A DNA stretch of 64,000 bases. Source: Emiliania huxleyi CCMP1516. Its lineage: Eukaryota. Below the pieces are notes generated by a model. The model did not search any database. It saw only the letters and a program-made list of their open reading frames with translations, and was not told the origin of the DNA. The first letter of the stretch is position 1. Every line of letters begins with the position of its first letter. The position numbers and the translations under genes are program-made. Where the stretch lies: assembly GCF_000372725.1 (NCBI RefSeq), contig NW_005201792.1, positions 41,452 through 105,451 on the forward strand, written 5' to 3'. Shown piece by piece: positions 1 through 64,000 of the stretch.

Positions 1-9
1 TCCGAGTCA

Positions 10-654
10 TTGCCATTTCCAAAGTCAGCGTCGCCTCACTTGGCGTCTAGAGGGTCGCCGTTTCCACCCTCACCGCCGCCTCCCTCGCCGCCCCCACCCT
101 CGCCGCCCCCACCCTCGCCTCCACCGTTTCCCCCACCGCTACCCCCTCTAAATCCTGGCGAGTCTCTTTCTGGCAGCATTTCCTTCCAACTTGACCTCGG
201 CGCTCGCTCCCGCTTACGACACGCTCGATCGCTATCAGGCACGCTCGATCTTCCACAGGTTGAACGTGCCATCATTGAGGCCCTTTCGGTGCAGGGCTTT
301 GCCTACTCGCCTACTCAATTTCTAGCTCTTCATGACAATGGCGATGGCCACACGGTGACGATTACCGTCAAGCTAGATGCTATCGATACAGAAGCGGTCA
401 GGGCGGCGATGATTCCAGCTTTTGCCGCGTCCGGCGTGACCGTTGCCCGGACGGATATCGTTGCTCTGGTTGACAATCACGACGGCACGGCGAGTGCGAG
501 CGTGATAGAGAGCGCGGGAGCTTCAGCAGAAGCAATCACAGCCGCGGCTTCTCTCGACTCCTTCTTGGCCTCATTGACCTCCGCTTTGAAAGTGGACGTC
601 ACCTTTGCATCGCCACCCGAGACGGCGAGAATATTCGTACTGCCTTCACGCTGA
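10..654 (+). CDS. Partial Pro/Ser-rich (SPPPP) extracellular glycoprotein-like exon
   Basis: Open frame with (SPPPP)n followed by two similar motifs (ALHDNGDG / ALVDNHDG). No proper ATG, so probably continues from left of the window. Confidence 0.35.
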   Translation: MPFPKSASPHLASRGSPFPPSPPPPSPPPPSPPPPSPPPFPPPLPPLNPGESLSGSISFQLDLGARSRLRHARSLSGTLDLPQVERAIIEALSVQGFAYSPTQFLALHDNGDGHTVTITVKLDAIDTEAVRAAMIPAFAASGVTVARTDIVALVDNHDGTASASVIESAGASAEAITAAASLDSFLASLTSALKVDVTFASPPETARIFVLPSR

Positions 655-1029
655 TGTTTTGTGAAGGTTTCTCGTTGTATTGTTTTAGGAGTCAAGGTAG
701 TAAGGTAAGGTAAACACGTCTCCACACACACAAAGTGGTGGGGCAAGGGGGGGCGACCCTCGCATCTCCACACCCGGACACGGGCAAAAGCCCCACGGCA
801 TTCAAAGTGCAAGCACCGGCCCGGTGCCCTCCCTCCCAGACACAGGACCCGCACACAACCCTCACAGCGTGGACGTCTACGTGTTCAGAAACACCACGCA
901 GCGAGGCGAGGATGAAGGGGTAAGGGGCTGTATGTGGGGCAGAATCGTCATCTGACTACTCCATCTAGCCTGGGGGGTCGCAGGAAGGGGGGGGGGGGGG
1001 GAGAAGGGGTAAGGTATGGGTGAGGCCAG

Positions 1030-1874
1030 CTAGTCGGACACCCTCCCGTCGTCGGAATACTCCTCGGAGCGGTCGGCGTCCTCGTCGTCGTTCTCGCCCG
1101 ACGCGGAGGTCGGGCGAGAGGTCTGCATCGCCTCGCCAGCCTTGAACCTGAACACGGCGTCGGCCGGCGCCGAGGGGCCGGCGGCCATCATCAGGTGCAT
1201 GACCATTTGGTCGCGGCATGCCGCATCAATCTTGCCGCGCCCGGCCAGCTCGTTCGCGAGCGACCGTCGTCGCCACGGTCCGTCTTACACCTTGCTGGGG
1301 CCGCGTCGATACCCGTCGTCCCTCTCCGGGGGCAGGAAGTATTCGACCCCGATTTTGGACCCGGCCTGGCTGCGCGTCTGCGCGGCTGCAGTCCGCAGCC
1401 CGGCCACCACGTACTGGATGTTCTCGCGCAGCTGCGCGCGCGGGCGCTCCGCGCGCTCGGCCTCGCTCGCGGCCTCCTTCGCCCGGCGCTCCTTCTGCCG
1501 GGTCTTCTTATCCTTGCGTGCCGCGGCCTTTGCCGCGAGCTGTGCTCCTTGGTGAGCTCCTTCTTCTTCGGCGCGGTGCGCTCGACGTACGAGCGCTCCG
1601 CCGCCTGCACCGACTCGCGGTCGCCCCCGCGGCCTTCTCGTGCTTCAAGTCGACCTCGATGGTCGCGTAGCCAGGCCTTATCACCCTGACCTGCGACGCA
1701 CCTGCGACCCTTGCGATCATCACCGCGTCCTCCAGTTGCGCGCGCGATCGGAGCTATTCCAGCGTCTGCTGCGCATCCCTGGCAGCACGACGGTCGGTGG
1801 CCGGCGCTTGCGCACCAGCCCCGTCCGCCACCGGTTCCGCGGCCGCGGTCCCTGTCATAGCTACGCGCGCCATG
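1030..1874 (-). pseudogene. Degraded ORF of unknown function
   Basis: Coding-like stretches (AAKAAARKDKKTRQKERRAKE..., MVMHLMMAAGPSAPADAVFRFK) are split across frames with an internal stop. Confidence 0.3.
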
Positions 1875-2180
1875 GATCGGCGACTCCGAAAGACCAACTA
1901 CGAGAGTCAGTGCACACAAACCTCAACCGCTCGAAAACCACAACCACGAGAGAGGACAAGAGGACAAGTGACAAGTCAAGATGTGCACAACTCTAGCCGA
2001 TACGTTCTCGAGAAGTTCACTAGTCACTAGGACACTTTATGATTCACACTACACACTTCTGTATAAAGCCGTTATGGAACGAGATTCTCTATGGCGTATG
2101 GGACCTCCGGCCCACACGTGCCCCGCGCGCCGGGGAGATCTTCATTCTTGTGTTTTGTTCTCTCACTTATCTCTGTATTA

Positions 2181-2777
2181 CTGGGCTGGGTTTTTAGGCA
2201 TTGTGGGGTTGGCACTCCCATCGACCCTCATGACCTCCTGCGGTCTCTGAGATGGACACCAGTAGGTGTGGGACCATAGCCAGGGTACACTCGAAGGCTG
2301 GGTAAGCAGTAGAGGTCGATACTCGACGCGTCCCACATGGTCTGTGTCGCTGTCGGCACGCTGTCGACAGGACGTCGAGCGACACCGGTGGCAGTGCCAC
2401 CCAGGAGTGGTCGGGCGGTCTCCCGTCATGAGAGAGCCACCATGTGATCCGTATGATGATTCCTGACAACCGCCTCAGTCAACTTTCATCACAGTTCCCG
2501 CTCTGAGAGGAGCTGCGGGTCAGTTCGACAGCTGGAGCTGCGTCGCCGGCGTGCAGCGGCCTGCCTCCGGAGGTGCCTCTGAGGTGGACATTTTTTGGTC
2601 ACCGCGAGAGAACGCGTTCGAATTTTTACTCCGGAACTTCAACTCTGCACGCGCACCGGCCAGGGCTACAATAGTGCCAGTGAGGCGGAGGCGCGAGTCG
2701 GAAGGCCGCGACCGTCAAGTGTTCCCCCAATTTTCCTACCTACCCCGGTGGGTACAATCGCTGTGAACCCAGCCACG
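2181..2777. mobile_element. ~600-bp TA-flanked MITE, copy 1 (Tc1/mariner-like target)
   Basis: Near-identical to 33225-33796. Homology stops at TA on both sides in both copies. Imperfect TIR CTGGGCTGGGTT / AACCCAGCCACG. Confidence 0.8.
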
Positions 2778-3027
2778 TAATCTAGATAACCTTTTATTAC
2801 AATTTAGATACGGGGGCCCCCGGGAATGAAGCGCGTTTCAGGGCGCGCCTCTATTTTTATGCCACAAGAAACTTGTGCGAAAGACGAATTGCTCTCTGGC
2901 ACTCTGGGGGGTGCACCCCTGCCCGTGCCGCCCCACGTTCTCACCACCTCATCCCCGCATCTTCGATCTTGGCCGCACAGCCCTCCCACCCCTCACCCCC
3001 CACACCACCGCCCCAGCCCCACCCGCC

Positions 3028-4137
3028 TCACTGCGTGCGCGGCCCGTCGTTGCTGCCACCGATCGGGCCGTGGTTGATGATGGGTGTGCCGTTGGCCGAG
3101 CGCTGGATGCCGTCTGCCTCGTCGATCCGCTTCTGCCACAGTGGCCGGTTGTCCTCCACCTCCTCGACCGCCCCCTCCGCCGCCGCCTGCTCCGCCTCCT
3201 GCTCGGCCCACTTTGGGTCCACCTCCACCGCCTCTGCCGCCAGCCGCGCGAGCTCGGCACGCATCGCCTCGGCATCGACGCGGCAATAGACCCGCCGGCC
3301 GCCTCCGGGAGCGCGCGCGACGCGGATCTCGCTGCCGACGTGCGCGCAGTTCCACCGGTTCGGCGGGAGGGCCTCCTCGGCGCCGTCGCGCTGCGTGTAA
3401 ATCTCGACAATCCTCAGCCCGCCCAGCGGGTCGGCGTCGACGTGGAAGCCGCCCTTGACCGTCGTGGAGAAGGCGCGCCCCACCCTGCTGTCGGCCACGA
3501 CCTCGCACGTCTCCATGAAAGTTGCCGGCTTGCCGGTGAGGACGTCCATCGGGTCCGGCTTGGAGAAGGTCTGGAAGTGGCCACAGAGCGACAGGTGCGG
3601 CGCCGAGGCGCCCGCCGTCACCCCCTCCCTCATCGCGGCGTCAGCCTCGGGCGCAAGCAGCAGCTTCCAGCAGCCAATCAGCTGCTCGCGCACCGCCGCC
3701 GGCCCGAGCAGCTCGGCCGCCGAGCCAGCCTGAGGAGGGGAGACGGGGCGCGCACGGGGTGGAGCGGACGGGCGCGGCGCGGGACGGACGGCGGCACTCG
3801 CCCGCTCAGGGATCTCCAGGCATGTGCGGCTGTGCGGTGTGAGTGGGGCTCTCCGCGCGCGCGCCTCCATGCGCTCGAGCTCCTCCTCCAGCGCAACTTT
3901 GGCCTCGGGCTGGTCGATGGACTCCCAGCTCGCGAGGTCAGCCGCGAACAGGTGCTCCCACCGCACGCGGGGCGGCTCGGCCGGCGCCTCCACCTCCTCG
4001 GCAGTGACTGCGACCGCCTCCTCGGCCGGCTCTGCCACCACAGCCTCCGCAGCGCACAGCCGTACGGTGGCGCGAGGCGAGGCCAGCGGAGGGCGTCCAA
4101 TCAGGAGAGAGGCGGACGAGAGAACGAGAGCGAGCAT
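3028..4137 (-). CDS. Plastid-targeted PAP/fibrillin-like protein
   Basis: Signal/transit-like start MLALVLSSASLL..RLCAAE. LIGCWKLLL...HVGSEIRVARAPGGGRRVY matches the fibrillin barrel pattern. Possible in-frame intron near 3730-3795. Confidence 0.6.
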   Translation of the reverse strand: MLALVLSSASLLIGRPPLASPRATVRLCAAEAVVAEPAEEAVAVTAEEVEAPAEPPRVRWEHLFAADLASWESIDQPEAKVALEEELERMEARARRAPLTPHSRTCLEIPERASAAVRPAPRPSAPPRARPVSPPQAGSAAELLGPAAVREQLIGCWKLLLAPEADAAMREGVTAGASAPHLSLCGHFQTFSKPDPMDVLTGKPATFMETCEVVADSRVGRAFSTTVKGGFHVDADPLGGLRIVEIYTQRDGAEEALPPNRWNCAHVGSEIRVARAPGGGRRVYCRVDAEAMRAELARLAAEAVEVDPKWAEQEAEQAAAEGAVEEVEDNRPLWQKRIDEADGIQRSANGTPIINHGPIGGSNDGPRTQ

Positions 4138-4726
4138 GTACACACACGTGCTTGCGGGAGCTTGTGCGGGCTGCAGATCGACATTCTCGATTTTCTTTTT
4201 TGTTGGATTACTACCGCGGACCCGCCTTGCGAGTTGCAGACCCGGAGGAGGCCGACCCAGCTCACCCCCAGAGAGGCCATGCCCAGGGTCAACCATGAGA
4301 GGGGGGGCCGTTTCCGTCCGTCCAGTTCTGGCCAACCGTAACCACTATGTGGTGTGATTTCGAGGATAATTCGGCGTCGCGAGCTCGCGACGCCCCGTTT
4401 TCGGGCTCCGGGGGCGCGGGGTGGGCACCGTAGGCGGCGGGCGGACGGGCGGGCCGGGCGGCGAACTGGGCCGGCCGTGGGGCGCGAAAACCATGCAAAA
4501 CGCGTATTTGGTGCGAGCAAAAAAGTTCGCCGTTTTTCTCCGCCGTCTCAGATCTGCGCCGTTATACACCGCAGCGCCGCCGGCGCAGATGTGCGCGCCG
4601 CCGGCGCAGATTTGGGGCCCCACACGCTCAACCCAGACGCTCATGAGTCTCTCGCGCTGGCCGATCTGCAGCGCCTCTGCGCGGCAAAAAGCCATCCGAC
4701 CAACCCAACCACGCGGGCACCCCTCC

Positions 4727-5092
4727 TGAGGTGCGAGCCATGATGCTCAACCCAGCGTGCACCAAGTCGCTCACATTCCGTGAGTTCGTCAACGGGCCGA
4801 ACGTCTCCAATTCGACTGCGATATCGAACTCCGACAACTGGACCGGTGCACCAGCCGCGGAGGACTTTGGCTCCCTCGATGGCATCCCTTCATCGACGGA
4901 CGCCTTCACCGCCGCCGGCCCTGGGTCATTCATCGCGGCCTCCGACTGGCTGCCGCAGCTCGCACCCTAATCTATCTGCCTTAGGCACGGAGCCAACGGA
5001 GCCATCGCGCACGCCCGCATCGTGTGCGGCTCCGAGGTCTCCCGCCGAGACCGGCTCGGCGCGGCTTTGACTGACGTGAGTCGTGACTGACT
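4727..5092 (+). repeat. Diverged, internally deleted copy of 18940-19603 (inverted)
   Basis: Shared peptide MML(N/D)PACTKSLTFREFVNGPN...SNSDNWTGAP and shared downstream GCTTTGACTGACGTGA. Confidence 0.8.
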
Positions 5093-5129
5093 GATGAGTG
5101 CTTGCGATGGATGATCTTATTCTAGGCCA

Positions 5130-5252
5130 CCCCGAGACCGACCCAAGACTGACCCGAGACCCGAGATCGACCCGAGATCGACCCGAGATCGACCCGAGAT
5201 CGACCCGAGATTGACCGATCGACCTGATATCGACCCGAGATCGACCCGAGAT
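5130..5252 (+). repeat. 11-bp minisatellite (GAGATCGACCC)n
   Basis: Direct tandem repeats visible. Confidence 0.9.
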
Positions 5253-6103
5253 TGGACACGAGCGATCCACCCAACAATCTATGCCCCAAAAGCCCCCTGC
5301 GGGGGGAACCCCCTCACCCCGAGTGTCCGTGTCCTTCGTGAGTCACCGATGGGGAGCGGGGGGGGGGGTGCGAGATGCACAGGGGAGGCTGGGGAGGGGG
5401 GGGGTCATGGGGGGGGTCCACTCTGAAGACTGCCGACCGCGGGGGGGTTTCTCCCACAGGGTTTTCACCCTCCGCGTGAGGATCGGCGCGGCGAGGGGGT
5501 AGGTTCGAATTCGCCGCGCAACATTTCACCCCCACAGGACCTCGCCCACCCCCCCTCATGGTCCCACCTAGCACCCAAACGAGCCTTCGCACCCTCTCCT
5601 TGCGTGGTGTCCCCCGCAGGCCCGCTATGTGTCGCCGTCTTCGGGGCACGCTATCCTGTGCAGTCAGGGCAAGTGGGGGCGGGGGGCAGTCCCTTTGACG
5701 TATGTATCTCTGGGTTCTGTCTCTAGTCTCGGAGGGGGGCTTGAAGCTAAGAATATTTTATTTTATTTTTTTGGGACGTGGCTGCACCCGTGCAGTAAGC
5801 TTGCCGTCGAACTGCGGCTGGCGCCCGCGACGATGCTTCGCCCAGGCCGGGCACGATGGTGCCGCGACGAGCGGCGTCGAGGCGACGGCCATCGATGGGT
5901 CCAGAAGACTTGGAGACACTTCTCGACCAAAAAATCAAAAAAATCGAGCACAATTGCGTTACATGGGCATGGCCGGGGTTTCTGCACCGAACGATCTTAC
6001 TTTCGGTCTATCGAAAGTGTTCATCGATAATTTTCTTTCAGTGGGGCATGCAGGATAATTTTCTTTCAGTGGGGCATCGCAGGCAACGATTACGCCTCTA
6101 GCC

Positions 6104-9100
6104 GTGCTGGGTGGCAGCGGCCACGAAGCCGCCGCCGAGCCCGCATACGACCACGTCGACGGCGAGGCGGAGGCGGACAGAGACGAGCCCACATCGCCAC
6201 GGTCGCCGCGGAAGCGACGCGCCAACGCAGGCCAGAAGCGAGCTAGCTCTTTCTCATTCTCCGACGACTCGCCTACGTCCTCACGCCCCTCCTCGCGTGG
6301 CGCAAAGGCCGGCCGAGCGCGGGGCGGACAGGTGAAGCCAGAGCAGAAGCGGCGGCGGTGTGTGGGGTCCGCCGACCAGTTCGCCTATGGGTGGCAGCCA
6401 CCGCCGCGTCGGGAGCGGGGTTCTCGCTCCCTCGGCGAGCTGGTGGAGGCGGAAGACGCGGCCGCCTTCGCCCTCATATCCGACGCCCCCTCCCCCGCTG
6501 CCGCCGCCGGCGGCGGCGGCTATGCCGAAGGCGGGGCGGCACCGCACGGGCGGCCGGCGGCGGAGAAGTCGGAGCTCGACCTCAAGGCGGACGCCGAGGC
6601 GCGCGCTGCCGCCGACTCGCTCCGCGAGGAGGCCGTCGAGGAGCTCGACCTCGAGTGGGACGAGTCGCGCCGCGCGATGCTCAAGATTCTGCAGGAGATG
6701 TGCTCGCCTCGCCACCTCTCCTTCTCGCGGCCGTTCCTGTCGCCGAGCGAGGCTGCGGCGGCCTCGCCGCCGCTGCTCACGCTGCTGCACGTGCGCGACC
6801 GCTTGCTCGCCGGCGAGCTCGGCGACATCTTCGCCTTTGCGTGCGCGGTCCGGCACGTCTTTGCCTCGTGCTACCTCGCGCACGGAAGCCCTCTCAACGG
6901 GGGCGCTGTCGCGAGAAAGTGCGAGCGGCTCGACCTCGTCTTCGAGCAGGCGAACCTCGGCGAACCTCGGCGAACCTCGTCGTCGAACCTCGGCGAACCT
7001 CCGAACCTCGTCGAACCTCGGCGAACCTCGGCGAACCTCGGCGAACCTCGGCGAACCTCGGCGAACCTCGGCGGTTGAGCCTCTCTCCTCGAGCAGGTCG
7101 TGCTGACGCTGCCAAGGCAGGTTCGCGCCCGCGCCTCCGCCGTCGACGCGGACTGCATCGTGCTCGGGCTGCCGCCGCCTGCGCACTCGGACGGAGGCGG
7201 CGGCGACGAGGACGGCTGCGATGCGGAGGGGAGACGCCGCTCCTCGCGCGCTCGCATCGAGACGCAGCCGCCGAACACCCTCGCGCTTGTCGAGGCGGAA
7301 AAGGCGCGGGAGTCGCCGGGAGCCGGGAGTCGCCAAGGTTTGACCAAGAGTCGCTGAGATGGTTGCACTTGGCGCAAGGCGCGGCAGCGCGCGGCGGCCG
7401 ACGCGGAGCGGCGCGCGGTGCGCGAGCGGCAGCGCGCGCTGGCGGAGAGTTGGGTCGCATCGCTCGACGCGGCGGCGATCAGCGAGGCCCGTCTTCACCG
7501 GGGCGACACGTCCAGGACACGTCCAGTGTCTGTCCGTGACCCGTCCAGCACCCGTCCCTACAGGTGCGCTCGTCCGCCGATTGCGTCGCCGCCGGCCAGT
7601 TCCTTGCCTCGTTTGGCGACCACCTCGGCTTGCCGCCCTTCTGTTTGCCTGAGCTCGAGGTGCGCGAGATTCGCCGAGATTCGCCCGAGTTTCGCACGAG
7701 ATTCGCACGAGATTCGCACGAGATCGAGGCTGGTCTCGTTCCCCCCTCGGACTGGTCTCGCCCGCCGCGTCGCGTCCATTCATTCGTCGAGAGCAATGTT
7801 CGCCCCTGCAGGTCGGCCTCGCATGCCTGCCGCGCGTCTCTGCGTACCTGCTGCACGCGTGTGCCGCCCTCCTCCGCCTAGCGCGGCTGCCGCTCTCGCA
7901 CAGCGTCGACGGCGAGATCGAGCCGAGATCGAGCCGAGATCGAGCCGAGATCGAGTTGATCTCGAGAGAGGGCGCAGGTTGACCTACCCACTTGGCGGCG
8001 CGTTCCCCAGGCTCGCGCGCGGCGTCGGTCGAGGAGGTGCTGGCGGGCGCACTCTGCTACTGGGACGGGCAGATGGCACTCGCACGGCGACTCGACGAGT
8101 CGGACGAGGCCATCCCGGAGCAGCTCGAGCCGTACCTCGAGGGGGGGGAGCTGCAGGCGAGATCCGCCGAGAGCCTCCGAGATCCGCCGAGATGAGCTCG
8201 AGGATGGCTCGTGGACTCCCTGCCGACAACGAGCCCACCTCGAGCAACGAGCCAACCTCGAGCTGCAGGCCATCGTCAGCTCGCTCGGGGACGTACGCGA
8301 GGCGGCGCGGACGCTGCGGCGGCGCGAGGGGCGGCGCGGGTTGGCCGAGGCGGGAAGGCACCGTCCGTGAACCTTGTCGGTATCTGCCCCGTAGGCGCGA
8401 GGGGCAGAGCGGGCTCGCCGGTCTGCCGCCGGCGATGCGCGGCGCGCTGCTGCGGACCGCTCTCTGCCGCGCGCGGCGATGAGGTAGCCCCGAGCTTTCT
8501 CTGGAGCCTTGCTGCAGGCGCGCTGCTACACGCCCTCTGCCACGCGGCGCTGCTCGAGCAGCGCTCCATCGTCTCCGAGGCGGCGAGGCAGGAGGGCGCG
8601 AGTGCGGCGGCGCAGGGCGGGGGCCGCGCGCGCTTTCTCGGCCGCGACGCGGCGGGCGCGCACTATTTCCACTTTTCTCCTCTCGAGGAGCGCGTCTACC
8701 GGCTGGTGCCCGATCCGCGGGGCGAGGTGCGAGATCAGCCGCGATGACCGAGATCGCCCGAGATCGGCTGTGCGGGGATGCGGATCGAGAGCTGCTACGG
8801 GGAGACGGCGCGTCCAAGACACGTCCGCGGCACGCCCACGGCGCGCGGCGCAGGCGTCGGTGCTCGAGCGCGCGGCGGTCACCGAGGGGGAGCACATCGA
8901 GGTGGAGGTGGAGGAGGGAGGCGCCGTCCGCGGGGGAGGGGCCTCGTCGGACACGCGACACGTCCATGACATGTCCGAGACACGTCCACAGGCGCCGTCG
9001 AGTGGCGGAGGGCCCTCGTCTCGCGCGTGCTCTCCGGCGGCCGAGGGCGCTTCGTCGCAATCGTGTACCACGCCGACGGAAAGACGCTCGACGAAGAGTT

Positions 9101-10198
9101 TGTCGAGGCCGTGAGACATGCGCCCAGTCTCGGGCCCGGCTGGGGTCCCCTCGGGGCATCTCGGCTCGTCTCGGATAGGTGTTCAGCGAGCGCCAGTGCG
9201 GCAAGGAGTGGCGGCTGCCTCCTAAGGGGCGCGGCAAGGCGGCGGCTCAAAAGGGCGGCGCGGGCGGCGGCGCCAAGGCCAAGGCCGCCCCCCCGCCTCC
9301 AAAGCCTCCGCCCCCAGCCGGCCGACGATCGGCGCGGGGGGAGGCGGCGGCGGCGGCGGCGGCGGAGGTTGTGGCGGCGGCGGAGGCGGCGGCGGCGGAG
9401 GCAGCGGCGGCGGAGGCGGCGGCAGAGACGGCGGCGGCGGCGGCGGACGCCTCGGGCGATGGGGTGACTTTGCAGGCTCCGCCGGCTGCTTCGGCCGCCG
9501 GCCCTTCCTTCTCGCTGGTGGACGTGCCGGCGCTGCTCGCTCGGATCGGGAAGCCCCCCGAGGGGAAGGCGGGCAGAGGGCGCGGCAAGGCGGCGCCCGG
9601 GCGCGACAAGCGCGACGACGCGCTCTACCTCGCACTCGAGCCGGTCGCGGCGGCGCAGGAGGAGGCGGCGGCCGCTAGATGCCGGAGAGACACCTCGTTG
9701 GAGCACTCAGCCACCACCCGTGTCATTCCAGCCGGCGCTCGAGAGGGGGCGCACCATTCCGCCGCCAGCGGCGCTAGTGACTGTACTCGGTAGCCCCCCC
9801 TGTCCCTTCACGCGAGGTGCAGGCATGCGCCCTGCACGATCTCTGGTCTCCGCCGCCGGAAGGTCCGTGTGCTGCTGCTGTAGGCTGCGGCTGCCGCGCA
9901 GCGGTCCTGGTCGGGCGCGGCGCAGCGGCTCAAGAAGGAGGAGGAGGGAGGGGCGGACAGTGGCGCGGTCGTGCAGCTGGGGAGCGCGCGCGAGGTCGAC
10001 ACCTTCGAGAGGCGCATGGTCGCTTGGCTCGAGGGGGCGCGCGACCGGGCGGAGGCCATGGACAGCGAGGCGGCGGGCGAGTCGGCGAGCGCGGATGGCG
10101 CTGGTGTCGGCGCGAAGATCGCCGAGGCGGCGGCGACGAGGATCAGCGGCTGCGGCGGCGATGCGAGCCGAGAGAGCGAGCTCGACGCCGCGCTTTGA
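6104..10198 (+). CDS. Multi-exon bromodomain + DDT/WHIM chromatin protein, BRD10/KIAA2026-like (start uncertain)
   Basis: Bromodomain-like LLHVRDRLLAGE..FACAVRHVFASCY..KCERLDLVFEQ|VVLTLPRQVRAR; DDT-like CVAAGQFLASFGDHLGLPPFCLPELE; WHIM-like FLGRDAAGAHYFHF..EERVYR. Introns e.g. 6950-7096 and 8157-8267. Confidence 0.7.
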
Positions 10199-10454
10199 TC
10201 CGACGAGAGACACAGTGGCGCGGCGCCGCCGGCTCTGGCAGCTGGTAGGAGGGAGAGCAGAGAGAGCAGGAGGACGGGGCAGGAGGACGGGCGGGCAAGC
10301 GACGCAGCCGGCGGGGGAAGCGAAGGGCGGCTCTCGCCTCTCTCTGCGCGCCTCCACCCCCCACCTGTGGCCCGGGACGGTCTGGTGCGAAATGGAGAGC
10401 CCGTCGAAAAAAAAACCCACGCCGCAGGGAAACGAAAAGGGCAAAGAGCGCGCC

Positions 10455-10795
10455 TTACTCACCCACCACCTCGCGAGGACACCTCTCGAGCATCCGGCGC
10501 ATCGCGCTCCACGCCACGTCGCGCCGCAGCGCCTCTGCGGGCACCGGCTCGCCCTCCGCCTCGGGGTGCGCCTCTCGCCACGCCGCCTCCTTGCGCTCCA
10601 GCGCGGCCGTCAAAGTGGCTCGCATCGCCGCGGCGGGTGGCTGCGCGCCGAAGCCGATCTCGGGCCCGCGCGCGCGCTCGCCCACCTCCCCGCCCGCGGC
10701 GGGCGGCGGCTCGTCCTCCCCTCCGATGCGCCGCGCCTTCTTGCTCGTGCGGCCCGCATCGCCCACGTCCGCGTCCTCGGCCGCGTCCGCACCGC

Positions 10796-10826
<31 letters not shown>

Positions 10827-11375
10827 GTCCTGCGCCGGCATCCAGATCTCGTGCCTCCACCGGCATGCGCCGCCGCGGTGGCACTTGCCCAGCTGGTACT
10901 TTCGGCAATAGTCGTCCGGGATCGAGCCAAAGAGGTCCGCCGGCGCGGCGCCCACCGCCGGGCGCGTCTTCTGCCAGTCGGGACGGCGCGAGGCGGCCGC
11001 CGCGTCCGCAACCTTGACGTGCGCCCACTTGCACGCCGCGCCGCGCGAGCACTTGCCGCGCGCAAAGTCAAAGCACGGCCTGCCCTTGGCGGCGGCCGAG
11101 GCGGCGCCGGCGCTGCGGTCCTCGACTGCGCGCACGTTCAGTGTCCGGCCTCCCAGGTCGGACTTGTCCAGCCCGGCGATGGCGGCCTGCTGCGCGTCCG
11201 CGTCGGCAAAGCGCACAAAGGCAAAGCCGCGAGGCTTGCCCTCGGCGTCGACGGCATGCGCCGCCTCGAGCGCGTTGCCGTACGGCTTGACGAGCTTGAG
11301 CAGGTCCTCGGTGGTGGAGGTGGTCGGGAGGCCGACCACGATCACCTTGTGTAGTTCGCGGGACGAGCGGCCCAT
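10455..11375 (-). CDS. RRM + two CCCH zinc-finger RNA-binding protein
   Basis: KVIVVGLP...RGFAFVRF...LGGRTLNV (RRM); CFDFARGKCSRGAACKWAH and CRKYQLGKCHRGGACRWRH. Confidence 0.9.
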
Positions 11376-12070
11376 CGAGGTAGGTGGGTCGTGACTCGTG
11401 GCTGGCGCGCCTAAAAGAATTTTACAAGCACTCCCTCGCACGACACTGGGCACAGGACTGGGCACGGGACTGGCTCGCACTGGCACTAACACAGGTAAAA
11501 GAATTGCTGTTGCCGCGTCCTTCATATAGGGTGGATAAAGCGCCTGTTCACGGCATGGAGGGTGAGCCACACCGAACGTACCGAGCGAAGAGCCGAGCGG
11601 AAGGAGGACGGGGAAGATGACTCCGAGGAGGACGAACCAGTGCGCAGTGGAAATCCAGTTGTCAGATGTCACGATGCACCCGAAGGGGACCCCAGCGCCG
11701 GCATCATCCGTGAAGGCTCAAGTGTTCGAAGAGAGAGTGGACCTGAGCAACGATATGACTGGGTGGCAAATGATCGCAGTGGGCGTCAGAAGACTCGTCC
11801 TTGCTCGATCGAGGAGAGCTCGATAGACTCGAGGGGCCAGGATACGCCGCGAGGAGGACGGAGTTGCGCCGAAAGGCGAAAGAAGCCGCGAGAACAAGGG
11901 ACCGGCAGGCGGCGGCGTCACAGGACGAGGCAGAAGAGAACGACGCGACAGAGGAAGGGAAATGACAAGGGAGAGAACGACGAGAGTGGGACGACCGCGG
12001 GGTGGCATGAAGGTTGCAGCGAGAAGCGGCGAGAGACTGCGAAGAGAGATAGGAAGAGGCAGACTCCCTA

Positions 12071-12182
12071 GGGTGGGCGACGGCTAGCGCACCACACACC
12101 TCTCCTTAAAATCCCTGTGTGTGGTGGCGGCGTGCCGTCCTCCCATCCCTCCCTTGGGTTGTCTGTTTTCTTTCTTTCTTTC
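12071..12182 (+). repeat. Retroelement-like 3' tail family R1 ending in (TTTC)n
   Basis: TTAAAATCCCTGTGTGGTGGCGGCGTGCCGTCCTCCCATCCCTCCCTTGG, also at 26028-26118(-), 31969-32059(-), 35208-35253(-, partial), 50630-50928 (x3) and 54001-54089. Confidence 0.75.
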
Positions 12183-12629
12183 CTAATCGTCCTTCCAATG
12201 ATCCTGCTCGTGCAGGTGGGGACCCTGTCCTTCTCCTATACCTATTCCTCGTTTGGCGTGCCCGTTTTATTTATTTATTTAATCGCATTCGTGCTCCAAG
12301 TCCCAAGTGCCGCCAGCGCACTGGCACTAACACAAACGCTCTCTTTTATGTCCCACCATGCAGAGCGCATCTCTCTCTCTGTTGTGCGAGGCGTGAAGCG
12401 CGCCATTCGCTCTCACCTGGCAACCCTGTCTGCACGTCTCGCGCGCGCGTGAACAGGGCTCCAGCCTCCAGGCCCCACAAATGACGTGTGAGTGTTAGTT
12501 AGAGTTGTTTGGTATTGCTAAAAGTCTCTCTCTCTCTCTCTCTAACACATAAATAAATAAATAAAAACGGACACCTCTCTACTGTGAGGTGGGTAAAAAA
12601 GAACAGGTCCCCCCCCTTGCGATCTTTGT

Positions 12630-14447
12630 TCGGTCCAGAGGGCCGGGTAGGAGGGGTCTAGGTTACCTCTACCTCTGAGGGCCTGCGGCCCTCTTACCTT
12701 TACCTCTTGGGCAGCCGTGGGCCCTTTACCTCTACCTCTGAAGTAGCCGTGATTTACCTGTGCGTGATCTCGAGTGGGGGATCTCGAGTGATCTCGAGTG
12801 ATCTCGATGTGATCTCGATACTAAGTTAACGATAGAGCATCTGCGATTTTCACTCGCCGCCGGCGTACGATAGAGCATCTGCGATTTTCACTCGCCGGCT
12901 CGTGGAGAAGGAAAAATAAAATGCGCAGACGCACGAGTATTTCTGAGATCAGCTTCGGCGAGTGGCAGACATTTCAAAAAATGGGCGCCGCCAGGCGCCC
13001 CGCGCTGCGTGCCCACCATGCTCCATGGCGGTTGGGCGCGCAGCGAGGAAAATTTTGGATCTCGACAGGTGTGTGTTCTTCTTGCTTGGGCGGACCTGAT
13101 GCCGGGGTAGGTAGGGTAGTTCTGGGCCCTCCCGTCGGGGTTTTCCCTCTCTTCAAGCTGGAATTTTCCCAGCAAAAAAAGAAAATTTCCGCGGAAATCA
13201 CGATGTCAACCCTCCCCAAATGGGTGATCTGATGCTTGTAGGGCTTGAGAGTGGCCTGCCATGTCACAAGAAGGACTGTGGTTGCAGGAGAGTACCACCA
13301 ACCACCACTCTAGTTGGTATAGTACCCCACCTTCACCCAGCCCGTGATTTCTTTTTTTAGTTTCCCATAAGTAAGTAAGGTAGGTAGGTAGGTAGGTAGG
13401 GGCAGGGAAGAGGCCGGCCGGGGTTTTCCAGAATTTCAGCATCAGGTCCGCCCAAGCAAGAAGAACACACACCTGATCTCGACAGCGTTTTCTAGAAATA
13501 AATGGTCTCTCCTCGGCGCCATCCGCTCTTCGGCGCACTGGCACTGCGGAGTTCGCAGCCTGACATGCTGCCTTCCCTTCTACACTTTCAAACACAACGC
13601 AGGGCTCAGCTGTCAGTGCCCAGACCAAGTCGATTTGTACCAAAGTTGGTAGACAGTGCCAAAAAACGAGAAACCCTTCGGGTCGCTCCTCATCGCAAAC
13701 CCTGTCAGCAGAGTCCTCCTACGGGAATGTACGTAAGAGCCACATACACTGAGAGAGAGAGACCTCTCTCTTTTCTCCCAGTAAGCTAAAAATACATAAA
13801 TTGAAAAACCACAAAATCGAAATGGCTCTTAAACCACGCACCTGGTGTCCGCACTGCCGCATGGTGCGAGCCGCCACTCATAAGAAGGTCTCCGCTGCGA
13901 TGCTTCTGCTGTCTGCGTCAATGCAGCAACCCATCGAGCGCGTCACTATGACCTGACCCCTCTGATAACCGACGCCGCAAACGGCAAGCCTGCGTCCGTG
14001 TTGCATATGCTCTCCAGTCATGTTCGCATTGCGGTGGATGCCAATTCGAGCCACTCGAGCAATCATGCACAATCAATGCGCCGAAGAGCTGAGACGCAGA
14101 TTCTTTGCACCGGGTCAGCAGGCAGGCAGTGCAAGGTCAAGTGGTCGCGGCACTGGTCATTCGCGATGCGGTAGGCGATGCGATCAGCCGCCGGCAAGCG
14201 GCGGTGAAGCCTGGTCCATGGCCGGGCAGGCGCGCCGCAGGCGAAGCGCTCTCGCGGGGCCTTCGCGGGGCCTTGCGTGCGCGTCCGGGGGAGCCCTCAG
14301 CAGGGCACGTTCACGCGTACGTTTACCTCCCCTCACGCACGTGGGCTCCGTTTACCTCTACCTCCGGCGGTCTGAGACAGGTTTACCTTTACCTGAGGAC
14401 CCCCACGCCAGCCCTACCTCTACCTGCGCCCCCGCCCTCCGGGCCGA
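12630..14447. mobile_element. 1.8-kb non-autonomous TIR DNA transposon with 6-bp TSD
   Basis: TSD CTTTGT at 12624-12629 and 14448-14453. TIR TCGGTCCAGAGGGCCGGG / CCCGCCCTCCGGGCCGA. Subterminal TTACCTCTACCT repeats. A related uninterrupted site lies at 43955-44040 (reverse complement). Confidence 0.85.
13066..13475. mobile_element. 410-bp MITE nested in the 1.8-kb element
   Basis: Perfect 37-bp TIR CAGGTGTGTGTTCTTCTTGCTTGGGCGGACCTGATGC; 7-bp TSD ATCTCGA. Confidence 0.9.
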
Positions 14448-14964
14448 CTTTGTGCAGGGTTCTTTTTGTGTGGGCAGGACACTAAGTAACCCGACACGGG
14501 GCTTACTTCGCTTTTACACCACACGGGCGGGCCGATTTCCCGCGGCGCGCGGGATTCGCTCTTTGGCGGGCGATTCGTCCCGCTTCTCGCTCTTTTTTAT
14601 GTTTACGCATTACGGCAAGGGGAAGCCGCACAAAAGGAAACGGGGGTGGGTAGCTCTATGTACAGCACTGATAGTGTTCGACCAACACGAGGAACGAGCG
14701 CCAACGACAGGCTCGCGAGCGCTCTCAAGGGGCTGGGGAGGATGGAGTGAGGGCGGAGAGCTCAACCGGACCGCGACAGAGCGTGAGGAGGCGTGGTGGG
14801 CGCGTGGCGTGACGTGGGGCATGCTCCAGAGCAGAATGCGGCGGCGGGCTGGGCGGGAGCGGCGCGAGCAGACCTGCGCGGAGTCGGGCACCCTCCCCGC
14901 GGAGGCGCCACGGCGGGCATTGCGCAAATGCGCTGGCGACATGAGCGCCGCCGTCAACCATCCC

Positions 14965-15428
14965 TCAGAAGGCGACGTACGACTTCTTGCTGTAGCCGAG
15001 CTTGTCGAGGTTGGCTATGCACGCAAACTTGATCATGGGCGGCGGGCCGCACCTGCAGGGGTGTCGCGGACGTGTCCTTGAACTGTCTGCCGCCTCTCGG
15101 CTAGCCTCGGCTAGTCTCGGCTAGTCTCGGCTAGTCTCGGCTAGTCTCGGCTAGTCTCTCTCGCATGAGGACGAGTGTGTCGTCGGCGGGAGGGGGCAGG
15201 TGCTCCGAGATCATCTCCTCGGTGATGAAGCCAGACGAGAACTTCCAGCCGGCGGGCGGCCGGTCGAGCGTGTAGTGCACCTGGGCAGGTCAGCCGAGGT
15301 CAGCCGAGGTCAGCCGAGGTCAGCGGAGGTCAGCCGAGGTCAGCCGAGGTCAGCCGAGGTTGCGTGTGCGTGTGCGTGTGCGTGTTGCGCATTCGTGTGT
15401 GTGCGTGTGTGCGTGCGGCGGCGGCGCC

Positions 15429-15498
<70 letters not shown>

Positions 15499-16675
15499 TG
15501 GGCGGCGGTCGGCGGCGTGAGGTGCGAGCCTTGAGGCGCGAGGCGTGCTTCGCGGCGAGCTCGTCGAGCATGTCGCGGACGAGGATGTCGGACTCTGTCT
15601 GGTTGGCGTACAGCAGCGAGATCTGAGTCTTGTCTGACGGGTCTTTGAGGATGGCCGCCATGACCTGCGGCGGCGGCGGCGCGGCTGGGCGTGGAGAGCA
15701 GCTGGGTGTCGTCGCGGCGTCGCGGGGAAGGGCGGGAGGAGGGGAGACAGGAGGAGGAGGAGGAGGGTAGGAGAAGGGGTGTGGGGGAGGAGAGGAGAGG
15801 GGATAGGAGGAGGAGCGGGTTGGGGGCCGTCGCCTGCAGCATGGGCGTGATGCCGGTCCCGCCCGCCATCATCCCCAGCCGCTTGCAGGCCAGCTCCTTG
15901 CTGCCGCTCTTGAACCGGCCGGCCCCGAGGTACTCGTGCATCCCGATCGGCCCTTGGATGTCCATCGTGTCGCCGACCTTGAGCGAGTCCATGTACTGCG
16001 GGCGGGCGAGAGCCGGGCCTCGGGCGGGTCGGGCTGGGGCAAGGCTGGGGAGGGGAGCGGCGCGCGGCAGTGCGCGGCGGCGAGGTTGGTTCCAGTAACG
16101 CTGTAAATTGCGCGTCTTCTGAACCATCAGCACCGAGGGAGCGCGTCCGGACGGTGTGTGTCGAGGAATCGCAGCCCTCTCGCGGGCGCGGGAGCGGGCC
16201 GCGAGAGCGGCAGAAGCTTATCGGAAGTGTCACGCGCCTGTGACATCTTGCCGCCGTCCGGGAAGCGGTCGATCACGCCGCCCTTGTACACCTTGATCAC
16301 CAGGTCGACGTACCCCACCTCGTCGTCCGACGTCGTCGGCGTGTACTTGCGCTCGATCTCCTTCTCCCCGTCCTCGGGGTCGTCGCGGCCGTTCCACTGG
16401 CCGTCGACGACTCCCTTTGGCGCGGGCGCAAAGAGTTTGAAGTGCTTGCCGACGGGTAGGCCGAGCACCGGGGTCGCGTCCGGGAGCACAAAGCGGAACC
16501 GCACCGTGTCGTGCGAGATGTTGGTGCGCTCGCCGAGCGTGACCGTCTGCCGCGACTTGTTGAGGAACTTGGCGCCCCGAGGCTTGCCGCCGCCGCCGCC
16601 GCGCATCGAGACGAGGAAGACAATGGAGAGGATAACGATGACCGCGGCCACGAGGACCGCAGGCTCCATGTCCAT
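14965..16675 (-). CDS. NADH-cytochrome b5 reductase (5 exons)
   Basis: N-terminal TM anchor; SHDTVRFRF, LGLPVGKH, RKYTP, FPDGGKMSQ, MMAGGTGITPMLQ, LLYANQTESDIL, MCGPPPMIKFAC. GC-AG introns. Confidence 0.95.
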
Positions 16676-17276
16676 AGCAGCGAAGCCTTCCGAGACGGAG
16701 CCGCGCAAAAAGAAATTACGATGGCGCGGCTTGGTTGGTTGGTTGGCCCCCACTCTAGGTTGGTTGGTCCCGACTTCGCGCACTCACATCAAAATGGGTC
16801 AAAATGTGGGCTATTTCACGCCTCTTCACACTTCAGGCTCCCAGATCCATCCTATCACCACTGTCCATCCTGAAATTGCGTCAGGAGGGTCACAGTGGCC
16901 TGTAGACGCGCTGGGTTGCCAGGGGAACGAAGGATTCCCCCGTTACGACCTTGCGTGTTGAATCGACGCGGAGCGAAGAAGTTTTTTTGACCCGTGGGCA
17001 CCCCTCTCTGGACTCTGGCAGGAGGACCCTGGCCGGCCCAGGAAGGAGGTTGGTTGGCTGGTCCCGCACTTCTTCGCGCACTCTGCCGTGCCGCCCGGAA
17101 ACAGTTGGTTGGTTGGTGGGGTCCTTTGCGCAGTGTGCGGTGAAATGGGCTGGCAGCTTTTGGTAATTGATACCCCCCCCCCCCCCCCCCGGGGAAGGTG
17201 CGCTGTGGCCTGTGGGTGCGCGCTTCATATAGAGCTCCCCGGCCCTGGGTGTGAGTTGCCACAAAATACACAACAA

Positions 17277-17523
17277 TCAAGCAGTCAATGCCATACGAAC
17301 TGCTGCTGTCCCGCTGCTGCCACGCGCCTGCTGCCCCCCCTCGCGGCACATACGCAAACACGCGGCGGCGTACCGCGAAGGGCCGGCGCGCATGTGCTGC
17401 ACGTGCGCCGAGCCCTCAAAGCGGAGCGCGTAGACGGGGCCGTCCTCCTCCTCGTCCTCGGGCTCGCTCTCGCTCCCGCTCTCGCTCCCGCTCTCGCTCC
17501 CGCTCTCGCCCTCGTCCGCCACC

Positions 17524-17606
<83 letters not shown>

Positions 17607-18806
17607 GCCGCCGCCATCCGCGCTTTCCCCCGCCTCGAGGCCTCGGAGCAGCGCCGCAGTGCGCTTCTCGCCGAGCCTCTCGGCGACCTGCAGCGGCGTC
17701 CGGCCGGCGCCGTTCCGCGCGGCAACGCTGGCGCCCGCGCCTTGCAGCGGCCCAAGCAGCCCGAGCGAGCCGTGCCTAGAGTTTGGACCCGCGGGTATGG
17801 ACAGAGCATCGTGCATCGCACGCCTGCGTCTCGCGGAAGGCAAGGGCTGCGAGTACAAAGAGCACGGAGCATGCTACGCGTCGTCTCGAGCGCATGCCCG
17901 GGGATAGGGAGGGGGGGCCCGCATCTAGCAGCCGCGCGTAGCCGCGACGTGCAGCGGTGTGTTGCCGAGCCCGTCCGCCTCGGCCGCGCTTGCGCCCGCG
18001 GCGAGCGCGGCGGCGGCGGCGGCGGCGGATCCCTCGCGGCAGGCCTCGAGCAGCAGCGACTGCGCGTCCTCCGCCGTCGCCACCGGGAAGGGAGGCAGGA
18101 GGGGGCCCGCCGCCGGCGCCGGCGCGCAGGCCGCGCGACGCGCCTCGAGGAGCGACTCCAGCTCCGCCGCACGGCACGCCCGGTCCGCGCGCGAGTAGAT
18201 GTAGAGGGAGGCGCAGCCGGCCGCCACCGCGCCGCGCCGCCAGTGCGTCTCGAAGTGGCGGCGGCGGGACGAGAAGGGCGAGAGGAGGGCGAGGCAGAGC
18301 AGCTCTAGCACGAGCAGCAGCTGCAGCAATAGCCAGCGTGCGCACGCGGGCCGCGCCGTCACGGCGGCGGCGCCAAACAGCGGGCGGCACGGCGCGGAGT
18401 CAAAGATCTCGGCTCGGACGCGGCGGCGGAGGAGGCGGAGCAGGGCCGCGTCGGAGGCGGAGCCGTCAAAGCAGCCGTCGCCGACGGCAAAGCTGGCGTC
18501 GCGGAGGGCCTCCCACACCAGGGCGCCGCCGCCGCTGAAGACGTGGACGACGAGCGGCGTGCAGGGAGGGAGAGAGGCTAGGAGAGCCGCCGCAGCTCGG
18601 AGCATCGCGAGCCCCGTCGCGAGAAGCCGTGGTGTCCGCATGGTGTCCAGCATGCTGGCGGTGGCGCGCACGGTGCAGGCCCCACCGTCGTGGTACAACA
18701 TCGAATACTCTTTCAGCTGCGAGTGAGTGGCGCCGAGCCAGCCGAAGAGCATCACCACGGCCGACGGAGCGGAGGAGTCGCAACGAGTGACTCGCACATC
18801 GCACAT
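17277..18806 (-). CDS. DUF829/TMEM53-like alpha/beta-hydrolase-fold protein with inserted ankyrin repeats
   Basis: VVMLFGWLGA, HVFSGGG, IFDSAP, LYIYSRAD and FEGSAHVQHMR motifs; ankyrin GNTPLHVAA and GRTPLQVA; intron 17776-17937. Confidence 0.8.
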
Positions 18807-18939
18807 CTTTTGCTGCCTGCCGCAGCTGCAGCAGCAGCAAGCAGCTCTGCTACGGCCGCCGGGGCTGAACTACGTTAGCGTTTTATTTCTCAACTAGTGT
18901 GGGACCTGCGGCGGTACCCGTCTCTGTTGTTCGGGCAGT

Positions 18940-20030
18940 GAGTCAGTCACGTCAGTCAAAGCAGTCGTGGCACGTGGAGCAGTCGCTGCATGCAACGGCG
19001 CCGCCACACGCTCCGGACGACCCCGACAACCGACACACCACGCACAATGGGAGGCTATCGCGCACGATCGGGCATCGCGCCGCAAACAACTCGCCGCACA
19101 GATGGGGGGGGAGGCAGAATCCCACACACACCGGAGCAGCACAGACACCTTACACGTCAGCGCTCGCTCGATGTGGCCGGCGCTCTCCCCTCTTCTATCG
19201 CCTTTTCAACGGCGGCGTGCGGCCACGCGCCGCGCCGAGCCGGTCTCGGCGGGAGACCTCGGAGCCGCACGCGATGCGGGCATGCGCGATGGCTCCGTTG
19301 GCTCCGTGCCTAAGGCAGATCGATTAGGGTGTGAGCTGCGGCAGCCACCGTTTCTGTACCCGCTCGATCACGTGCAGGCCGTCGGAGGCCGCGCTGGATG
19401 GCCCAGGGCCGGCGGCGGTGAAGGCGTCCGTCGATGAAGGGATGTCGTCGAGGGAGCCATCGTCCTACGCAAACGGTGCACCGGTCCAGTTGTCGGAGTT
19501 CGAGATCGCAGTCGACTTGGAGAGTGTGTTCGGCCCGTTGACGAACTCACGGAATGTGAGCGACTTGGTGCACGCTGGGTCGAGCATCATGACTCGCACC
19601 TCATCCTGGGCGAGGAACTCGCCCAGGGACCAGCTGTTGGCGTCGCCGTTTTGATCGAGCTGCATCCACTGCATGGTTTCGTAGTCAAGCGTAAACGCCC
19701 AGGAGTTGGTGCCTGGGTGACTTGCTGATGAGAGCGCCTTCCAGGCGGGTAGTCGTGCCCCTCACCTACGGTCATACGGCGGCGTCAGAGGGGGGGAAGG
19801 GGCGCGAAGCGTGAACATGGAGGCAAGCAGGTTGGTTTCTGCACCTGGCCAAAGCCGGCGACCTCGAAGTTGTCGTAGCTTGTGCGGGTATCGCTGAGCG
19901 TGAGAGGGACCGGATCGGCAGCAGCATGGGCGGCCGCGTCAGCGGCCGGAGAGGCCGGAGAGCCATCCGACGGAGGCCGGTCGTGCATCGGCGCGTCAGC
20001 CGCAGGGGCCGGGGGGGCGGCGGCATCCAT
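18940..20030 (-). pseudogene. Orphan gene fragment with internal stop, partly duplicated at 4727-5092
   Basis: MQWMQLDQNG...WTGAPFA*DDGSLDDIPSS has a stop where the other copy reads through. Confidence 0.45.
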
Positions 20031-20280
20031 CGCTGCGGGTCGCTGCGGGCCGACGATTGTGGACTGATCGATCGTGGCGGGCGGATTTCGGCTGGGACGT
20101 TCTACGGTTAAACCAAGAACGTCGGCGCGGACACGAGAGACTTATAAGGGTAGAAGTATGTTGGACGGATGTTGTTTCGCTGCAGAGAAGTCGGTTGAGC
20201 TCTCCGCCCGCGCAATTTCCTCTTTTTCTGTCATCACCAGGACGAGTCTCGTGGGCGCCACCCGCTCCTCCGCTGCAACC

Positions 20281-21437
20281 ATGGGCGCCGTGGCGGACGC
20301 CTTCAAGCTCCTCTTCGCGTGCGCCGGCATCTTCGCCAGCTTCTCCTACTTTGCCGTCCTGCAGGAGGACGTCTACAAGAAGGAGTACGGCGGCTCGGAC
20401 AAGGTCAAGGGCGAGAAGTTTGCCTTCACCTTCCTCGCGCTGACGGCCGAGCGCGGCATCAACGCCGCCATCGCGCTGCTGGGGATGGCGGTGCTCGGCG
20501 GCTCGGGCATCAAGATCCCGCACAAGGAGATCTTCAACTCGGGCATCTCGCAGATGCTCGCGATGGCCGCCTCGAACGAGGCGCTGCGGTACGTCTCCTT
20601 TCCGACGCAGGTGCTGGGCAAGTCGTGCAAGATGGTGCCGGTGATGGCGGGCGGCATCCTGCTGGGCGGCAAGTCGTACGACCTCGTCAAGTACCTGCAG
20701 GTCGCGCTCATCACGCTCGGCGTCACCGTCTTCAACTTTGGAGGCAAGAAGAAGGGCGGCGGCGAGGACTCGGCGTACGGCCTGTGGCTCATCGCGGCGT
20801 CGCTGGTGATGGACGCGGTGACGGGCGGGCTGCAGGACAGGGTCAAGGCGTCGACCAAGGCGCTCAACCCCTCCGACCCCAAGGCCAAGCCCACCATGCA
20901 CGAGTCCATGTTTTGGACAAACGCGTCGGGCTGCTTGGTTGCCGCGGCGCTCGGCCTAGCGACAGGTGCGCCACCACTCGGCACCATTAGCGTTTACCGC
21001 CGTACCTGCCACCACTCGCCGCCGCTCGCCGCCGCTCGCCGCCGCTTCCGCCGCCGCCCCGCCGCCGGCAGCAGCGACTGCGGAACGCCGGCCGGTGACG
21101 GGGCGGCGTGTGGGCTGCTATATGTGTGTGTGTATCTGCTAGGCCACCTGACGGAGGGGTTCGCCTTCTGCAGCCGGCACCCGGAGGTGCTGCAGGCGGT
21201 GCTCATCTACTCGCTCGCCTCCGCCGTCGGCCAGAACTTCATCTACTACACCATCACGCAGTTCGGGCCGCTGCTGCTGTCCACGGTCACGGCGTAGTTG
21301 GGAGAGAGAGAGAGGGAGAGGGAGAGAGAGCCGCGACGGCCACGGAGTAGGCGGGAGAGAGCCGAGGCGGGAGAGAGCCGAGGCGTGGTCGAGGTCGAGA
21401 GCGGCGAGAGAGCAGAGAGAGAGAGAGGGGGGGAGGG

Positions 21438-21472
<35 letters not shown>

Positions 21473-21474
21473 GT

Positions 21475-21507
<33 letters not shown>

Positions 21508-22185
21508 ACACACACAGCCGAGACATGGCCTTCGAGCGAGCCTCGCCCTCTCTCTTCCAGGTCACGACGACGCGCAAGATCTTCTCGACCGTCTACTCGG
21601 TGCTGCGAGAGACAGCCGAGATGCAGTCGAGATGCAGCCGAGATGCAGCCGAGATGCAGCCGCGACAGCTGGTCGGGAGGATCGCCGCGCGCTGCTGTGC
21701 GATCTCTCGGACCGGAGACGCGTCCACGCGACGTCCGCGACACATTCGCACCCCGCCAGTCCCTCCTTCCTGTTTGACGAGTCGCACCCCTCCCACCCCA
21801 GGTGCTGCGCAATCCGTCCAACTCGCTCGACGAGATGCAGTGGGTTGGCTGCTACCCTCGCCCTCCCCGCCCTCCCCGGACCCTTCTCGGACCCGTCCTC
21901 GGACCCTCCCTGCAGGCCGGCTGCACCCTCGTCTTCGTGGGTCTTGCCGTCGAGCTGCTCGAGAAGGCGCCTCCCGCCTCCCTCCTCCCTTGGCGCCTCT
22001 CCCTCTCTCTCTCTCTTCTCCGTCTCGCCTCTCCTCGCTTGCCGCCTCTCCCCTCCCTTGCCGCCTCCCTCTCTCTCTCTCCTCTCGGCCCGCCGCTGCG
22101 AATGCGACCCACTCTCCGGTCTCCGCCCCCGTCGCCACAGGCGCTCCCCTCCAAGAAGCCGGCCAAGGACCCGAAGAAGCTCTGA
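20281..22185 (+). CDS. UDP-galactose/nucleotide-sugar transporter (SLC35B1/UAA family)
   Basis: ALRYVSFPTQVLGKSCKMVPVM, MDAVTGGLQD, SAVGQNFIYYTITQFGPL, VTTTRKIFS and a Lys-rich C-terminus. Introns near 20966-21142, 21286-21560, 21600-21801, 21844-21915, 21967-22140. Confidence 0.95.
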
Positions 22186-22539
22186 GACGGCGGAAAGAGG
22201 CGGCCTCGGGAGAGGAGGGCGCCGGTCGCGCCCGCTCGCTCTGCCCGCCACCGCTTCGCGCAACGCCAGACCTCGCTCAGAACCGCATGCCCGCTGCCTC
22301 CTCACACCCGGCCTCTCGAGACATCCGGCGAGGCTGCACATGCGCGCCGCCTCCTTCCGATGGCCTTAACGGTCGAGTGTGTGCAAGTATTAGTGGTCCG
22401 CAGAGTGGGCCGCCCTCGGATTCTTTAAGTTTTCGGTACGAACACGAACAGGGACGGACGCGCGGGACGGGGACGGTGCACAATATATATCTTGTATATG
22501 TATGAAAGAAAGAAAGAAAGAAAACGCACGCAGCGGCCC

Positions 22540-25500
22540 TACCATGTTCAAACTCCGCACTTTAATTCGAACTTTCTCGCCTCGGCTCGTGGGGCTCGGG
22601 AGTAGTCAAGCAGGTGTGCGGGGTGGGCGGGAGGGGGCCTGGGAGCATTTTTTTGCATTTCCGAGGCGAGCGTGGGCCGTGGTGGGCCCCTCCGGGCCTC
22701 TCTCAGCAGCACGGAAAGTAGCGCGCGACAGAGCGCTGTTCTCGGCCCCCTGAGCGTATTGGGACGAGCCAGACTAGCATGCACATCGCCTTGGCACGTA
22801 GGACGCACGACTTACCCACGCACACCCCGGTGACAATCTTGGAAATCTCCCGACAATCTCCCCAAATCTCCTCCCGCTCTCGCGAGTAGCGCGGCGCAGC
22901 GGGGCGCGTTGATGTCGATGAATGCAGTGTGGACTCCTTTTCGACACTCTCTAGCACCGGTGAACACACAGGCGTTGCTTCCGAGGTGGTAAAAATCTGT
23001 GAATGCCCGCCGAAGTTGTCGCGGTTTTCCGACTTGTCTCGTGCTCGAGCCATGCCGAAAAGAGCGGGCGCAGGCCTGGGACAGCGTCGCAAAAGCGGCC
23101 AAGGAGTCCGTCCCGGCTCCAGGCCAGGACCAGATCGCCGCTCGGTACCGCCAGTTTGCGACTCTGTGCCTGCGCAGTCGTCGCTATCTCACGCTTCCGA
23201 TCTCGTCACAACAGGCGCCCTCGCCGAGTGCAACGTCCTCGCGGCCGCAAAGCCGTGCTGGCTCGCGCAGAGTCGGCGTCGCAAAGAACCTGAGAGCGCC
23301 GCGGCATGCTACGGTTGGCGACGTCCTCGGCGAGGCCATGGAGCTGCATAGCACGAGCGACGAGGGCCGCCGCGACGGGATCTACAACCAGAGAGAGCAC
23401 GGACGCCGAGGATCGCTCTCCCGTGCAGCGCCGCAGCGGCTCGTCGGCGGCTCGTCGGCTGCGGCCTCGAACGGAGATCGCATGGAGGTTGACGAGGAAC
23501 CTCCCTCTCTGAGCAGTGCTCCAGCGGAGCCTGCGCAGCAGCAGCAGCAGCAGCAAGCAAGCGTGCTCACGCTGGTGGCAGACATCGGACGCCTCGAGCT
23601 GGAGGAGGTTGGCCACCGTGCCGCCGCTCGCGAAGCGATTACAGCGACAACCGGGACGCAAACATCAGGCGTGCCGACGCCTCGCGAGCTGCGTGCCCAA
23701 GCCCGGCTCGACTTGCAAGTCGTAGGGCTGCGCGAGGAGGAGCGGCGGCGGCAGCGGCTGCACGCGGCGGCAACGACGAGGCTCGTTCGAGAACTGGCGC
23801 TGAAGCTCTCGAACCCGCTGCGACACTTTGGCGGGGGTGCATTCATTCAGTTGATGATGTGCGAATTCGTCATGCGGCCAGAGGTACAGGGCCGCTCCGG
23901 CCGCTCCCTCGGCGTAGCGTTTCGCTCGCAGCTGCTGCTGGTGTACGAGCCCAGCGACGTGCCGACGCTCCCGGGCCTCTACAGCCTCGACGTCTTGCAG
24001 GCGTCGCTCAACACTCCGCTGTTGCAGCGGGCCGCCCTGCAGGCGATCGACGACGTGAAGCTCTTCTCGCTCCACCTGCCCGGCGTGCTCGGCAAGGTGG
24101 AGCCGACAGAGGCCGACTCGCTCCTCGGCCTGTGGCAGCGCGCGGCGGAGGTGCGGGCAGCGGAGGCGCGCCGGCCGCAGCGCGGCCGGCCACGCCATCG
24201 CATCGAGTTCGCGCTGCGTCAAAACATGACGGGTAATCGTTACTCGGCCGCCCTGCGCAAGGCCGTGTACTTGTACCGCCACAAAAGCGGTACGGAGCGC
24301 TCAATCTCGATGCGCGGCGCTGCGTCGCTCGCTCGGGATGGCGCCACGCTCCTGTTCGACATCTCGGACGACGATATCGCACGCGTGCATAACATCATTG
24401 TGCATAACATGCAGGACCTCTCACCGTGGGCCGACAGCCAGGACGTGCAGGCGAGGGCGCCGATCTCGGGGATGACGATTCGCGCCGGATCGCTCTTCAA
24501 CCGCTTCAAATCGGGAGCCCCCACCGGGTGGGTGGCGAAGCTGTTCGCGGGCGAGGCACCGACGGAGCGCAAGCTGGTCATGCAGCGCTTTACCGACGGC
24601 AGCGAGTTTGGCGGGCACTGGCACCAGCTCCTCTTCTTCGTCGACCAGAGACGGGTGCTCTACCACGAGCCCTATGGCGGCGCAATCGACTCGGGCATCG
24701 CGTCTTGCTTCCACCGGAGCCCCGGGCCTGCCGCCGGCTGGGCGCTGGAGGTGGTGGATGTGCAGCTGCAGTCTTGCACTCACGAGTGCGCGCTCTGGGT
24801 GGACTTTGTCGCGGAGGTGGCTGTCGACTACGTGAGGAGCGACCTGACTCGCTCCTTCAGCGAGTACCTTCGCGGGTGCGCTCTCCCTGTGTGTGTGTGT
24901 GCATGCCTGCGATAAGGCTGACCGGTGTCGCGCCGCCCCCGCAGGCGTGAGGAGATCACCCCGCTCAACGGCATGCGGCGGACTTGCACGGCGATGAAGA
25001 CGGCGAAGGCAAAAAACAACGCCTTCGTCGCACAGCGCCGAAACGACGTGCGCACGCTGTTACGTCTAGCCTATGTCCAGCGCCAACTGCCGCACACAGG
25101 CTCCGCAACGCTGACCGCCTTTGGCGCAGCGGCGGAGCAGGAGCCTGCCGAGGACACAGACTCGGACTTTGAGATGTTGACCTAGACCGACGTGTGATTC
25201 AGATAGTTGTCTTCAGATGTGTGTGTGATTCAGATGTGTGTGCGTGTGATTTTCGGCACGGGTATAGATTAGAAGGAACGTATCGTCACACACACCCTCT
25301 TTGAGAGAGGGACACAGCGTGGTGCCACAGTAGCGGGCGCTTCTACAGAGGCAACCGGTCCGAGGGCGAGCGTTTCGCTCGCCCTGATGCGCATGAGCGA
25401 CGTGGAAGCTCTCGACCGGCGCAGATGCCACGGGCGACACCAATCCCAGCCTCAAAAGGCGAGGAGGGCTGGTGGAGTGCCCAGACGGCAGTGGCTTCCG

Positions 25501-26027
25501 AAGAACTTTTTGCGGGTGACGCAAAGGATCCGAGGAGAGAGCACCTCGGCTGCCGGCGAGGCATCCGCCCCGCGCCCACACATCTGATGGAAAGTGCGAT
25601 GAAGCGGTGGCGGCAGGCTAGCCACCGGTGGGGCACACGGAGCGATATGGCGTTCGGCTGCGATTTGAGTGCAACCGGGTGACGCATCTCCTCCACAGAG
25701 ACGCGGGGACGGCGTGCCTGCGAGGCGCCCGATATGCGCCAACGGACCCAATGGAAAGTGCGAAGCGAGCACTCGACGGCTCGCAGCCTGTGGACGGAGC
25801 ACGAGAGCTCGAACCTCGCACTCGCGTGCAAAATCGGCACCTCGGAGCGCCATTTTCACACCGCATTCGAGCCCATGAAAACAACAATGTACCCCAAGCA
25901 GCACGATCACGCCTCGCACCGGTGCGGTGGTGCCGGGCGGCTCTAGGGGGTCAGGCTGGCTGCATGGCACCACCCGTAGCCCGTTTTGCTGCCCTGGCAT
26001 CACCCGGAGGGGGGATTGAACATAGTA
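22540..26027 (+). mobile_element. 3.5-kb TIR DNA transposon carrying a Ulp1-like protease gene, copy 1
   Basis: Ends TACCATGTTCAA / TTGAACATAGTA. Flanks AGCGGCCC / AGCGGCCA (7/8 TSD). Splits an R1 tail (22503-22539 + 26028-26118). Confidence 0.8.
23338..25185 (+). CDS. Transposon-borne protein with C-terminal Ulp1/peptidase C48-like (clan CE) domain
   Basis: GHWHQLLFFVDQRRVLYHEPYG and QSCTHECALWV give His, acidic residue, Gln and Cys in catalytic order. Intron 24876-24944. Frame is open from 22999. Confidence 0.7.
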
Positions 26028-26653
26028 AGCGGCCAAGGGAGGGATGGGAGGACGGCACGCCGCCACCACACAGGGATTTTAAGGAGAGGTGTGTGATGCG
26101 CTAGCCGTCGCCCACCCTGTATATGGGTTATGGCCAGCACTCGCTTTTTTTTTCGCGCTCCACCTCCAGCCCTGCGGGTCTTCAGTAGTACTGGAGCACT
26201 TGGAGCACTTGGAGTGCAGTCGGTAACCTCACATCCAGGGCCGGTGAGCTGAGAAGCGCATCCAGCGGGCCGGATGATCGGGATCGGGCTACGGGCTAGA
26301 GAGCCCTGACCCCTAGCTAGGGGGGTGCGCATTCGCAGGGCAAGGGCCTTAAAGTAAACACGGGTCTCCGAGGGTTAGTTCTGCGCTTTGGGTGTCCCCT
26401 AGCGGCGGAACGCCCCCTCTACTCGGAGCTAGTAAACACCAGACACTAGACACGAGCATGACGTACACTCTCACCCGACATCGCCACTCAGGGCTCCTCC
26501 GCCCGATCTCCCCACCCCCCATCCGAGGGGGCTCCCCTCTCCTCCCGGTCCTCCCTCCTGTTCGATTTCCGATGGTTCGGCGTCGGCTGCGGAGCCCGCC
26601 TTCCCCTCTTATACTTCTTCGACCGCGTCACTCGCCGCCGTCTCGTCTTCGGG

Positions 26654-26753
26654 NNNNNNNNNNNNNNNNNNNNNNNNNNNNNNNNNNNNNNNNNNNNNNN
26701 NNNNNNNNNNNNNNNNNNNNNNNNNNNNNNNNNNNNNNNNNNNNNNNNNNNNN
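26654..26753. other. Assembly gap (100 N)
   Basis: Run of N. Confidence 1.
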
Positions 26754-27748
26754 GGCGACACACGCTTCCGGGAGAGCAAGCGTAAGCTGCTTCGGCGCCC
26801 ACTCAACACCGCGGCAGAGGTCAACTCACACACGCACATGGTCATCATGTCAAAGGCGGAGAAGCAAGCGTACACGCAGCGCAACCTGTCCAAACAGACT
26901 GGAAAGCAGACCGGCAACAAACTGCCGCGGGGGGGGGGAACGAGCAGACCAAGATGTTCAACGGTGCCCCGGCCGGTTTCGAGGATGGAGGGCGAACCGC
27001 ACAGGAGTGCTATGAGTTCGCGCGGTCAACTTGGAAGGAGCTCGCACCCAGGTGGGCAGAGAAGATCAAGCCTCTCCTTGAGCAGGCCGTCAAGGAGTGG
27101 TAGGTAGTAGCGAAGAGTGGAGAGTACTCTGGTTTACCTCTTGTTTAGCAGAATGCTCACACGTAAAAAGACATGCAAAAGGGGGGAGCAGGACGGTGGC
27201 ACGGCTCGGCTTTTCTTGCCCTCATGCAGTGCGGGTCGCGAGTCGGCTCACTGAGGGATACACTCTGTCCGGATGACCGCCGCGCCGGACCACGGCGGCG
27301 ACGCGAGGGTGACGACAGGACAAGACGCCGACCAGTACTGCCGAGCCGGGGAGACTCCGCAGCGTGCAACTGCAGGCAACAGGAAGGCAGCGACGGGAGT
27401 GCGGTGGCTGCGATTGCAAGCAGCCGAAGCGTCGAAGCCACAGCGCTGTGCTGTCACAGTGTCGAAACGCCAGCGGAGGATGACGAGAGGAGACACAAAC
27501 CTCAGCGCCTGTCCCGACACACAAAGATCCACGAAGGCGCGCTTCTGATTCCTTCGATGTGCGGCGAATCCTCAGAGCACAGTGTCGTTCTTGGCAGCGG
27601 CACGTCGTGACACTGGCTGGCGCTGTGGGCGTCGGTGAAAGAGCGGCGAAGACGTGTCGATCGACTCGCGTGATCAACCGCATCACTGGCGTGAAGATGA
27701 GGTCGGATTCTGGCACCATCGCTTGAGACTTGCCCCAAATGCTAATGG

Positions 27749-27999
27749 GGATATTTGGCTTAGGAAATTGTCTCAGGATATTTGGCTTAGGAAATTGTCT
27801 CAGGATATTTGGCTTAGGAAATTGTCTCAGGATATTTGGCTTAGGATATTCCCTCAGGATATTTGTGCTTAGGATGGTCTCAGGATATTTGGCTTAGGAA
27901 ATTTTCTCAGGATATTTTCTCAGGATTGGTCTCAGGACATAATCTCAGGATATTTGCTTAGGATATGGTCTCAGGATATTTGGCTTAGGATATTTGGCT
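27749..27999 (+). repeat. 27-bp tandem array GGATATTTGGCTTAGGAAATTGTCTCA, decaying rightwards
   Basis: Three perfect units, then degenerate half-units built on CT(T/C)AGGA. Confidence 0.9.
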
Positions 28000-28480
28000 G
28001 ACGGTCCAGGCCACCCTCAGGGATGCCTAGATCTGAGGGCAGAAGAGAGAAGATTGAGTGCACACAAAAAGCAGACTAACCCCAGCTTCTCCGGCTGAAT
28101 CATCTCTCGAGGTCTCGAGGTTGGAATCATTTCACTTTTTCGCACCCTTTGCTGCCACTCATAAAATCGTTGGGTCGTGAAGAGGACTGCTGGCGCAGTG
28201 GCAGACATGGGGAAGGGTCTCTCGTACTCTGGGCCGCAGTGGCAACCATGTGTGGGGAAGGGATTCGAAGGGTGTCGCGAGGGTACACTCGAGAATTTAC
28301 AACTCTCGGAGTGTACACTCTCTTCACAGCAACGGACGAGACAGTGACAGCTGACACAAGGTTTCACCCCACACCCCACAGGCCACACCCGTCGGTGTGT
28401 TCGTGTATACTCTTACAGACAAAACACTCATTGATTCACTGAACATATATACATTATACTACACAGGTACGACAAAACAA

Positions 28481-31400
28481 TACCATGTTCAAACTCCGCA
28501 CTTTAATTCGAACTTTCTCGCCTCGGCTCGTGGGGCTCGGGAGTAGTCAAGCAGGTGTGCGGGGTGGGCGGGAGGGGGCCTGGGAGCATTTTTTTGCATT
28601 TCCGAGGCGAGCGTGGGCCGTGGTGGGCCCCTCCGGGCCTCTCTCAGCAGCACGGAAAGTAGCGCGCGACAGAGCGCTGTTCTCGGCCCCCTGAGCGTAT
28701 TGGGACGAGCCAGACTAGCATGCACATCGCCTTGGCACGTAGGACGCACGACTTACCCACGCACACCCCGGTGACAATCTTGGAAATCTCCCGACAATCT
28801 CCCCAAATCTCCTCCCGCTCTCGCGAGTAGCGCGGCGCAGCGGGGCGCGTTGATGTCGATGAATGCAGTGTGGACTCCTTTTCGACACTCTCTAGCACCG
28901 GTGAACACACAGGCGTTGCTTCCGAGGTGGTAAAAATCTGTGAATGCCCGCCGAAGTTGTCGCGGTTTTCCGACTTGTCTCGTGCTCGAGCCATGCCGAA
29001 AAGAGCGGGCGCAGGCCTGGGACAGCGTCGCAAAAGCGGCCAAGGAGTCCGTCCCGGCTCCAGGCCAGGACCAGATCGCCGCTCGGTACCGCCAGTTTGC
29101 GACTCTGTGCCTGCGCAGTCGTCGCTATCTCACGCTTCCGATCTCGTCACAACAGGCGCCCTCGCCGAGTGCAACGTCCTCGCGGCCGCAAAGCCGTGCT
29201 GGCTCGCGCAGAGTCGGCGTCGCAAAGAACCTGAGAGCGCCGCGGCATGCTTCGGTTGGCGACGTCCTCGGCGAGGCCATGGAGCTGCATAGCACGAGCG
29301 ACGAGGGCCGCCGCGACGGGATCTACAACCAGAGAGAGCACGGACGCCGAGGATCGCTCTCCCGTGCAGCGCCGCAGCGGCTCGTCGGCGGCTCGTCGGC
29401 TGCGGCCTCGAACGGAGATCGCATGGAGGTTGACGAGGAACCTCCCTCTCTGAGCAGTGCTCCAGCGGAGCCTGCGCAGCAGCAGCAGCAGCAGCAAGCA
29501 AGCGTGCTCACGCTGGTGGCAGACATCGGACGCCTCGAGCTGGAGGAGGTTGGCCACCGTGCCGCCGCTCGCGAAGCGATTACAGCGACAACCGGGACGC
29601 AAACATCAGGCGTGCCGACGCCTCGCGAGCTGCGTGCCCAAGCCCGGCTCGACTTGCAAGTCGTAGGGCTGCGCGAGGAGGAGCGGCGGCGGCAGCGGCT
29701 GCACGCGGCGGCAACGACGAGGCTCGTTCGAGAACTGGCGCTGAAGCTCTCGAACCCGCTGCGACACTTTGGCGGGGGTGCATTCATTCAGTTGATGATG
29801 TGCGAATTCGTCATGCGGCCAGAGGTACAGGGCCGCTCCGGCCGCTCCCTCGGCGTAGCGTTTCGCTCGCAGCTGCTGCTGGTGTACGAGCCCAGCGACG
29901 TGCCGACGCTCCCGGGCCTCTACAGCCTCGACGTCTTGCAGGCGTCGCTCAACACTCCGCTGTTGCAGCGGGCCGCCCTGCAGGCGATCGACGACGTGAA
30001 GCTCTTCTCGCTCCACCTGCCCGGCGTGCTCGGCAAGGTGGAGCCGACAGAGGCCGACTCGCTCCTCGGCCTGTGGCAGCGCGCGGCGGAGGTGCGGGCA
30101 GCGGAGGCGCGCCGGCCGCAGCGCGGCCGGCCACGCCATCGCATCGAGTTCGCGCTGCGTCAAAACATGACGGGTAATCGTTACTCGGCCGCCCTGCGCA
30201 AGGCCGTGTACTTGTACCGCCACAAAAGCGGTACGGAGCGCTCAATCTCGATGCGCGGCGCTGCGTCGCTCGCTCGGGATGGCGCCACGCTCCTGTTCGA
30301 CATCTCGGACGACGATATCGCACGCGTGCATAACATCATTGTGCATAACATGCAGGACCTCTCACCGTGGGCCGACAGCCAGGACGTGCAGGCGAGGGCG
30401 CCGATCTCGGGGATGACGATTCGCGCCGGATCGCTCTTCAACCGCTTCAAATCGGGAGCCCCCACCGGGTGGGTGGCGAAGCTGTTCGCGGGCGAGGCAC
30501 CGACGGAGCGCAAGCTGGTCATGCAGCGCTTTACCGACGGCAGCGAGTTTGGCGGGCACTGGCACCAGCTCCTCTTCTTCGTCGACCAGAGACGGGTGCT
30601 CTACCACGAGCCCTATGGCGGCGCAATCGACTCGGGCATCGCGTCTTGCTTCCACCGGAGCCCCGGGCCTGCCGCCGGCTGGGCGCTGGAGGTGGTGGAT
30701 GTGCAGCTGCAGTCTTGCACTCACGAGTGCGCGCTCTGGGTGGACTTTGTCGCGGAGGTGGCTGTCGACTACGTGAGGAGCGACCTGACTCGCTCCTTCA
30801 GCGAGTACCTTCGCGGGTGCGCTCTCCCTGTGTGTGTGTGTGCATGCCTGCGATAAGGCTGACCGGTGTCGCGCCGCCCCCGCAGGCGTGAGGAGATCAC
30901 CCCGCTCAACGGCATGCGGCGGACTTGCACGGCGATGAAGACGGCGAAGGCAAAAAACAACGCCTTCGTCGCACAGCGCCGAAACGACGTGCGCACGCTG
31001 TTACGTCTAGCCTATGTCCAGCGCCAACTGCCGCACACAGGCTCCGCAACGCTGACCGCCTTTGGCGCAGCGGCGGAGCAGGAGCCTGCCGAGGACACAG
31101 ACTCGGACTTTGAGATGTTGACCTAGACCGACGTGTGATTCAGATAGTTGTCTTCAGATGTGTGTGTGATTCAGATGTGTGTGCGTGTGATTTTCGGCAC
31201 GGGTATAGATTAGAAGGAACGTATCGTCACACACACCCTCTTTGAGAGAGGGACACAGCGTGGTGCCACAGTAGCGGGCGCTTCTACAGAGGCAACCGGT
31301 CCGAGGGCGAGCGTTTCGCTCGCCCTGATGCGCATGAGCGACGTGGAAGCTCTCGACCGGCGCAGATGCCACGGGCGACACCAATCCCAGCCTCAAAAGG

Positions 31401-31968
31401 CGAGGAGGGCTGGTGGAGTGCCCAGACGGCAGTGGCTTCCGAAGAACTTTTTGCGGGTGACGCAAAGGATCCGAGGAGAGAGCACCTCGGCTGCCGGCGA
31501 GGCATCCGCCCCGCGCCCACACATCTGATGGAAAGTGCGATGAAGCGGTGGCGGCAGGCTAGCCACCGGTGGGGCACACGGAGCGATATGGCGTTCGGCT
31601 GCGATTTGAGTGCAACCGGGTGACGCATCTCCTCCACAGAGACGCGGGGACGGCGTGCCTGCGAGGCGCCCGATATGCGCCAACGGACCCAATGGAAAGT
31701 GCGAAGCGAGCACTCGACGGCTCGCAGCCTGTGGACGGAGCACGAGAGCTCGAACCTCGCACTCGCGTGCAAAATCGGCACCTCGGAGCGCCATTTTCAC
31801 ACCGCATTCGAGCCCATGAAAACAACAATGTACCCCAAGCAGCACGATCACGCCTCGCACCGGTGCGGTGGTGCCGGGCGGCTCTAGGGGGTCAGGCTGG
31901 CTGCATGGCACCACCCGTAGCCCGTTTTGCTGCCCTGGCATCACCCGGAGGGGGGATTGAACATAGTA
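28481..31968 (+). mobile_element. 3.5-kb Ulp1-carrying TIR element, copy 2
   Basis: Virtually identical to copy 1 (offset 5941). Different left flank, same right flank up to about 32594. Confidence 0.8.
29279..31126 (+). CDS. Ulp1-like protease-domain protein, copy 2
   Basis: Same as 23338-25185; the one amino-acid difference (ATVG/ASVG) lies upstream of this ATG. Confidence 0.7.
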
Positions 31969-33224
31969 AGCGGCCAAGGGAGGGATGGGAGGACGGCACG
32001 CCGCCACCACACAGGGATTTTAAGGAGAGGTGTGTGATGCGCTAGCCGTCGCCCACCCTGTATATGGGTTATGGCCAGCACTCGCTTTTTTTTTCGCGCT
32101 CCACCTCCAGCCCTGCGGGTCTTCAGTAGTACTGGAGCACTTGGAGCACTTGGAGTGCAGTCGGTAACCTCACATCCAGGGCCGGTGAGCTGAGAAGCGC
32201 ATCCAGCGGGCCGGATGATCGGGATCGGGCTACGGGCTAGAGAGCCCTGACCCCTAGCTAGGGGGGTGCGCATTCGCAGGGCAAGGGCCTTAAAGTAAAC
32301 ACGGGTCTCCGAGGGTTAGTTCTGCGCTTTGGGTGTCCCCTAGCGGCGGAACGCCCCCTCTACTCGGAGCTAGTAAACACCAGACACTAGACACGAGCAT
32401 GACGTACACTCTCACCCGACATCGCCACTCAGGGCTCCTCCGCCCGATCTCCCCACCCCCCATCCGAGGGGGCTCCCCTCTCCTCCCGGTCCTCCCTCCT
32501 GTTCGATTTCCGATGGTTCGGCGTCGGCTGCGGAGCCCGCCTTCCCCTCTTATACTTCTTCGACCGCGGCCTCGCCGCCGTCTCGTCTTCGGGGGCTATT
32601 CTTGTTGCCTCCGTCTCCGGCGATCCCGTGCCCGACTCCTCGGGCGAGGGCGGCGGCATTCGATCGCCACGCCGCCCCTCCCCGGGGGGTGGGGCCAGCT
32701 CTCTTCGGTCGATGACTCGCGCCCGCCCCCGCGGTCTCTCTATCGTCCTCGGCTCGTCCGTCCGTCCCGACTCTACTCGCAGAGGCCGCGTCAGCTCGTC
32801 TCTCGCCTCCTCCGACAGCTGACCCCAGGCCCCCCCCGGGGCCCTCCGGTCTCGGCCCTCCGGCTCGCCGGCGGGTTCGTTGTTGTGTTGCGGCAACTCC
32901 CCCCTCCCAGCTCCTTCGCCCGGGTACGCCAGCCTCCGGCGGGGCGGTTCCGGATCCCCCAGGTTATTCCGAGCGGGTCCACACGGTGGCGGCCCCGCCG
33001 GCGGCAGGGGTGGAGGCGGTGGCAAGGGCGGCGGGTATGGTGGCGGCCCTTGCGGTCCAAACGCCTGGTGTGGAGCCGCTGGGGCGGCCCCACGACCCTG
33101 CAGCCGTCCCAGTGGCGGGGGCGGAAGTGGCAGTGTGGGTGGCGGAAACGATGGCAGCACTGGCGGCTGCACCGCTTGGTGTGGAACCTCAGGGGCGGCT
33201 CCTCGACTCAGCGGTCGCTCCGTA

Positions 33225-33796
33225 CTGGGCTGGGTTTTTAGGCATTGTGGGGTTGGCACTCCCATCGACCCTCATGACCTCCTGCGGTCTCTGAGATGGA
33301 CACCAGTGGGTGTGGGACCACAGCCAGGATACACTCGAAGGCTGGGTAAGCAGTAGAGGTCGATACTCGACGCGTCCCACATGATCTGTGTCGCTGTCGG
33401 CACGCTGTCGACAGGACGTCGAGCGACACCGGTGGCAGTGCCACCCAGGAGTGGTCGGGCGGTCTCCCGTCATGAGAGAGCCACCATGTGATCCGTATGA
33501 TGATTCCTGACAACCGCCTCAGTCAACTTTCGTCACAGTTCCCGCTCTGAGAGGAGCTGCGGGTCAGTTCGACAGCTGGAGCTGTGTCGCCGGCGTGCGG
33601 CGGCCTGCCTCCGGAGGTGCCTCTGAGGTGGACATTTTTTGGTCACCGTGAGAGAACGCGTTCGAATTTTTACTCCGGAACTTCAACTCTGCACGCGCAC
33701 CGGCCAGGGCTACAACAGCGCCAGTGAGGCGGAGGCGCGGCCGCGACCGTCAAGTGTTCCCGTCATTTTCCTACAAGCGCTGTGAACCCAGCCACG
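33225..33796. mobile_element. TA-flanked MITE, copy 2
   Basis: Homologous to 2181-2777; TA at 33223-33224 and 33797-33798. Confidence 0.8.
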
Positions 33797-35486
33797 TAGG
33801 ACACCGGAGGGCTACGAAGCCTTCAGCTTCACACTCCAAGGCGCAAGGGGCTGGGCAATGGCTGCTTGAGTCTCACGTTGACGGAGAGAGATGTTCACGC
33901 AATATACTAGCCCTGCTCTAGAGGGAATCTTTCACAATATCGCAACCGCGATACCGCGCGATATTTGGCGATAAAATGCGATAAATGGCGATGTTGTGCG
34001 ATGCCCGATGCTCGCGATCACGCGCGTCCGAACCACCGCGTGTCCCGGTCCACCGTGTCCCTCCCTCCATTCACACTCTCCCAGTCCTTTCTGGTCTAGT
34101 GCCCGTCTTCTCCGCCCGCCGTCGGGCCGATTCCCCTCTTTCGTCCTTTAGACGTTTCACCTACTGTTGTAGCCTAAAGTCTGTGCAGGTTGCGGAGGAC
34201 ACGATCCCGGCGTGAACACGACTAACTGACGTATCTGCTCCTGACAGTGGCACGCACCGCGCTGTGGCGCGTGCCACTGTCTTTGTTTGAAGTTAAAAGT
34301 CGAATCAGAGCGGCGTCGGCGCTGTCCTCCATTTTCATCCCACGGACCGCCCGTCCGGCACCGCTCCGGGACGCACGCCGGCGAAGCACCATCAAGCTGC
34401 TGTACGGCCCTGGCATCGCCTTCCCAGGCTTAGCTAGACTGAGAGATATTGTGCACATGGTTGGTCTCTACAATATATACACTGACACTTTACCTCCCAG
34501 AGCTCTGTGCATTGTATGGCTTGTGTGGCGCCGACTCCGAGGGCGCGGTCAGCACCGCGCCGGATCTCTTCTGAGAGCCGGCGCGGATCGCGGATGCGGC
34601 TCAAGGCTCTGCCGGCGGGTCTGTGGCCTGGCGCCTGCCAGACTGCGGGTCCAAAGTACCCCGGCGCTCGCGCGCGCCACCGCCCCCGGCGCGGGGTGGG
34701 ATGTCAGTGCGTGAGTCCTGTGTCCCCGTCCCTGTGCTCCACCTTCTTCTCCCGTGTCAGTCCCTGAGAACCCCACTACATAGCGCCACCTCGTGAGCTG
34801 TCCTGTGAGCTGTGTGCTGTGTGTCCAGCAGTCCGGACCCGGTGCTACGGCCGGTGACTGTGCCTCGTGCCAGCTCCCGAGCCAATCGTGTGCAGCGTGT
34901 GTGTGCGTGTGGGCCCGTCCTCCATGCTAGGAGGCGTGTAACACTGACTGATTGACTGTGGCGCAGTGGCGGGGTTGCGGTTGAGCGTTGAGGCGCCAAA
35001 CTCATCAATTTACAGCAACTACCTTTTACAACTTTGACAGAAAGAAAAAGAAAGATCGCAAACCCTCAAACGGACCCCGCGGGCTCCGCGCCGGGGCCCC
35101 GGGGCGTGCGAGCCCCACCCCAGCTCTGCTTCAGGCATCAGAGGGTACAGGGAACAGGGTGGGAGGCTTAGGCTCGAGGGCTTAGGTTAGCGCGGAGTGA
35201 GAGAGTGTCCACACAGGGATTTTAAGGAGAGGAGTGTGTGCTAGCCTCGCCCACAGCGGATTGTTCCAACCAAGCCGCGGTCGATTCTTCTTCCTGCGAT
35301 TGCCGCCAAAAAAGAAATTCTTCATGCTCCCTCAGGCGAACTTCTCTCGAGGCCAATGTGCATTGTCTTCGCCGCCGCGCCGCCTCGCCGCCTCCACCAC
35401 CGCCGCTCGCCTCGCCGAACACGCCGCCGCCCCCGCGCCCGCCCGCCTCCTCGACCTCTCCACGGAGCTCCTCGCTCGCGGCGCGC

Positions 35487-35614
35487 CCTGTTACGTGTTA
35501 GACCTAAAGGTTGGCGCTTCGACCAACTATAGTATACTCTATAGGCCACCTTTTGCGCGCAAAAGGTGGCCTACAGTTGGTCGAAGCGCCGACCTTTAGG
35601 TCTAACAAAACAGG
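35487..35614. repeat. ~125-bp near-perfect palindrome
   Basis: Arms TGTTAGACCTAAAGGTTGGCGCTTCGACCAACT / AGTTGGTCGAAGCGCCGACCTTTAGGTCTAACA around the perfect core TAGGCCACCTTTTGCGCGCAAAAGGTGGCCTA. Confidence 0.9.
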
Positions 35615-37022
35615 AGCTCCTCTCGGAGGGCGCACCCTCCTGCCCGCCCCAGTCACCTCAGGACCTGGATGAGCCGGTGGCCTAGTTGGTCGAACGAAGC
35701 GCCGACCTTTCTTTACGCTTTAGGTCTATCACGCCCTCTCTCGCTGCGACCCCGCCGACAACGCTCGTGTCGCGGCCGTCTCGCTGCTCTTCCACGCCTC
35801 GCTCGCACGGGAGGGCATTCGCTTGTGGGCGCGAGAGCGCGGCTTCGAGCTGCCGGCGCTAAGAAATATAATCTGCCGGGCGGCCCTTTGTGTTTCGGCT
35901 ATTTTCGGTCGCCCCGCGCAAGCGAGCGCGCCCCCTTTCGTTCGCAATATTCGGCCCACGCCGGGTTGCAGGCACCGAGTCCGCGCTCTCACACCAATGC
36001 CTGCGGTCAAGCGGCCCAGCTCGGCGCCGCCAAGCAAAGAATACCTGAACCAGATGCGCGCGCAGAATCATGGGGCTTCCGATCAGGCTGAGCCAGCAGC
36101 ACTGTGCAAATGGCTGTCGGAGCTGTGCGGTGGCGGATCGTCCACCCGCGACACGACGCTCACCCAAACCTCACCTGGAAGCTTCGGCAACTCTCTCTGG
36201 GCGTCGTTATACCCCTCTGCGGGAGCCGCCGCCAAAACGTGTGGGTAAGAAGGGGGAGAAGGCGGAAGCAGATCTGGAGAAAAGCTTGACGCCGTGGTGA
36301 AGTTCTCCTGAAGCATGAAAAAGTTCGTCCCCACGGCAGGCTACGTCCCCTGATGAGTTGCAGGTCTGAGACGGCTGGCTCTCTGTCCTCAGTCTGTCGC
36401 TTGACTGCTGCATGCAGAACACGTCAATGACTCAACGTGGGTTAGAGCCGGAACAGCAATGTTGGGGCTCGACCCCGGCGACCCGATTCACGCATAAAGT
36501 TACAAACCACGGGGTCCAATCGCGCCCCGCACCCACGGACCCATGGCGCGACGAGAAGGGCGACCGAAACCGTTCCCCCCACGCCACGTGCACGACACAG
36601 CTCACAGGTGAGAAGACGAGGGGCCGGCCACGACGCGGCGAGACGGCGGCGCCCGGCATGTGGCGTCCGCGGGCGGCCATGTCGAGAGTAACGCGAGAGA
36701 GAGGTAGTCGCGCCCGGCCAGCGCATCCAGAAGGATAGACATAAGAAACTTTTTCGCGCAGTGGGGCAGAGTGAGTGTGAGCTGTGTGAGTGAGAGAGAG
36801 TCTGCGCGCCTCCCCCTGAGCCCTGTGTGCTCTCGCGCCTGGCCCGTTGAGAGCTAGACAGAAACAGACACTTGAGCATCGTGCAGCTCGGGTTCACACG
36901 GCTCAACTCACCTCTCACCCGCCGCCGCCCGCGGCCGCACACGAACCGGTCGCACACCGCCGCGCCCCCAGAGCGGTGTGTCTGCTGAAGACCAACGGCA
37001 CCTTCCACAGATGCGGCTACAG

Positions 37023-37907
37023 CTACTCGCCCCGCGCAGCCTCGTGCTCCGGCGGCGGCCCTTTCCGACTCCGTCGGCTCCGCCTCCTCCACTGCGGCGG
37101 GGCGGCGCTGCCGCGCCCACTGCCACCACGCGTGCGGCCCCGACCCCTGCCGCTGCCTCCAGCCACCGCGGCGGCGGCTGCCGGGGCCTTGTGCGCCGCC
37201 GCCGCCTTGGCGTCCCACAGCGGGCGGAAGCGCCTCGCGAGCTTCTCCCCCGCGGCGCCCGACTCTGCCAGCTCTGCAAGCAGCGCCAGCCCGTCCGCCC
37301 GGCGGCCGGCACCGTCGCAGGCGCGGAGGGCCGTGTGCACCGCCCGCTCGTCGGGGTCATGGTCGGCGCAGAGGGCGCGGAACACGAGCAGCGCCGGGCG
37401 GACGTAGCCGGCGGCGCTCAGCGCGTTCATCACGGTCGTGTAGCCGATGAGGGAGGGGCGCACCTGTGAACGGGCGGAGCTTGGGGGAAGGGGGGAGGAG
37501 GCAGCCACGGTGGTGCGCGAGGAGCGACGGGCGCACGTGCGCTGCTCGCATCCGGCGCAGCAGTCGGAGTGCCGCGCGTGCGGCGGGTCGACCACCCGCG
37601 CGGCGGCAGGCGGCGATAGCGGTGTGAAAGGAGATTGCGTCTGGTGCTGCGGCCTCGTCGAGGAGGGCGAGTGCGTCGCGCCACGCGCCGCCAGCCTCGC
37701 AGGCGGCGAGGGCGCAGTTGGTCGAGACGGTGTTTGGTGACAGGCCCTCGTCGCGCGCGTCCTGCAGGAGCGAGCTTGGCGGGGGTCGTCAGGGGAGGGA
37801 GAGGGAGGAGGTAGCAGGAGGCGGCGAGAGAAAGAGAGGGAGAGAGGGAGAAGGAGGGAGAGAGAGAGAGAGAAAGAGAGGGAGAGAGAGAGAGGGAGAG
37901 AGAGAGG

Positions 37908-37958
<51 letters not shown>

Positions 37959-37989
37959 AGGGAGGGAGAGAGAGAGAGAGAGAGGGAGG

Positions 37990-38043
<54 letters not shown>

Positions 38044-39128
38044 GAGAGAGAGAGAGAGATGGGGAGAGAGAGAGATGGGGAGAGAGAGATGGGGAGATCG
38101 TCCTGCAGCATCGACGCGGCGATCGGCCAGTGCGCTGGCGTCGCGCACGCACGCATCACCGCGTGGTAGTGCACGAGGCCTGGCCGAGGCACAGCCGGGA
38201 TAGGGCCGAGATACAGCCGAGAGCCAGCCGAGACACAGCCGAGACGCAGCCGAGATGCAGCCGAGAGATGGAGCGCGCGAGGCCTGGCCGCAGCCCCTCC
38301 GACCGCATCCGCTCGAGCAGCCTCAGCGCCTCATCCGGCTGCCCTCCTAATCTCGGGGCGATCTCGGGTCACCTCGGGCGAGTCTCGAGGAGCCACACCG
38401 CCTCCTCCCCCCTCCCCGCCTCTCTCGCACGCGGAGAGAGCCGCTCCGTAGCTGTGTGCGTCCGGCGTGTTGCGCGGCGGAGGCACCTAGCTAGCGGCGA
38501 GGCAGGTGCGGCGGCGGGAAGAAGAGAGGCGGGGAGAAGTGCGCGGCGCCGGCGGCACCCGCTCCGCCATCTCGCCGAGCAGCCGCAGCGCCGTCCGCCA
38601 CTCGCCGCAGCGCGAGCAGGCGGCGATGGCGGTGTTGTAGCTGATTCGGTCGGGCGGCGCGCTGGGCGAGGCCTCCATCTCGGACAGCAGGAGGAGGGCC
38701 TCGTCCGACTGGCCGCCGCGCTCGCACGCCGCGAGCGCCGCGTTCAGCGCGACGGTGTCGGGCTCGATGCCCTCGTCGCGCGCGTCCTGCAGCAGCGAGA
38801 GAGCCACCGGCCAGTGCGTCGCCGTCGCGCACGCCCGGATCGCCGCCGTGTAGCCGATCAGGCTGGGCGGCAGCGAGGAGGCCTGCAGCGTCTGGAAGGT
38901 GTCGAGCGCCCGCGCCGGCCTACCCAGTGCACCGTGCGCCCGGATCGCCTCGACGTATACGGCGGCGTTGTGGGTGCGGTTGCCCAGGGCAGCAGTGGCA
39001 GTGGCAAAGATCTGCAACGCCGCCGCCCAGTCGCCGCGGCGGTTGTGTGCGGACATCTCGCGGGCCGCGGCGGCGCCCCGGGACGAAACGCGGCCGCCAC
39101 CACGGGCCCGGGGGGCCGCTGGGGACAT
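37023..39128 (-). CDS. Pentatricopeptide-repeat (PPR) protein, multi-exon (3' end uncertain)
   Basis: PSLIGYTAAIRAC, PDTVALNAALAAC, PDRISYNTAIAAC, PSLIGYTTVMNAL. Confidence 0.9.
37825..38097. repeat. (AG)n microsatellite inside a PPR intron
   Basis: Direct observation. Confidence 0.95.
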
Positions 39129-39354
39129 TACCAGCGATCACGGCGCGCAGAGGGTCTGCCCCCTGGGTTCCAACTTTTCCGGGGTATGGTATGGTGCCTC
39201 AAGGCTAGCCCTCGACAGGGGTGGGGGGGTATGGTCCCTCGGCCCTCCCTCTACTGCCGCCGAGCCCGCAGCGCCATGAGGCAGGAACAGGCGCCCGTGT
39301 CGCAGAGAGAGCTGCTGCAGCTGCTCCACACTCCACTCGCCGACACCCTTCTGG

Positions 39355-39995
39355 CTGAGGGAGGGTGTAGAGGATGTAGAGTGTAGAGCGCTGTAGAGCT
39401 GTAGAGATACAGCACACAACACCCTATAACTGCGTCATGACCAGCCTGCCATGTGTCGCCGGTGCCGCATTCGTCGCTGTGCTTCTTTAGCAGGCGGTGG
39501 ACTGTCGGCTGCGAGGACGGTCGCATTTGCGCGAGGCGAGGCGAGCATTCAGACGCGTTGCATGCGCCATGACTCGCGCCAGCGCGTGCGGGAGCTCCTG
39601 GCTGAGCGTTGAGTCCAAGCGAGTTGCGCTGGCCACTATCGCTACGCCGAGCCGAGCTGACGCGCCGAGGCGCCGGCCAGTCGCAGCCGTGAGGCATGCC
39701 ATAGCAGCAGAGGCACCTGCCACCCATTGGGCGGGTAGACAGAAGGCCAGGGCAGCACTGGCAAGTGCAACGCGCCTCATGTCGGAGAGCGACCGTGCCT
39801 CGTTCGCCGCTTATGATGTAGAGTTTGTTGTAGAGATTTCACGTTGTAGAGCGCCTCTACATCGCTCTACAACGCAGGCGCCTCGTCCCGCGGCGGATGT
39901 AGAGCTCTACAGCTCTACAGCGCTCTACAGCGCTCTACATCTCTACAGCTCTAGTACAGCGCTCTACACTCTACATCCTCTACACCCTCCCTCAG
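39355..39995. mobile_element. 641-bp MITE, 8-bp TSD (hAT-like)
   Basis: TIR CTGAGGGAGGGTGTAGAGGATGTAGAGTGTAGAGCGCTGTA at both ends; CCTTCTGG duplicated (39347-39354, 39996-40003); TGTAGAG subterminal repeats. Confidence 0.9.
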
Positions 39996-40925
39996 CCTTC
40001 TGGTTGCGGAGCGCCTCAATGTCGCGCGAATCAACATAGCCGTCGCCAGGCAAGATCTCGAACGCCAGGCGCAGCCGGCCAACCCGCTCGAGGCGACCAC
40101 CGGCGAGGCGACCACCGGAGCGGGCGCGGCACCCACCGGAGGGGCACCCGCCGCGGCACGGCGATGCCCATTGAGGACGGTGTGGCGGTGCGGTGGCCCG
40201 CGGTGCGGTGCGGTGCGGTGCGGTGGCCCGCGGGGCGGCCGGCGCGGCGGCCACCGGAGCCGCCCGCACGAGTTGGTGTCGAGGTTTGGTGTCGAGGTGT
40301 CGAGGCCAGGGCTCAGCAGGGTCCCAGGGATTCCCCTCTCGTGTAGGACAAAGTTGCACCCGGCGGCACGGGGGCAGGCGCGGGCCTCCTACTGGTTGCG
40401 CTCTCCTAGTTCTCCTGTGCTACTGCCAAAAGGGACAGCGACAGGTTCCAGCACGGTGGACTCCCTATTCCACTGGCGATCTCTCTCGACTACACGACTA
40501 GCGACCTTCCTCCGGCTTCTCACTGGCAGTCTCTTGAGCACTTGAGCACTTGATAGGGTCGATTCCGCATGGTACGGGACCCCTCGATCGTCTCGCCCTC
40601 CCTCACTGGTGTGTTCATTGGGGGGGGTCATAAGCTCATAACAAACACGGTACAGGATCGAGGTGCACGCTGCTGAGGGACCCCAGGGGGTAGATCGAGC
40701 AGTGTCGTCCCCCCTCTCCATCATCTCCCTGGGAGACGTCGGCGGCGATGGCGGTGTGACCGATCGAGCTACAACAGGAACTTGTTCAGCACGATCCGGG
40801 TACCGGGTGGGCCGAGCAGTTCCTCACTTCCTCAATGGGTGAGCTTCAGATCTCGTTGCCCTCACGCCGTCACGCCTCGGCTCATGTGGAGTCGAACCAC
40901 GGCCGGGATGGAAGTTTCCTGCTTC

Positions 40926-41047
<122 letters not shown>

Positions 41048-41142
41048 GGCCGTAAAGTAAACACGGTGCTCAAGGGATTTTTCTCGCGAAGCAAAGCCGC
41101 TCTGAGGTCCTCTACCGCAATCTGCAGCACCGCAATCTGACG

Positions 41143-43334
41143 ATGTCAGCGGCGCGCGAAGAGGAAGAGGAGGAGGAGCCCGCCTCTCTCCTCCTGCGGC
41201 TCGAGCCCACCGCCTCGCGGCTGGCTGCAATCTGCAGGCTCGACCTCCGCAAGGCTGGCCTCAAGCGCCTTCCCGCCAGCATCGGCCTGTGCGCGACATG
41301 CCTGGAGCAGCTCGATGTGGGAGGCAACCCTCTCGAATCGCTCGACGGCGTGCAGACGCTAGGGCGGCTGCGCGTCCTCTTCGCGACGGGTTGCGCGCTC
41401 GGCGGCCGGGGCCTGCCGGCCGGCGGCCCACTCTCGCGAGTCGACTCGCTCTTCATGCTCTCGCTCAAAGAGAACGGGCTGGCCGTGCTCGACGGCGAGG
41501 CGCTCCCCCCAAAGCTGGGCTGGCTCATCTGTGCGCAGAATGCGATCGCCGAGGTGCGGGCTCCGCACCGACTGAGCCACGTGCGCAAGCTCATGCTTCC
41601 GCACAACCTCCTCGACGCGGTGGCGGCCGACTTACTCATTGAGGCGATCCCTGCGCTCGAGATGCTGCGCCTCGCCTGCAACCGCATGGAGACCCTCCCC
41701 GCCGCCGCCTTTCGCCACCCGCGGCTGGCATGGTTCGCGTTCGGAGGCAACCCGTACTCTGCCCGCCTGTGCGCTGCCGCCCTCTCCGCCGCCGACGCAG
41801 CCGCCGACGCGGTGGCGACTCTGAAGGACGCCTCGGAGGCGGGCAGAGAGGTAGATCAGATCGAGAGGCAGAGCGGCGAAGCACTGTCAGCCACAGCTGG
41901 GCAGCAGGCGGTATGGGGGTGGACGCTAGGCGAGGCGGAGAGACGGCCACACTGGAGCGACACAGACACACAGGACAGGACACACCTACCGGCGGGACTG
42001 TCACACCTCCCGAGTCTACGTCGCAGGTGGCTGTGGGGGAGGAGGAGCTGGGCCGCGGCTCGGGCGCGGTGGTCAAGCGCGGGACGTGGCAGGGTACGCC
42101 GGTCGCCTGCAAGCTGGGGCGGGCAGGTCTCTCACCACACCGCCGCCCGCACCCCTCCCACCTTTTTTTGAAGGTCGCCTGCAAGCTGTGGTCGGCGGAG
42201 CTGTTTTCGGACGGCGACGCGCGCGGCGAGTGGCTCATGGGGCGACTGACCGGCGGCTGCGCCAGCCTCGTCCGCACGCTCGCGGCGTGGGAGACGCCGT
42301 CGCTCGGCATGGCGGTCGAGCTGCTCGAAGGCAGAGCCGAGATCAGCCGAGATGGCCCGAGATGGCCCGAGAGATGGCCCGAGAGATGGCCCGAGAGAGT
42401 TGCGGGTGCGGAGCACCAGTAGGCGCTCCCGCAACACTCTCGCCCCCACTCCCCCAGCCTCGGCGGTGGGCGGCCCGCCGCACGTCCAATGACATGCATG
42501 TCCCCAGGCGCCTCTGCGGTGGGCGGCCCGCCGTCCTTCGCGTCGGTGACGCGCGACGCGTTCGTCGAGGGGAAGCACGCCCGCCTCACACCGGCACAGG
42601 CGCGAGGCGTCCTTGGGCCCTCGTCTGCGCGGCGCAGTGTCCGCGACACGACACGTGCCATGTGTGTCCACGACGGCCCCGCGGCCGTGCCTTGCAGGCG
42701 AGAGAAGTTGCGCGTGCCGTCGCTCGCGCTGGGGCGTGGCTGCACGCGCGCGGACTCGCGCACTGCGATATCTACTTGCACAACACGCTTCGCGTCGCGG
42801 AGACGGAGGCCCCCCCACACCGCGCCGAGAGGTAGCCGAGATCCAGCCGACCGACTGGCAGATCGTGGCCAACATGGGTCTGCGTGGCTTGGTGGTGGGG
42901 GCGGGGCGGCAATCGAGAGGGGCGCACCTCGGGCGCGTCCCAGCTGTACGGGCCCGTGGATATCTAGCCGACATCTAGCCGAGACATGGCCTGTCGACGT
43001 CGGCCGTTGTTCGGCCGCGTGCCTCGGCGTCCAGGCGTGGTCTGACCGTGCTTTCACTTCTCTCTTCTGTCTGCAGGTCGTGAAGCTGTCGGACCTCGGC
43101 GCCGCGTGCGCGTACGACCGGCACGGCCACACCGCCGTCGAGAAGCTCGAGGTGCGCTCGTTCGGCCTGCTGCTGCTCGACCTCCTCTCGCACCTGCAGG
43201 TCTCGCACGACGGAACCTTTGGCGGCGGCGAGGCGGCGGCGGCGGCGGCGGCGCTCCGACACGCGGCGGCTGCGTGCACAGCCGAGTCGCTCGAGGCCCG
43301 CCCGTCTTTTGCGGAGCTGTGCGCCGAGCTCTAA
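41143..43334 (+). CDS. LRR-containing Ser/Thr protein kinase
   Basis: LRRs (LEQLDVGGNPLESL, LFMLSLKENGL, LEMLRLACNRM); kinase LGRGSGAVV, VACKLW, FSDGDARGE, LHARGLAHCDIYLHN, VKLSDLGAA, RPSFAEL. Confidence 0.9.
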
Positions 43335-43954
43335 AGGCGGTCGGATCGGCGACCCCCCCGTGTATTGAGAATCGCCCCATTATGTATTTGAAGCCGTCGA
43401 TTTCCTTGGGGGCTCAAACAACGGTGTGCCTTAGGGTGTGCTCGTTCCCTGTGTGGTACCTCTACCTGTTCCTGACCTGTCGGTGTGAGATCGCGACGCG
43501 CCACGAGTCCCGTGCTCCCGTGCCCAGTGTTGACTGTTGTGGCTTGTGGTTGCGCTTTCCGGAAAGCGGCAAAGGCATCCAGTTTTTTTGCGGTTTGGTC
43601 GTGAAAGATTTTGCTAACCCCTGCGGAGTCGTGCGGGGGCGGGGCTCCTCTTTGCGAATACTCCCATACATCTCGTACCCGTTCTACGAGCTTCTACCAA
43701 GAGAGCTCTCTTGGAAGAATTTGCTAACACGGAGAGATTTTTTGCTTCGCAGTCGCCAGACGACGCAGGGCAGACGACGGGGAGGCGGAGCAGACGCGCA
43801 GGGCGAGACGAGGGAGGGAGCAGGACTTTGCGGAGATCAGCAGGAGGATATACGAAGAGATTGGAGCAGCAGGGACCCGAGGGACCATGTGGAAGACGGC
43901 TAGTGGTAGTGCTAGTCCCCCATCGGGAGGACGACCCCGGCTAGTCGCCGACCA

Positions 43955-44040
43955 CACCCACAAAGAACCCTGCACAAAGATCGCAGGGCGGGGACCTGCC
44001 TTTTTACCCATCTCCTAGTAGATGTCCGTTTTATTTTATT
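43955..44040 (+). repeat. Retroelement-like 3' tail family R2 ending in GTCCG(TTTA)n
   Basis: Related to 12198-12281, 53922-54000 and the interrupted minus-strand copy 12550-12629 + 14448-14475. Confidence 0.6.
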
Positions 44041-44128
44041 GCTTCGCACGTTTGTAACCGTCGGCGTCGCTGGCTGCTCGAGTTTGTCGTGTCGAATGCG
44101 CCGATAGCGTTTGGCCGCCAAGCTCAAT

Positions 44129-46128
44129 ATGCGCGCGCTCCGCCGCGCCGCGCTGCTTCTGCGGTCATTCTCGAAAGCGGACATTGACCCTTCCGCTCAA
44201 GCGGAGGACGCCCTGTGGTGGGCACTGAGGGGAGACAGCGAGGCTCGCACAGTGCGGCGCAAATCTAGACAGGCCTTCCTCTGCACCGGCGCATGCTGCA
44301 CTTGCATTGCCGTGGGGGTCGCGGTCGCCTACCGCGACCCGCACTGCCCACTCCTCGGCATTGCCGCCTGCGCCACACTGCTCGCCCTCCAGCCGACCGA
44401 CCCTCCTCGCCTCATCCGCGGAATCGCAGCGACCGCGGCTCTCGCGTATGCCATCGCTCTTGTCCAGGCAGTCTTGCAGATTGCTGATGCCGACGTGGCG
44501 TGCACCCCAGCAAGGTTTGCATTTCCGCGCCGGGTCCTTGTCTACTGGGCCGCCATTGCTGCCGTTGCTTGCGCCGTCGTGCCACTTCTCGCTCGGAGGG
44601 CCTTCTTCTCGCCCTGCGCTTCCAAAGGCAAAGGCAGCAGCAGCAATTCTTCTCGCCCTGCGCTTCACGCGCTCTGGCTCGCCGCGCGTCTCTTCTACGG
44701 CGTCTCGGCCGCCGCGCAGATCGGATCTTCCGTGGCTTGCCACGCGGACGGCCTCGCCGGCCGGCTGTGCGTCAGTCTGGTCTCGCTCATCCTCCTGCTC
44801 GTCCTCTTCTCGTATCCCGTGCGCCGCGCGCTGCAAGCGTGGCTCGCCAGGTTTCTGACCGAACGGGAGCGGCGCCGCAGGAGACGGCGGAGCATGTCCA
44901 TGGCGGCCGGGGTCGCGAGGGACGTGATGGAGGGGCGCGAGCACTGGACTAACTCGATGAGTGTCGCCGAGCTCGTGGGGAGGCGCCGGCCAACCTCGCA
45001 GCTACTTCAGCTCGGAAAGGCTCGGTTCCGGGCGCTCCCCTTCTCCAAGCTGCGGCGCGAGGACCTACAGACCAGCGCCGACACGGGCCTGCACGAACAC
45101 ACCGGGGCTTGTGAGCTCGGGGCTTGTGACGCCTTCATCTCACACTCATGGTCCGATTCTCCCGAGCACAAGTGGAGGAGCCTCTCGCGGTGGGCGAGGG
45201 AGTTTGAGGAGCGCGAGGGGCGCGAGCCGCGGGTGTGGCTCGACAAGGCCTGCATCACGCAGAGCGCCATCGACGAGCAGCTCGGCTGCCTGCCCATCTT
45301 TGTTGCAGGCTGCCGCGAGATGATAATCTGCGCTGGGCCGACGTATCTGGACCGACTTTGGTGCCTCATCGAGGAGACCATTATCGGCGTGAGCTGCTGC
45401 TCGCGCACTCTTCGGAGAAATTTCGCAACCTTGATATAGGTGTACTGCTTCTGGCAGCTGGCGGGCGTTGAGGATCGACTTGTGCTGCTTCCGCTGCCGC
45501 CCAGCTGCACGCCGCTCGAGCTCGATGCGCGGACACAAAAGGCGGTCTTGGGCGCAGCGCTCAAGCGCTTTGAGCGGTGCGACGCAGGTAGCGCCAAGTG
45601 CTTCCACGAGCGGGACCGGCAGCAGCTGTTGGGCGTGATTGAGAGCGGGTTTGGGAGCGTCGAGCACTTCAACGAGAGGATGCGCACCGCTTTTTCCACG
45701 CTGCTCCAGGCGAAGTACATGGCCTGGGAGAACTGGAGCAAGGCGAAACTGATCCCCCACCCATGTTCCGCAGCAGCAACCCTTGGGCTCGCGAGCACGC
45801 CGCCCCCACGCTGAAGCATCTCCTGCCATCCGTGTGCCAGGTCGAAGACGCCGTCGTCGAGGACGAGACGGCCTTTGCGGAGCTCGTGCGCTCGATGCTC
45901 GGCAGCAAAACGGTTCGCGGGTCATGGCCGGGGTGGGGATCGGGCAAGGGGCTCAACTCGTTTCGGCCGCGTGCGGCGAGCCGGATCCACCCCGCAAGGA
46001 CGAGTCGAGACCTGAAGCGAGCAAAGACCCTGCCACTGCCTGCGCGCGCGCGAAACGCGAGGAGCGCCTCAGACTCCACCCTCTTTGGAACGTCGTCTGA
46101 GCGGTCCTCCGTAAGCGAACCGGGGTAG
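44129..46128 (+). CDS. Multi-TM protein with C-terminal TIR/HET-like domain
   Basis: Several hydrophobic helices, then DAFISHSWSD, VWLDKACI, LPIFVAGC, TYLDRLWCLIE. Introns ending at 45439 and at 45710-45840. Confidence 0.8.
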
Positions 46129-46450
46129 CCAAAGCCGGCGTGCCGTGACGCGCTCGTTGGTGGCAGCATGGGATCGCTGGGATTTTCTCGTGTTTGGCAC
46201 ACAGTCTCTCTAAGTTCTTGCCCCGGGTGTGTTTCTGTGAGCGAGACTTGTATTTTAAGAATTCTCTACGTTAGTCTCGGGCCATCGCGTATTGATCATG
46301 TGGCACTGATCACGCGGTCCCGCGCTACTCTCTCTCTCTCTCTTCTCGATATCACAATTTTTCCCATCCCCGACCAATGTCCCCGGAAGTGGGGACAAGA
46401 GCCCGAAGCCCAACTGGCCACCAGGTCGGTCGTCGGGCACAACCCGCATC

Positions 46451-49400
46451 TCAGTGGCCACCTCCGCCGCCGCCGCCGCCACCACCACCTTCGATCATGG
46501 TGAGCTCGAACTTGGGCATGCCCACGCCGTCGATGACGAGCGCAAAGATGGAGAAGAAGCCTTCGCCGAGCACGAGGCCGGAAGCTACCATCAACATGTG
46601 CGTATCGTAGTGCTCTGGGGCGCACTTGCGCCAGACCAGCTCCCAGAGTGAGCCTGCATCGCAAAAGGAGGCGGCTGTGGGAATTCGGCGTTGGCTGTGG
46701 GCGCGAGCGTCCGTCCAGCGGCGGCACCGACGAAGCGCGGGAAAATCCAGTTGGGCGTCACGTAGATGCCCATGCCAAGTGCAACGCCCGAAGGGAGGAA
46801 GGCGTGGAGTGCCGTAGGTAGAATCTCCTCGAGCACGGGCAATGCGATGCCGGCGATCACCAAGTAGAGGCCCACCTAGGACCGAACCGGGGGGGGGGGG
46901 TGGCATGCGAGTTTCCTGGCCGGCCAGCTGGGGGGGAAAGGCGGGTCAGGGGGAGGGGACAGCAATATGCGCTGCTGCTAGACGGTGCAGCGTAGCGCCC
47001 ACTCACATCCATGACCGATGGGTCCAGCACGTCGGTGCCCTTCGACAGCACCTCGGCCATGTCCCTCCAGATGTGCATGGAAGGGGCGGGGAATCCCCCG
47101 TTGGGGTCACCGATGTTGTAAATGTTTTGGTAGAGGTTATAGGCCGCCACGGTCACGAACGAGGAGACCGATGCGCCGATGAGCTGCCCCATGAACATGG
47201 CGCGCGGCGAGGAGCGCAGGATGTGGGCCGCCTTCATATCCTGCATGAGGTCGCCTGCCTGGATCGCGGCCGACTCGGCGATGCCACCGGCAATAACGTT
47301 GGTGACCACGCCAGTGCCGGGGATGGCGGCAAAGATGAGCTGGGAGAGCTTCCCCACTCCGGAGGCGGGGTTGAGGTCTGTCGCACCGAGCGCTCGCACA
47401 GCGAGGACACCGATGAAACACGACAGGAACACCGACAAAATCGATTGCCAGTAGGGAATGTTGAAGAGGGGTGAGATGGTGCCGACGGTTGCCGCGGAGG
47501 CGATGAGCAACCCGGTCATCCACCAGGTGGCTGGCACACGCTGCTTCAGTGGAGCAACCTCCACGTCGTCGGTCTATGGCACGGGGCGGCTCCGCGTCGC
47601 GCGCGCTGCGCGTAGTGCTGGGCAGCCCCACGTCTCGAGTCGCACGGGGCTGGAGCCCATGTGCCTAAGTTCGCAGGTGGGGGCGGTGCGCACCTCCGCT
47701 CCGTCGCCGCCGCACGCGGCCTTGCAAGCGGGCCCAATCTGCTTGAGCGCAAGAAAGGAGAGCGAGGTGAGCGCCTCGGCGAGCATGATGGCGAGCGAGA
47801 GCCACGTGAGCCAGCCCTTCGCGCCGTACTCGTAGCTGCTCACCGCCTGTTCGCACTCGCTGAGGTTGGGAGGAGTGGTGCTGTTAGCCGGTCCGCTCCC
47901 CTCGCCTCGCACCGATGGGTCGATGGTGGGCGCACACACGCCGGTCTCCTCGTCGACGACAGCGTCGAACAGGATGTCCGGATAGCCGCCGTACAACTCG
48001 ATGTTGTCCGGGTACCCCTCGACATCTGGCTTGTCTTCTGCCGTGAACCCGACCCAGGCCTTCGTGAGTGCCATTGGCCCGAGAAAGCCCCACGCAAGGG
48101 CGCCGCCAATCATGGAAGAGCCGGCCACTCGGAGTCCCATGATCATACCCTGCCCCACGTACGCGAGCGACGGCTTGAGCGTCCAACTCAGCATGGTCAA
48201 GTTGGGGTAGCAGTAGCTGGTCAGGATCGGGATGTTGGCGAGCTGAGGGATCTGAGAGGGCGGGGGGTTGCAAACGTTTTGCTCGCGTGAGTAAGATCTG
48301 GTGTGAGCCGGCACGGGCGCGGGGCACAATGCTCTGGATGAAAGAGGCGAGGAACGAGATGGTGAAGGACGTGCTCAACGTGCTGAACCGCGCAGACATC
48401 TTTGCCCTCTCAACTTCATCGTCCCCCGAGGCGTGCAGCGTTTCAATGATCTTCCCGGTGGCCATGCCAGATGGAAACCGGAGTTCCTCGACGAGGATCA
48501 CCTAGGGAAAGGATGCGATGCCAAGTGAACCCCCCCCCCCCGCCCCCCTCATCCCCGCCCTTTGGCGGCCTGCTTGCGCAGCGGCACGACGAAGAAGATG
48601 CCAAAGTAGGTAAGTGCCATGCTCCACACGAGCTGAACGACGGGATCGACGCCGATGTTCGCTGGCCCGGTGCAGAGGAGGTCCGGATTTGCCTCCGTCT
48701 CGCAGCCCTCAGGGACCTGGAGGCCCGAAGTGCCGGAGGGGAGGTCGGGGCTAGGCGAGCGCCAGGGCGACGCGCGTACAGAGGAAAGGGGGGGGGGGGG
48801 GGGAGCAGAGACGTGTAGGAGAATATCGGCAGCCGCGGCAGCGGAGCATCTAGCGCCGACAAGGGACTTCAGCGCCGGGACGATGCTGATAAACCCAGCC
48901 GAAAGAGGCATGGTCGCCGTTGCCACGCCAATGGTCTGCAGCACAACATTCTCGTGCTGGTTGAGCGGGCGAGTCGGTTTGCAGATCTGGAAGATGCCAT
49001 AGCCGACGACAGCACACTGGATCGAGCCCATGGTAATCTGCCGTTTCACGGGCGCGAGGTCAGCCGGAGCCACTCCGTGCTTATTCGCTGGCGCCGGGGC
49101 AGCATCTCCTCCCTGTGCTTTGTGCAACGCCGCTGCAATAGCGTGTGTGACGTGAGTACCCCCCCCCCCCCCTTCCGGCATCTATGCACGGGCCCAGCCC
49201 GTTTGGAGGCCAAAGTACATGTTGGTGAAGCAGAGCATGACACCGACACACAGGCCCGCCATCACCGCTCGGCACGTGAATTGCGGCACGTCGTCGCCGG
49301 GCACCGTGGGACCGCCAGTCTTCAACCCACCAGCGATGCTGTATCCAGAGACCCCATCTCGCCCAGTCTTGGACTTCCCGGTACTGAGAGAGCGAGAGAG

Positions 49401-49472
49401 ACTGGCGTCCATGCTTCTCGTGGATTCGCGGGTCGGACGTCCCCTTATTTGATCGGCCGACGATAACGCCAT
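46451..49472 (-). CDS. Oligopeptide transporter (OPT/YSL family)
   Basis: FTCRAVMAG..FTNMYFGLQTGW, ENVVLQT, EELRFPSGMAT, SLAYVGQGMIMG, RALGATDLNP, AGDLMQDMK, VASGLVLGEG. Start may be at 49412. Confidence 0.95.
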
Positions 49473-49870
49473 AAGTTCGTTTTAGCGAGGGGAGATAAGG
49501 TTCATTTTTCTTTTTTGGCCCATGGGTTTGGGTGAGCCCAGCTGGGTGAGTGCCTTCAGTCTGGTCCTGCGTTGCTAGCGAATTTTCGTGTGTGGCTTGT
49601 GACCATGTGTCCATCCTGGCTTCGAACAACATCAAACAAATGACCTCGGGGGGGGGGGGGGGGGGTCCTTTCGCTTGATTAGCGCCTGGCGCTGGGGACC
49701 AGTCATGGCACACTGATCACTGCTGTGGTCAGCCTGCAGGCTCACTGCAAGGTGTGTTCAGCTGTGTTCACCTCTCCATATATCCATCTGGGATGACAAA
49801 GACTGGGATCATACAAAGACCACTACTGTTTTTTGTACTGCACGTTACTGCTGCCACTGCTGCGGCCGAG

Positions 49871-50553
49871 TCACAGCAAAACAGTCGCGGCGACTAGTCC
49901 ACCCAGCTCGGCGCACCGCTCGCGCGCATCCTCGGAGCAAGTTTTGGCGCGCAGGATCGCGCTGGCGGTCTGCGGCTCGCCATTGCGATGGACGATTGTG
50001 TCTGTGACGGCGCGCAGCCGCCACCCACGGCAGATCCTTTCGAGCTGCCTCGCCGCATTGCTCCCGTCCGAGCCGGCCGCAATGGCAAGGCCGTAGGGGC
50101 GGCCGGCGAGCCGTGAGGCCTCCGACTCGTCAAAGCAATCGTAGTAGCTGCGGTGAAAAAACTCGAGCATCTCGCCGCTTGCCGACGCAAGGTTCTCCTA
50201 TCGATATGTGGTCGAATTGTTGCACTTCGGCGCGAGCTTGGCTGATCGGGTGGGCAGGCGGAGGAGATTACTGGTCCGCAGAAGATATACCCGTCGCTGC
50301 CCAAGACGTCCTCCACCGTCGCGTCGCGTGCTCGCCTGCGCAGCACGCTGAAGTCACTCTGGCCGCAGCCCATCTCCTCCGCTGCCGCGTGCGCACCCAT
50401 CTCCGCAGCGTCGGACATTTGCCGAGCGAGCCCCGTCCGGCTGTGCCAAACGATTAATATTCTTTTTGTGAATACGGGCGCTGAGCTCAAGCCCCGTCGG
50501 CAGATGCGGAAGAGGCGCCCTGCGTCTCCTGAGACGTGCCGCGCCATGTGCAT
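49871..50553 (-). CDS. Flavodoxin-like / NAD(P)H-dependent oxidoreductase (WrbA-like)
   Basis: ILIVWHSRTG, DGYIFCGP|ENLASASGEMLEFF, IAAGSDG; one intron; transit-peptide-like N-terminus. Confidence 0.85.
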
Positions 50554-50629
50554 CGCCACTCGTCGCCACGTGCAGCTCGGAGGGTTGTGCTGACACCAAA
50601 AAAGAATTTTTCTTCGCAGCACGACGCAA

Positions 50630-50928
50630 GGCACGGGACCACACCCCTCTCCTTAAAATCCCTCTGTGGTGGCGGCGTGCCGTTCTCCCATCCCTCCCTT
50701 GGGTTGTCCGTTTTCTTTCTTTCTTTTTGCACGGGACTGGCGCGCACTCACAGCACACACTGGCACTTAAAATCCCTGTGTGGTGGCGGCGTGCCGTCCT
50801 CCCATCCCTCCCTTGGGTTGTCTGTTTTCTTTCTTTCTTTTTGCACGGGACTGGCGCGCACTCACAGCACACACTGGCACTTAAATCCCTGTGTGGTGGC
50901 GGCGTGCCGTCCTCCCATCCCTCCCTTG
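50630..50928 (+). repeat. Three tandem R1 tails, 114-bp period
   Basis: TTAAA(A)TCCC at 50653, 50767 and 50881. Confidence 0.9.
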
Positions 50929-50929
50929 G

Positions 50930-51713
50930 CTCTACCTGACATGCAACGAATGGGGGCTAAAGTGCATAGCGCCAGAAAAGTACACTGTCATCGAGATAAT
51001 GAAATCAATCGATGTCGACAAGTCGGGCACCCTCAACTGGGAGGTGAGCGCTAGCTGCTCTAGCACTGACGCTGGACGAGCCTCACGCTGGATCTGGCGC
51101 CCGCCCGATTGCAGGAATTCAAGCAGATCTTCATGGTCTTCTCAGAGCAGATTGGCATGCGGGCCCTGGCTCAGCTTGTCTTCACGCTGATGTGTCCGTT
51201 TGTCGCGGGCATTATTTGCTCCACAATTGCAATGATCTTTCGAGGGGTTCCCAGCCTCCTGCTGCCCCGGAGCGTGATCAAGGTGTTTTCGATGGTCCCG
51301 GAGGCCGTGCCCGTCCTGGTGTGCAGCCAGCATGAGGCGCACCGCTCGTCGCACCCACGGGACCAGCCCCCACGCGAGACACGTAGGCGCTATCGACCAT
51401 CCTCTTCACCCAGCTCACCTACCCGCTCGATTGGGTGGACCAATTCACTGGGAATAACCGTGCGACGCGCTATCGCAAGTCACTTCAAAAGGAGTGCCTG
51501 ACCCGCCCGGGACCGTCCCTTGACAATCTCTCGCGTCGCACCCCTTCCCATCTCGCCCCCCGCAAGGACGAGGATACCAAAGCCCCGGAGGCGGCGAAGA
51601 GCGACGAGGCTGCCGACGCCACGAGCGAGACGGAAAAGCTGCGTAGCAACATCGACACCGAGGGGCCATCAAAACCTGAGAAGGTGACTGGCGAGCGAGA
51701 CCTCACTGCTTGA
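50930..51713 (+). pseudogene. 5'-truncated EF-hand membrane protein gene
   Basis: EF-hand IDVDKSGTLNWE|EFKQIF, then TM helices and two introns. Frame starts abruptly at the R1 repeat. Confidence 0.6.
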
Positions 51714-52432
51714 ACGGATTTATTAGTGCCGAGACATTTAACGGTTCGGTACATACGTTTCTCGGGCACTATTGCGAGGCCGGGAGATAGAGCCACGCGC
51801 AAAAGGCAGAGTGCGCGTCTGGACTGCGGCGCGCCCCCCGCCTAGCCCCCCGCCGGCGCGGGTCGGGTCCCCCCGCGTAACGCGCCGGACCGCGGAGGAC
51901 CGGGGCGCGGCCGCCGGCCGTCGCGTGTTAATGTTCCCCGCCCCACGCCCGTTCGCGCCGGAACTTACACGCCGCGAGACGCGACAAAATTATCGACGAC
52001 ACGATCAGGGCAACGTTTACACTCCTCTGCCGACACCTTTTCGCTTGGCTTAATTTGTTTTTTGTTTCATGGTGTTTGCGCTCGCCCCGCGTTTTTTGTG
52101 TGCCCCAGGCGGTGCACCAAAAGAGCTCGCCGCGGTATAATATAAAGCAGCTGCCGGCGCGCCGCACAGTCGACAGCACCGCTCGCGGACACACGAGGGG
52201 TGACTCCAGCCCCAGGGGCTCCCAAGATCCGAGCGCTCGAACGCGCCGGCCCTCCACACTATTCCCACCCGTGCATGACACCAAACTTGCCCTCCCTTCG
52301 CATGCGCAGCCGCACCCCGCCCCGCCCAAGCCGCGCTCTCCCAGCCGCCACCACGGTGTGGCGGGTACACTGCCCGCGCGGACGCCTCGCTCCTTCCCGA
52401 GGCCGCCTCGCCCGCGCCTCCCGCCACCCGCC

Positions 52433-53838
52433 TCACGCCGCGAGGGCAGCAAAGCCCGCCTCGAAGCCGTCCTTGACTGCCTGCGGGACGGGGTGGCGGG
52501 CACGTAGCACGAAGCGCGGTGAGGGGAGACGGTCTACCACCCGGACAGCGGCGGGGCAGCCCTCGCGTCCCACGTCGCATCTCCACGTCCCAAGACAGGC
52601 GGGCGCTGCGCCGCATCAGGTGCAAGAGAGAGTCTCTCTCTCTCTCTCAGGTGCACGGCCTCGAAGCGCTCGAGCTGCGCCGCGCTGGCCGGGCCGACCA
52701 GAGAGCCGAACCGCACGGCGCGCGGCGCCACAGTGTGCACGTGGCCAGAGCGGGGCCGGCGCGCGCGTGTGAGCGAGACCTGCGAGACGGGCTGCTTCCC
52801 CAGGTAGACACCGAAGAGAGCGAGGCACAACCCTTTGCCGCCGACGGTCTGCCCCGGCGCAGCCGCGTCCGACACGTACAGCGAGTCCGCCTTGCACGTG
52901 AGGTACCTGCGTCAGGAGCACACCAGAGCACTCAGAGCGGCACACACCATGAGGCTACGAATACAGCTGGAGACAGCCGAACACGGCTCAATGCAGCCGA
53001 ATACAGCTTGCCCGGGTGCCTGCTCGAGTGCACGAGAGCCCGTATCCCGCATCTAGGGACGAGCACAGCTGCGCGCCACGCGCGACCGACTCTCCGAGCA
53101 CAGCCTTGAGCGCCGCCTGAAAGAAGAGCTCTGGAGTGAGACAGAAGGGCGGGCACCCCCGCCGCCGCCTCTGGAGCGCGCCTCGAAGCGCTCCACCAGC
53201 GGCTTGCTCACGCCCTTGAGCGCCTGAAGGGAGGGTTCCGAGAGGGGTCCGGGAAGAGGGGTCCGCTCGCCCAAGCGGCTAGCTCACGTCGCTGTCGAGC
53301 GCGTCGCGGAGGGCGTCGACGACCGCCTTCCCGCCCACGGACCGGTGGAACCGGAGCAGCAGCGTCTTGGCGGTGCGGCTGCCGCTCACCGCGTCAAACA
53401 GCGCCTGGCCACGCTTGCCGCTCCGCTTCAGCGTCGCCACGCCGCCACTGTCGAGGTACACCCCCACCGCGTACACCTGCGGCGCGGAGCGGCCGCTGAG
53501 CCTCGGCGGTTGCAGCCGCTCAAGCGCGCCGCCCGGGCCGGGGTCGCACCTTGACTGCGCCGTACTTGTAGCGCGTGCCTCCGCCCATGAGCTGCTGCGT
53601 CGCGCCAGCCGTACGCAGCGACTGCGGGAAGGCGAGGCCGTCGATGACCAGCTCACCAGCCGCACCGCCGCCGCCGAGGGAAGACGCTACGGCGATCGCG
53701 GCGATGGCGGCCGCGCAGACAAGGAGGCCCGTCGACGCGCCCGTCCTAGGCGCGGGGAGGGGGTGTGGTGTGAGGGCTCGGGCTTTGCGAAGCTGCGGTC
53801 CTTCTTACTCGCGCGGCGATGTTACATGAGCTGCTCAT
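52433..53838 (-). CDS. Chalcone-isomerase-like fold protein (start uncertain)
   Basis: GLAFPQSL..LMGGGTRYKYGAVK|VYAVGVY, LLRFHRSVGGKAVVDAL, LCLALFGVYLGKQPVSQ|AVKDGF. Confidence 0.8.
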
Positions 53839-54087
53839 GCCGCTTCGCCGACATGGGATTGGGCGTATTGGAATCCCCGAAAAAAAAAGCTTGATGGCTT
53901 TCTCCAAGAGTCATTAGGCAAAATCCTGCAAAGGTGGGGACGTGTCTGTCCTCGACCCAGCCCTAGCTTGGGATGTCCGTTATATTTATTTATTTATTTA
54001 GGCACGGGACTAGCGCACTAAGGCCCTGTGTGGTGGCGGCGTGACGTCCTCCCATCCCTACCTTAGTTTACCTGTTTTCTTTCTTTC

Positions 54088-55236
54088 TTGAACGCTGTCC
54101 TCTCGGTCTACCCGTCACTACGCGACACCGTCGCACTGCGGGGCATGCCCCTGTCCCCGGTGGCAGGGGAAGAAACAGTGCCGATGCTGCAGCACTTTGC
54201 GCAGCACTACAATGACATCAGCCAACGGCGTGGGCCGGGCGATGTCGCGCGCATCTACGCGGTGCAGGCACAAGACAAGGAGTTTGGCCTCTGCCACACG
54301 TACGAGCTTGGCCGCTTCTGTCCGTCCATGCTGCCGTCGGCGCAGCGCATCCCGCCTATTGGCGACCTCTTCACGCAGCAGAGCACCTCTCCAGTCCCGA
54401 AACAGGGCACGCTCGCTGCTGTCGGGGCCCATGAAGCGTGGATCGCGTGCCTGGGAGGCGGCGTGCGAGGAGGTCGACAAAAACATGCCGCAGTCGGAGG
54501 CGATCAAGTTCAGGGACGCAACTCGCTTCATCTCGATCTCCCAGTTCGGCGCCGCTGGATGGCTCGACATGCGCCCTGATGGACTCCACCACACGAAGAT
54601 GGTGTCGGCGATGTTCCTGACGGCGATACAGCGCAGGCACGGGCTCTACTTGTCGGTGATTGCGCCCACTCTCGTCGAGAAGGCTGCCGCGGGCGAGCAC
54701 GTCACGGTGGGAGAGTACAAGGGCGACTTCCTCGCCAACTCCAACAAGGGCGACCGCACCTCCAAGCACAACGGGGTGCTAAGGGCCGCCCAGAATGCCA
54801 TCCGGGCGCGCTCGGTTGGCAGCATCATCCTCGGGGAGAAGGAAAAGCCCGAGGTGACGCGGCACCTCAACGACACGTCCGTGACTGACATCTGCGAGAT
54901 CGGCGGCGACTTCGCCACGATGCGGGACGTGCACTACGAGGTCAAGTGCTGGAACTCGCTCACCAAGTCGACGACGGCGGGGAGGGGCTCGTGGGACAAT
55001 GGTGGCAATGTGGCGTCGGTGGGCCACCTCTACGGGTTTGGAAACACGCTGGACAAGGCGTTGACGGGACGGGAGTCGTGGGGTGCAAGGAGCGTGGCCG
55101 TCAGGTGGACGGACCGCTCGACCACTCGACTGGAAAGGGATGGGTCAAAGACCACGCGTATGGAAAGGGGTGGGTCAAGACGGATACGGGCTGGAAGTGG
55201 ATGGGAGCGCAGTACTACGACGCGAAGTGGGTCAAG
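54088..55236 (+). mobile_element. Frameshifted fragment of a non-LTR retrotransposon with restriction-like endonuclease (CRE-like)
   Basis: GAAGWLDMRP..FLTAIQRRHGL, GDFLAN..RTSKHNGVLR and E..TD..DVHYEVK match the post-RT/RLE region. Two frameshifts; no RT core. Confidence 0.7.
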
Positions 55237-56880
55237 AAACCGCACTTATCTCGGGTGTGCAAGCCCACACCGGCTCGCGATGCCACGGAGAGGGCTCGAC
55301 GCTTGAGATTGGACCCCATCCGCGGCGATTGCGAGGGCATTCCGGAGGTCATTATCGGCGCTACCGACCGCGATATGTCCCGTCCCGCAGCCCTCATGCA
55401 CCAGGGCCATGGGTTCAGTCATAACATGTAGGCCTTCTCTCCCACAGTTTTGAGCAATCGCCGCAAACATGCGCTTCTTGCGCACTTGCTATCGCGACAC
55501 GGTCACACGCGGACTCTCCAGCCTCGCAGCTCACCACCTCGCCTTCTCTGTCGCTCTCCTGGCCCAGGCCCATCGGTAGCAGTCCTGGGGTGTCTGAAAC
55601 CGCACTTATCTCGGGTGTGCAAGCCCACACCGGCTCGCGATATGCCACGGAGTCAGAGGGCTCGACGCTTGAGATTGGACCCCATCCGCGGCGATTGCGA
55701 GCTTAGGGGACCCCTAGGGTTCTGAGGGCCGGACTTTTTAAGACCTTTTAAGAATTCTTAAGATACAAGCCTCTCTCACAGCACACTGGCACGACAAGGG
55801 CGCGGACTGGCGCGGACTGGCACACACACCGGCTCACGAGGAGGTTTGGGGGCTTAACTTGCCATTTAAGAGATTGCAGGCACGGGGGTCCCTCTTTTAA
55901 GACCGTTCAAGAAAATCGACACATCTGTAAGTCTGGTGCACTGGCAGGAGCCATACTCGCATAGGGGACGCGTGCTAGCTGACTGTAGCCAGCTTCCCGG
56001 CCTACGGCGTCTACCGGGAGAGCTCCTGCGGCTCCTCCCGTGGACCATCCATCGACCTCGGGAGCTCTCCCGCACCGTTTAAGCGTTTAAGACCGTTTAA
56101 GGAATCGGCGGCCCAGGCAGCCTTAAAAAGGCCCGGGCCCGTTTTAAGCCGTTTAAGCCGCAGGCGCCCCAGGGCCCACCCTTTTAAGCCTAGGGGTCCC
56201 CTAAGATTGCGAGGGCATTCCGGAGGTCATTATCGGCGCTACCGACCGCGATATGTCCCGTCCCGCAGCCCTCATGCACCAGGGCCATGGGTTCAGTCAT
56301 AACATGTAGGCCTTCTCTCCCACAGTTTTGAGCAATCGCCGCAAACATGCGCTTCTTGCGCACTTGCTATCGCGACACGGTCACACGCGGACTCTCCAGC
56401 CTCGCAGCTCACCACCTCGCCTTCTCTGTCGCTCTCCTGGCCCAGGCCCATCGGTAGCAGTCCTGGGGTGTCTGAAACCGCACTTATCTCGGGTGTGCAA
56501 GCCCACACCGGCTCGCGATGCCACGGAGAGGGCTCGACGCTTGAGATTGGACCCCATCCGCGGCGATTGCGAGGGCATTCCGGAGGTCACTATCGGCGCT
56601 ACCGACCGCGATATGTCCCGTCCCGCAGCCCTCATGCACCAGGGCCATGGGTTCAGTCATAACATGTAGGCCTTCTCTCCCACAGTTTTGAGCAATCGCC
56701 GCAAACATGCGCTTCTTGCGCACTGGTGCGGCACATCGCCGCGCGACACACGGTCACACGTCACACGCGGACTCTCCAGCCTCTCAGCTCACCACCTCGC
56801 CTTCTCTGTCGCTCTCCTGTAGCAAGCCTGAGAGGTGTCTGAAACCGCACTTATCTCGGGTCTTCAAGCCCACACCGGCT
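55236..56880 (+). repeat. ~360-bp tandem repeat, about 3 units
   Basis: GAAACCGCACTTATCTCGGG at 55236, 55596, 56474 and 56841. The second unit is split by a MITE. Confidence 0.9.
55702..56205. mobile_element. 504-bp MITE, 8-bp TSD (hAT-like)
   Basis: Perfect 17-bp TIR CTTAGGGGACCCCTAGG; TSD ATTGCGAG. Neighbouring repeat units show the empty site. Confidence 0.95.
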
Positions 56881-57967
56881 CATAACGATCCACATACGGG
56901 CTCTCACACACGCACATTACAGATCACATACGCCACCGAGCCCGCCGCCCGGACGCGCGGGTACGCCGCGCCGCGCGTGCCGTCGCCGTCGAGCGAGCGC
57001 CATGGTGCCGGTCGTCGCCGCGCGCGAGCAAGCGCGAGCAAGCGCGGCGCTCCTTCTGCTGCAGGCGCGGCGGGCAGTGCCCGCTGCGACGCCTCGCAAG
57101 CTGAGCCTCGGCGGCGTCGAGGTCGATCGCGCTCGCTCCCGCGGGCGCGGCGGTCGCCACCGATCCGGACGCGGTCATGGCGGCCCTCGTGGCCGGCACG
57201 CACGCCGCAGTGCGCGCACCAGCCACGCTCAGAGCAATGCGGCGGCCATTGGGCGAGAGCGACGAGTGCCCTTCCTGGGGCTGTGGCGGTGCGAGCGGGG
57301 CGTAGCGAGGCACCTCGGCCCCCGGGCGATCGAGTCGGTCGAGCAGGGCAGCGGAGAGCGACCGCGGGCGTCGTGGCGGACCTGCGTGGTGGTCGCCGGC
57401 CACGATGAGCGGTCTTGCGAAGGGGCGGATTAGGCGCCCTCGCGGGGCGGTCCCTGGGACGCCCACGGCCGACCTGGCGCGGCGCATACCCCGGGCTGGA
57501 TGTGTATGGGCGGTGGGGGTCCTTTGTTTGGTCACCTTTAGGCCGCAAACACCCGCACGGAGGTGCACGTCATGTGATGTGGGGTTTAGAGCCAGGCTAT
57601 AAACCCCACATCTTGACTGCGAGTGAAGATCCACAGTACCTGGAGCGAAAAAAAAGCAAGCGAGCTCTGTTGCGCGCGCGCGCCGCTTCTTTCCGATCAG
57701 TTGATCGGGGTCGCAAAAGCGCATGCCGAGCACCGCCTCAAGAATCTTGTAGCAGAATGTCGGTCTAAGGCGCTGGACATTCCTTCGGTGGACACCCCAT
57801 GTGCACTGCACAGCCGCACAGGAAAACTCGACATACGACAAAAAACCGCCGCGGTCTGTGCGTATGTATGGCAAGATCCAAGGATCACTCGCCGCTCGGA
57901 ACCTCGGACGCCCCGGGGAGAATCACAAAGAGACAATGTAGGACCTAGGACGCCGAGCCACGCCAAC

Positions 57968-59575
57968 TCACGCGCACGACGGGTCTTCGAATTCGGCGAT
58001 GAGGCCGCGCCGCCGCTTGTGGCCAATGTACAACCCGCGGTCCTGCGGCGGGATGCGCGTGCCGCAGAACCATTGACTAGCGTGCTCGCGGAAGCAGCGG
58101 CGGAGCGGGCGCAGCAGCGCGTCGCGCAGCCGCCCCTGCGAGAAGGTGAGGCCGCGCTCCTCGGAGAGGTGGTCGTCCCGCACCTAATCTCGGACGAGCT
58201 CGGGTCATCTCGGGAGGAGCCTCGCTCCTCGTAGAGGTGGCCGCCCCGCACGTCGAGCCGCGACAGGGCGCCGTCGAGGTCGATCAGCTGCTGCATCAGC
58301 CGGCCCGACTCGGCCGTCCACCCGCCGTGCCTAATCTCGGGTGATCTCGGGTGATCTCGGGCTGATCTCGGGTGCCCGACTCGGCCGTCCTCCAGCCGCC
58401 GCGCCGCAGCAGCGACGCGGAGCAGCGCGAGATGTGGCGCGCGAGCGGGGCCTCTATGGCGGGGTGCAGCACCACCGCCGAGCGGAAGGCGGCGAGGCCG
58501 GCGGCGGAGAGAGTTGGCGTGTGCTGCACGTCCGGCAGCTCCGAGCCTCGCTGCGCTGCCACGCGGCGCGTGAGGGCGCCGGTGCTGCCCGCGACCTCGG
58601 CCAGCCAGCGCGAGTAGGTTTGGAAGCCAGCGAGCAGTCGGCCCAGCAGCGCCTCGTCTGCAGCCGCCTCCTCGCCGTCGCTGCCGCCAGGAACCGAGGC
58701 GGAGGAGGAGGCGGAGGAGGAGGCGGAGGCGGAGGCGGAGGTGGAGGCGGAGGCGGAGGCGGAGGCGGAGGCGGAGGCGGAGGTGGGCGGGAGGCGCCCG
58801 TATGCGACCGGATGGATGGTTGCCCCGAGCGTCTCTGCGCACTCGAGCTGCAGCAGCTGCAGGCAGCGATAGACCAGCTCCCAGTCGCGCCCCGTCAGAA
58901 TACCTACAGGAGAGGCCATTTCCAGGCTCCTAGACCTCTCCTTGAGCAGGCTCCCCGTCTCGCGGCCACTCGGATGCCCGCGAGCTTGCGCGCTTGCCCC
59001 CCGCGGCCGTCGGGAGCCTCGGGCCGCCTCTCCCCACAAGCCGGCTGCAGCAGCAGCTCGAGCCGGTCCCACCCCTTTTGCAGGTCGAGCCACCGCCGGA
59101 GGGGGAGCGAGCGGACGCCCCACGCGTACTGCCAGAAGGCGAGATACCGTGGCGGCGGCGGAGAGAGCGACCCAGCGCCGCACGGCCGGCGAGGTGGTCG
59201 GCCGGAGAAGCGCGGGTCCGCCGCGCGCAGCGCGTGCCACAGCGCGTCGCTCGAGGCGGCGCTGTGCCACTCGCGGCCAACGGCGCGGGCGACGCAGAGG
59301 TCGGCGGCGGAGTGGTGCGCGAGCACTGCGAGGAGGATGTCGCCGGGCCACTGCCACTCCCATCCCGCGCTCGCCTCGGTCGCCGATTCCAGAGCCACAG
59401 CCGCGTCGTCGCATGGAGCAGGAGATGCTGCTCTCGATGCGCCCTCGTCGCTGACACTGAGGGCATCAAGATCCGCATGCCAGTCGCGTGCGGGTGCGGG
59501 CGGTTGGTCCTCGCTTGGCAGCTGGTCCGAAGACCAGCGCCAGCCCGGAAAGGCCATCGCGAGGCCGCGCGACAT
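57968..59575 (-). CDS. F-box protein
   Basis: WPGDILLAVLAHHSAADLCVARAVGREWHSAASSDALW. Introns include 58331-58404 and 58184-58251. Confidence 0.8.
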
Positions 59576-59676
59576 GCAGTCGCCTGGCCTGCAACAGCGG
59601 AAGTTTGTTTCTTTTTTCTCCCCCGCACCCTGCTCCCGCTACTCCACACACATCGCGCCGGCTGCCAGGTAGGTGT

Positions 59677-60612
59677 ATGCTACCTCTCATGGCTGGCACA
59701 CTTTCCTCGGCCGCCGCGCTCGCGTCCGCCGCGTCCCCGGACCGAATCGTTCTCATCACCGGCTCGAACAAGGGCATCGGCAAGGAGATTGCGAGGGCGA
59801 TCGGGTCTCTGCCCGACCACACGGCCGTGCTTGCGTGCCGCGACGCGCAGCTTGGCGCGGCGGCCGCCGCCGAGCTCGCCGCCGACGGCTGCAGCGTCGC
59901 CTTCAGCCGCCTGGACCTCACCGATGCCGCCAGTATCGCGGCGACGCGCGACTATGTCGAGGTTTCGTTTGGTCGGCTGGACGCGCTGGTCAACAACGCG
60001 GCCATCTGCTTCAACGACCCGACGCTCTACGGCAAGGTGCCGCACACGCCCTTTGAGCAGCAGGCGCGCCTCACCGTCGAGACAAACTACTTTGGGTCGC
60101 TCGCCGTCACCGAGGCGATGCTGCCACTGCTGCGCCGGTCGCGCGCCTCGCCGCGGGTCGTCAACGTCGCGAGCGCCGCCGGCCGACTGCGCGGCTCGCC
60201 CGCCATCCAGCGCGCGATCAGCGACCCCGCCCTCACCGTCGCCGCGCTGGGTGCGCTGATGGAGTCGTTTGTGAGCGCCGCAGAGGAGGGAACCCACCTC
60301 GACGCCGGCTGGCCAAACACCTGCTACGGCGTCTCCAAGCTGGGATTGATTGCACTGACGCGCGTGATGGCGCGCGATGAGGCGGCCGCCGCGACACCCG
60401 ATGGGCTGGCGGTGAGCTTCGCCTCGGTCGACCCTGGCTTCTGCGCGACGGACCAGAACAACAACCAGGGCCACGTCCCCGCTGCGCAGGGCGCAACGAC
60501 AGCCGCGACGCTGGCCGCGGCTGGTGATCAGGGTGGCGGAGCCGGCATGAGCGGGCGGCACTTTTACGAGGGGAGAGAGATGAGCTGGACGTACGGCGTG
60601 CCGCTGGCCTAG
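59677..60612 (+). CDS. Short-chain dehydrogenase/reductase, carbonyl reductase (CBR1-like)
   Basis: ITGSNKGIG, LVNNAA, ETNYFG, VVNVAS, YGVSK, VDPGFCATD. Confidence 0.95.
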   Translation: MLPLMAGTLSSAAALASAASPDRIVLITGSNKGIGKEIARAIGSLPDHTAVLACRDAQLGAAAAAELAADGCSVAFSRLDLTDAASIAATRDYVEVSFGRLDALVNNAAICFNDPTLYGKVPHTPFEQQARLTVETNYFGSLAVTEAMLPLLRRSRASPRVVNVASAAGRLRGSPAIQRAISDPALTVAALGALMESFVSAAEEGTHLDAGWPNTCYGVSKLGLIALTRVMARDEAAAATPDGLAVSFASVDPGFCATDQNNNQGHVPAAQGATTAATLAAAGDQGGGAGMSGRHFYEGREMSWTYGVPLA

Positions 60613-63216
60613 GGCCCGATGCGGCGTTTTGTAACTTTTTGTCTCGTGAAGGGGAGGCAGGGGGCGCGTGCCGCGTGTAGGAAACGTGGGCAAACGACTC
60701 CTCGAGGCAAACTCGCGCTCCGACCGGAGCTTCAGCTACGATCGAGGGGTCCGTACCATGCCATGGGCATGGCATGTGCGGACTCGACCCTATATCCAGT
60801 TAGTTACCACTTACGTACCAGTTTTAGTCGCCACAGTTAGAAACGCAGTGTTGCTGAGCAACGAAATTGTTGTGCACTCGCACATTAGGCAGCTCAAGCG
60901 GCACGGAGTTAGCAACGCCGAGGCAATCTGCGGCACCTACATAAAGAAGCTTTGGGCAACGCTTGGCGAGGAGTGGTCGTGGGGGAACGTCCCAAAGATT
61001 GTGGCCTCTGGGCCGGCGCGGGGCCCCCCGGAGGCACCGTGCGCCGCGCCGCAGTGCGGAAACGGGGCTCCGGCTCTCAGAGTCTCTCAGAGCACCGACT
61101 TCCCGAATGATCACGGTTGATCAGAGGGCAGATTTGGAGAGATCTCGAGGAGTACATACAGATAGACCCTCCAATCATCAGAAAACTCCAACCTGATCGG
61201 TCGTACTGACCGCCGACAGATCACTCCAGACAGCAGACAGGCCGACGTCTGCACGCGGCCGGCCGGGCGAGAGGCTTGACACGATCCGACCCTGCGACCC
61301 TGACGCTGCTGCTCTAGCCATCAGCCATGCACTGCTGACTGCTGCCACAATGTGCGACCTGTGCTGGCCCACTTGGCGGCCTTCCCGGTCAGTGGTGAGG
61401 CGCAGTTCAGAGCTGTCGATGGCGCGATGCCGCACTGGTCCCACATTGGTGACACGAGACCACCAAGTTTGCCGGTCCAAGAGAGAGGCACCGGCGCTGT
61501 CCTGAGAAGGTGCGTGGTCCCTCTTGACTGCCCATGCGCGCGAGGCTGTGTAGGCATAGCCTCGAGAGTGCCAGCAGCCAATCCGAGGTGACGCGCATTG
61601 CGCCAGAAGCGTGCACACGATGGAAGGACACCTTCCTACTGACCGTAGGATCAGGTCGTCACTGAATGCTTGATACTAAGGCCGCGAGCTATGCAGGTGA
61701 TCAATTGTGCATCATGGCACGGTCAGCTGCGCCGACAGGCTGTCGCAAGGCGTGATAGCATGGCCGCCGAATTCCCACGAAAACAAGTAAAAAATCGCGA
61801 AAAAATCGCGAAAGAAAAAAATCCCGAAAAAATCGGCGCCTGCGGCGGGCCATGGGATCCCATCTCCCCCCCGCATGGACACCCTCTGGGGCCCCCGCGC
61901 CGGCCCAGAGATTGTGGCCGAGATCACCACGAGTCCAACGAATGCCGGACGGTGTGCAACGACATCCGCCAGGCGTCGGTGATTGTTTTTGAGGAGGACG
62001 AGAACACACTGCCAAACTTCAAAGATATCTTGCTCACCGTTATTTCCAAGGTTTGCGGCTACACGGGTCCTGAGCCAGGTGCCAACAAGCAGTACATCTT
62101 TGTGCGCGACCAGCGCCAGCTCGGTGGCATCGAGCTTCGAGGTCGTGGACGGCAACGGTCGCGACGTCAACAACGTCGGTCTGCTCCCGGGCGGTGTTAT
62201 GGCTGGCGGCGGGCAAGCCAAGGAGTCGCTTTGCTTCGAGTCGCAGGTTACGCATAAGTTCTACCCGGGTCAGCCTGTCACGGTCTCACCACGCCATTTT
62301 GGTGACGAGGGCCGCTCGCCTGCAGAGGGGACGGTGGTTCGCTACAGTACAGTGCGAGGCGTGGCGATAGAAATCGGGGCGTCGGCATCCAGCAGCCGAT
62401 TTCTGTTTCGGCGAGGGAAATCGGGCAAGCCAGCAGCCGATTTCTGTAAGCGATTTCTGCCAAAATTTTCTTCGGCGCTGCGCGCCGGTCACTATACGGT
62501 CTAGATACTAGTACACTAAAAGGTTGCCCTGAGATACGAATTCAATCCTCCCGCTTAACCTTTATTTCGTGTGTGCGTGCTCGCTCGTGCCTCGTGCGCC
62601 GAACCAAGTTCTGCTTCAACAAACCCGTCGAGAGGCCACGTCACGCCGGTGTCCCCTTTTTCTGCATCTTTGTGAGTGTGGCAGCCCACTTTGCCAGTCC
62701 CTAGAGGTGTCTTTGACATTTGACTTCGATGTCTGGTGGGGGACGATTTATGTCTGGTGGGGGACGCACGCCCGCGCACGCGCGCGCACGCCCGCGCACG
62801 CGCGCGCACGCCCGCGCACGCGCGCACGCCCGCGCGCACGCCGCACTACGCGGCACTGCCCAGGTTCCCTCACGCTCAGATTCCCTCACGCTCAGATTCC
62901 CTCACGCTCAGATTCCGTGCAAGGGGGTGCCGAGGTATGCCGCAGGCCGGGATGGAGTGAGATCTTGCGGGGCAGGGCGTGGGCTAGCGCGTGAGGGCGC
63001 AGGCAAGTGCCCGAGGGTATGGGGGTGGGCGCCACCCTGGGGCTACCCGTAGCATTGTCGGCTCAGTGATGGGTATCCCTACATCCTCCCGATTCACAAT
63101 ATACAAAAAAGAAATTGCGGCGTCGTGCTGCCGCTCGGCCTCGGGCCCGCTGCCAGGGCCCAGAGCCGAGAGGACCGAGAGGAGTTCGAGTCAGGTTCGA
63201 GTTCAACCGCTTGGCA

Positions 63217-64000
63217 ATGTTGAGCGTGTGTGCGCAGTGTGCGCTAATCCCTTCTGGCACGCCGGAGCGAGTGTGGGCAATCGGCGACCTGCATGGCGAC
63301 GTCGGCTGCGCCCTACATTGGGTGGAGCGCACGGGGCTGCTGCGGAATGCATCGTTGCCAGCGGCGGAGTGGGAGTGGACAGAGCCGTCGAGCCAGCTGG
63401 TGTTCTTGGGCGACTACATCGACCGGGGACCGGACTCGAAAGCCGTACTCACCCTGGTGCGAGAGCTAACTTTGCGCTTCCCTGAGCACGTGCATGCTCT
63501 CCTCGGAAACCACGAGCTGAACCTCCTTCTCGACCGGGCGAGGAGCCCCAGCGGCGGCCGCTACCTCGAGTACGCCTACGCCGCTGCTCACCCGGCGCAG
63601 TACGAGGCGTGGCTGCCCGAGGGTGAGCGGACAGAGGACCTTGACGGGGTGCTGCGCTCGCTCCACGATGCGCTGCTCTCCGTCTACAGACGCGGCCTGC
63701 ATGCCCAGGGCGTGCCGATGGCGCCCGACGGCCCGTCCCAAGGACCTTGCAGGAGCCTTCTGGGAGCCTTCCTACAGGCGTGCAGATGGTGCCCGACGGC
63801 CCGTCCTCGATCGTCGAGTTCGTGCGCCCCAAGGCCGCGCGCCCGCGCGTTGCAGACGCCCTCCGCCGTTGGCAGCGTGCATACATGCGCGGCGTGAGCA
63901 GCGACTCCCCCCTCGGCGAGTTCCTGCACCGGCCTCTCTCCGTCCACCTGGCAGGCGGCTTGCGCGGCGGGCGGTCGCAACGGGGATGAGCCGAGATGAG
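63217..64000 (+). CDS. Calcineurin-like metallophosphoesterase (Shewanella-like phosphatase type), partial
   Basis: GDLHGD, GDYIDRG and GNHE motifs. Intron 63710-63777; runs off the window. Confidence 0.9.

What the first reader, a model, noticed from the sequence alone, without database searches (positions are those of the whole stretch)
6950..63777. Introns across many genes are bounded by duplications of adjacent exon sequence: candidate intron-generating mechanism
Seen: in most multi-exon genes here, some inferred introns either begin with a diverged copy of the next exon or carry the same sequence across both junctions. Examples: 6950-7096 (TCGAGCAG|G twice); 8157-8267 (GAGCTGCAG|GC twice); 17776-17937(-) (GCGCGGCTGCT vs exon GCACGGCTCGCT); 38180-38283(-) (CGGCCAG|GCCTCG twice); 42102-42173 (GTCGCCTGCAAGCTG twice); 45710-45840 (GCGAAGTAC vs GTCGAAGAC); 52481-52779(-) (CCCGTCTCGCAG vs CCCGTCCCGCAG); plus the clusters reported separately. 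The GT/GC donor is often just the first two bases of the duplicated exon. Established: intron gain by tandem duplication or staggered-break repair is a proposed but rarely observed route. Inference: a recurrent process makes introns from local duplication plus filler. That could explain the many GC donors, and the range of divergence suggests different ages. The intron bodies are not homologous, unlike classic introners.
Basis: partly seen in the sequence, partly recalled or inferred. Interest (0 to 1): 0.9.

Follow-up and report, generated by a model that had tools for sequence, protein, structure and literature searches.

The report
Alga introns born from exon duplications
In this stretch of coccolithophore (Emiliania huxleyi) DNA, about a third of the modelled introns begin with a decayed copy, up to about 35 bases long, of the exon that follows them, likely the scar of insertions that created new introns of about 72 bases, which would make this alga a testable model of how introns arise.

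Summary
The pattern is real but one-sided. The window is Emiliania (Gephyrocapsa) huxleyi DNA. Of 19 introns fixed by transcript-type proteins, 9 begin with a diverged copy of the next exon (permutation p 5e-5); none ends with a copy of the previous exon. With 32 hand-modelled introns the counts are 18 and 5 of 51. Twelve of the 14 strongest are 68-75 nt: a roughly 20-35 nt exon copy supplies the GT/GC donor, and a 35-50 nt tail ends in AG. The tails are not copied from their own flanks, and 5 of 12 match intron tails in other genes. Haptophyte DNA contigs lack all five introns of one test gene. Likely mechanism: insertion of a piece of another intron's 3' end at a widely staggered break, introner-like but with far longer duplications. 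Corrections: the 45710 donor is wrong (45743), copies do not explain GC donors (p 0.77), and bodies share motifs. No RNA reads or close outgroup genomes were seen. Nine literature searches found no description, and three look-ups found no earlier spliceosomal case in this scan.

The parts
58184..58251 (-). 68-nt GT-AG intron, F-box gene; first 33 nt copy the next exon (29/33); tail shared with 58331 and 38347
   Evidence: junction from P0188
58331..58404 (-). 74-nt GC-AG intron, F-box gene; about 31-nt copy of the next exon; shared tail
   Evidence: P0188
58904..58977 (-). 74-nt GC-AG intron, F-box gene; older, diverged copy
   Evidence: P0188; p 0.012
42102..42173 (+). 72-nt GT-AG intron, LRR-kinase gene; 15 nt exact, 20/23 copy of the next exon
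   Evidence: P0140, P0166
42600..42697 (+). 98-nt GC-AG intron, LRR-kinase gene; short diverged copy; the junction could equally be 42607-42704 at protein level
   Evidence: p 0.049
21844..21915 (+). 72-nt GT-AG intron, UDP-galactose transporter gene; 16/19 copy; tail like that of 53224
   Evidence: P0003, P0125
21600..21801 (+). 202-nt GT-AG intron; 8 nt exact copy, then an 11-nt repeat array
21967..22140 (+). 174-nt GC-AG intron; short diverged copy
   Evidence: p 0.037
21286..21560 (+). 275-nt GT-AG intron; 6 nt exact copy, borderline
   Evidence: p 0.062
15281..15529 (-). 249-nt GC-AG intron, cytochrome b5 reductase-type gene; diverged copy, then microsatellites
   Evidence: P0174; p 0.025
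7304..7378 (+). 75-nt GC-AG intron (hand model), DDT-domain gene; copy of the next exon
8322..8394 (+). 73-nt GC-AG intron (hand model); 22/26 copy
8921..8991 (+). 71-nt GC-AG intron (hand model); 24/29 copy; 11-nt repeat tail
38487..38558 (-). 72-nt GT-AG intron (hand model), PPR gene; diverged copy
38347..38419 (-). 73-nt GC-AG intron (hand model), PPR gene; about 35-nt copy; tail shared with the F-box introns 20 kb away
37464..37536 (-). 73-nt GT-AG intron (hand model), PPR gene; 26/33 copy
38180..38283 (-). 104-nt GC-AG intron (hand model); 13-nt repeat spanning both junctions
53224..53302 (-). intron of a chalcone-isomerase-like gene; about 38-nt copy; donor either GC at 53302 (79 nt, nearer to homolog length) or GT at 53287 (64 nt, used in the statistics)
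63710..63777 (+). 68-nt GC-AG intron (hand model), metallophosphoesterase gene; 27/29 copy
6950..7096 (+). 147-nt GC-AG intron (hand model); end copies the previous exon (minor form)
   Evidence: p 0.012
8157..8268 (+). 112-nt GC-AG intron (hand model); end copies the previous exon (minor form)
   Evidence: p 0.025
37762..38102 (-). 341-nt GA-AG intron (hand model); 10-nt repeat across both junctions
52481..52779 (-). 299-nt GT-AG intron; end copies the previous exon (minor form)
39795..39877 (+). candidate 83-nt copy-type intron in an unmodelled gene
   Evidence: model-free scan only

Best explanation
Many short introns here consist of a decayed copy of the next exon's first 20-35 bases followed by a 35-50 base repeat-built tail ending in AG, and they likely arose as insertions at widely staggered breaks in coding DNA. 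Shown: the copy, its one-sidedness, the 68-75 nt size class, and tails that match other genes' intron tails rather than their own flanks. Inferred: repair filled in the stagger, duplicating the target, and captured a piece of another intron's 3' end (branch region plus AG) between the two copies. Where the target began with GT or GC, which this alga accepts as donors, the first copy became the donor and splicing restored the mRNA exactly. Only events of about 65-80 nt with a usable donor would survive. The intron copy then decays neutrally and repeat expansion lengthens older introns. Whether the tail was copied from DNA or reverse-transcribed from intron RNA is untested; DNA-templated repair is my default.
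For: Excess similarity in protein-fixed introns, recovered without gene models. 12 of 14 strong copies sit in 68-75 nt introns, and copy introns are shorter (p 0.017). The acceptor is not from the duplication: exon-end AG in 4 of 14 vs 19 of 27 (p 0.019); AG one intron-length into the downstream coding sequence in 0 of 12. Tails score 7.7 against own flanks vs 7.4 against other flanks, and 5 of 12 score 15-21.5 against another gene's intron tail. Cross-gene tail pairs scoring >=14: 6 of 1138 vs 0.2 per shuffle. Mismatches fall evenly on codon positions (10/9/8, 8 introns). Transporter homologs on L012, L029 (DNA) and L032 (holds its own intron) lack all five introns. Of 26 non-identical homologs that break early, 25 break elsewhere. 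PMC3174169 (passages) found no detectable conservation of E. huxleyi introns with other eukaryotes.
Against: No presence/absence polymorphism: the one other allele seen (L009) has all five introns with the same copies, and copies are about 7-25% diverged, so the events are old. No DNA from close outgroups was seen. The scan kept the best 80 of 227 hits, which favours intronless loci, and L012 looks intron-poor throughout. P0056 (about 70% identical) stops two residues after the 21286 position with the same read-through; I read it as a chimeric contig but did not test that. L032 and L054 have an intron 3 nt upstream of the 21844 intron, which could be sliding. 7 of 12 tails have no strong match in the window. 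The exon-end AG contrast is only p 0.07-0.08 when all 18 copy introns are used. 32 of 51 introns are hand models; two of the five protein-fixed genes were chosen after seeing copies (the other three give 4 of 9). Mis-annotated GC donors could explain the low conservation in PMC3174169.
Confidence: 0.6

Rival explanations
1. Old introns were partly overwritten: a break near the 5' end of an existing intron was repaired on spliced cDNA, ran 20-35 nt into the next exon, then rejoined the old 3' half (an aborted intron loss). No intron was gained.
For: It gives the same geometry and explains a ready-made branch point and AG. An intron lies 3 nt from the 21844 site in L032 and L054, and P0056 breaks at the 21286 site.
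Against: Old introns should keep their exon ends, but AG is rarer before strong copies (4 of 14 vs 19 of 27). The mirror form should be about as common (0 of 19 vs 9 of 19). It does not predict the 68-75 nt class. Positions 276 and 289 are intron-free in L012, L029 and L032.
Confidence: 0.2
2. A decayed family of true introner transposons carrying the 3' splice site and taking the donor from a target-site duplication, as in Symbiodinium, but with a long cut stagger.
For: Same splice-site logic; near-identical tails in the F-box and PPR introns; the 10-11 nt motif occurs in both orientations; narrow size class.
Against: Copy lengths vary (about 8-38 nt) instead of being fixed. At least four tail types. 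Shared stretches of 12 nt or more are few (10 pairs vs 4.6 expected, maximum 10). No end-to-end identical bodies, and no copy-plus-tail insertion seen antisense or between genes.
Confidence: 0.12
3. Plain tandem duplication of an exon segment holding AG|GY, with one copy becoming the intron and later decaying.
For: Fits the minority with repeats across both junctions or at the intron end: 38180, 37762, 6950, 8157, 52481.
Against: For the main class the upstream exon usually lacks AG, the tail resembles neither flank, and 0 of 12 have AG one intron-length downstream.
Confidence: 0.05
4. Chance matches in 65% GC DNA, donor-consensus resemblance, or assembly error.
Against: Cross-paired and within-gene nulls control for this. 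An independent metagenome contig holds the same introns. The copies are diverged, and transcript-type proteins skip them.
Confidence: 0.03

Closest known systems
Introners whose target-site duplication supplies the donor (Symbiodinium, Polarella, Aureococcus; 10.1101/2022.06.06.494994 and 10.1101/2020.10.14.339549, passages)
   Same: The inserted piece carries the 3' splice site; the first copy of the duplicated target is the 5' splice site; GC and GA donors are used.
   Different: Duplications named in those passages are fixed per family at 3-8 nt; here they vary and reach about 35 nt. Bodies share only tails and motifs, and no terminal inverted repeats were shown.
Daphnia pulex new introns from staggered double-strand-break repair (PMC4202315, passages)
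   Same: [quoted passage not shown]
   Different: Daphnia repeats are 4-12 bp and the introns AT-rich (78%); here the copies are 3-5 times longer, GC-rich, one-sided, in a 68-75 nt class, with tails shared between genes.
[quoted passage not shown]
   Same: Donor and acceptor surroundings resemble each other; may apply to the five minor-form introns.
   Different: Needs AG|GY inside the duplicate and an intron made only of exon copy; not met in the main class.
E. huxleyi GC-AG introns (PMC4028052, passages and text of supplements 1 and 6)
   Same: GC donors 56-65% there, 29 of 51 here; frequent retention. The legend of Fig. S9 notes a 9-base junction repeat at another locus.
   Different: That paper treats the repeat as a mapping ambiguity and ascribes GC donors to base composition; the passages read mention no exon copies or origin.

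Membership tests
Introner (transposon-derived intron family) | Many introns homologous along their whole length | tested here: not met
   Only tails and short motifs are shared among 51 introns; one window only
Introner | One splice site recruited from a target-site duplication, the other carried by the insert | tested here: met
Introner | Fixed short duplication length (3-8 nt in the passages read) | tested here: not met
   copies of about 8-38 nt
Introner | Terminal inverted repeats or an autonomous partner element | not tested
   the 10-11 nt motif occurs in both orientations; no genome was available to search
Introner | Presence/absence polymorphism, or absence in close relatives | tested here: inconclusive
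   present in L009; absent in distant haptophyte contigs
Staggered-break repair introns (Daphnia type) | Direct repeat of the adjacent exon's terminal bases at the opposite intron end | tested here: met
Staggered-break repair introns (Daphnia type) | Shown to be gains by intron-free alleles and outgroups | tested here: inconclusive
   one gene, distant relatives only
Tandem-duplication introns | AG|GY inside the duplicate; intron made wholly of flanking exon copy | tested here: not met
   main class; possibly met for 5 minor-form introns
Spliced spliceosomal intron | Removed from mRNA at the stated G[TCA]...AG junction | tested here: inconclusive
   19 junctions match transcript-type proteins; no RNA reads seen; 42600 ambiguous by 7 nt; 32 are hand models

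The most novel reading that the evidence does not exclude
E. huxleyi propagated introns through RNA: a retroelement reverse transcriptase primed at nicks in coding DNA copied the free AG-ended 3' tails of excised introns and left 20-35 nt target duplications whose first bases became the donor. This would be an intron-making route needing no transposon body, and it could account for a third or more of this alga's introns.
Probability: 0.2. Interest if true: 0.9.

Novelty: new variant of a known kind. Interest (0 to 1): 0.72.

Why it matters
How new spliceosomal introns arise is still open; clear footprints are known mainly from introner families and a few dozen Daphnia gains with 4-12 bp repeats. 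If the window is typical, a well-sequenced alga holds thousands of introns with a much longer, datable footprint. The copy gives each intron an internal clock and keeps ancestral exon sequence. Strain and sister-species genomes could test gain against overwrite directly. The repeats also make junctions slide, a practical source of wrong gene models in this species.

Tried and rejected
No whole genome is held, so there is no genome-wide count. RNA reads were not examined; junctions rest on proteins. JGI gene models P0159, P0164 and P0226 were not used as confirmation because they are predictions that skip GC donors. Cluster look-ups gave spliced proteins for the b5 reductase, F-box and TIR-named genes but only read-throughs or nothing for the PPR, ankyrin-like, OPT, DDT and phosphoesterase genes. 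A tail motif found nothing in viral contigs. The model-free scan of 30 metagenome loci (194 kb, mostly intron-poor) gave one hit, seen in two loci, so nothing follows for other haptophytes. The OPT gene (0 of 7), the TIR-named gene (0 of 2) and the EF-hand-like gene (0 of 1; its two other introns were left out as undecidable) show no copies. Rejected: copies as the cause of GC donors (p 0.77); tails templated from local flanks; a protein-coding role for the copy (mismatches even across codon positions). The E. huxleyi genome paper was not held; that it reports 10-11 bp intron repeats near junctions is recalled only. PMC2784329 (passages) had nothing relevant. Three look-ups of earlier findings gave only self-splicing, tRNA and Maverick intron cases, none used.
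Full report
Identity. The transporter gene at 20281-22185 matches a cluster holding Emiliania huxleyi CCMP1516 and MMETSP proteins. The 65% GC and GC donors agree with PMC4028052 (passages). No genome is held and no RNA reads were seen, so everything rests on this window, on proteins and on 80 metagenome loci.

Fixing junctions. Spliced alignment of full-length proteins fixed 19 introns in five genes: UDP-galactose transporter (5; P0003, P0125), LRR kinase (5; P0140, P0166), cytochrome b5 reductase type (4; P0174), F-box (3; P0188) and a gene named TIR-domain by UniRef (2; P0210) (Pfam labels, none for P0210 or P0164). That these proteins come from spliced RNA is inferred from MMETSP labels or contig sizes of 1.3-1.7 kb. 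One junction is ambiguous: the aligner chose 42607-42704 and I used 42600-42697, which gives the same protein. Another 32 introns in seven genes are hand models that give stop-free frames; two EF-hand-like introns were left out.

Is it more than chance? Junction-anchored alignment scores, skipping the two splice bases, were compared with introns paired to other introns' exons and with same-phase sites in the same gene. Intron start vs next exon: mean 5.84 vs 1.12, 9 of 19 above the null's 95th percentile, p 5e-5 in the fixed set; 8 of 32 in the hand set; 18 of 51 at within-gene p<=0.05. I chose the transporter and kinase genes after seeing copies; the other three genes give 4 of 9. Two scans without gene models found the same loci: 8 of 11 diverged repeats at lag 66-76 are these introns, and the donor-acceptor scan gave 9 loci at lag 60-90 against 6, 2, 2 and 0 hits in control ranges, leaving out one satellite.

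Anatomy. Twelve of the 14 strongest cases (score >=7) are 68-75 nt long; the other two are 202 and 249 nt and full of repeats. The best copies run 23-33 nt at 79-93% identity, with mismatches spread evenly over codon positions (10/9/8). The next exon starts with GT or GC in 17 of 18 copy introns. The upstream exon ends in AG in 4 of 14 strong cases vs 19 of 27 introns scoring under 3 (p 0.019; p 0.078 for all 18 vs 33). In the 12 short strong cases the last 36 nt match their own flanks no better than other flanks (7.7 vs 7.4), none has AG one intron-length downstream, and 5 match another gene's intron tail at 15-21.5. Two F-box introns and one PPR intron 20 kb away end almost identically. Whole-body sharing is modest: 27 pairs share an 11-mer vs 12.9 expected, and the 10-, 12- and 13-mer counts lie within the shuffle range; the longest shared stretch is 21 nt. 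GC donors are equally common with and without a copy (11 of 18 vs 18 of 33). At 53224 the copy starts 15 nt before the GT donor I modelled. Homologs have 15 residues over this stretch, against 14 with a GC donor at 53302 and 19 with the GT donor, so the copy may keep a codon that the exon lost (inference).

Gain or overwrite? One scan returned 80 of 227 transporter loci. L009, nearly identical to the window, has all five introns with the same copies. L012 and L029 are genomic, with neighbouring genes on both strands. L012 groups with a Phaeocystis protein (94/65) and L029 with a Prymnesium paralogue (100/100); both are uninterrupted. L032 has one intron of its own, 3 nt upstream of the 21844 site, with no copy; L054 has an acceptor at the same place. 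Among 120 homologs, 26 non-identical ones break early at about a dozen other positions; only P0056 breaks at a window position. Its last 30 residues equal the E. huxleyi sequence, so it may be chimeric, which I did not test. P0129 breaks at the first, non-copy intron. The ranking favours intronless hits and no close outgroup was seen, so gain is likely but not shown. PMC3174169 (passages) reports no detectable conservation of E. huxleyi introns, subject to annotation error. The kinase's nearest named non-haptophyte relatives are bacterial (38-39%), which suggests that its introns postdate a gene transfer.

Mechanism. The layout, target copy then insert ending in AG then target, is what an insertion at a staggered break leaves. 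The donor comes from the first copy and the acceptor from the insert, so splicing is exact. Tails shared between genes point to other introns' 3' ends as the source. The size class may be the spliceosome's lower limit acting on short insertions: 9 of 33 other introns are 65-77 nt and only one is shorter. I put this at 0.6, cDNA overwrite of old introns at 0.2, a decayed introner family at 0.12, plain tandem duplication at 0.05 and artefact at 0.03. RNA-templated insertion would place AG at the junction by itself and is the boldest reading (0.2).

Known or new. The splice-site logic is that of introners (passages of 10.1101/2022.06.06.494994, 10.1101/2020.10.14.339549 and PMC12130899; the first and third do not mention Emiliania in their main text; their species tables were not seen and may bear on this). 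The repeat footprint is that of Daphnia new introns (4-12 bp; PMC4202315, passages). 10.1101/051292 (first part of the text) looked for such boundary similarity in a mite and found none beyond the proto-splice site. PMC3488318, PMC2891723 and PMC11347168 were read as passages. Nine searches found no report of long exon copies at E. huxleyi intron starts; the library lacks the genome paper. It works like an introner or a break-repair intron but fails the introner tests of whole-length homology and fixed short duplication: a new variant of a known kind.

Noticed in passing
window 22540-26653 and 28481-32593: A 4.1-kb direct duplication at 99.9% identity beside the 100-N gap, each copy with a long ORF and one intron; recent duplication, mobile element or assembly redundancy. 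L009 leaves the window's sequence near 22535 and resumes in sequence like the end of this unit, so that allele may lack most of it.
   Followed up: no
window 41143-43334: LRR-kinase gene whose nearest named relatives outside haptophytes are Methylobacterium proteins (38-39%); possible gene transfer from bacteria.
   Followed up: partly
window 42331-42507: This intron holds an internal copy of about 22 nt of the next exon some 40 nt before its end, not at its start.
   Followed up: no
window 52481-52779 (-): The intron contains short stretches resembling upstream exons of the same gene.
   Followed up: no
window 45374-45439 and 37762-38102: GA donors; the first is fixed by three transcript-type proteins.
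   Followed up: partly
window 6569-6660: In-frame 69-nt diverged repeat inside the first exon of the DDT-domain gene; may be a duplication that did not become an intron.
   Followed up: no
window 27749-27994: AT-rich 13/27-nt satellite unlike the rest of the window.
   Followed up: no
window 55236-56881: Several copies of a 300-420 nt repeat downstream of a 400-codon ORF (54092-55306) with no Pfam match.
   Followed up: partly
window 4727-5065 and 19229-19603; 2179-2739 and 33223-33774: Dispersed repeats; the first was joined to the DDT-domain gene in JGI model P0164, probably a wrong model.
   Followed up: no
L029 dynein-like ORF 3-3653 (-): An apparent in-frame intron of about 78 nt with a GC donor and no exon copy in another haptophyte.
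   Followed up: no
P0004 and P0129: Proteins identical to the window's transporter over the first 185 residues or so and different after that: chimeric transcripts or a converted paralogue.
   Followed up: no

What the first reader, a model, noticed from the sequence alone, without database searches (positions are those of the whole stretch)
58184..58404. Two minimal ~70-nt introns made of a ~30-nt exon duplicate, CCGAGAT repeats and GATTAG
Seen (minus strand): intron 58331-58404 starts GCGCGGCGGCTGGAGGACGGCCGAGTCGGGC vs next exon GCACGGCGGGTGGACGGCCGAGTCGGGC. Intron 58184-58251 starts GTGCGGGGCGGCCACCTCTACGAGGAGCGAGGC vs exon GTGCGGGACGACCACCTCTCCGAGGAGCGCGGC. In both, the rest is only CCGAG(AT) units ending CCGAGATTAG. 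Removing them restores the frame (LLR|HGGWT; RLD|VRDDH). A PPR intron also ends CCGAGATTAG near 38347. Inference: these are the clearest young examples, with the repeat supplying the acceptor.
Basis: partly seen in the sequence, partly recalled or inferred. Interest (0 to 1): 0.8.

Follow-up and report, generated by a model that had tools for sequence, protein, structure and literature searches.

The report
Repeat-filled duplications that build new introns
In the alga Emiliania huxleyi, two spliced introns of about 70 bases each consist of a copy of the next ~30 coding bases plus a short simple-repeat filler; dozens of other sites share this layout, which likely comes from repair of DNA breaks and likely keeps creating new introns.

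Summary
Confirmed. RNA contigs skip exactly 68 nt (4 of 4 runs) and 74 nt (3 of 4) at the stated places, in an E. huxleyi F-box gene. Each intron is a 31-33-nt copy of the next exon plus a 35-43-nt CCGAGAT filler.

They belong to a class. In metagenome loci ending in the same motif, 50 of 83 sites carry such a copy, against 2 of 2,460 permuted pairs. Median length is 69 nt, and 9 of 50 copies are perfect. Other fillers occur (GGGGAGAT, AT-rich, one telomeric), in both orientations. The filler starts in register with the end of the copy (mean 2.2 nt against 0.5). Donors are GC:GT 36:9, like exon sequence, which could explain this alga's mostly GC donors.

Best reading: a staggered DNA break, extension of one 3' end with repeats, fill-in and rejoining, giving new introns. 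The enzyme and empty alleles were not found. The two focal introns are middle-aged, not the youngest. Ten literature searches found no description; introner screens discard simple-repeat introns by design.

The parts
57968..59575 (-). F-box gene, 4 coding exons (59575-58978, 58903-58405, 58330-58252, 58183-57968), 463 aa after splicing
   Evidence: matches E. huxleyi CCMP1516 model P0001; Pfam F-box-like on P0001
58331..58404 (-). 74-nt GC-AG intron (focal)
   Evidence: RNA skip of 74 nt in 3 of 4 runs
58374..58404 (-). 31-nt intronic copy of the next exon start; supplies the GC donor; the G at 58405 is shared with the acceptor G
58331..58373 (-). 43-nt filler of four CCCGAGAT-type units ending in the acceptor
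58303..58330 (-). 28-nt exon original of that copy (HGGWTAESG), conserved in homolog P0002
58184..58251 (-). 68-nt GT-AG intron (focal)
   Evidence: RNA skip of 68 nt in 4 of 4 runs
58219..58251 (-). 33-nt intronic copy of the next exon start; supplies the GT donor
58184..58218 (-). 35-nt filler with CCGAG(AT) units ending in the acceptor
58151..58183 (-). 33-nt exon original of that copy
58904..58977 (-). third intron of the gene, 74 nt GC-AG, no CCGAGAT units, decayed copy of next exon at its start (likely an older member of the class)
   Evidence: RNA skip in 3 of 4 runs; score reached by 20 of 8,173 controls; below the class threshold
38347..38414 (-). PPR-gene putative intron end: decayed copy of the next exon followed by CCGAGAT filler (donor not fixed, no RNA test)

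Best explanation
These are two spliced introns of an Emiliania huxleyi F-box gene, each built from a 31-33-nt copy of the following exon plus a 35-43-nt CCGAGAT-type filler, and they likely arose as new introns when a staggered DNA break was repaired with repeats added to one end. Steps: (1) nicks about 20-35 nt apart on opposite strands leave 3' overhangs (inferred from the long direct repeats); (2) one 3' end pairs by 1-4 nt with a repeat template and is extended by about 35-50 nt of 10-11-nt units (in-register overlap shown statistically; the polymerase, telomerase/RT-like or a repair polymerase copying existing arrays, is inferred and unidentified); (3) fill-in and end-joining give copy-filler-original (inferred); (4) insertions in exons persist when splicing removes them exactly, using a GY at the start of the copy and an AG at the filler/original junction, an AG|GY inside the duplication, or a neighbouring old splice site (shown by RNA for three window introns, read from sequence for the others). 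The process is likely long-running and recent too, since copies range from perfect to barely detectable.
For: Splicing. Class: 50 of 83 motif sites against 2 of 2,460 permuted and 0 of 81 same-locus upstream controls; lengths 59-88, median 69. Scan from arrays rather than the motif: 97 of 239 arrays have a flanking direct repeat against 3 of 1,189 permuted (CCGAG family 80 of 150, partly motif-selected; GGGAGAT 9 of 11; GACAC 3 of 9; other 5 of 69). Array-free scan: 58 distinct copy-filler-copy sites, incl. AT-rich fillers, against 0 in 120,706 shuffled bases (2 of the 58 lie in a window satellite). Polarity: overlap at the copy-to-filler junction averages 2.17 nt against 0.53 (36 of 70 elements parsable; 21 with 2 or more against 4.2 expected). 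At the other junction 13 of 26 have none, and the high values look like nested slippage copies. Both orientations occur: among 34 elements not picked by the motif, 13 have a sense-only, 7 an antisense-only, 4 both and 10 no exact splice solution. One telomeric filler with a 16-nt duplication and in-register GGT in L042 shows telomerase-type addition with duplication in this organism. Homolog P0002 (47% identity) reads through the positions of the 74-nt focal intron and the third intron without insertion, so the exon copy is the conserved one. Donors GC:GT 36:9 against 450:119 in the exon copies.
Against: No empty allele was seen: both focal introns are in L032, seven other locus pairs differ only in unit number or small indels, and the read-based test on a young locus could not be run. 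P0002's contig may be a transcript, and it ends before the 68-nt intron's position. No reverse transcriptase or template was found (none among 132 of 148 long window ORFs scanned; no genome held). 33 of 83 motif sites show no copy above threshold. Half of the elements (34 of 70) could not be parsed for the overlap test. 96 of 121 loci come from two assemblies that may be one sample. The motif search forces the TAG end, so acceptor statistics are biased. Splicing outside the window is inferred from sequence only. The telomeric case extends an older intron and is a single example.
Confidence: 0.6

Rival explanations
1. The fillers are the 3' tails of non-LTR or Penelope-like retroelements inserted by target-primed reverse transcription and truncated to the tail alone, with long target-site duplications. 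The introns would then be introners in the strict sense. This shares the break geometry of the best explanation and differs in having a selfish element as the source.
For: RTE elements leave truncated copies with simple-repeat tails and 10-20-bp duplications (PMC2887409, passages). Chlamydomonas PLEs give very short truncated insertions, and Dualen LINEs give long duplications (PMC9977147, passages). In-register priming at one end fits. Several unit families could mean several elements. One E. huxleyi introner family of about 66 nt hits RepBase Novosib-1_EmiHux.
Against: No shared element body was seen in the 77 catalogued insertions (by inspection of the 34 printed and); all 28 fillers compared were distinct. 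AT-rich and telomeric fillers sit in the same layout. No RT among 132 window ORFs. Only about 240 kb of loci plus the window were examined, selected for short arrays, so long elements could be missed.
Confidence: 0.2
2. Plain tandem duplication of exon sequence (Rogers model) followed by local microsatellite growth in the spacer.
For: Tandem duplication is an accepted route to intron gain (PMC3443670, passages). Slippage duplications that reuse an array exist here (L086, L057, L092). Unit number varies between alleles (L009/L096, L062/L104). Some members use an AG|GC inside the duplication (L042, L034).
Against: Perfect copies already flank full 35-50-nt arrays (9 of 50). The last 30 nt are on average 79% identical between unrelated loci while the 5' parts are 30% (378 pairs; inflated by the search motif). 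The filler is not a copy of local sequence.
Confidence: 0.08
3. Old introns were remodelled: partial conversion by a cDNA of the spliced mRNA replaced the intron's 5' part with the start of the next exon, so no intron was gained.
For: In the focal class the copy starts at or within 2 nt of the exon junction (27 of 28), as this model predicts. No empty allele was seen.
Against: That start position is forced by the search motif. Other members straddle the junction by 7-25 nt or end on an old donor, with fillers in either orientation; a cDNA cannot copy intron-side letters. P0002 is uninterrupted at two of the positions (weak if it is a transcript).
Confidence: 0.08
4. Assembly artefact or chance similarity.
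For: Short exact repeats of 31 nt or more can confuse assemblers; L064 and L104 show stacked copies that may be such errors.
Against: The focal copies carry mismatches, recur in the independent assembly L032 and are skipped in RNA contigs of three studies; permutation controls are near zero.
Confidence: 0.02

Closest known systems
[quoted passage not shown]
   Same: Filler DNA between direct repeats at a staggered break becomes a precisely removed intron.
   Different: The review speaks of short direct repeats and lists 5 clear events, some with mitochondrial filler. Here the repeats are about 20-35 nt, make up the intron's 5' half and supply the donor; fillers are families of 10-11-nt repeats; dozens of cases lie in about 0.3 Mb.
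Introners (PMC9860276 / bioRxiv 10.1101/2022.06.06.494994; PMC12130899)
   Same: Many recent introns of similar length; donor co-opted from the duplication, acceptor partly carried. E. huxleyi is listed in their tables (653 elements in 5 families in 2022; 3 families of 5-45 members in 2025). One 5-member family of about 70 nt is noted as 'co-opt 5' carry 3'' with '10bp terminal direct repeats' and may overlap this class.
   Different: Their families need similarity up to both intron ends, TSDs listed for E. huxleyi are 2-4 nt or unknown, and simple-repeat-driven families were removed. Here the 5' half is locus-specific, there are no terminal inverted repeats, and the duplication is 20-35 nt.
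Interstitial telomeric insertions by telomerase at breaks (PMC7215372, passages)
   Same: Short-unit repeats added in register to a 3' end (31 of 40 loci there), sometimes with target duplication at a staggered break (3 of 66). One such telomeric insertion is present in L042.
   Different: The focal fillers are not telomeric; the duplication is the rule here; the products are introns.
Tandem genomic duplication (Rogers model; PMC3443670) and small tandem duplications from 3'-overhang breaks (PMC8355091, abstract)
   Same: Duplicated exon sequence supplies splice sites; 3' overhangs filled in give duplications.
   Different: A foreign filler of 35-50 nt separates the copies, brings the intron to about 70 nt and usually completes the acceptor.
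RTE retrotransposon microsatellite families (PMC2887409, passages)
   Same: Simple-repeat insertions flanked by 10-20-bp duplications at unrelated loci.
   Different: Those keep part of the element body and 3' UTR; none was seen here.

Membership tests
Spliceosomal GY-AG intron | Removed from RNA at GT/GC...AG ends, restoring the frame | tested here: met
   (contigs; strand not shown; joint slides 3-7 nt and includes the GY-AG placement)
Introner (TE-derived intron family) | Similarity between copies extends to both intron ends | tested here: not met
   5' 25 nt mean identity 0.30, last 30 nt 0.79, 378 pairs from 28 introns; all 28 fillers distinct
Introner (TE-derived intron family) | Short TSD and/or terminal inverted repeats as in MITE-type families | tested here: not met
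   duplications 15-38 nt in 46 young elements; no inverted ends, best 3-7 of 10. Some introners lack both, so this alone does not exclude membership
Introner (TE-derived intron family) | Presence/absence polymorphism or intron-less orthologs | tested here: inconclusive
   both focal introns present in L032; no empty allele in 8 locus pairs; P0002 uninterrupted but of unknown molecule type
Introner (TE-derived intron family) | An autonomous element or transposase/RT that mobilises it | not testable with these tools
   no genome held; none in 132 of 148 long window ORFs
DSB-repair intron gain | Direct repeats flanking the new sequence above background | tested here: met
DSB-repair intron gain | Filler traceable to another source such as organelle DNA | tested here: inconclusive
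   fillers share unit families across loci and one is telomeric; AT-rich fillers were not traced
Rogers tandem duplication | Intron made only of duplicated sequence, with AG|GT inside the duplication | tested here: not met
   focal introns hold 35-43 nt of non-local filler and the acceptor lies at the filler end; some class members do use an internal AG|GC
Telomerase-made interstitial insertion | Inserted repeat is the telomeric repeat | tested here: not met
   focal fillers are CCGAGAT units; met only by the single L042 case
Telomerase-made interstitial insertion | [quoted passage not shown] | tested here: met
   class level, (2.17 against 0.53 nt; 36 of 70 parsable); at the focal 74-nt intron only 1 nt by eye

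The most novel reading that the evidence does not exclude
E. huxleyi runs a transposon-free intron factory: a telomerase-like or other reiterating polymerase adds 10-11-nt repeats to staggered breaks, making thousands of ~70-nt introns whose donors are drawn from coding DNA. This would explain in one step the alga's majority of GC donors and its repeat-filled introns, and be a large route of intron gain that introner screens cannot see.
Probability: 0.35. Interest if true: 0.9.

Novelty: new variant of a known kind. Interest (0 to 1): 0.72.

Why it matters
How new spliceosomal introns arise is an open question; large-scale gain is currently credited mainly to transposons (PMC12130899, passages). 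This class has a readable birth record: each intron carries a copy of its own insertion site, which dates it and shows the break geometry. Perfect copies give ready PCR targets for finding empty alleles. The 4:1 GC:GT donor ratio equals that of exon sequence and offers a mechanism for the 56-65% GC donors reported for this alga (PMC4028052, passages). It also affects annotation: the public model of this gene misses residues at both GC donors.

Tried and rejected
No whole genome is held, so no genome-wide count. A motif scan of viral contigs found 0. The first duplicate scan was swamped by simple repeats and was replaced. The first overlap test was inflated by alignment overrun in 3 rows and was redone. 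Allele comparison among fetched loci found no empty allele (8 pairs). A read-based test for empty alleles at a young locus was not obtained, so polymorphism stays open. Window candidates 35706-35594 and 33207-33098 have copies but no convincing coding context. The filler's far end lies 4-8 nt after the GAGA core in 13 of 23 cases, a weak hint of a template boundary that I do not rely on. Earlier findings of this scan: none. Papers without bearing: PMC2784329, PMC8287931 (no Emiliania passage), PMC11282704 (no haptophyte passage). The 2013 E. huxleyi genome paper is not held. Rows dropped: 10 of 108 sites of low GC, 6 as alleles, duplicates, the window's own locus or long non-algal-looking contigs, and 9 whose exon side holds the repeat; before that, 12 duplicate and 8 short-flank sites were dropped.

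Full report
Observation. Both segments are as described: 58404-58331 (74 nt, GC-AG) and 58251-58184 (68 nt, GT-AG) on the minus strand. Each starts with a copy of the next exon (31 nt with 2 mismatches and a 3-nt gap; 33 nt with 4 mismatches) and continues with CCGAGAT-type units. The terminal 10-mer occurs 3 times in the window against 0.06 expected. RNA contigs from 4 runs of 3 studies skip 68 nt (4 of 4) and 74 nt (3 of 4) at these places. The fourth run has a contig with a 3-nt gap on the duplicate, which I read as the spliced form. DNA-type runs hold 0.89-0.92 of the region's words and RNA runs 0.53-0.70. A third intron, 58977-58904, is skipped in 3 of 4 runs; one low-depth contig retains it. 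It has no repeat units but a decayed exon copy (20 of 8,173 controls reach its score).

Gene and organism. The spliced frame is 463 aa. It matches P0001, labelled EMIHUDRAFT_199867 of Emiliania huxleyi CCMP1516, at all but one aligned residue up to the window's stop; the public model lacks 6 and 4 residues at the two GC donors and a 46-residue low-complexity stretch. Pfam gives F-box-like. The only other hit of that search (2 proteins among 7,989 scored candidates of 290-2,000 aa), P0002 at 47%, runs uninterrupted through the third intron's and the 74-nt intron's positions and keeps HGGWTxESGR. So the exon copy is the conserved one. Whether P0002 comes from DNA is unknown.

The class. A scan of metagenome contigs for two units ending in TAG gave 121 loci. 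After removing low-GC, redundant and repeat-flanked sites, 50 of 83 have an upstream copy of the following 36 nt, against 2 of 2,460 permuted pairs and 0 of 81 same-locus controls. Lengths run 59-88 nt (median 69), identity 0.77-1.00 (median 0.93), with 9 perfect. The focal introns score 0.92 and 0.88, and both stand in L032, an independent assembly of the same locus: middle-aged and probably fixed. Scans not tied to the motif show the same layout with other fillers: GGGGAGAT units (9 of 11 arrays), GACAC units (3 of 9), AT-rich stretches and one telomeric array. In the window, three more sites restore a plausible frame when removed (+42102-42173, +63710-63777, -53302-53224), and the PPR site carries a decayed copy. 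These are not RNA-tested.

Anatomy and mechanism. Young duplications are 15-38 nt long (46 elements; mismatches near the ends can shorten them). Fillers lie in either orientation to the splice solution. The duplication may start at the junction, straddle it (L042, L034) or end on an old donor (L104, L042), in which case it lengthens an old intron. This points to DNA-level insertion filtered by spliceability (inference). With the GAGAT strand as top strand, the end of the first copy overlaps the repeat register by 2.17 nt on average against 0.53 in controls, while half of the far junctions (13 of 26) have no overlap. That polarity is what extension of a 3' end on a repeat template would leave. 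The telomeric case has the same polarity, with GGT in register. No terminal inverted repeats and no shared 5' sequence were found, and no RT in 132 of 148 long window ORFs. I therefore favour staggered break, in-register extension, fill-in and joining (0.6) over a tail-only retroelement (0.2), duplication plus microsatellite growth (0.08) and cDNA remodelling of old introns (0.08). Splicing is shown; break, enzyme and gain are inferred.

Splice sites. In 24 of 28 motif-selected members the acceptor's G or AG is also found before the donor, so the filler often adds only the A; selection for a strong donor context could give the same pattern. Donors are GC:GT 36:9, as in exon sequence (450:119). 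Feldmesser et al. report 56-65% GC donors and ascribe them to high GC content (PMC4028052, passages); recruitment from coding DNA gives a mechanism (inference).

What is known. Break-repair and tandem-duplication gains are established routes (PMC3443670, passages). Telomerase insertions show in-register letters and occasional duplications (PMC7215372, passages). 3'-overhang breaks give duplications (PMC8355091, abstract). Retroelements can leave repeat tails with long duplications (PMC2887409 and PMC9977147, passages). The introner surveys do not name E. huxleyi in their main texts but list it in tables: 5 families with TSD unknown or absent, and 3 small families with 2-4-nt TSDs where given. 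One of these may overlap this class; I did not see its sequences. Their filters require end-to-end similarity and remove simple-repeat families. Ten searches (listings only) showed no description of exon-copy-plus-repeat introns in haptophytes; the library lacks most subscription papers. From recall, not from a call, the 2013 genome paper notes dense 10-11-bp repeats in introns; it could not be read.

Limits. No empty allele, no enzyme, no genome-wide count; 96 of 121 loci come from two assemblies; class splicing outside the window is inferred. The window alone holds about seven likely members in 64 kb; scaled to the 168-Mb assembly listed that would be on the order of ten thousand, a rough guess from one window.

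Verdict. Real, RNA-supported introns that exemplify an apparently undescribed, genome-scale variant of intron gain. New variant of a known kind; interest 0.72.

Noticed in passing
window 58904-58977 (-): Third intron of the F-box gene, spliced in 3 of 4 RNA runs, GC donor, decayed exon copy, no CCGAGAT units.
   Followed up: yes
window 42102-42173 (+), 63710-63777 (+), 53224-53302 (-): Further 68-79-nt candidates with exon copy and other fillers (pyrimidine-rich, GGAGCCTTC, CGGACCCCTC); removal gives plausible frames; no RNA test.
   Followed up: partly
window 35594-35706 (-), 33098-33207 (-): Copy-spacer-copy layouts of 110-113 nt without clear coding context.
   Followed up: partly
L042 1057-1118 (-): Telomeric TTAGGG/TTGGGG array between 16-nt direct repeats that include an exon end and donor; extends an older intron; looks like a telomerase insertion at a staggered break.
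   Followed up: partly
L108 200-305, L121 80-179, L064 786-872, L044 522-619, L028 2279-2401, L016 1278-1363: AT-rich or low-complexity fillers in the same layout; source not traced.
   Followed up: no
L086, L057, L092: Slippage duplications that copy an intron's array end plus the next exon start, stacking two acceptors.
   Followed up: partly
window about 61007-61900: 913-bp insertion absent from L032, with an ~11-nt target duplication and ~22-nt inverted ends: a polymorphic MITE-like element. L032 has its own 190-bp insertion near window 59612.
   Followed up: no
window 58696-58783: Coding hexamer repeat (Ser-Ala) differs by 36 nt between the window and L032 and is left out of the public gene model.
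   Followed up: partly
window 22400-26650 and 28341-32600: Near-identical blocks (4,160 identities, 16 mismatches, 157 gap positions) on either side of the 100-N gap: recent duplication or assembly error.
   Followed up: partly
window about 55300-56850: Tandem repeats of about 360 bp; an E. huxleyi introner row also mentions a 360-bp element; link untested.
   Followed up: no
window 5131-5252, 6949-7073, 7665-8764, 12767-12817, 15095-15360, 21606-21662, 42338-42398: CCGAG-family arrays without a detectable flanking duplication: older members, array-only expansions or a different origin.
   Followed up: partly
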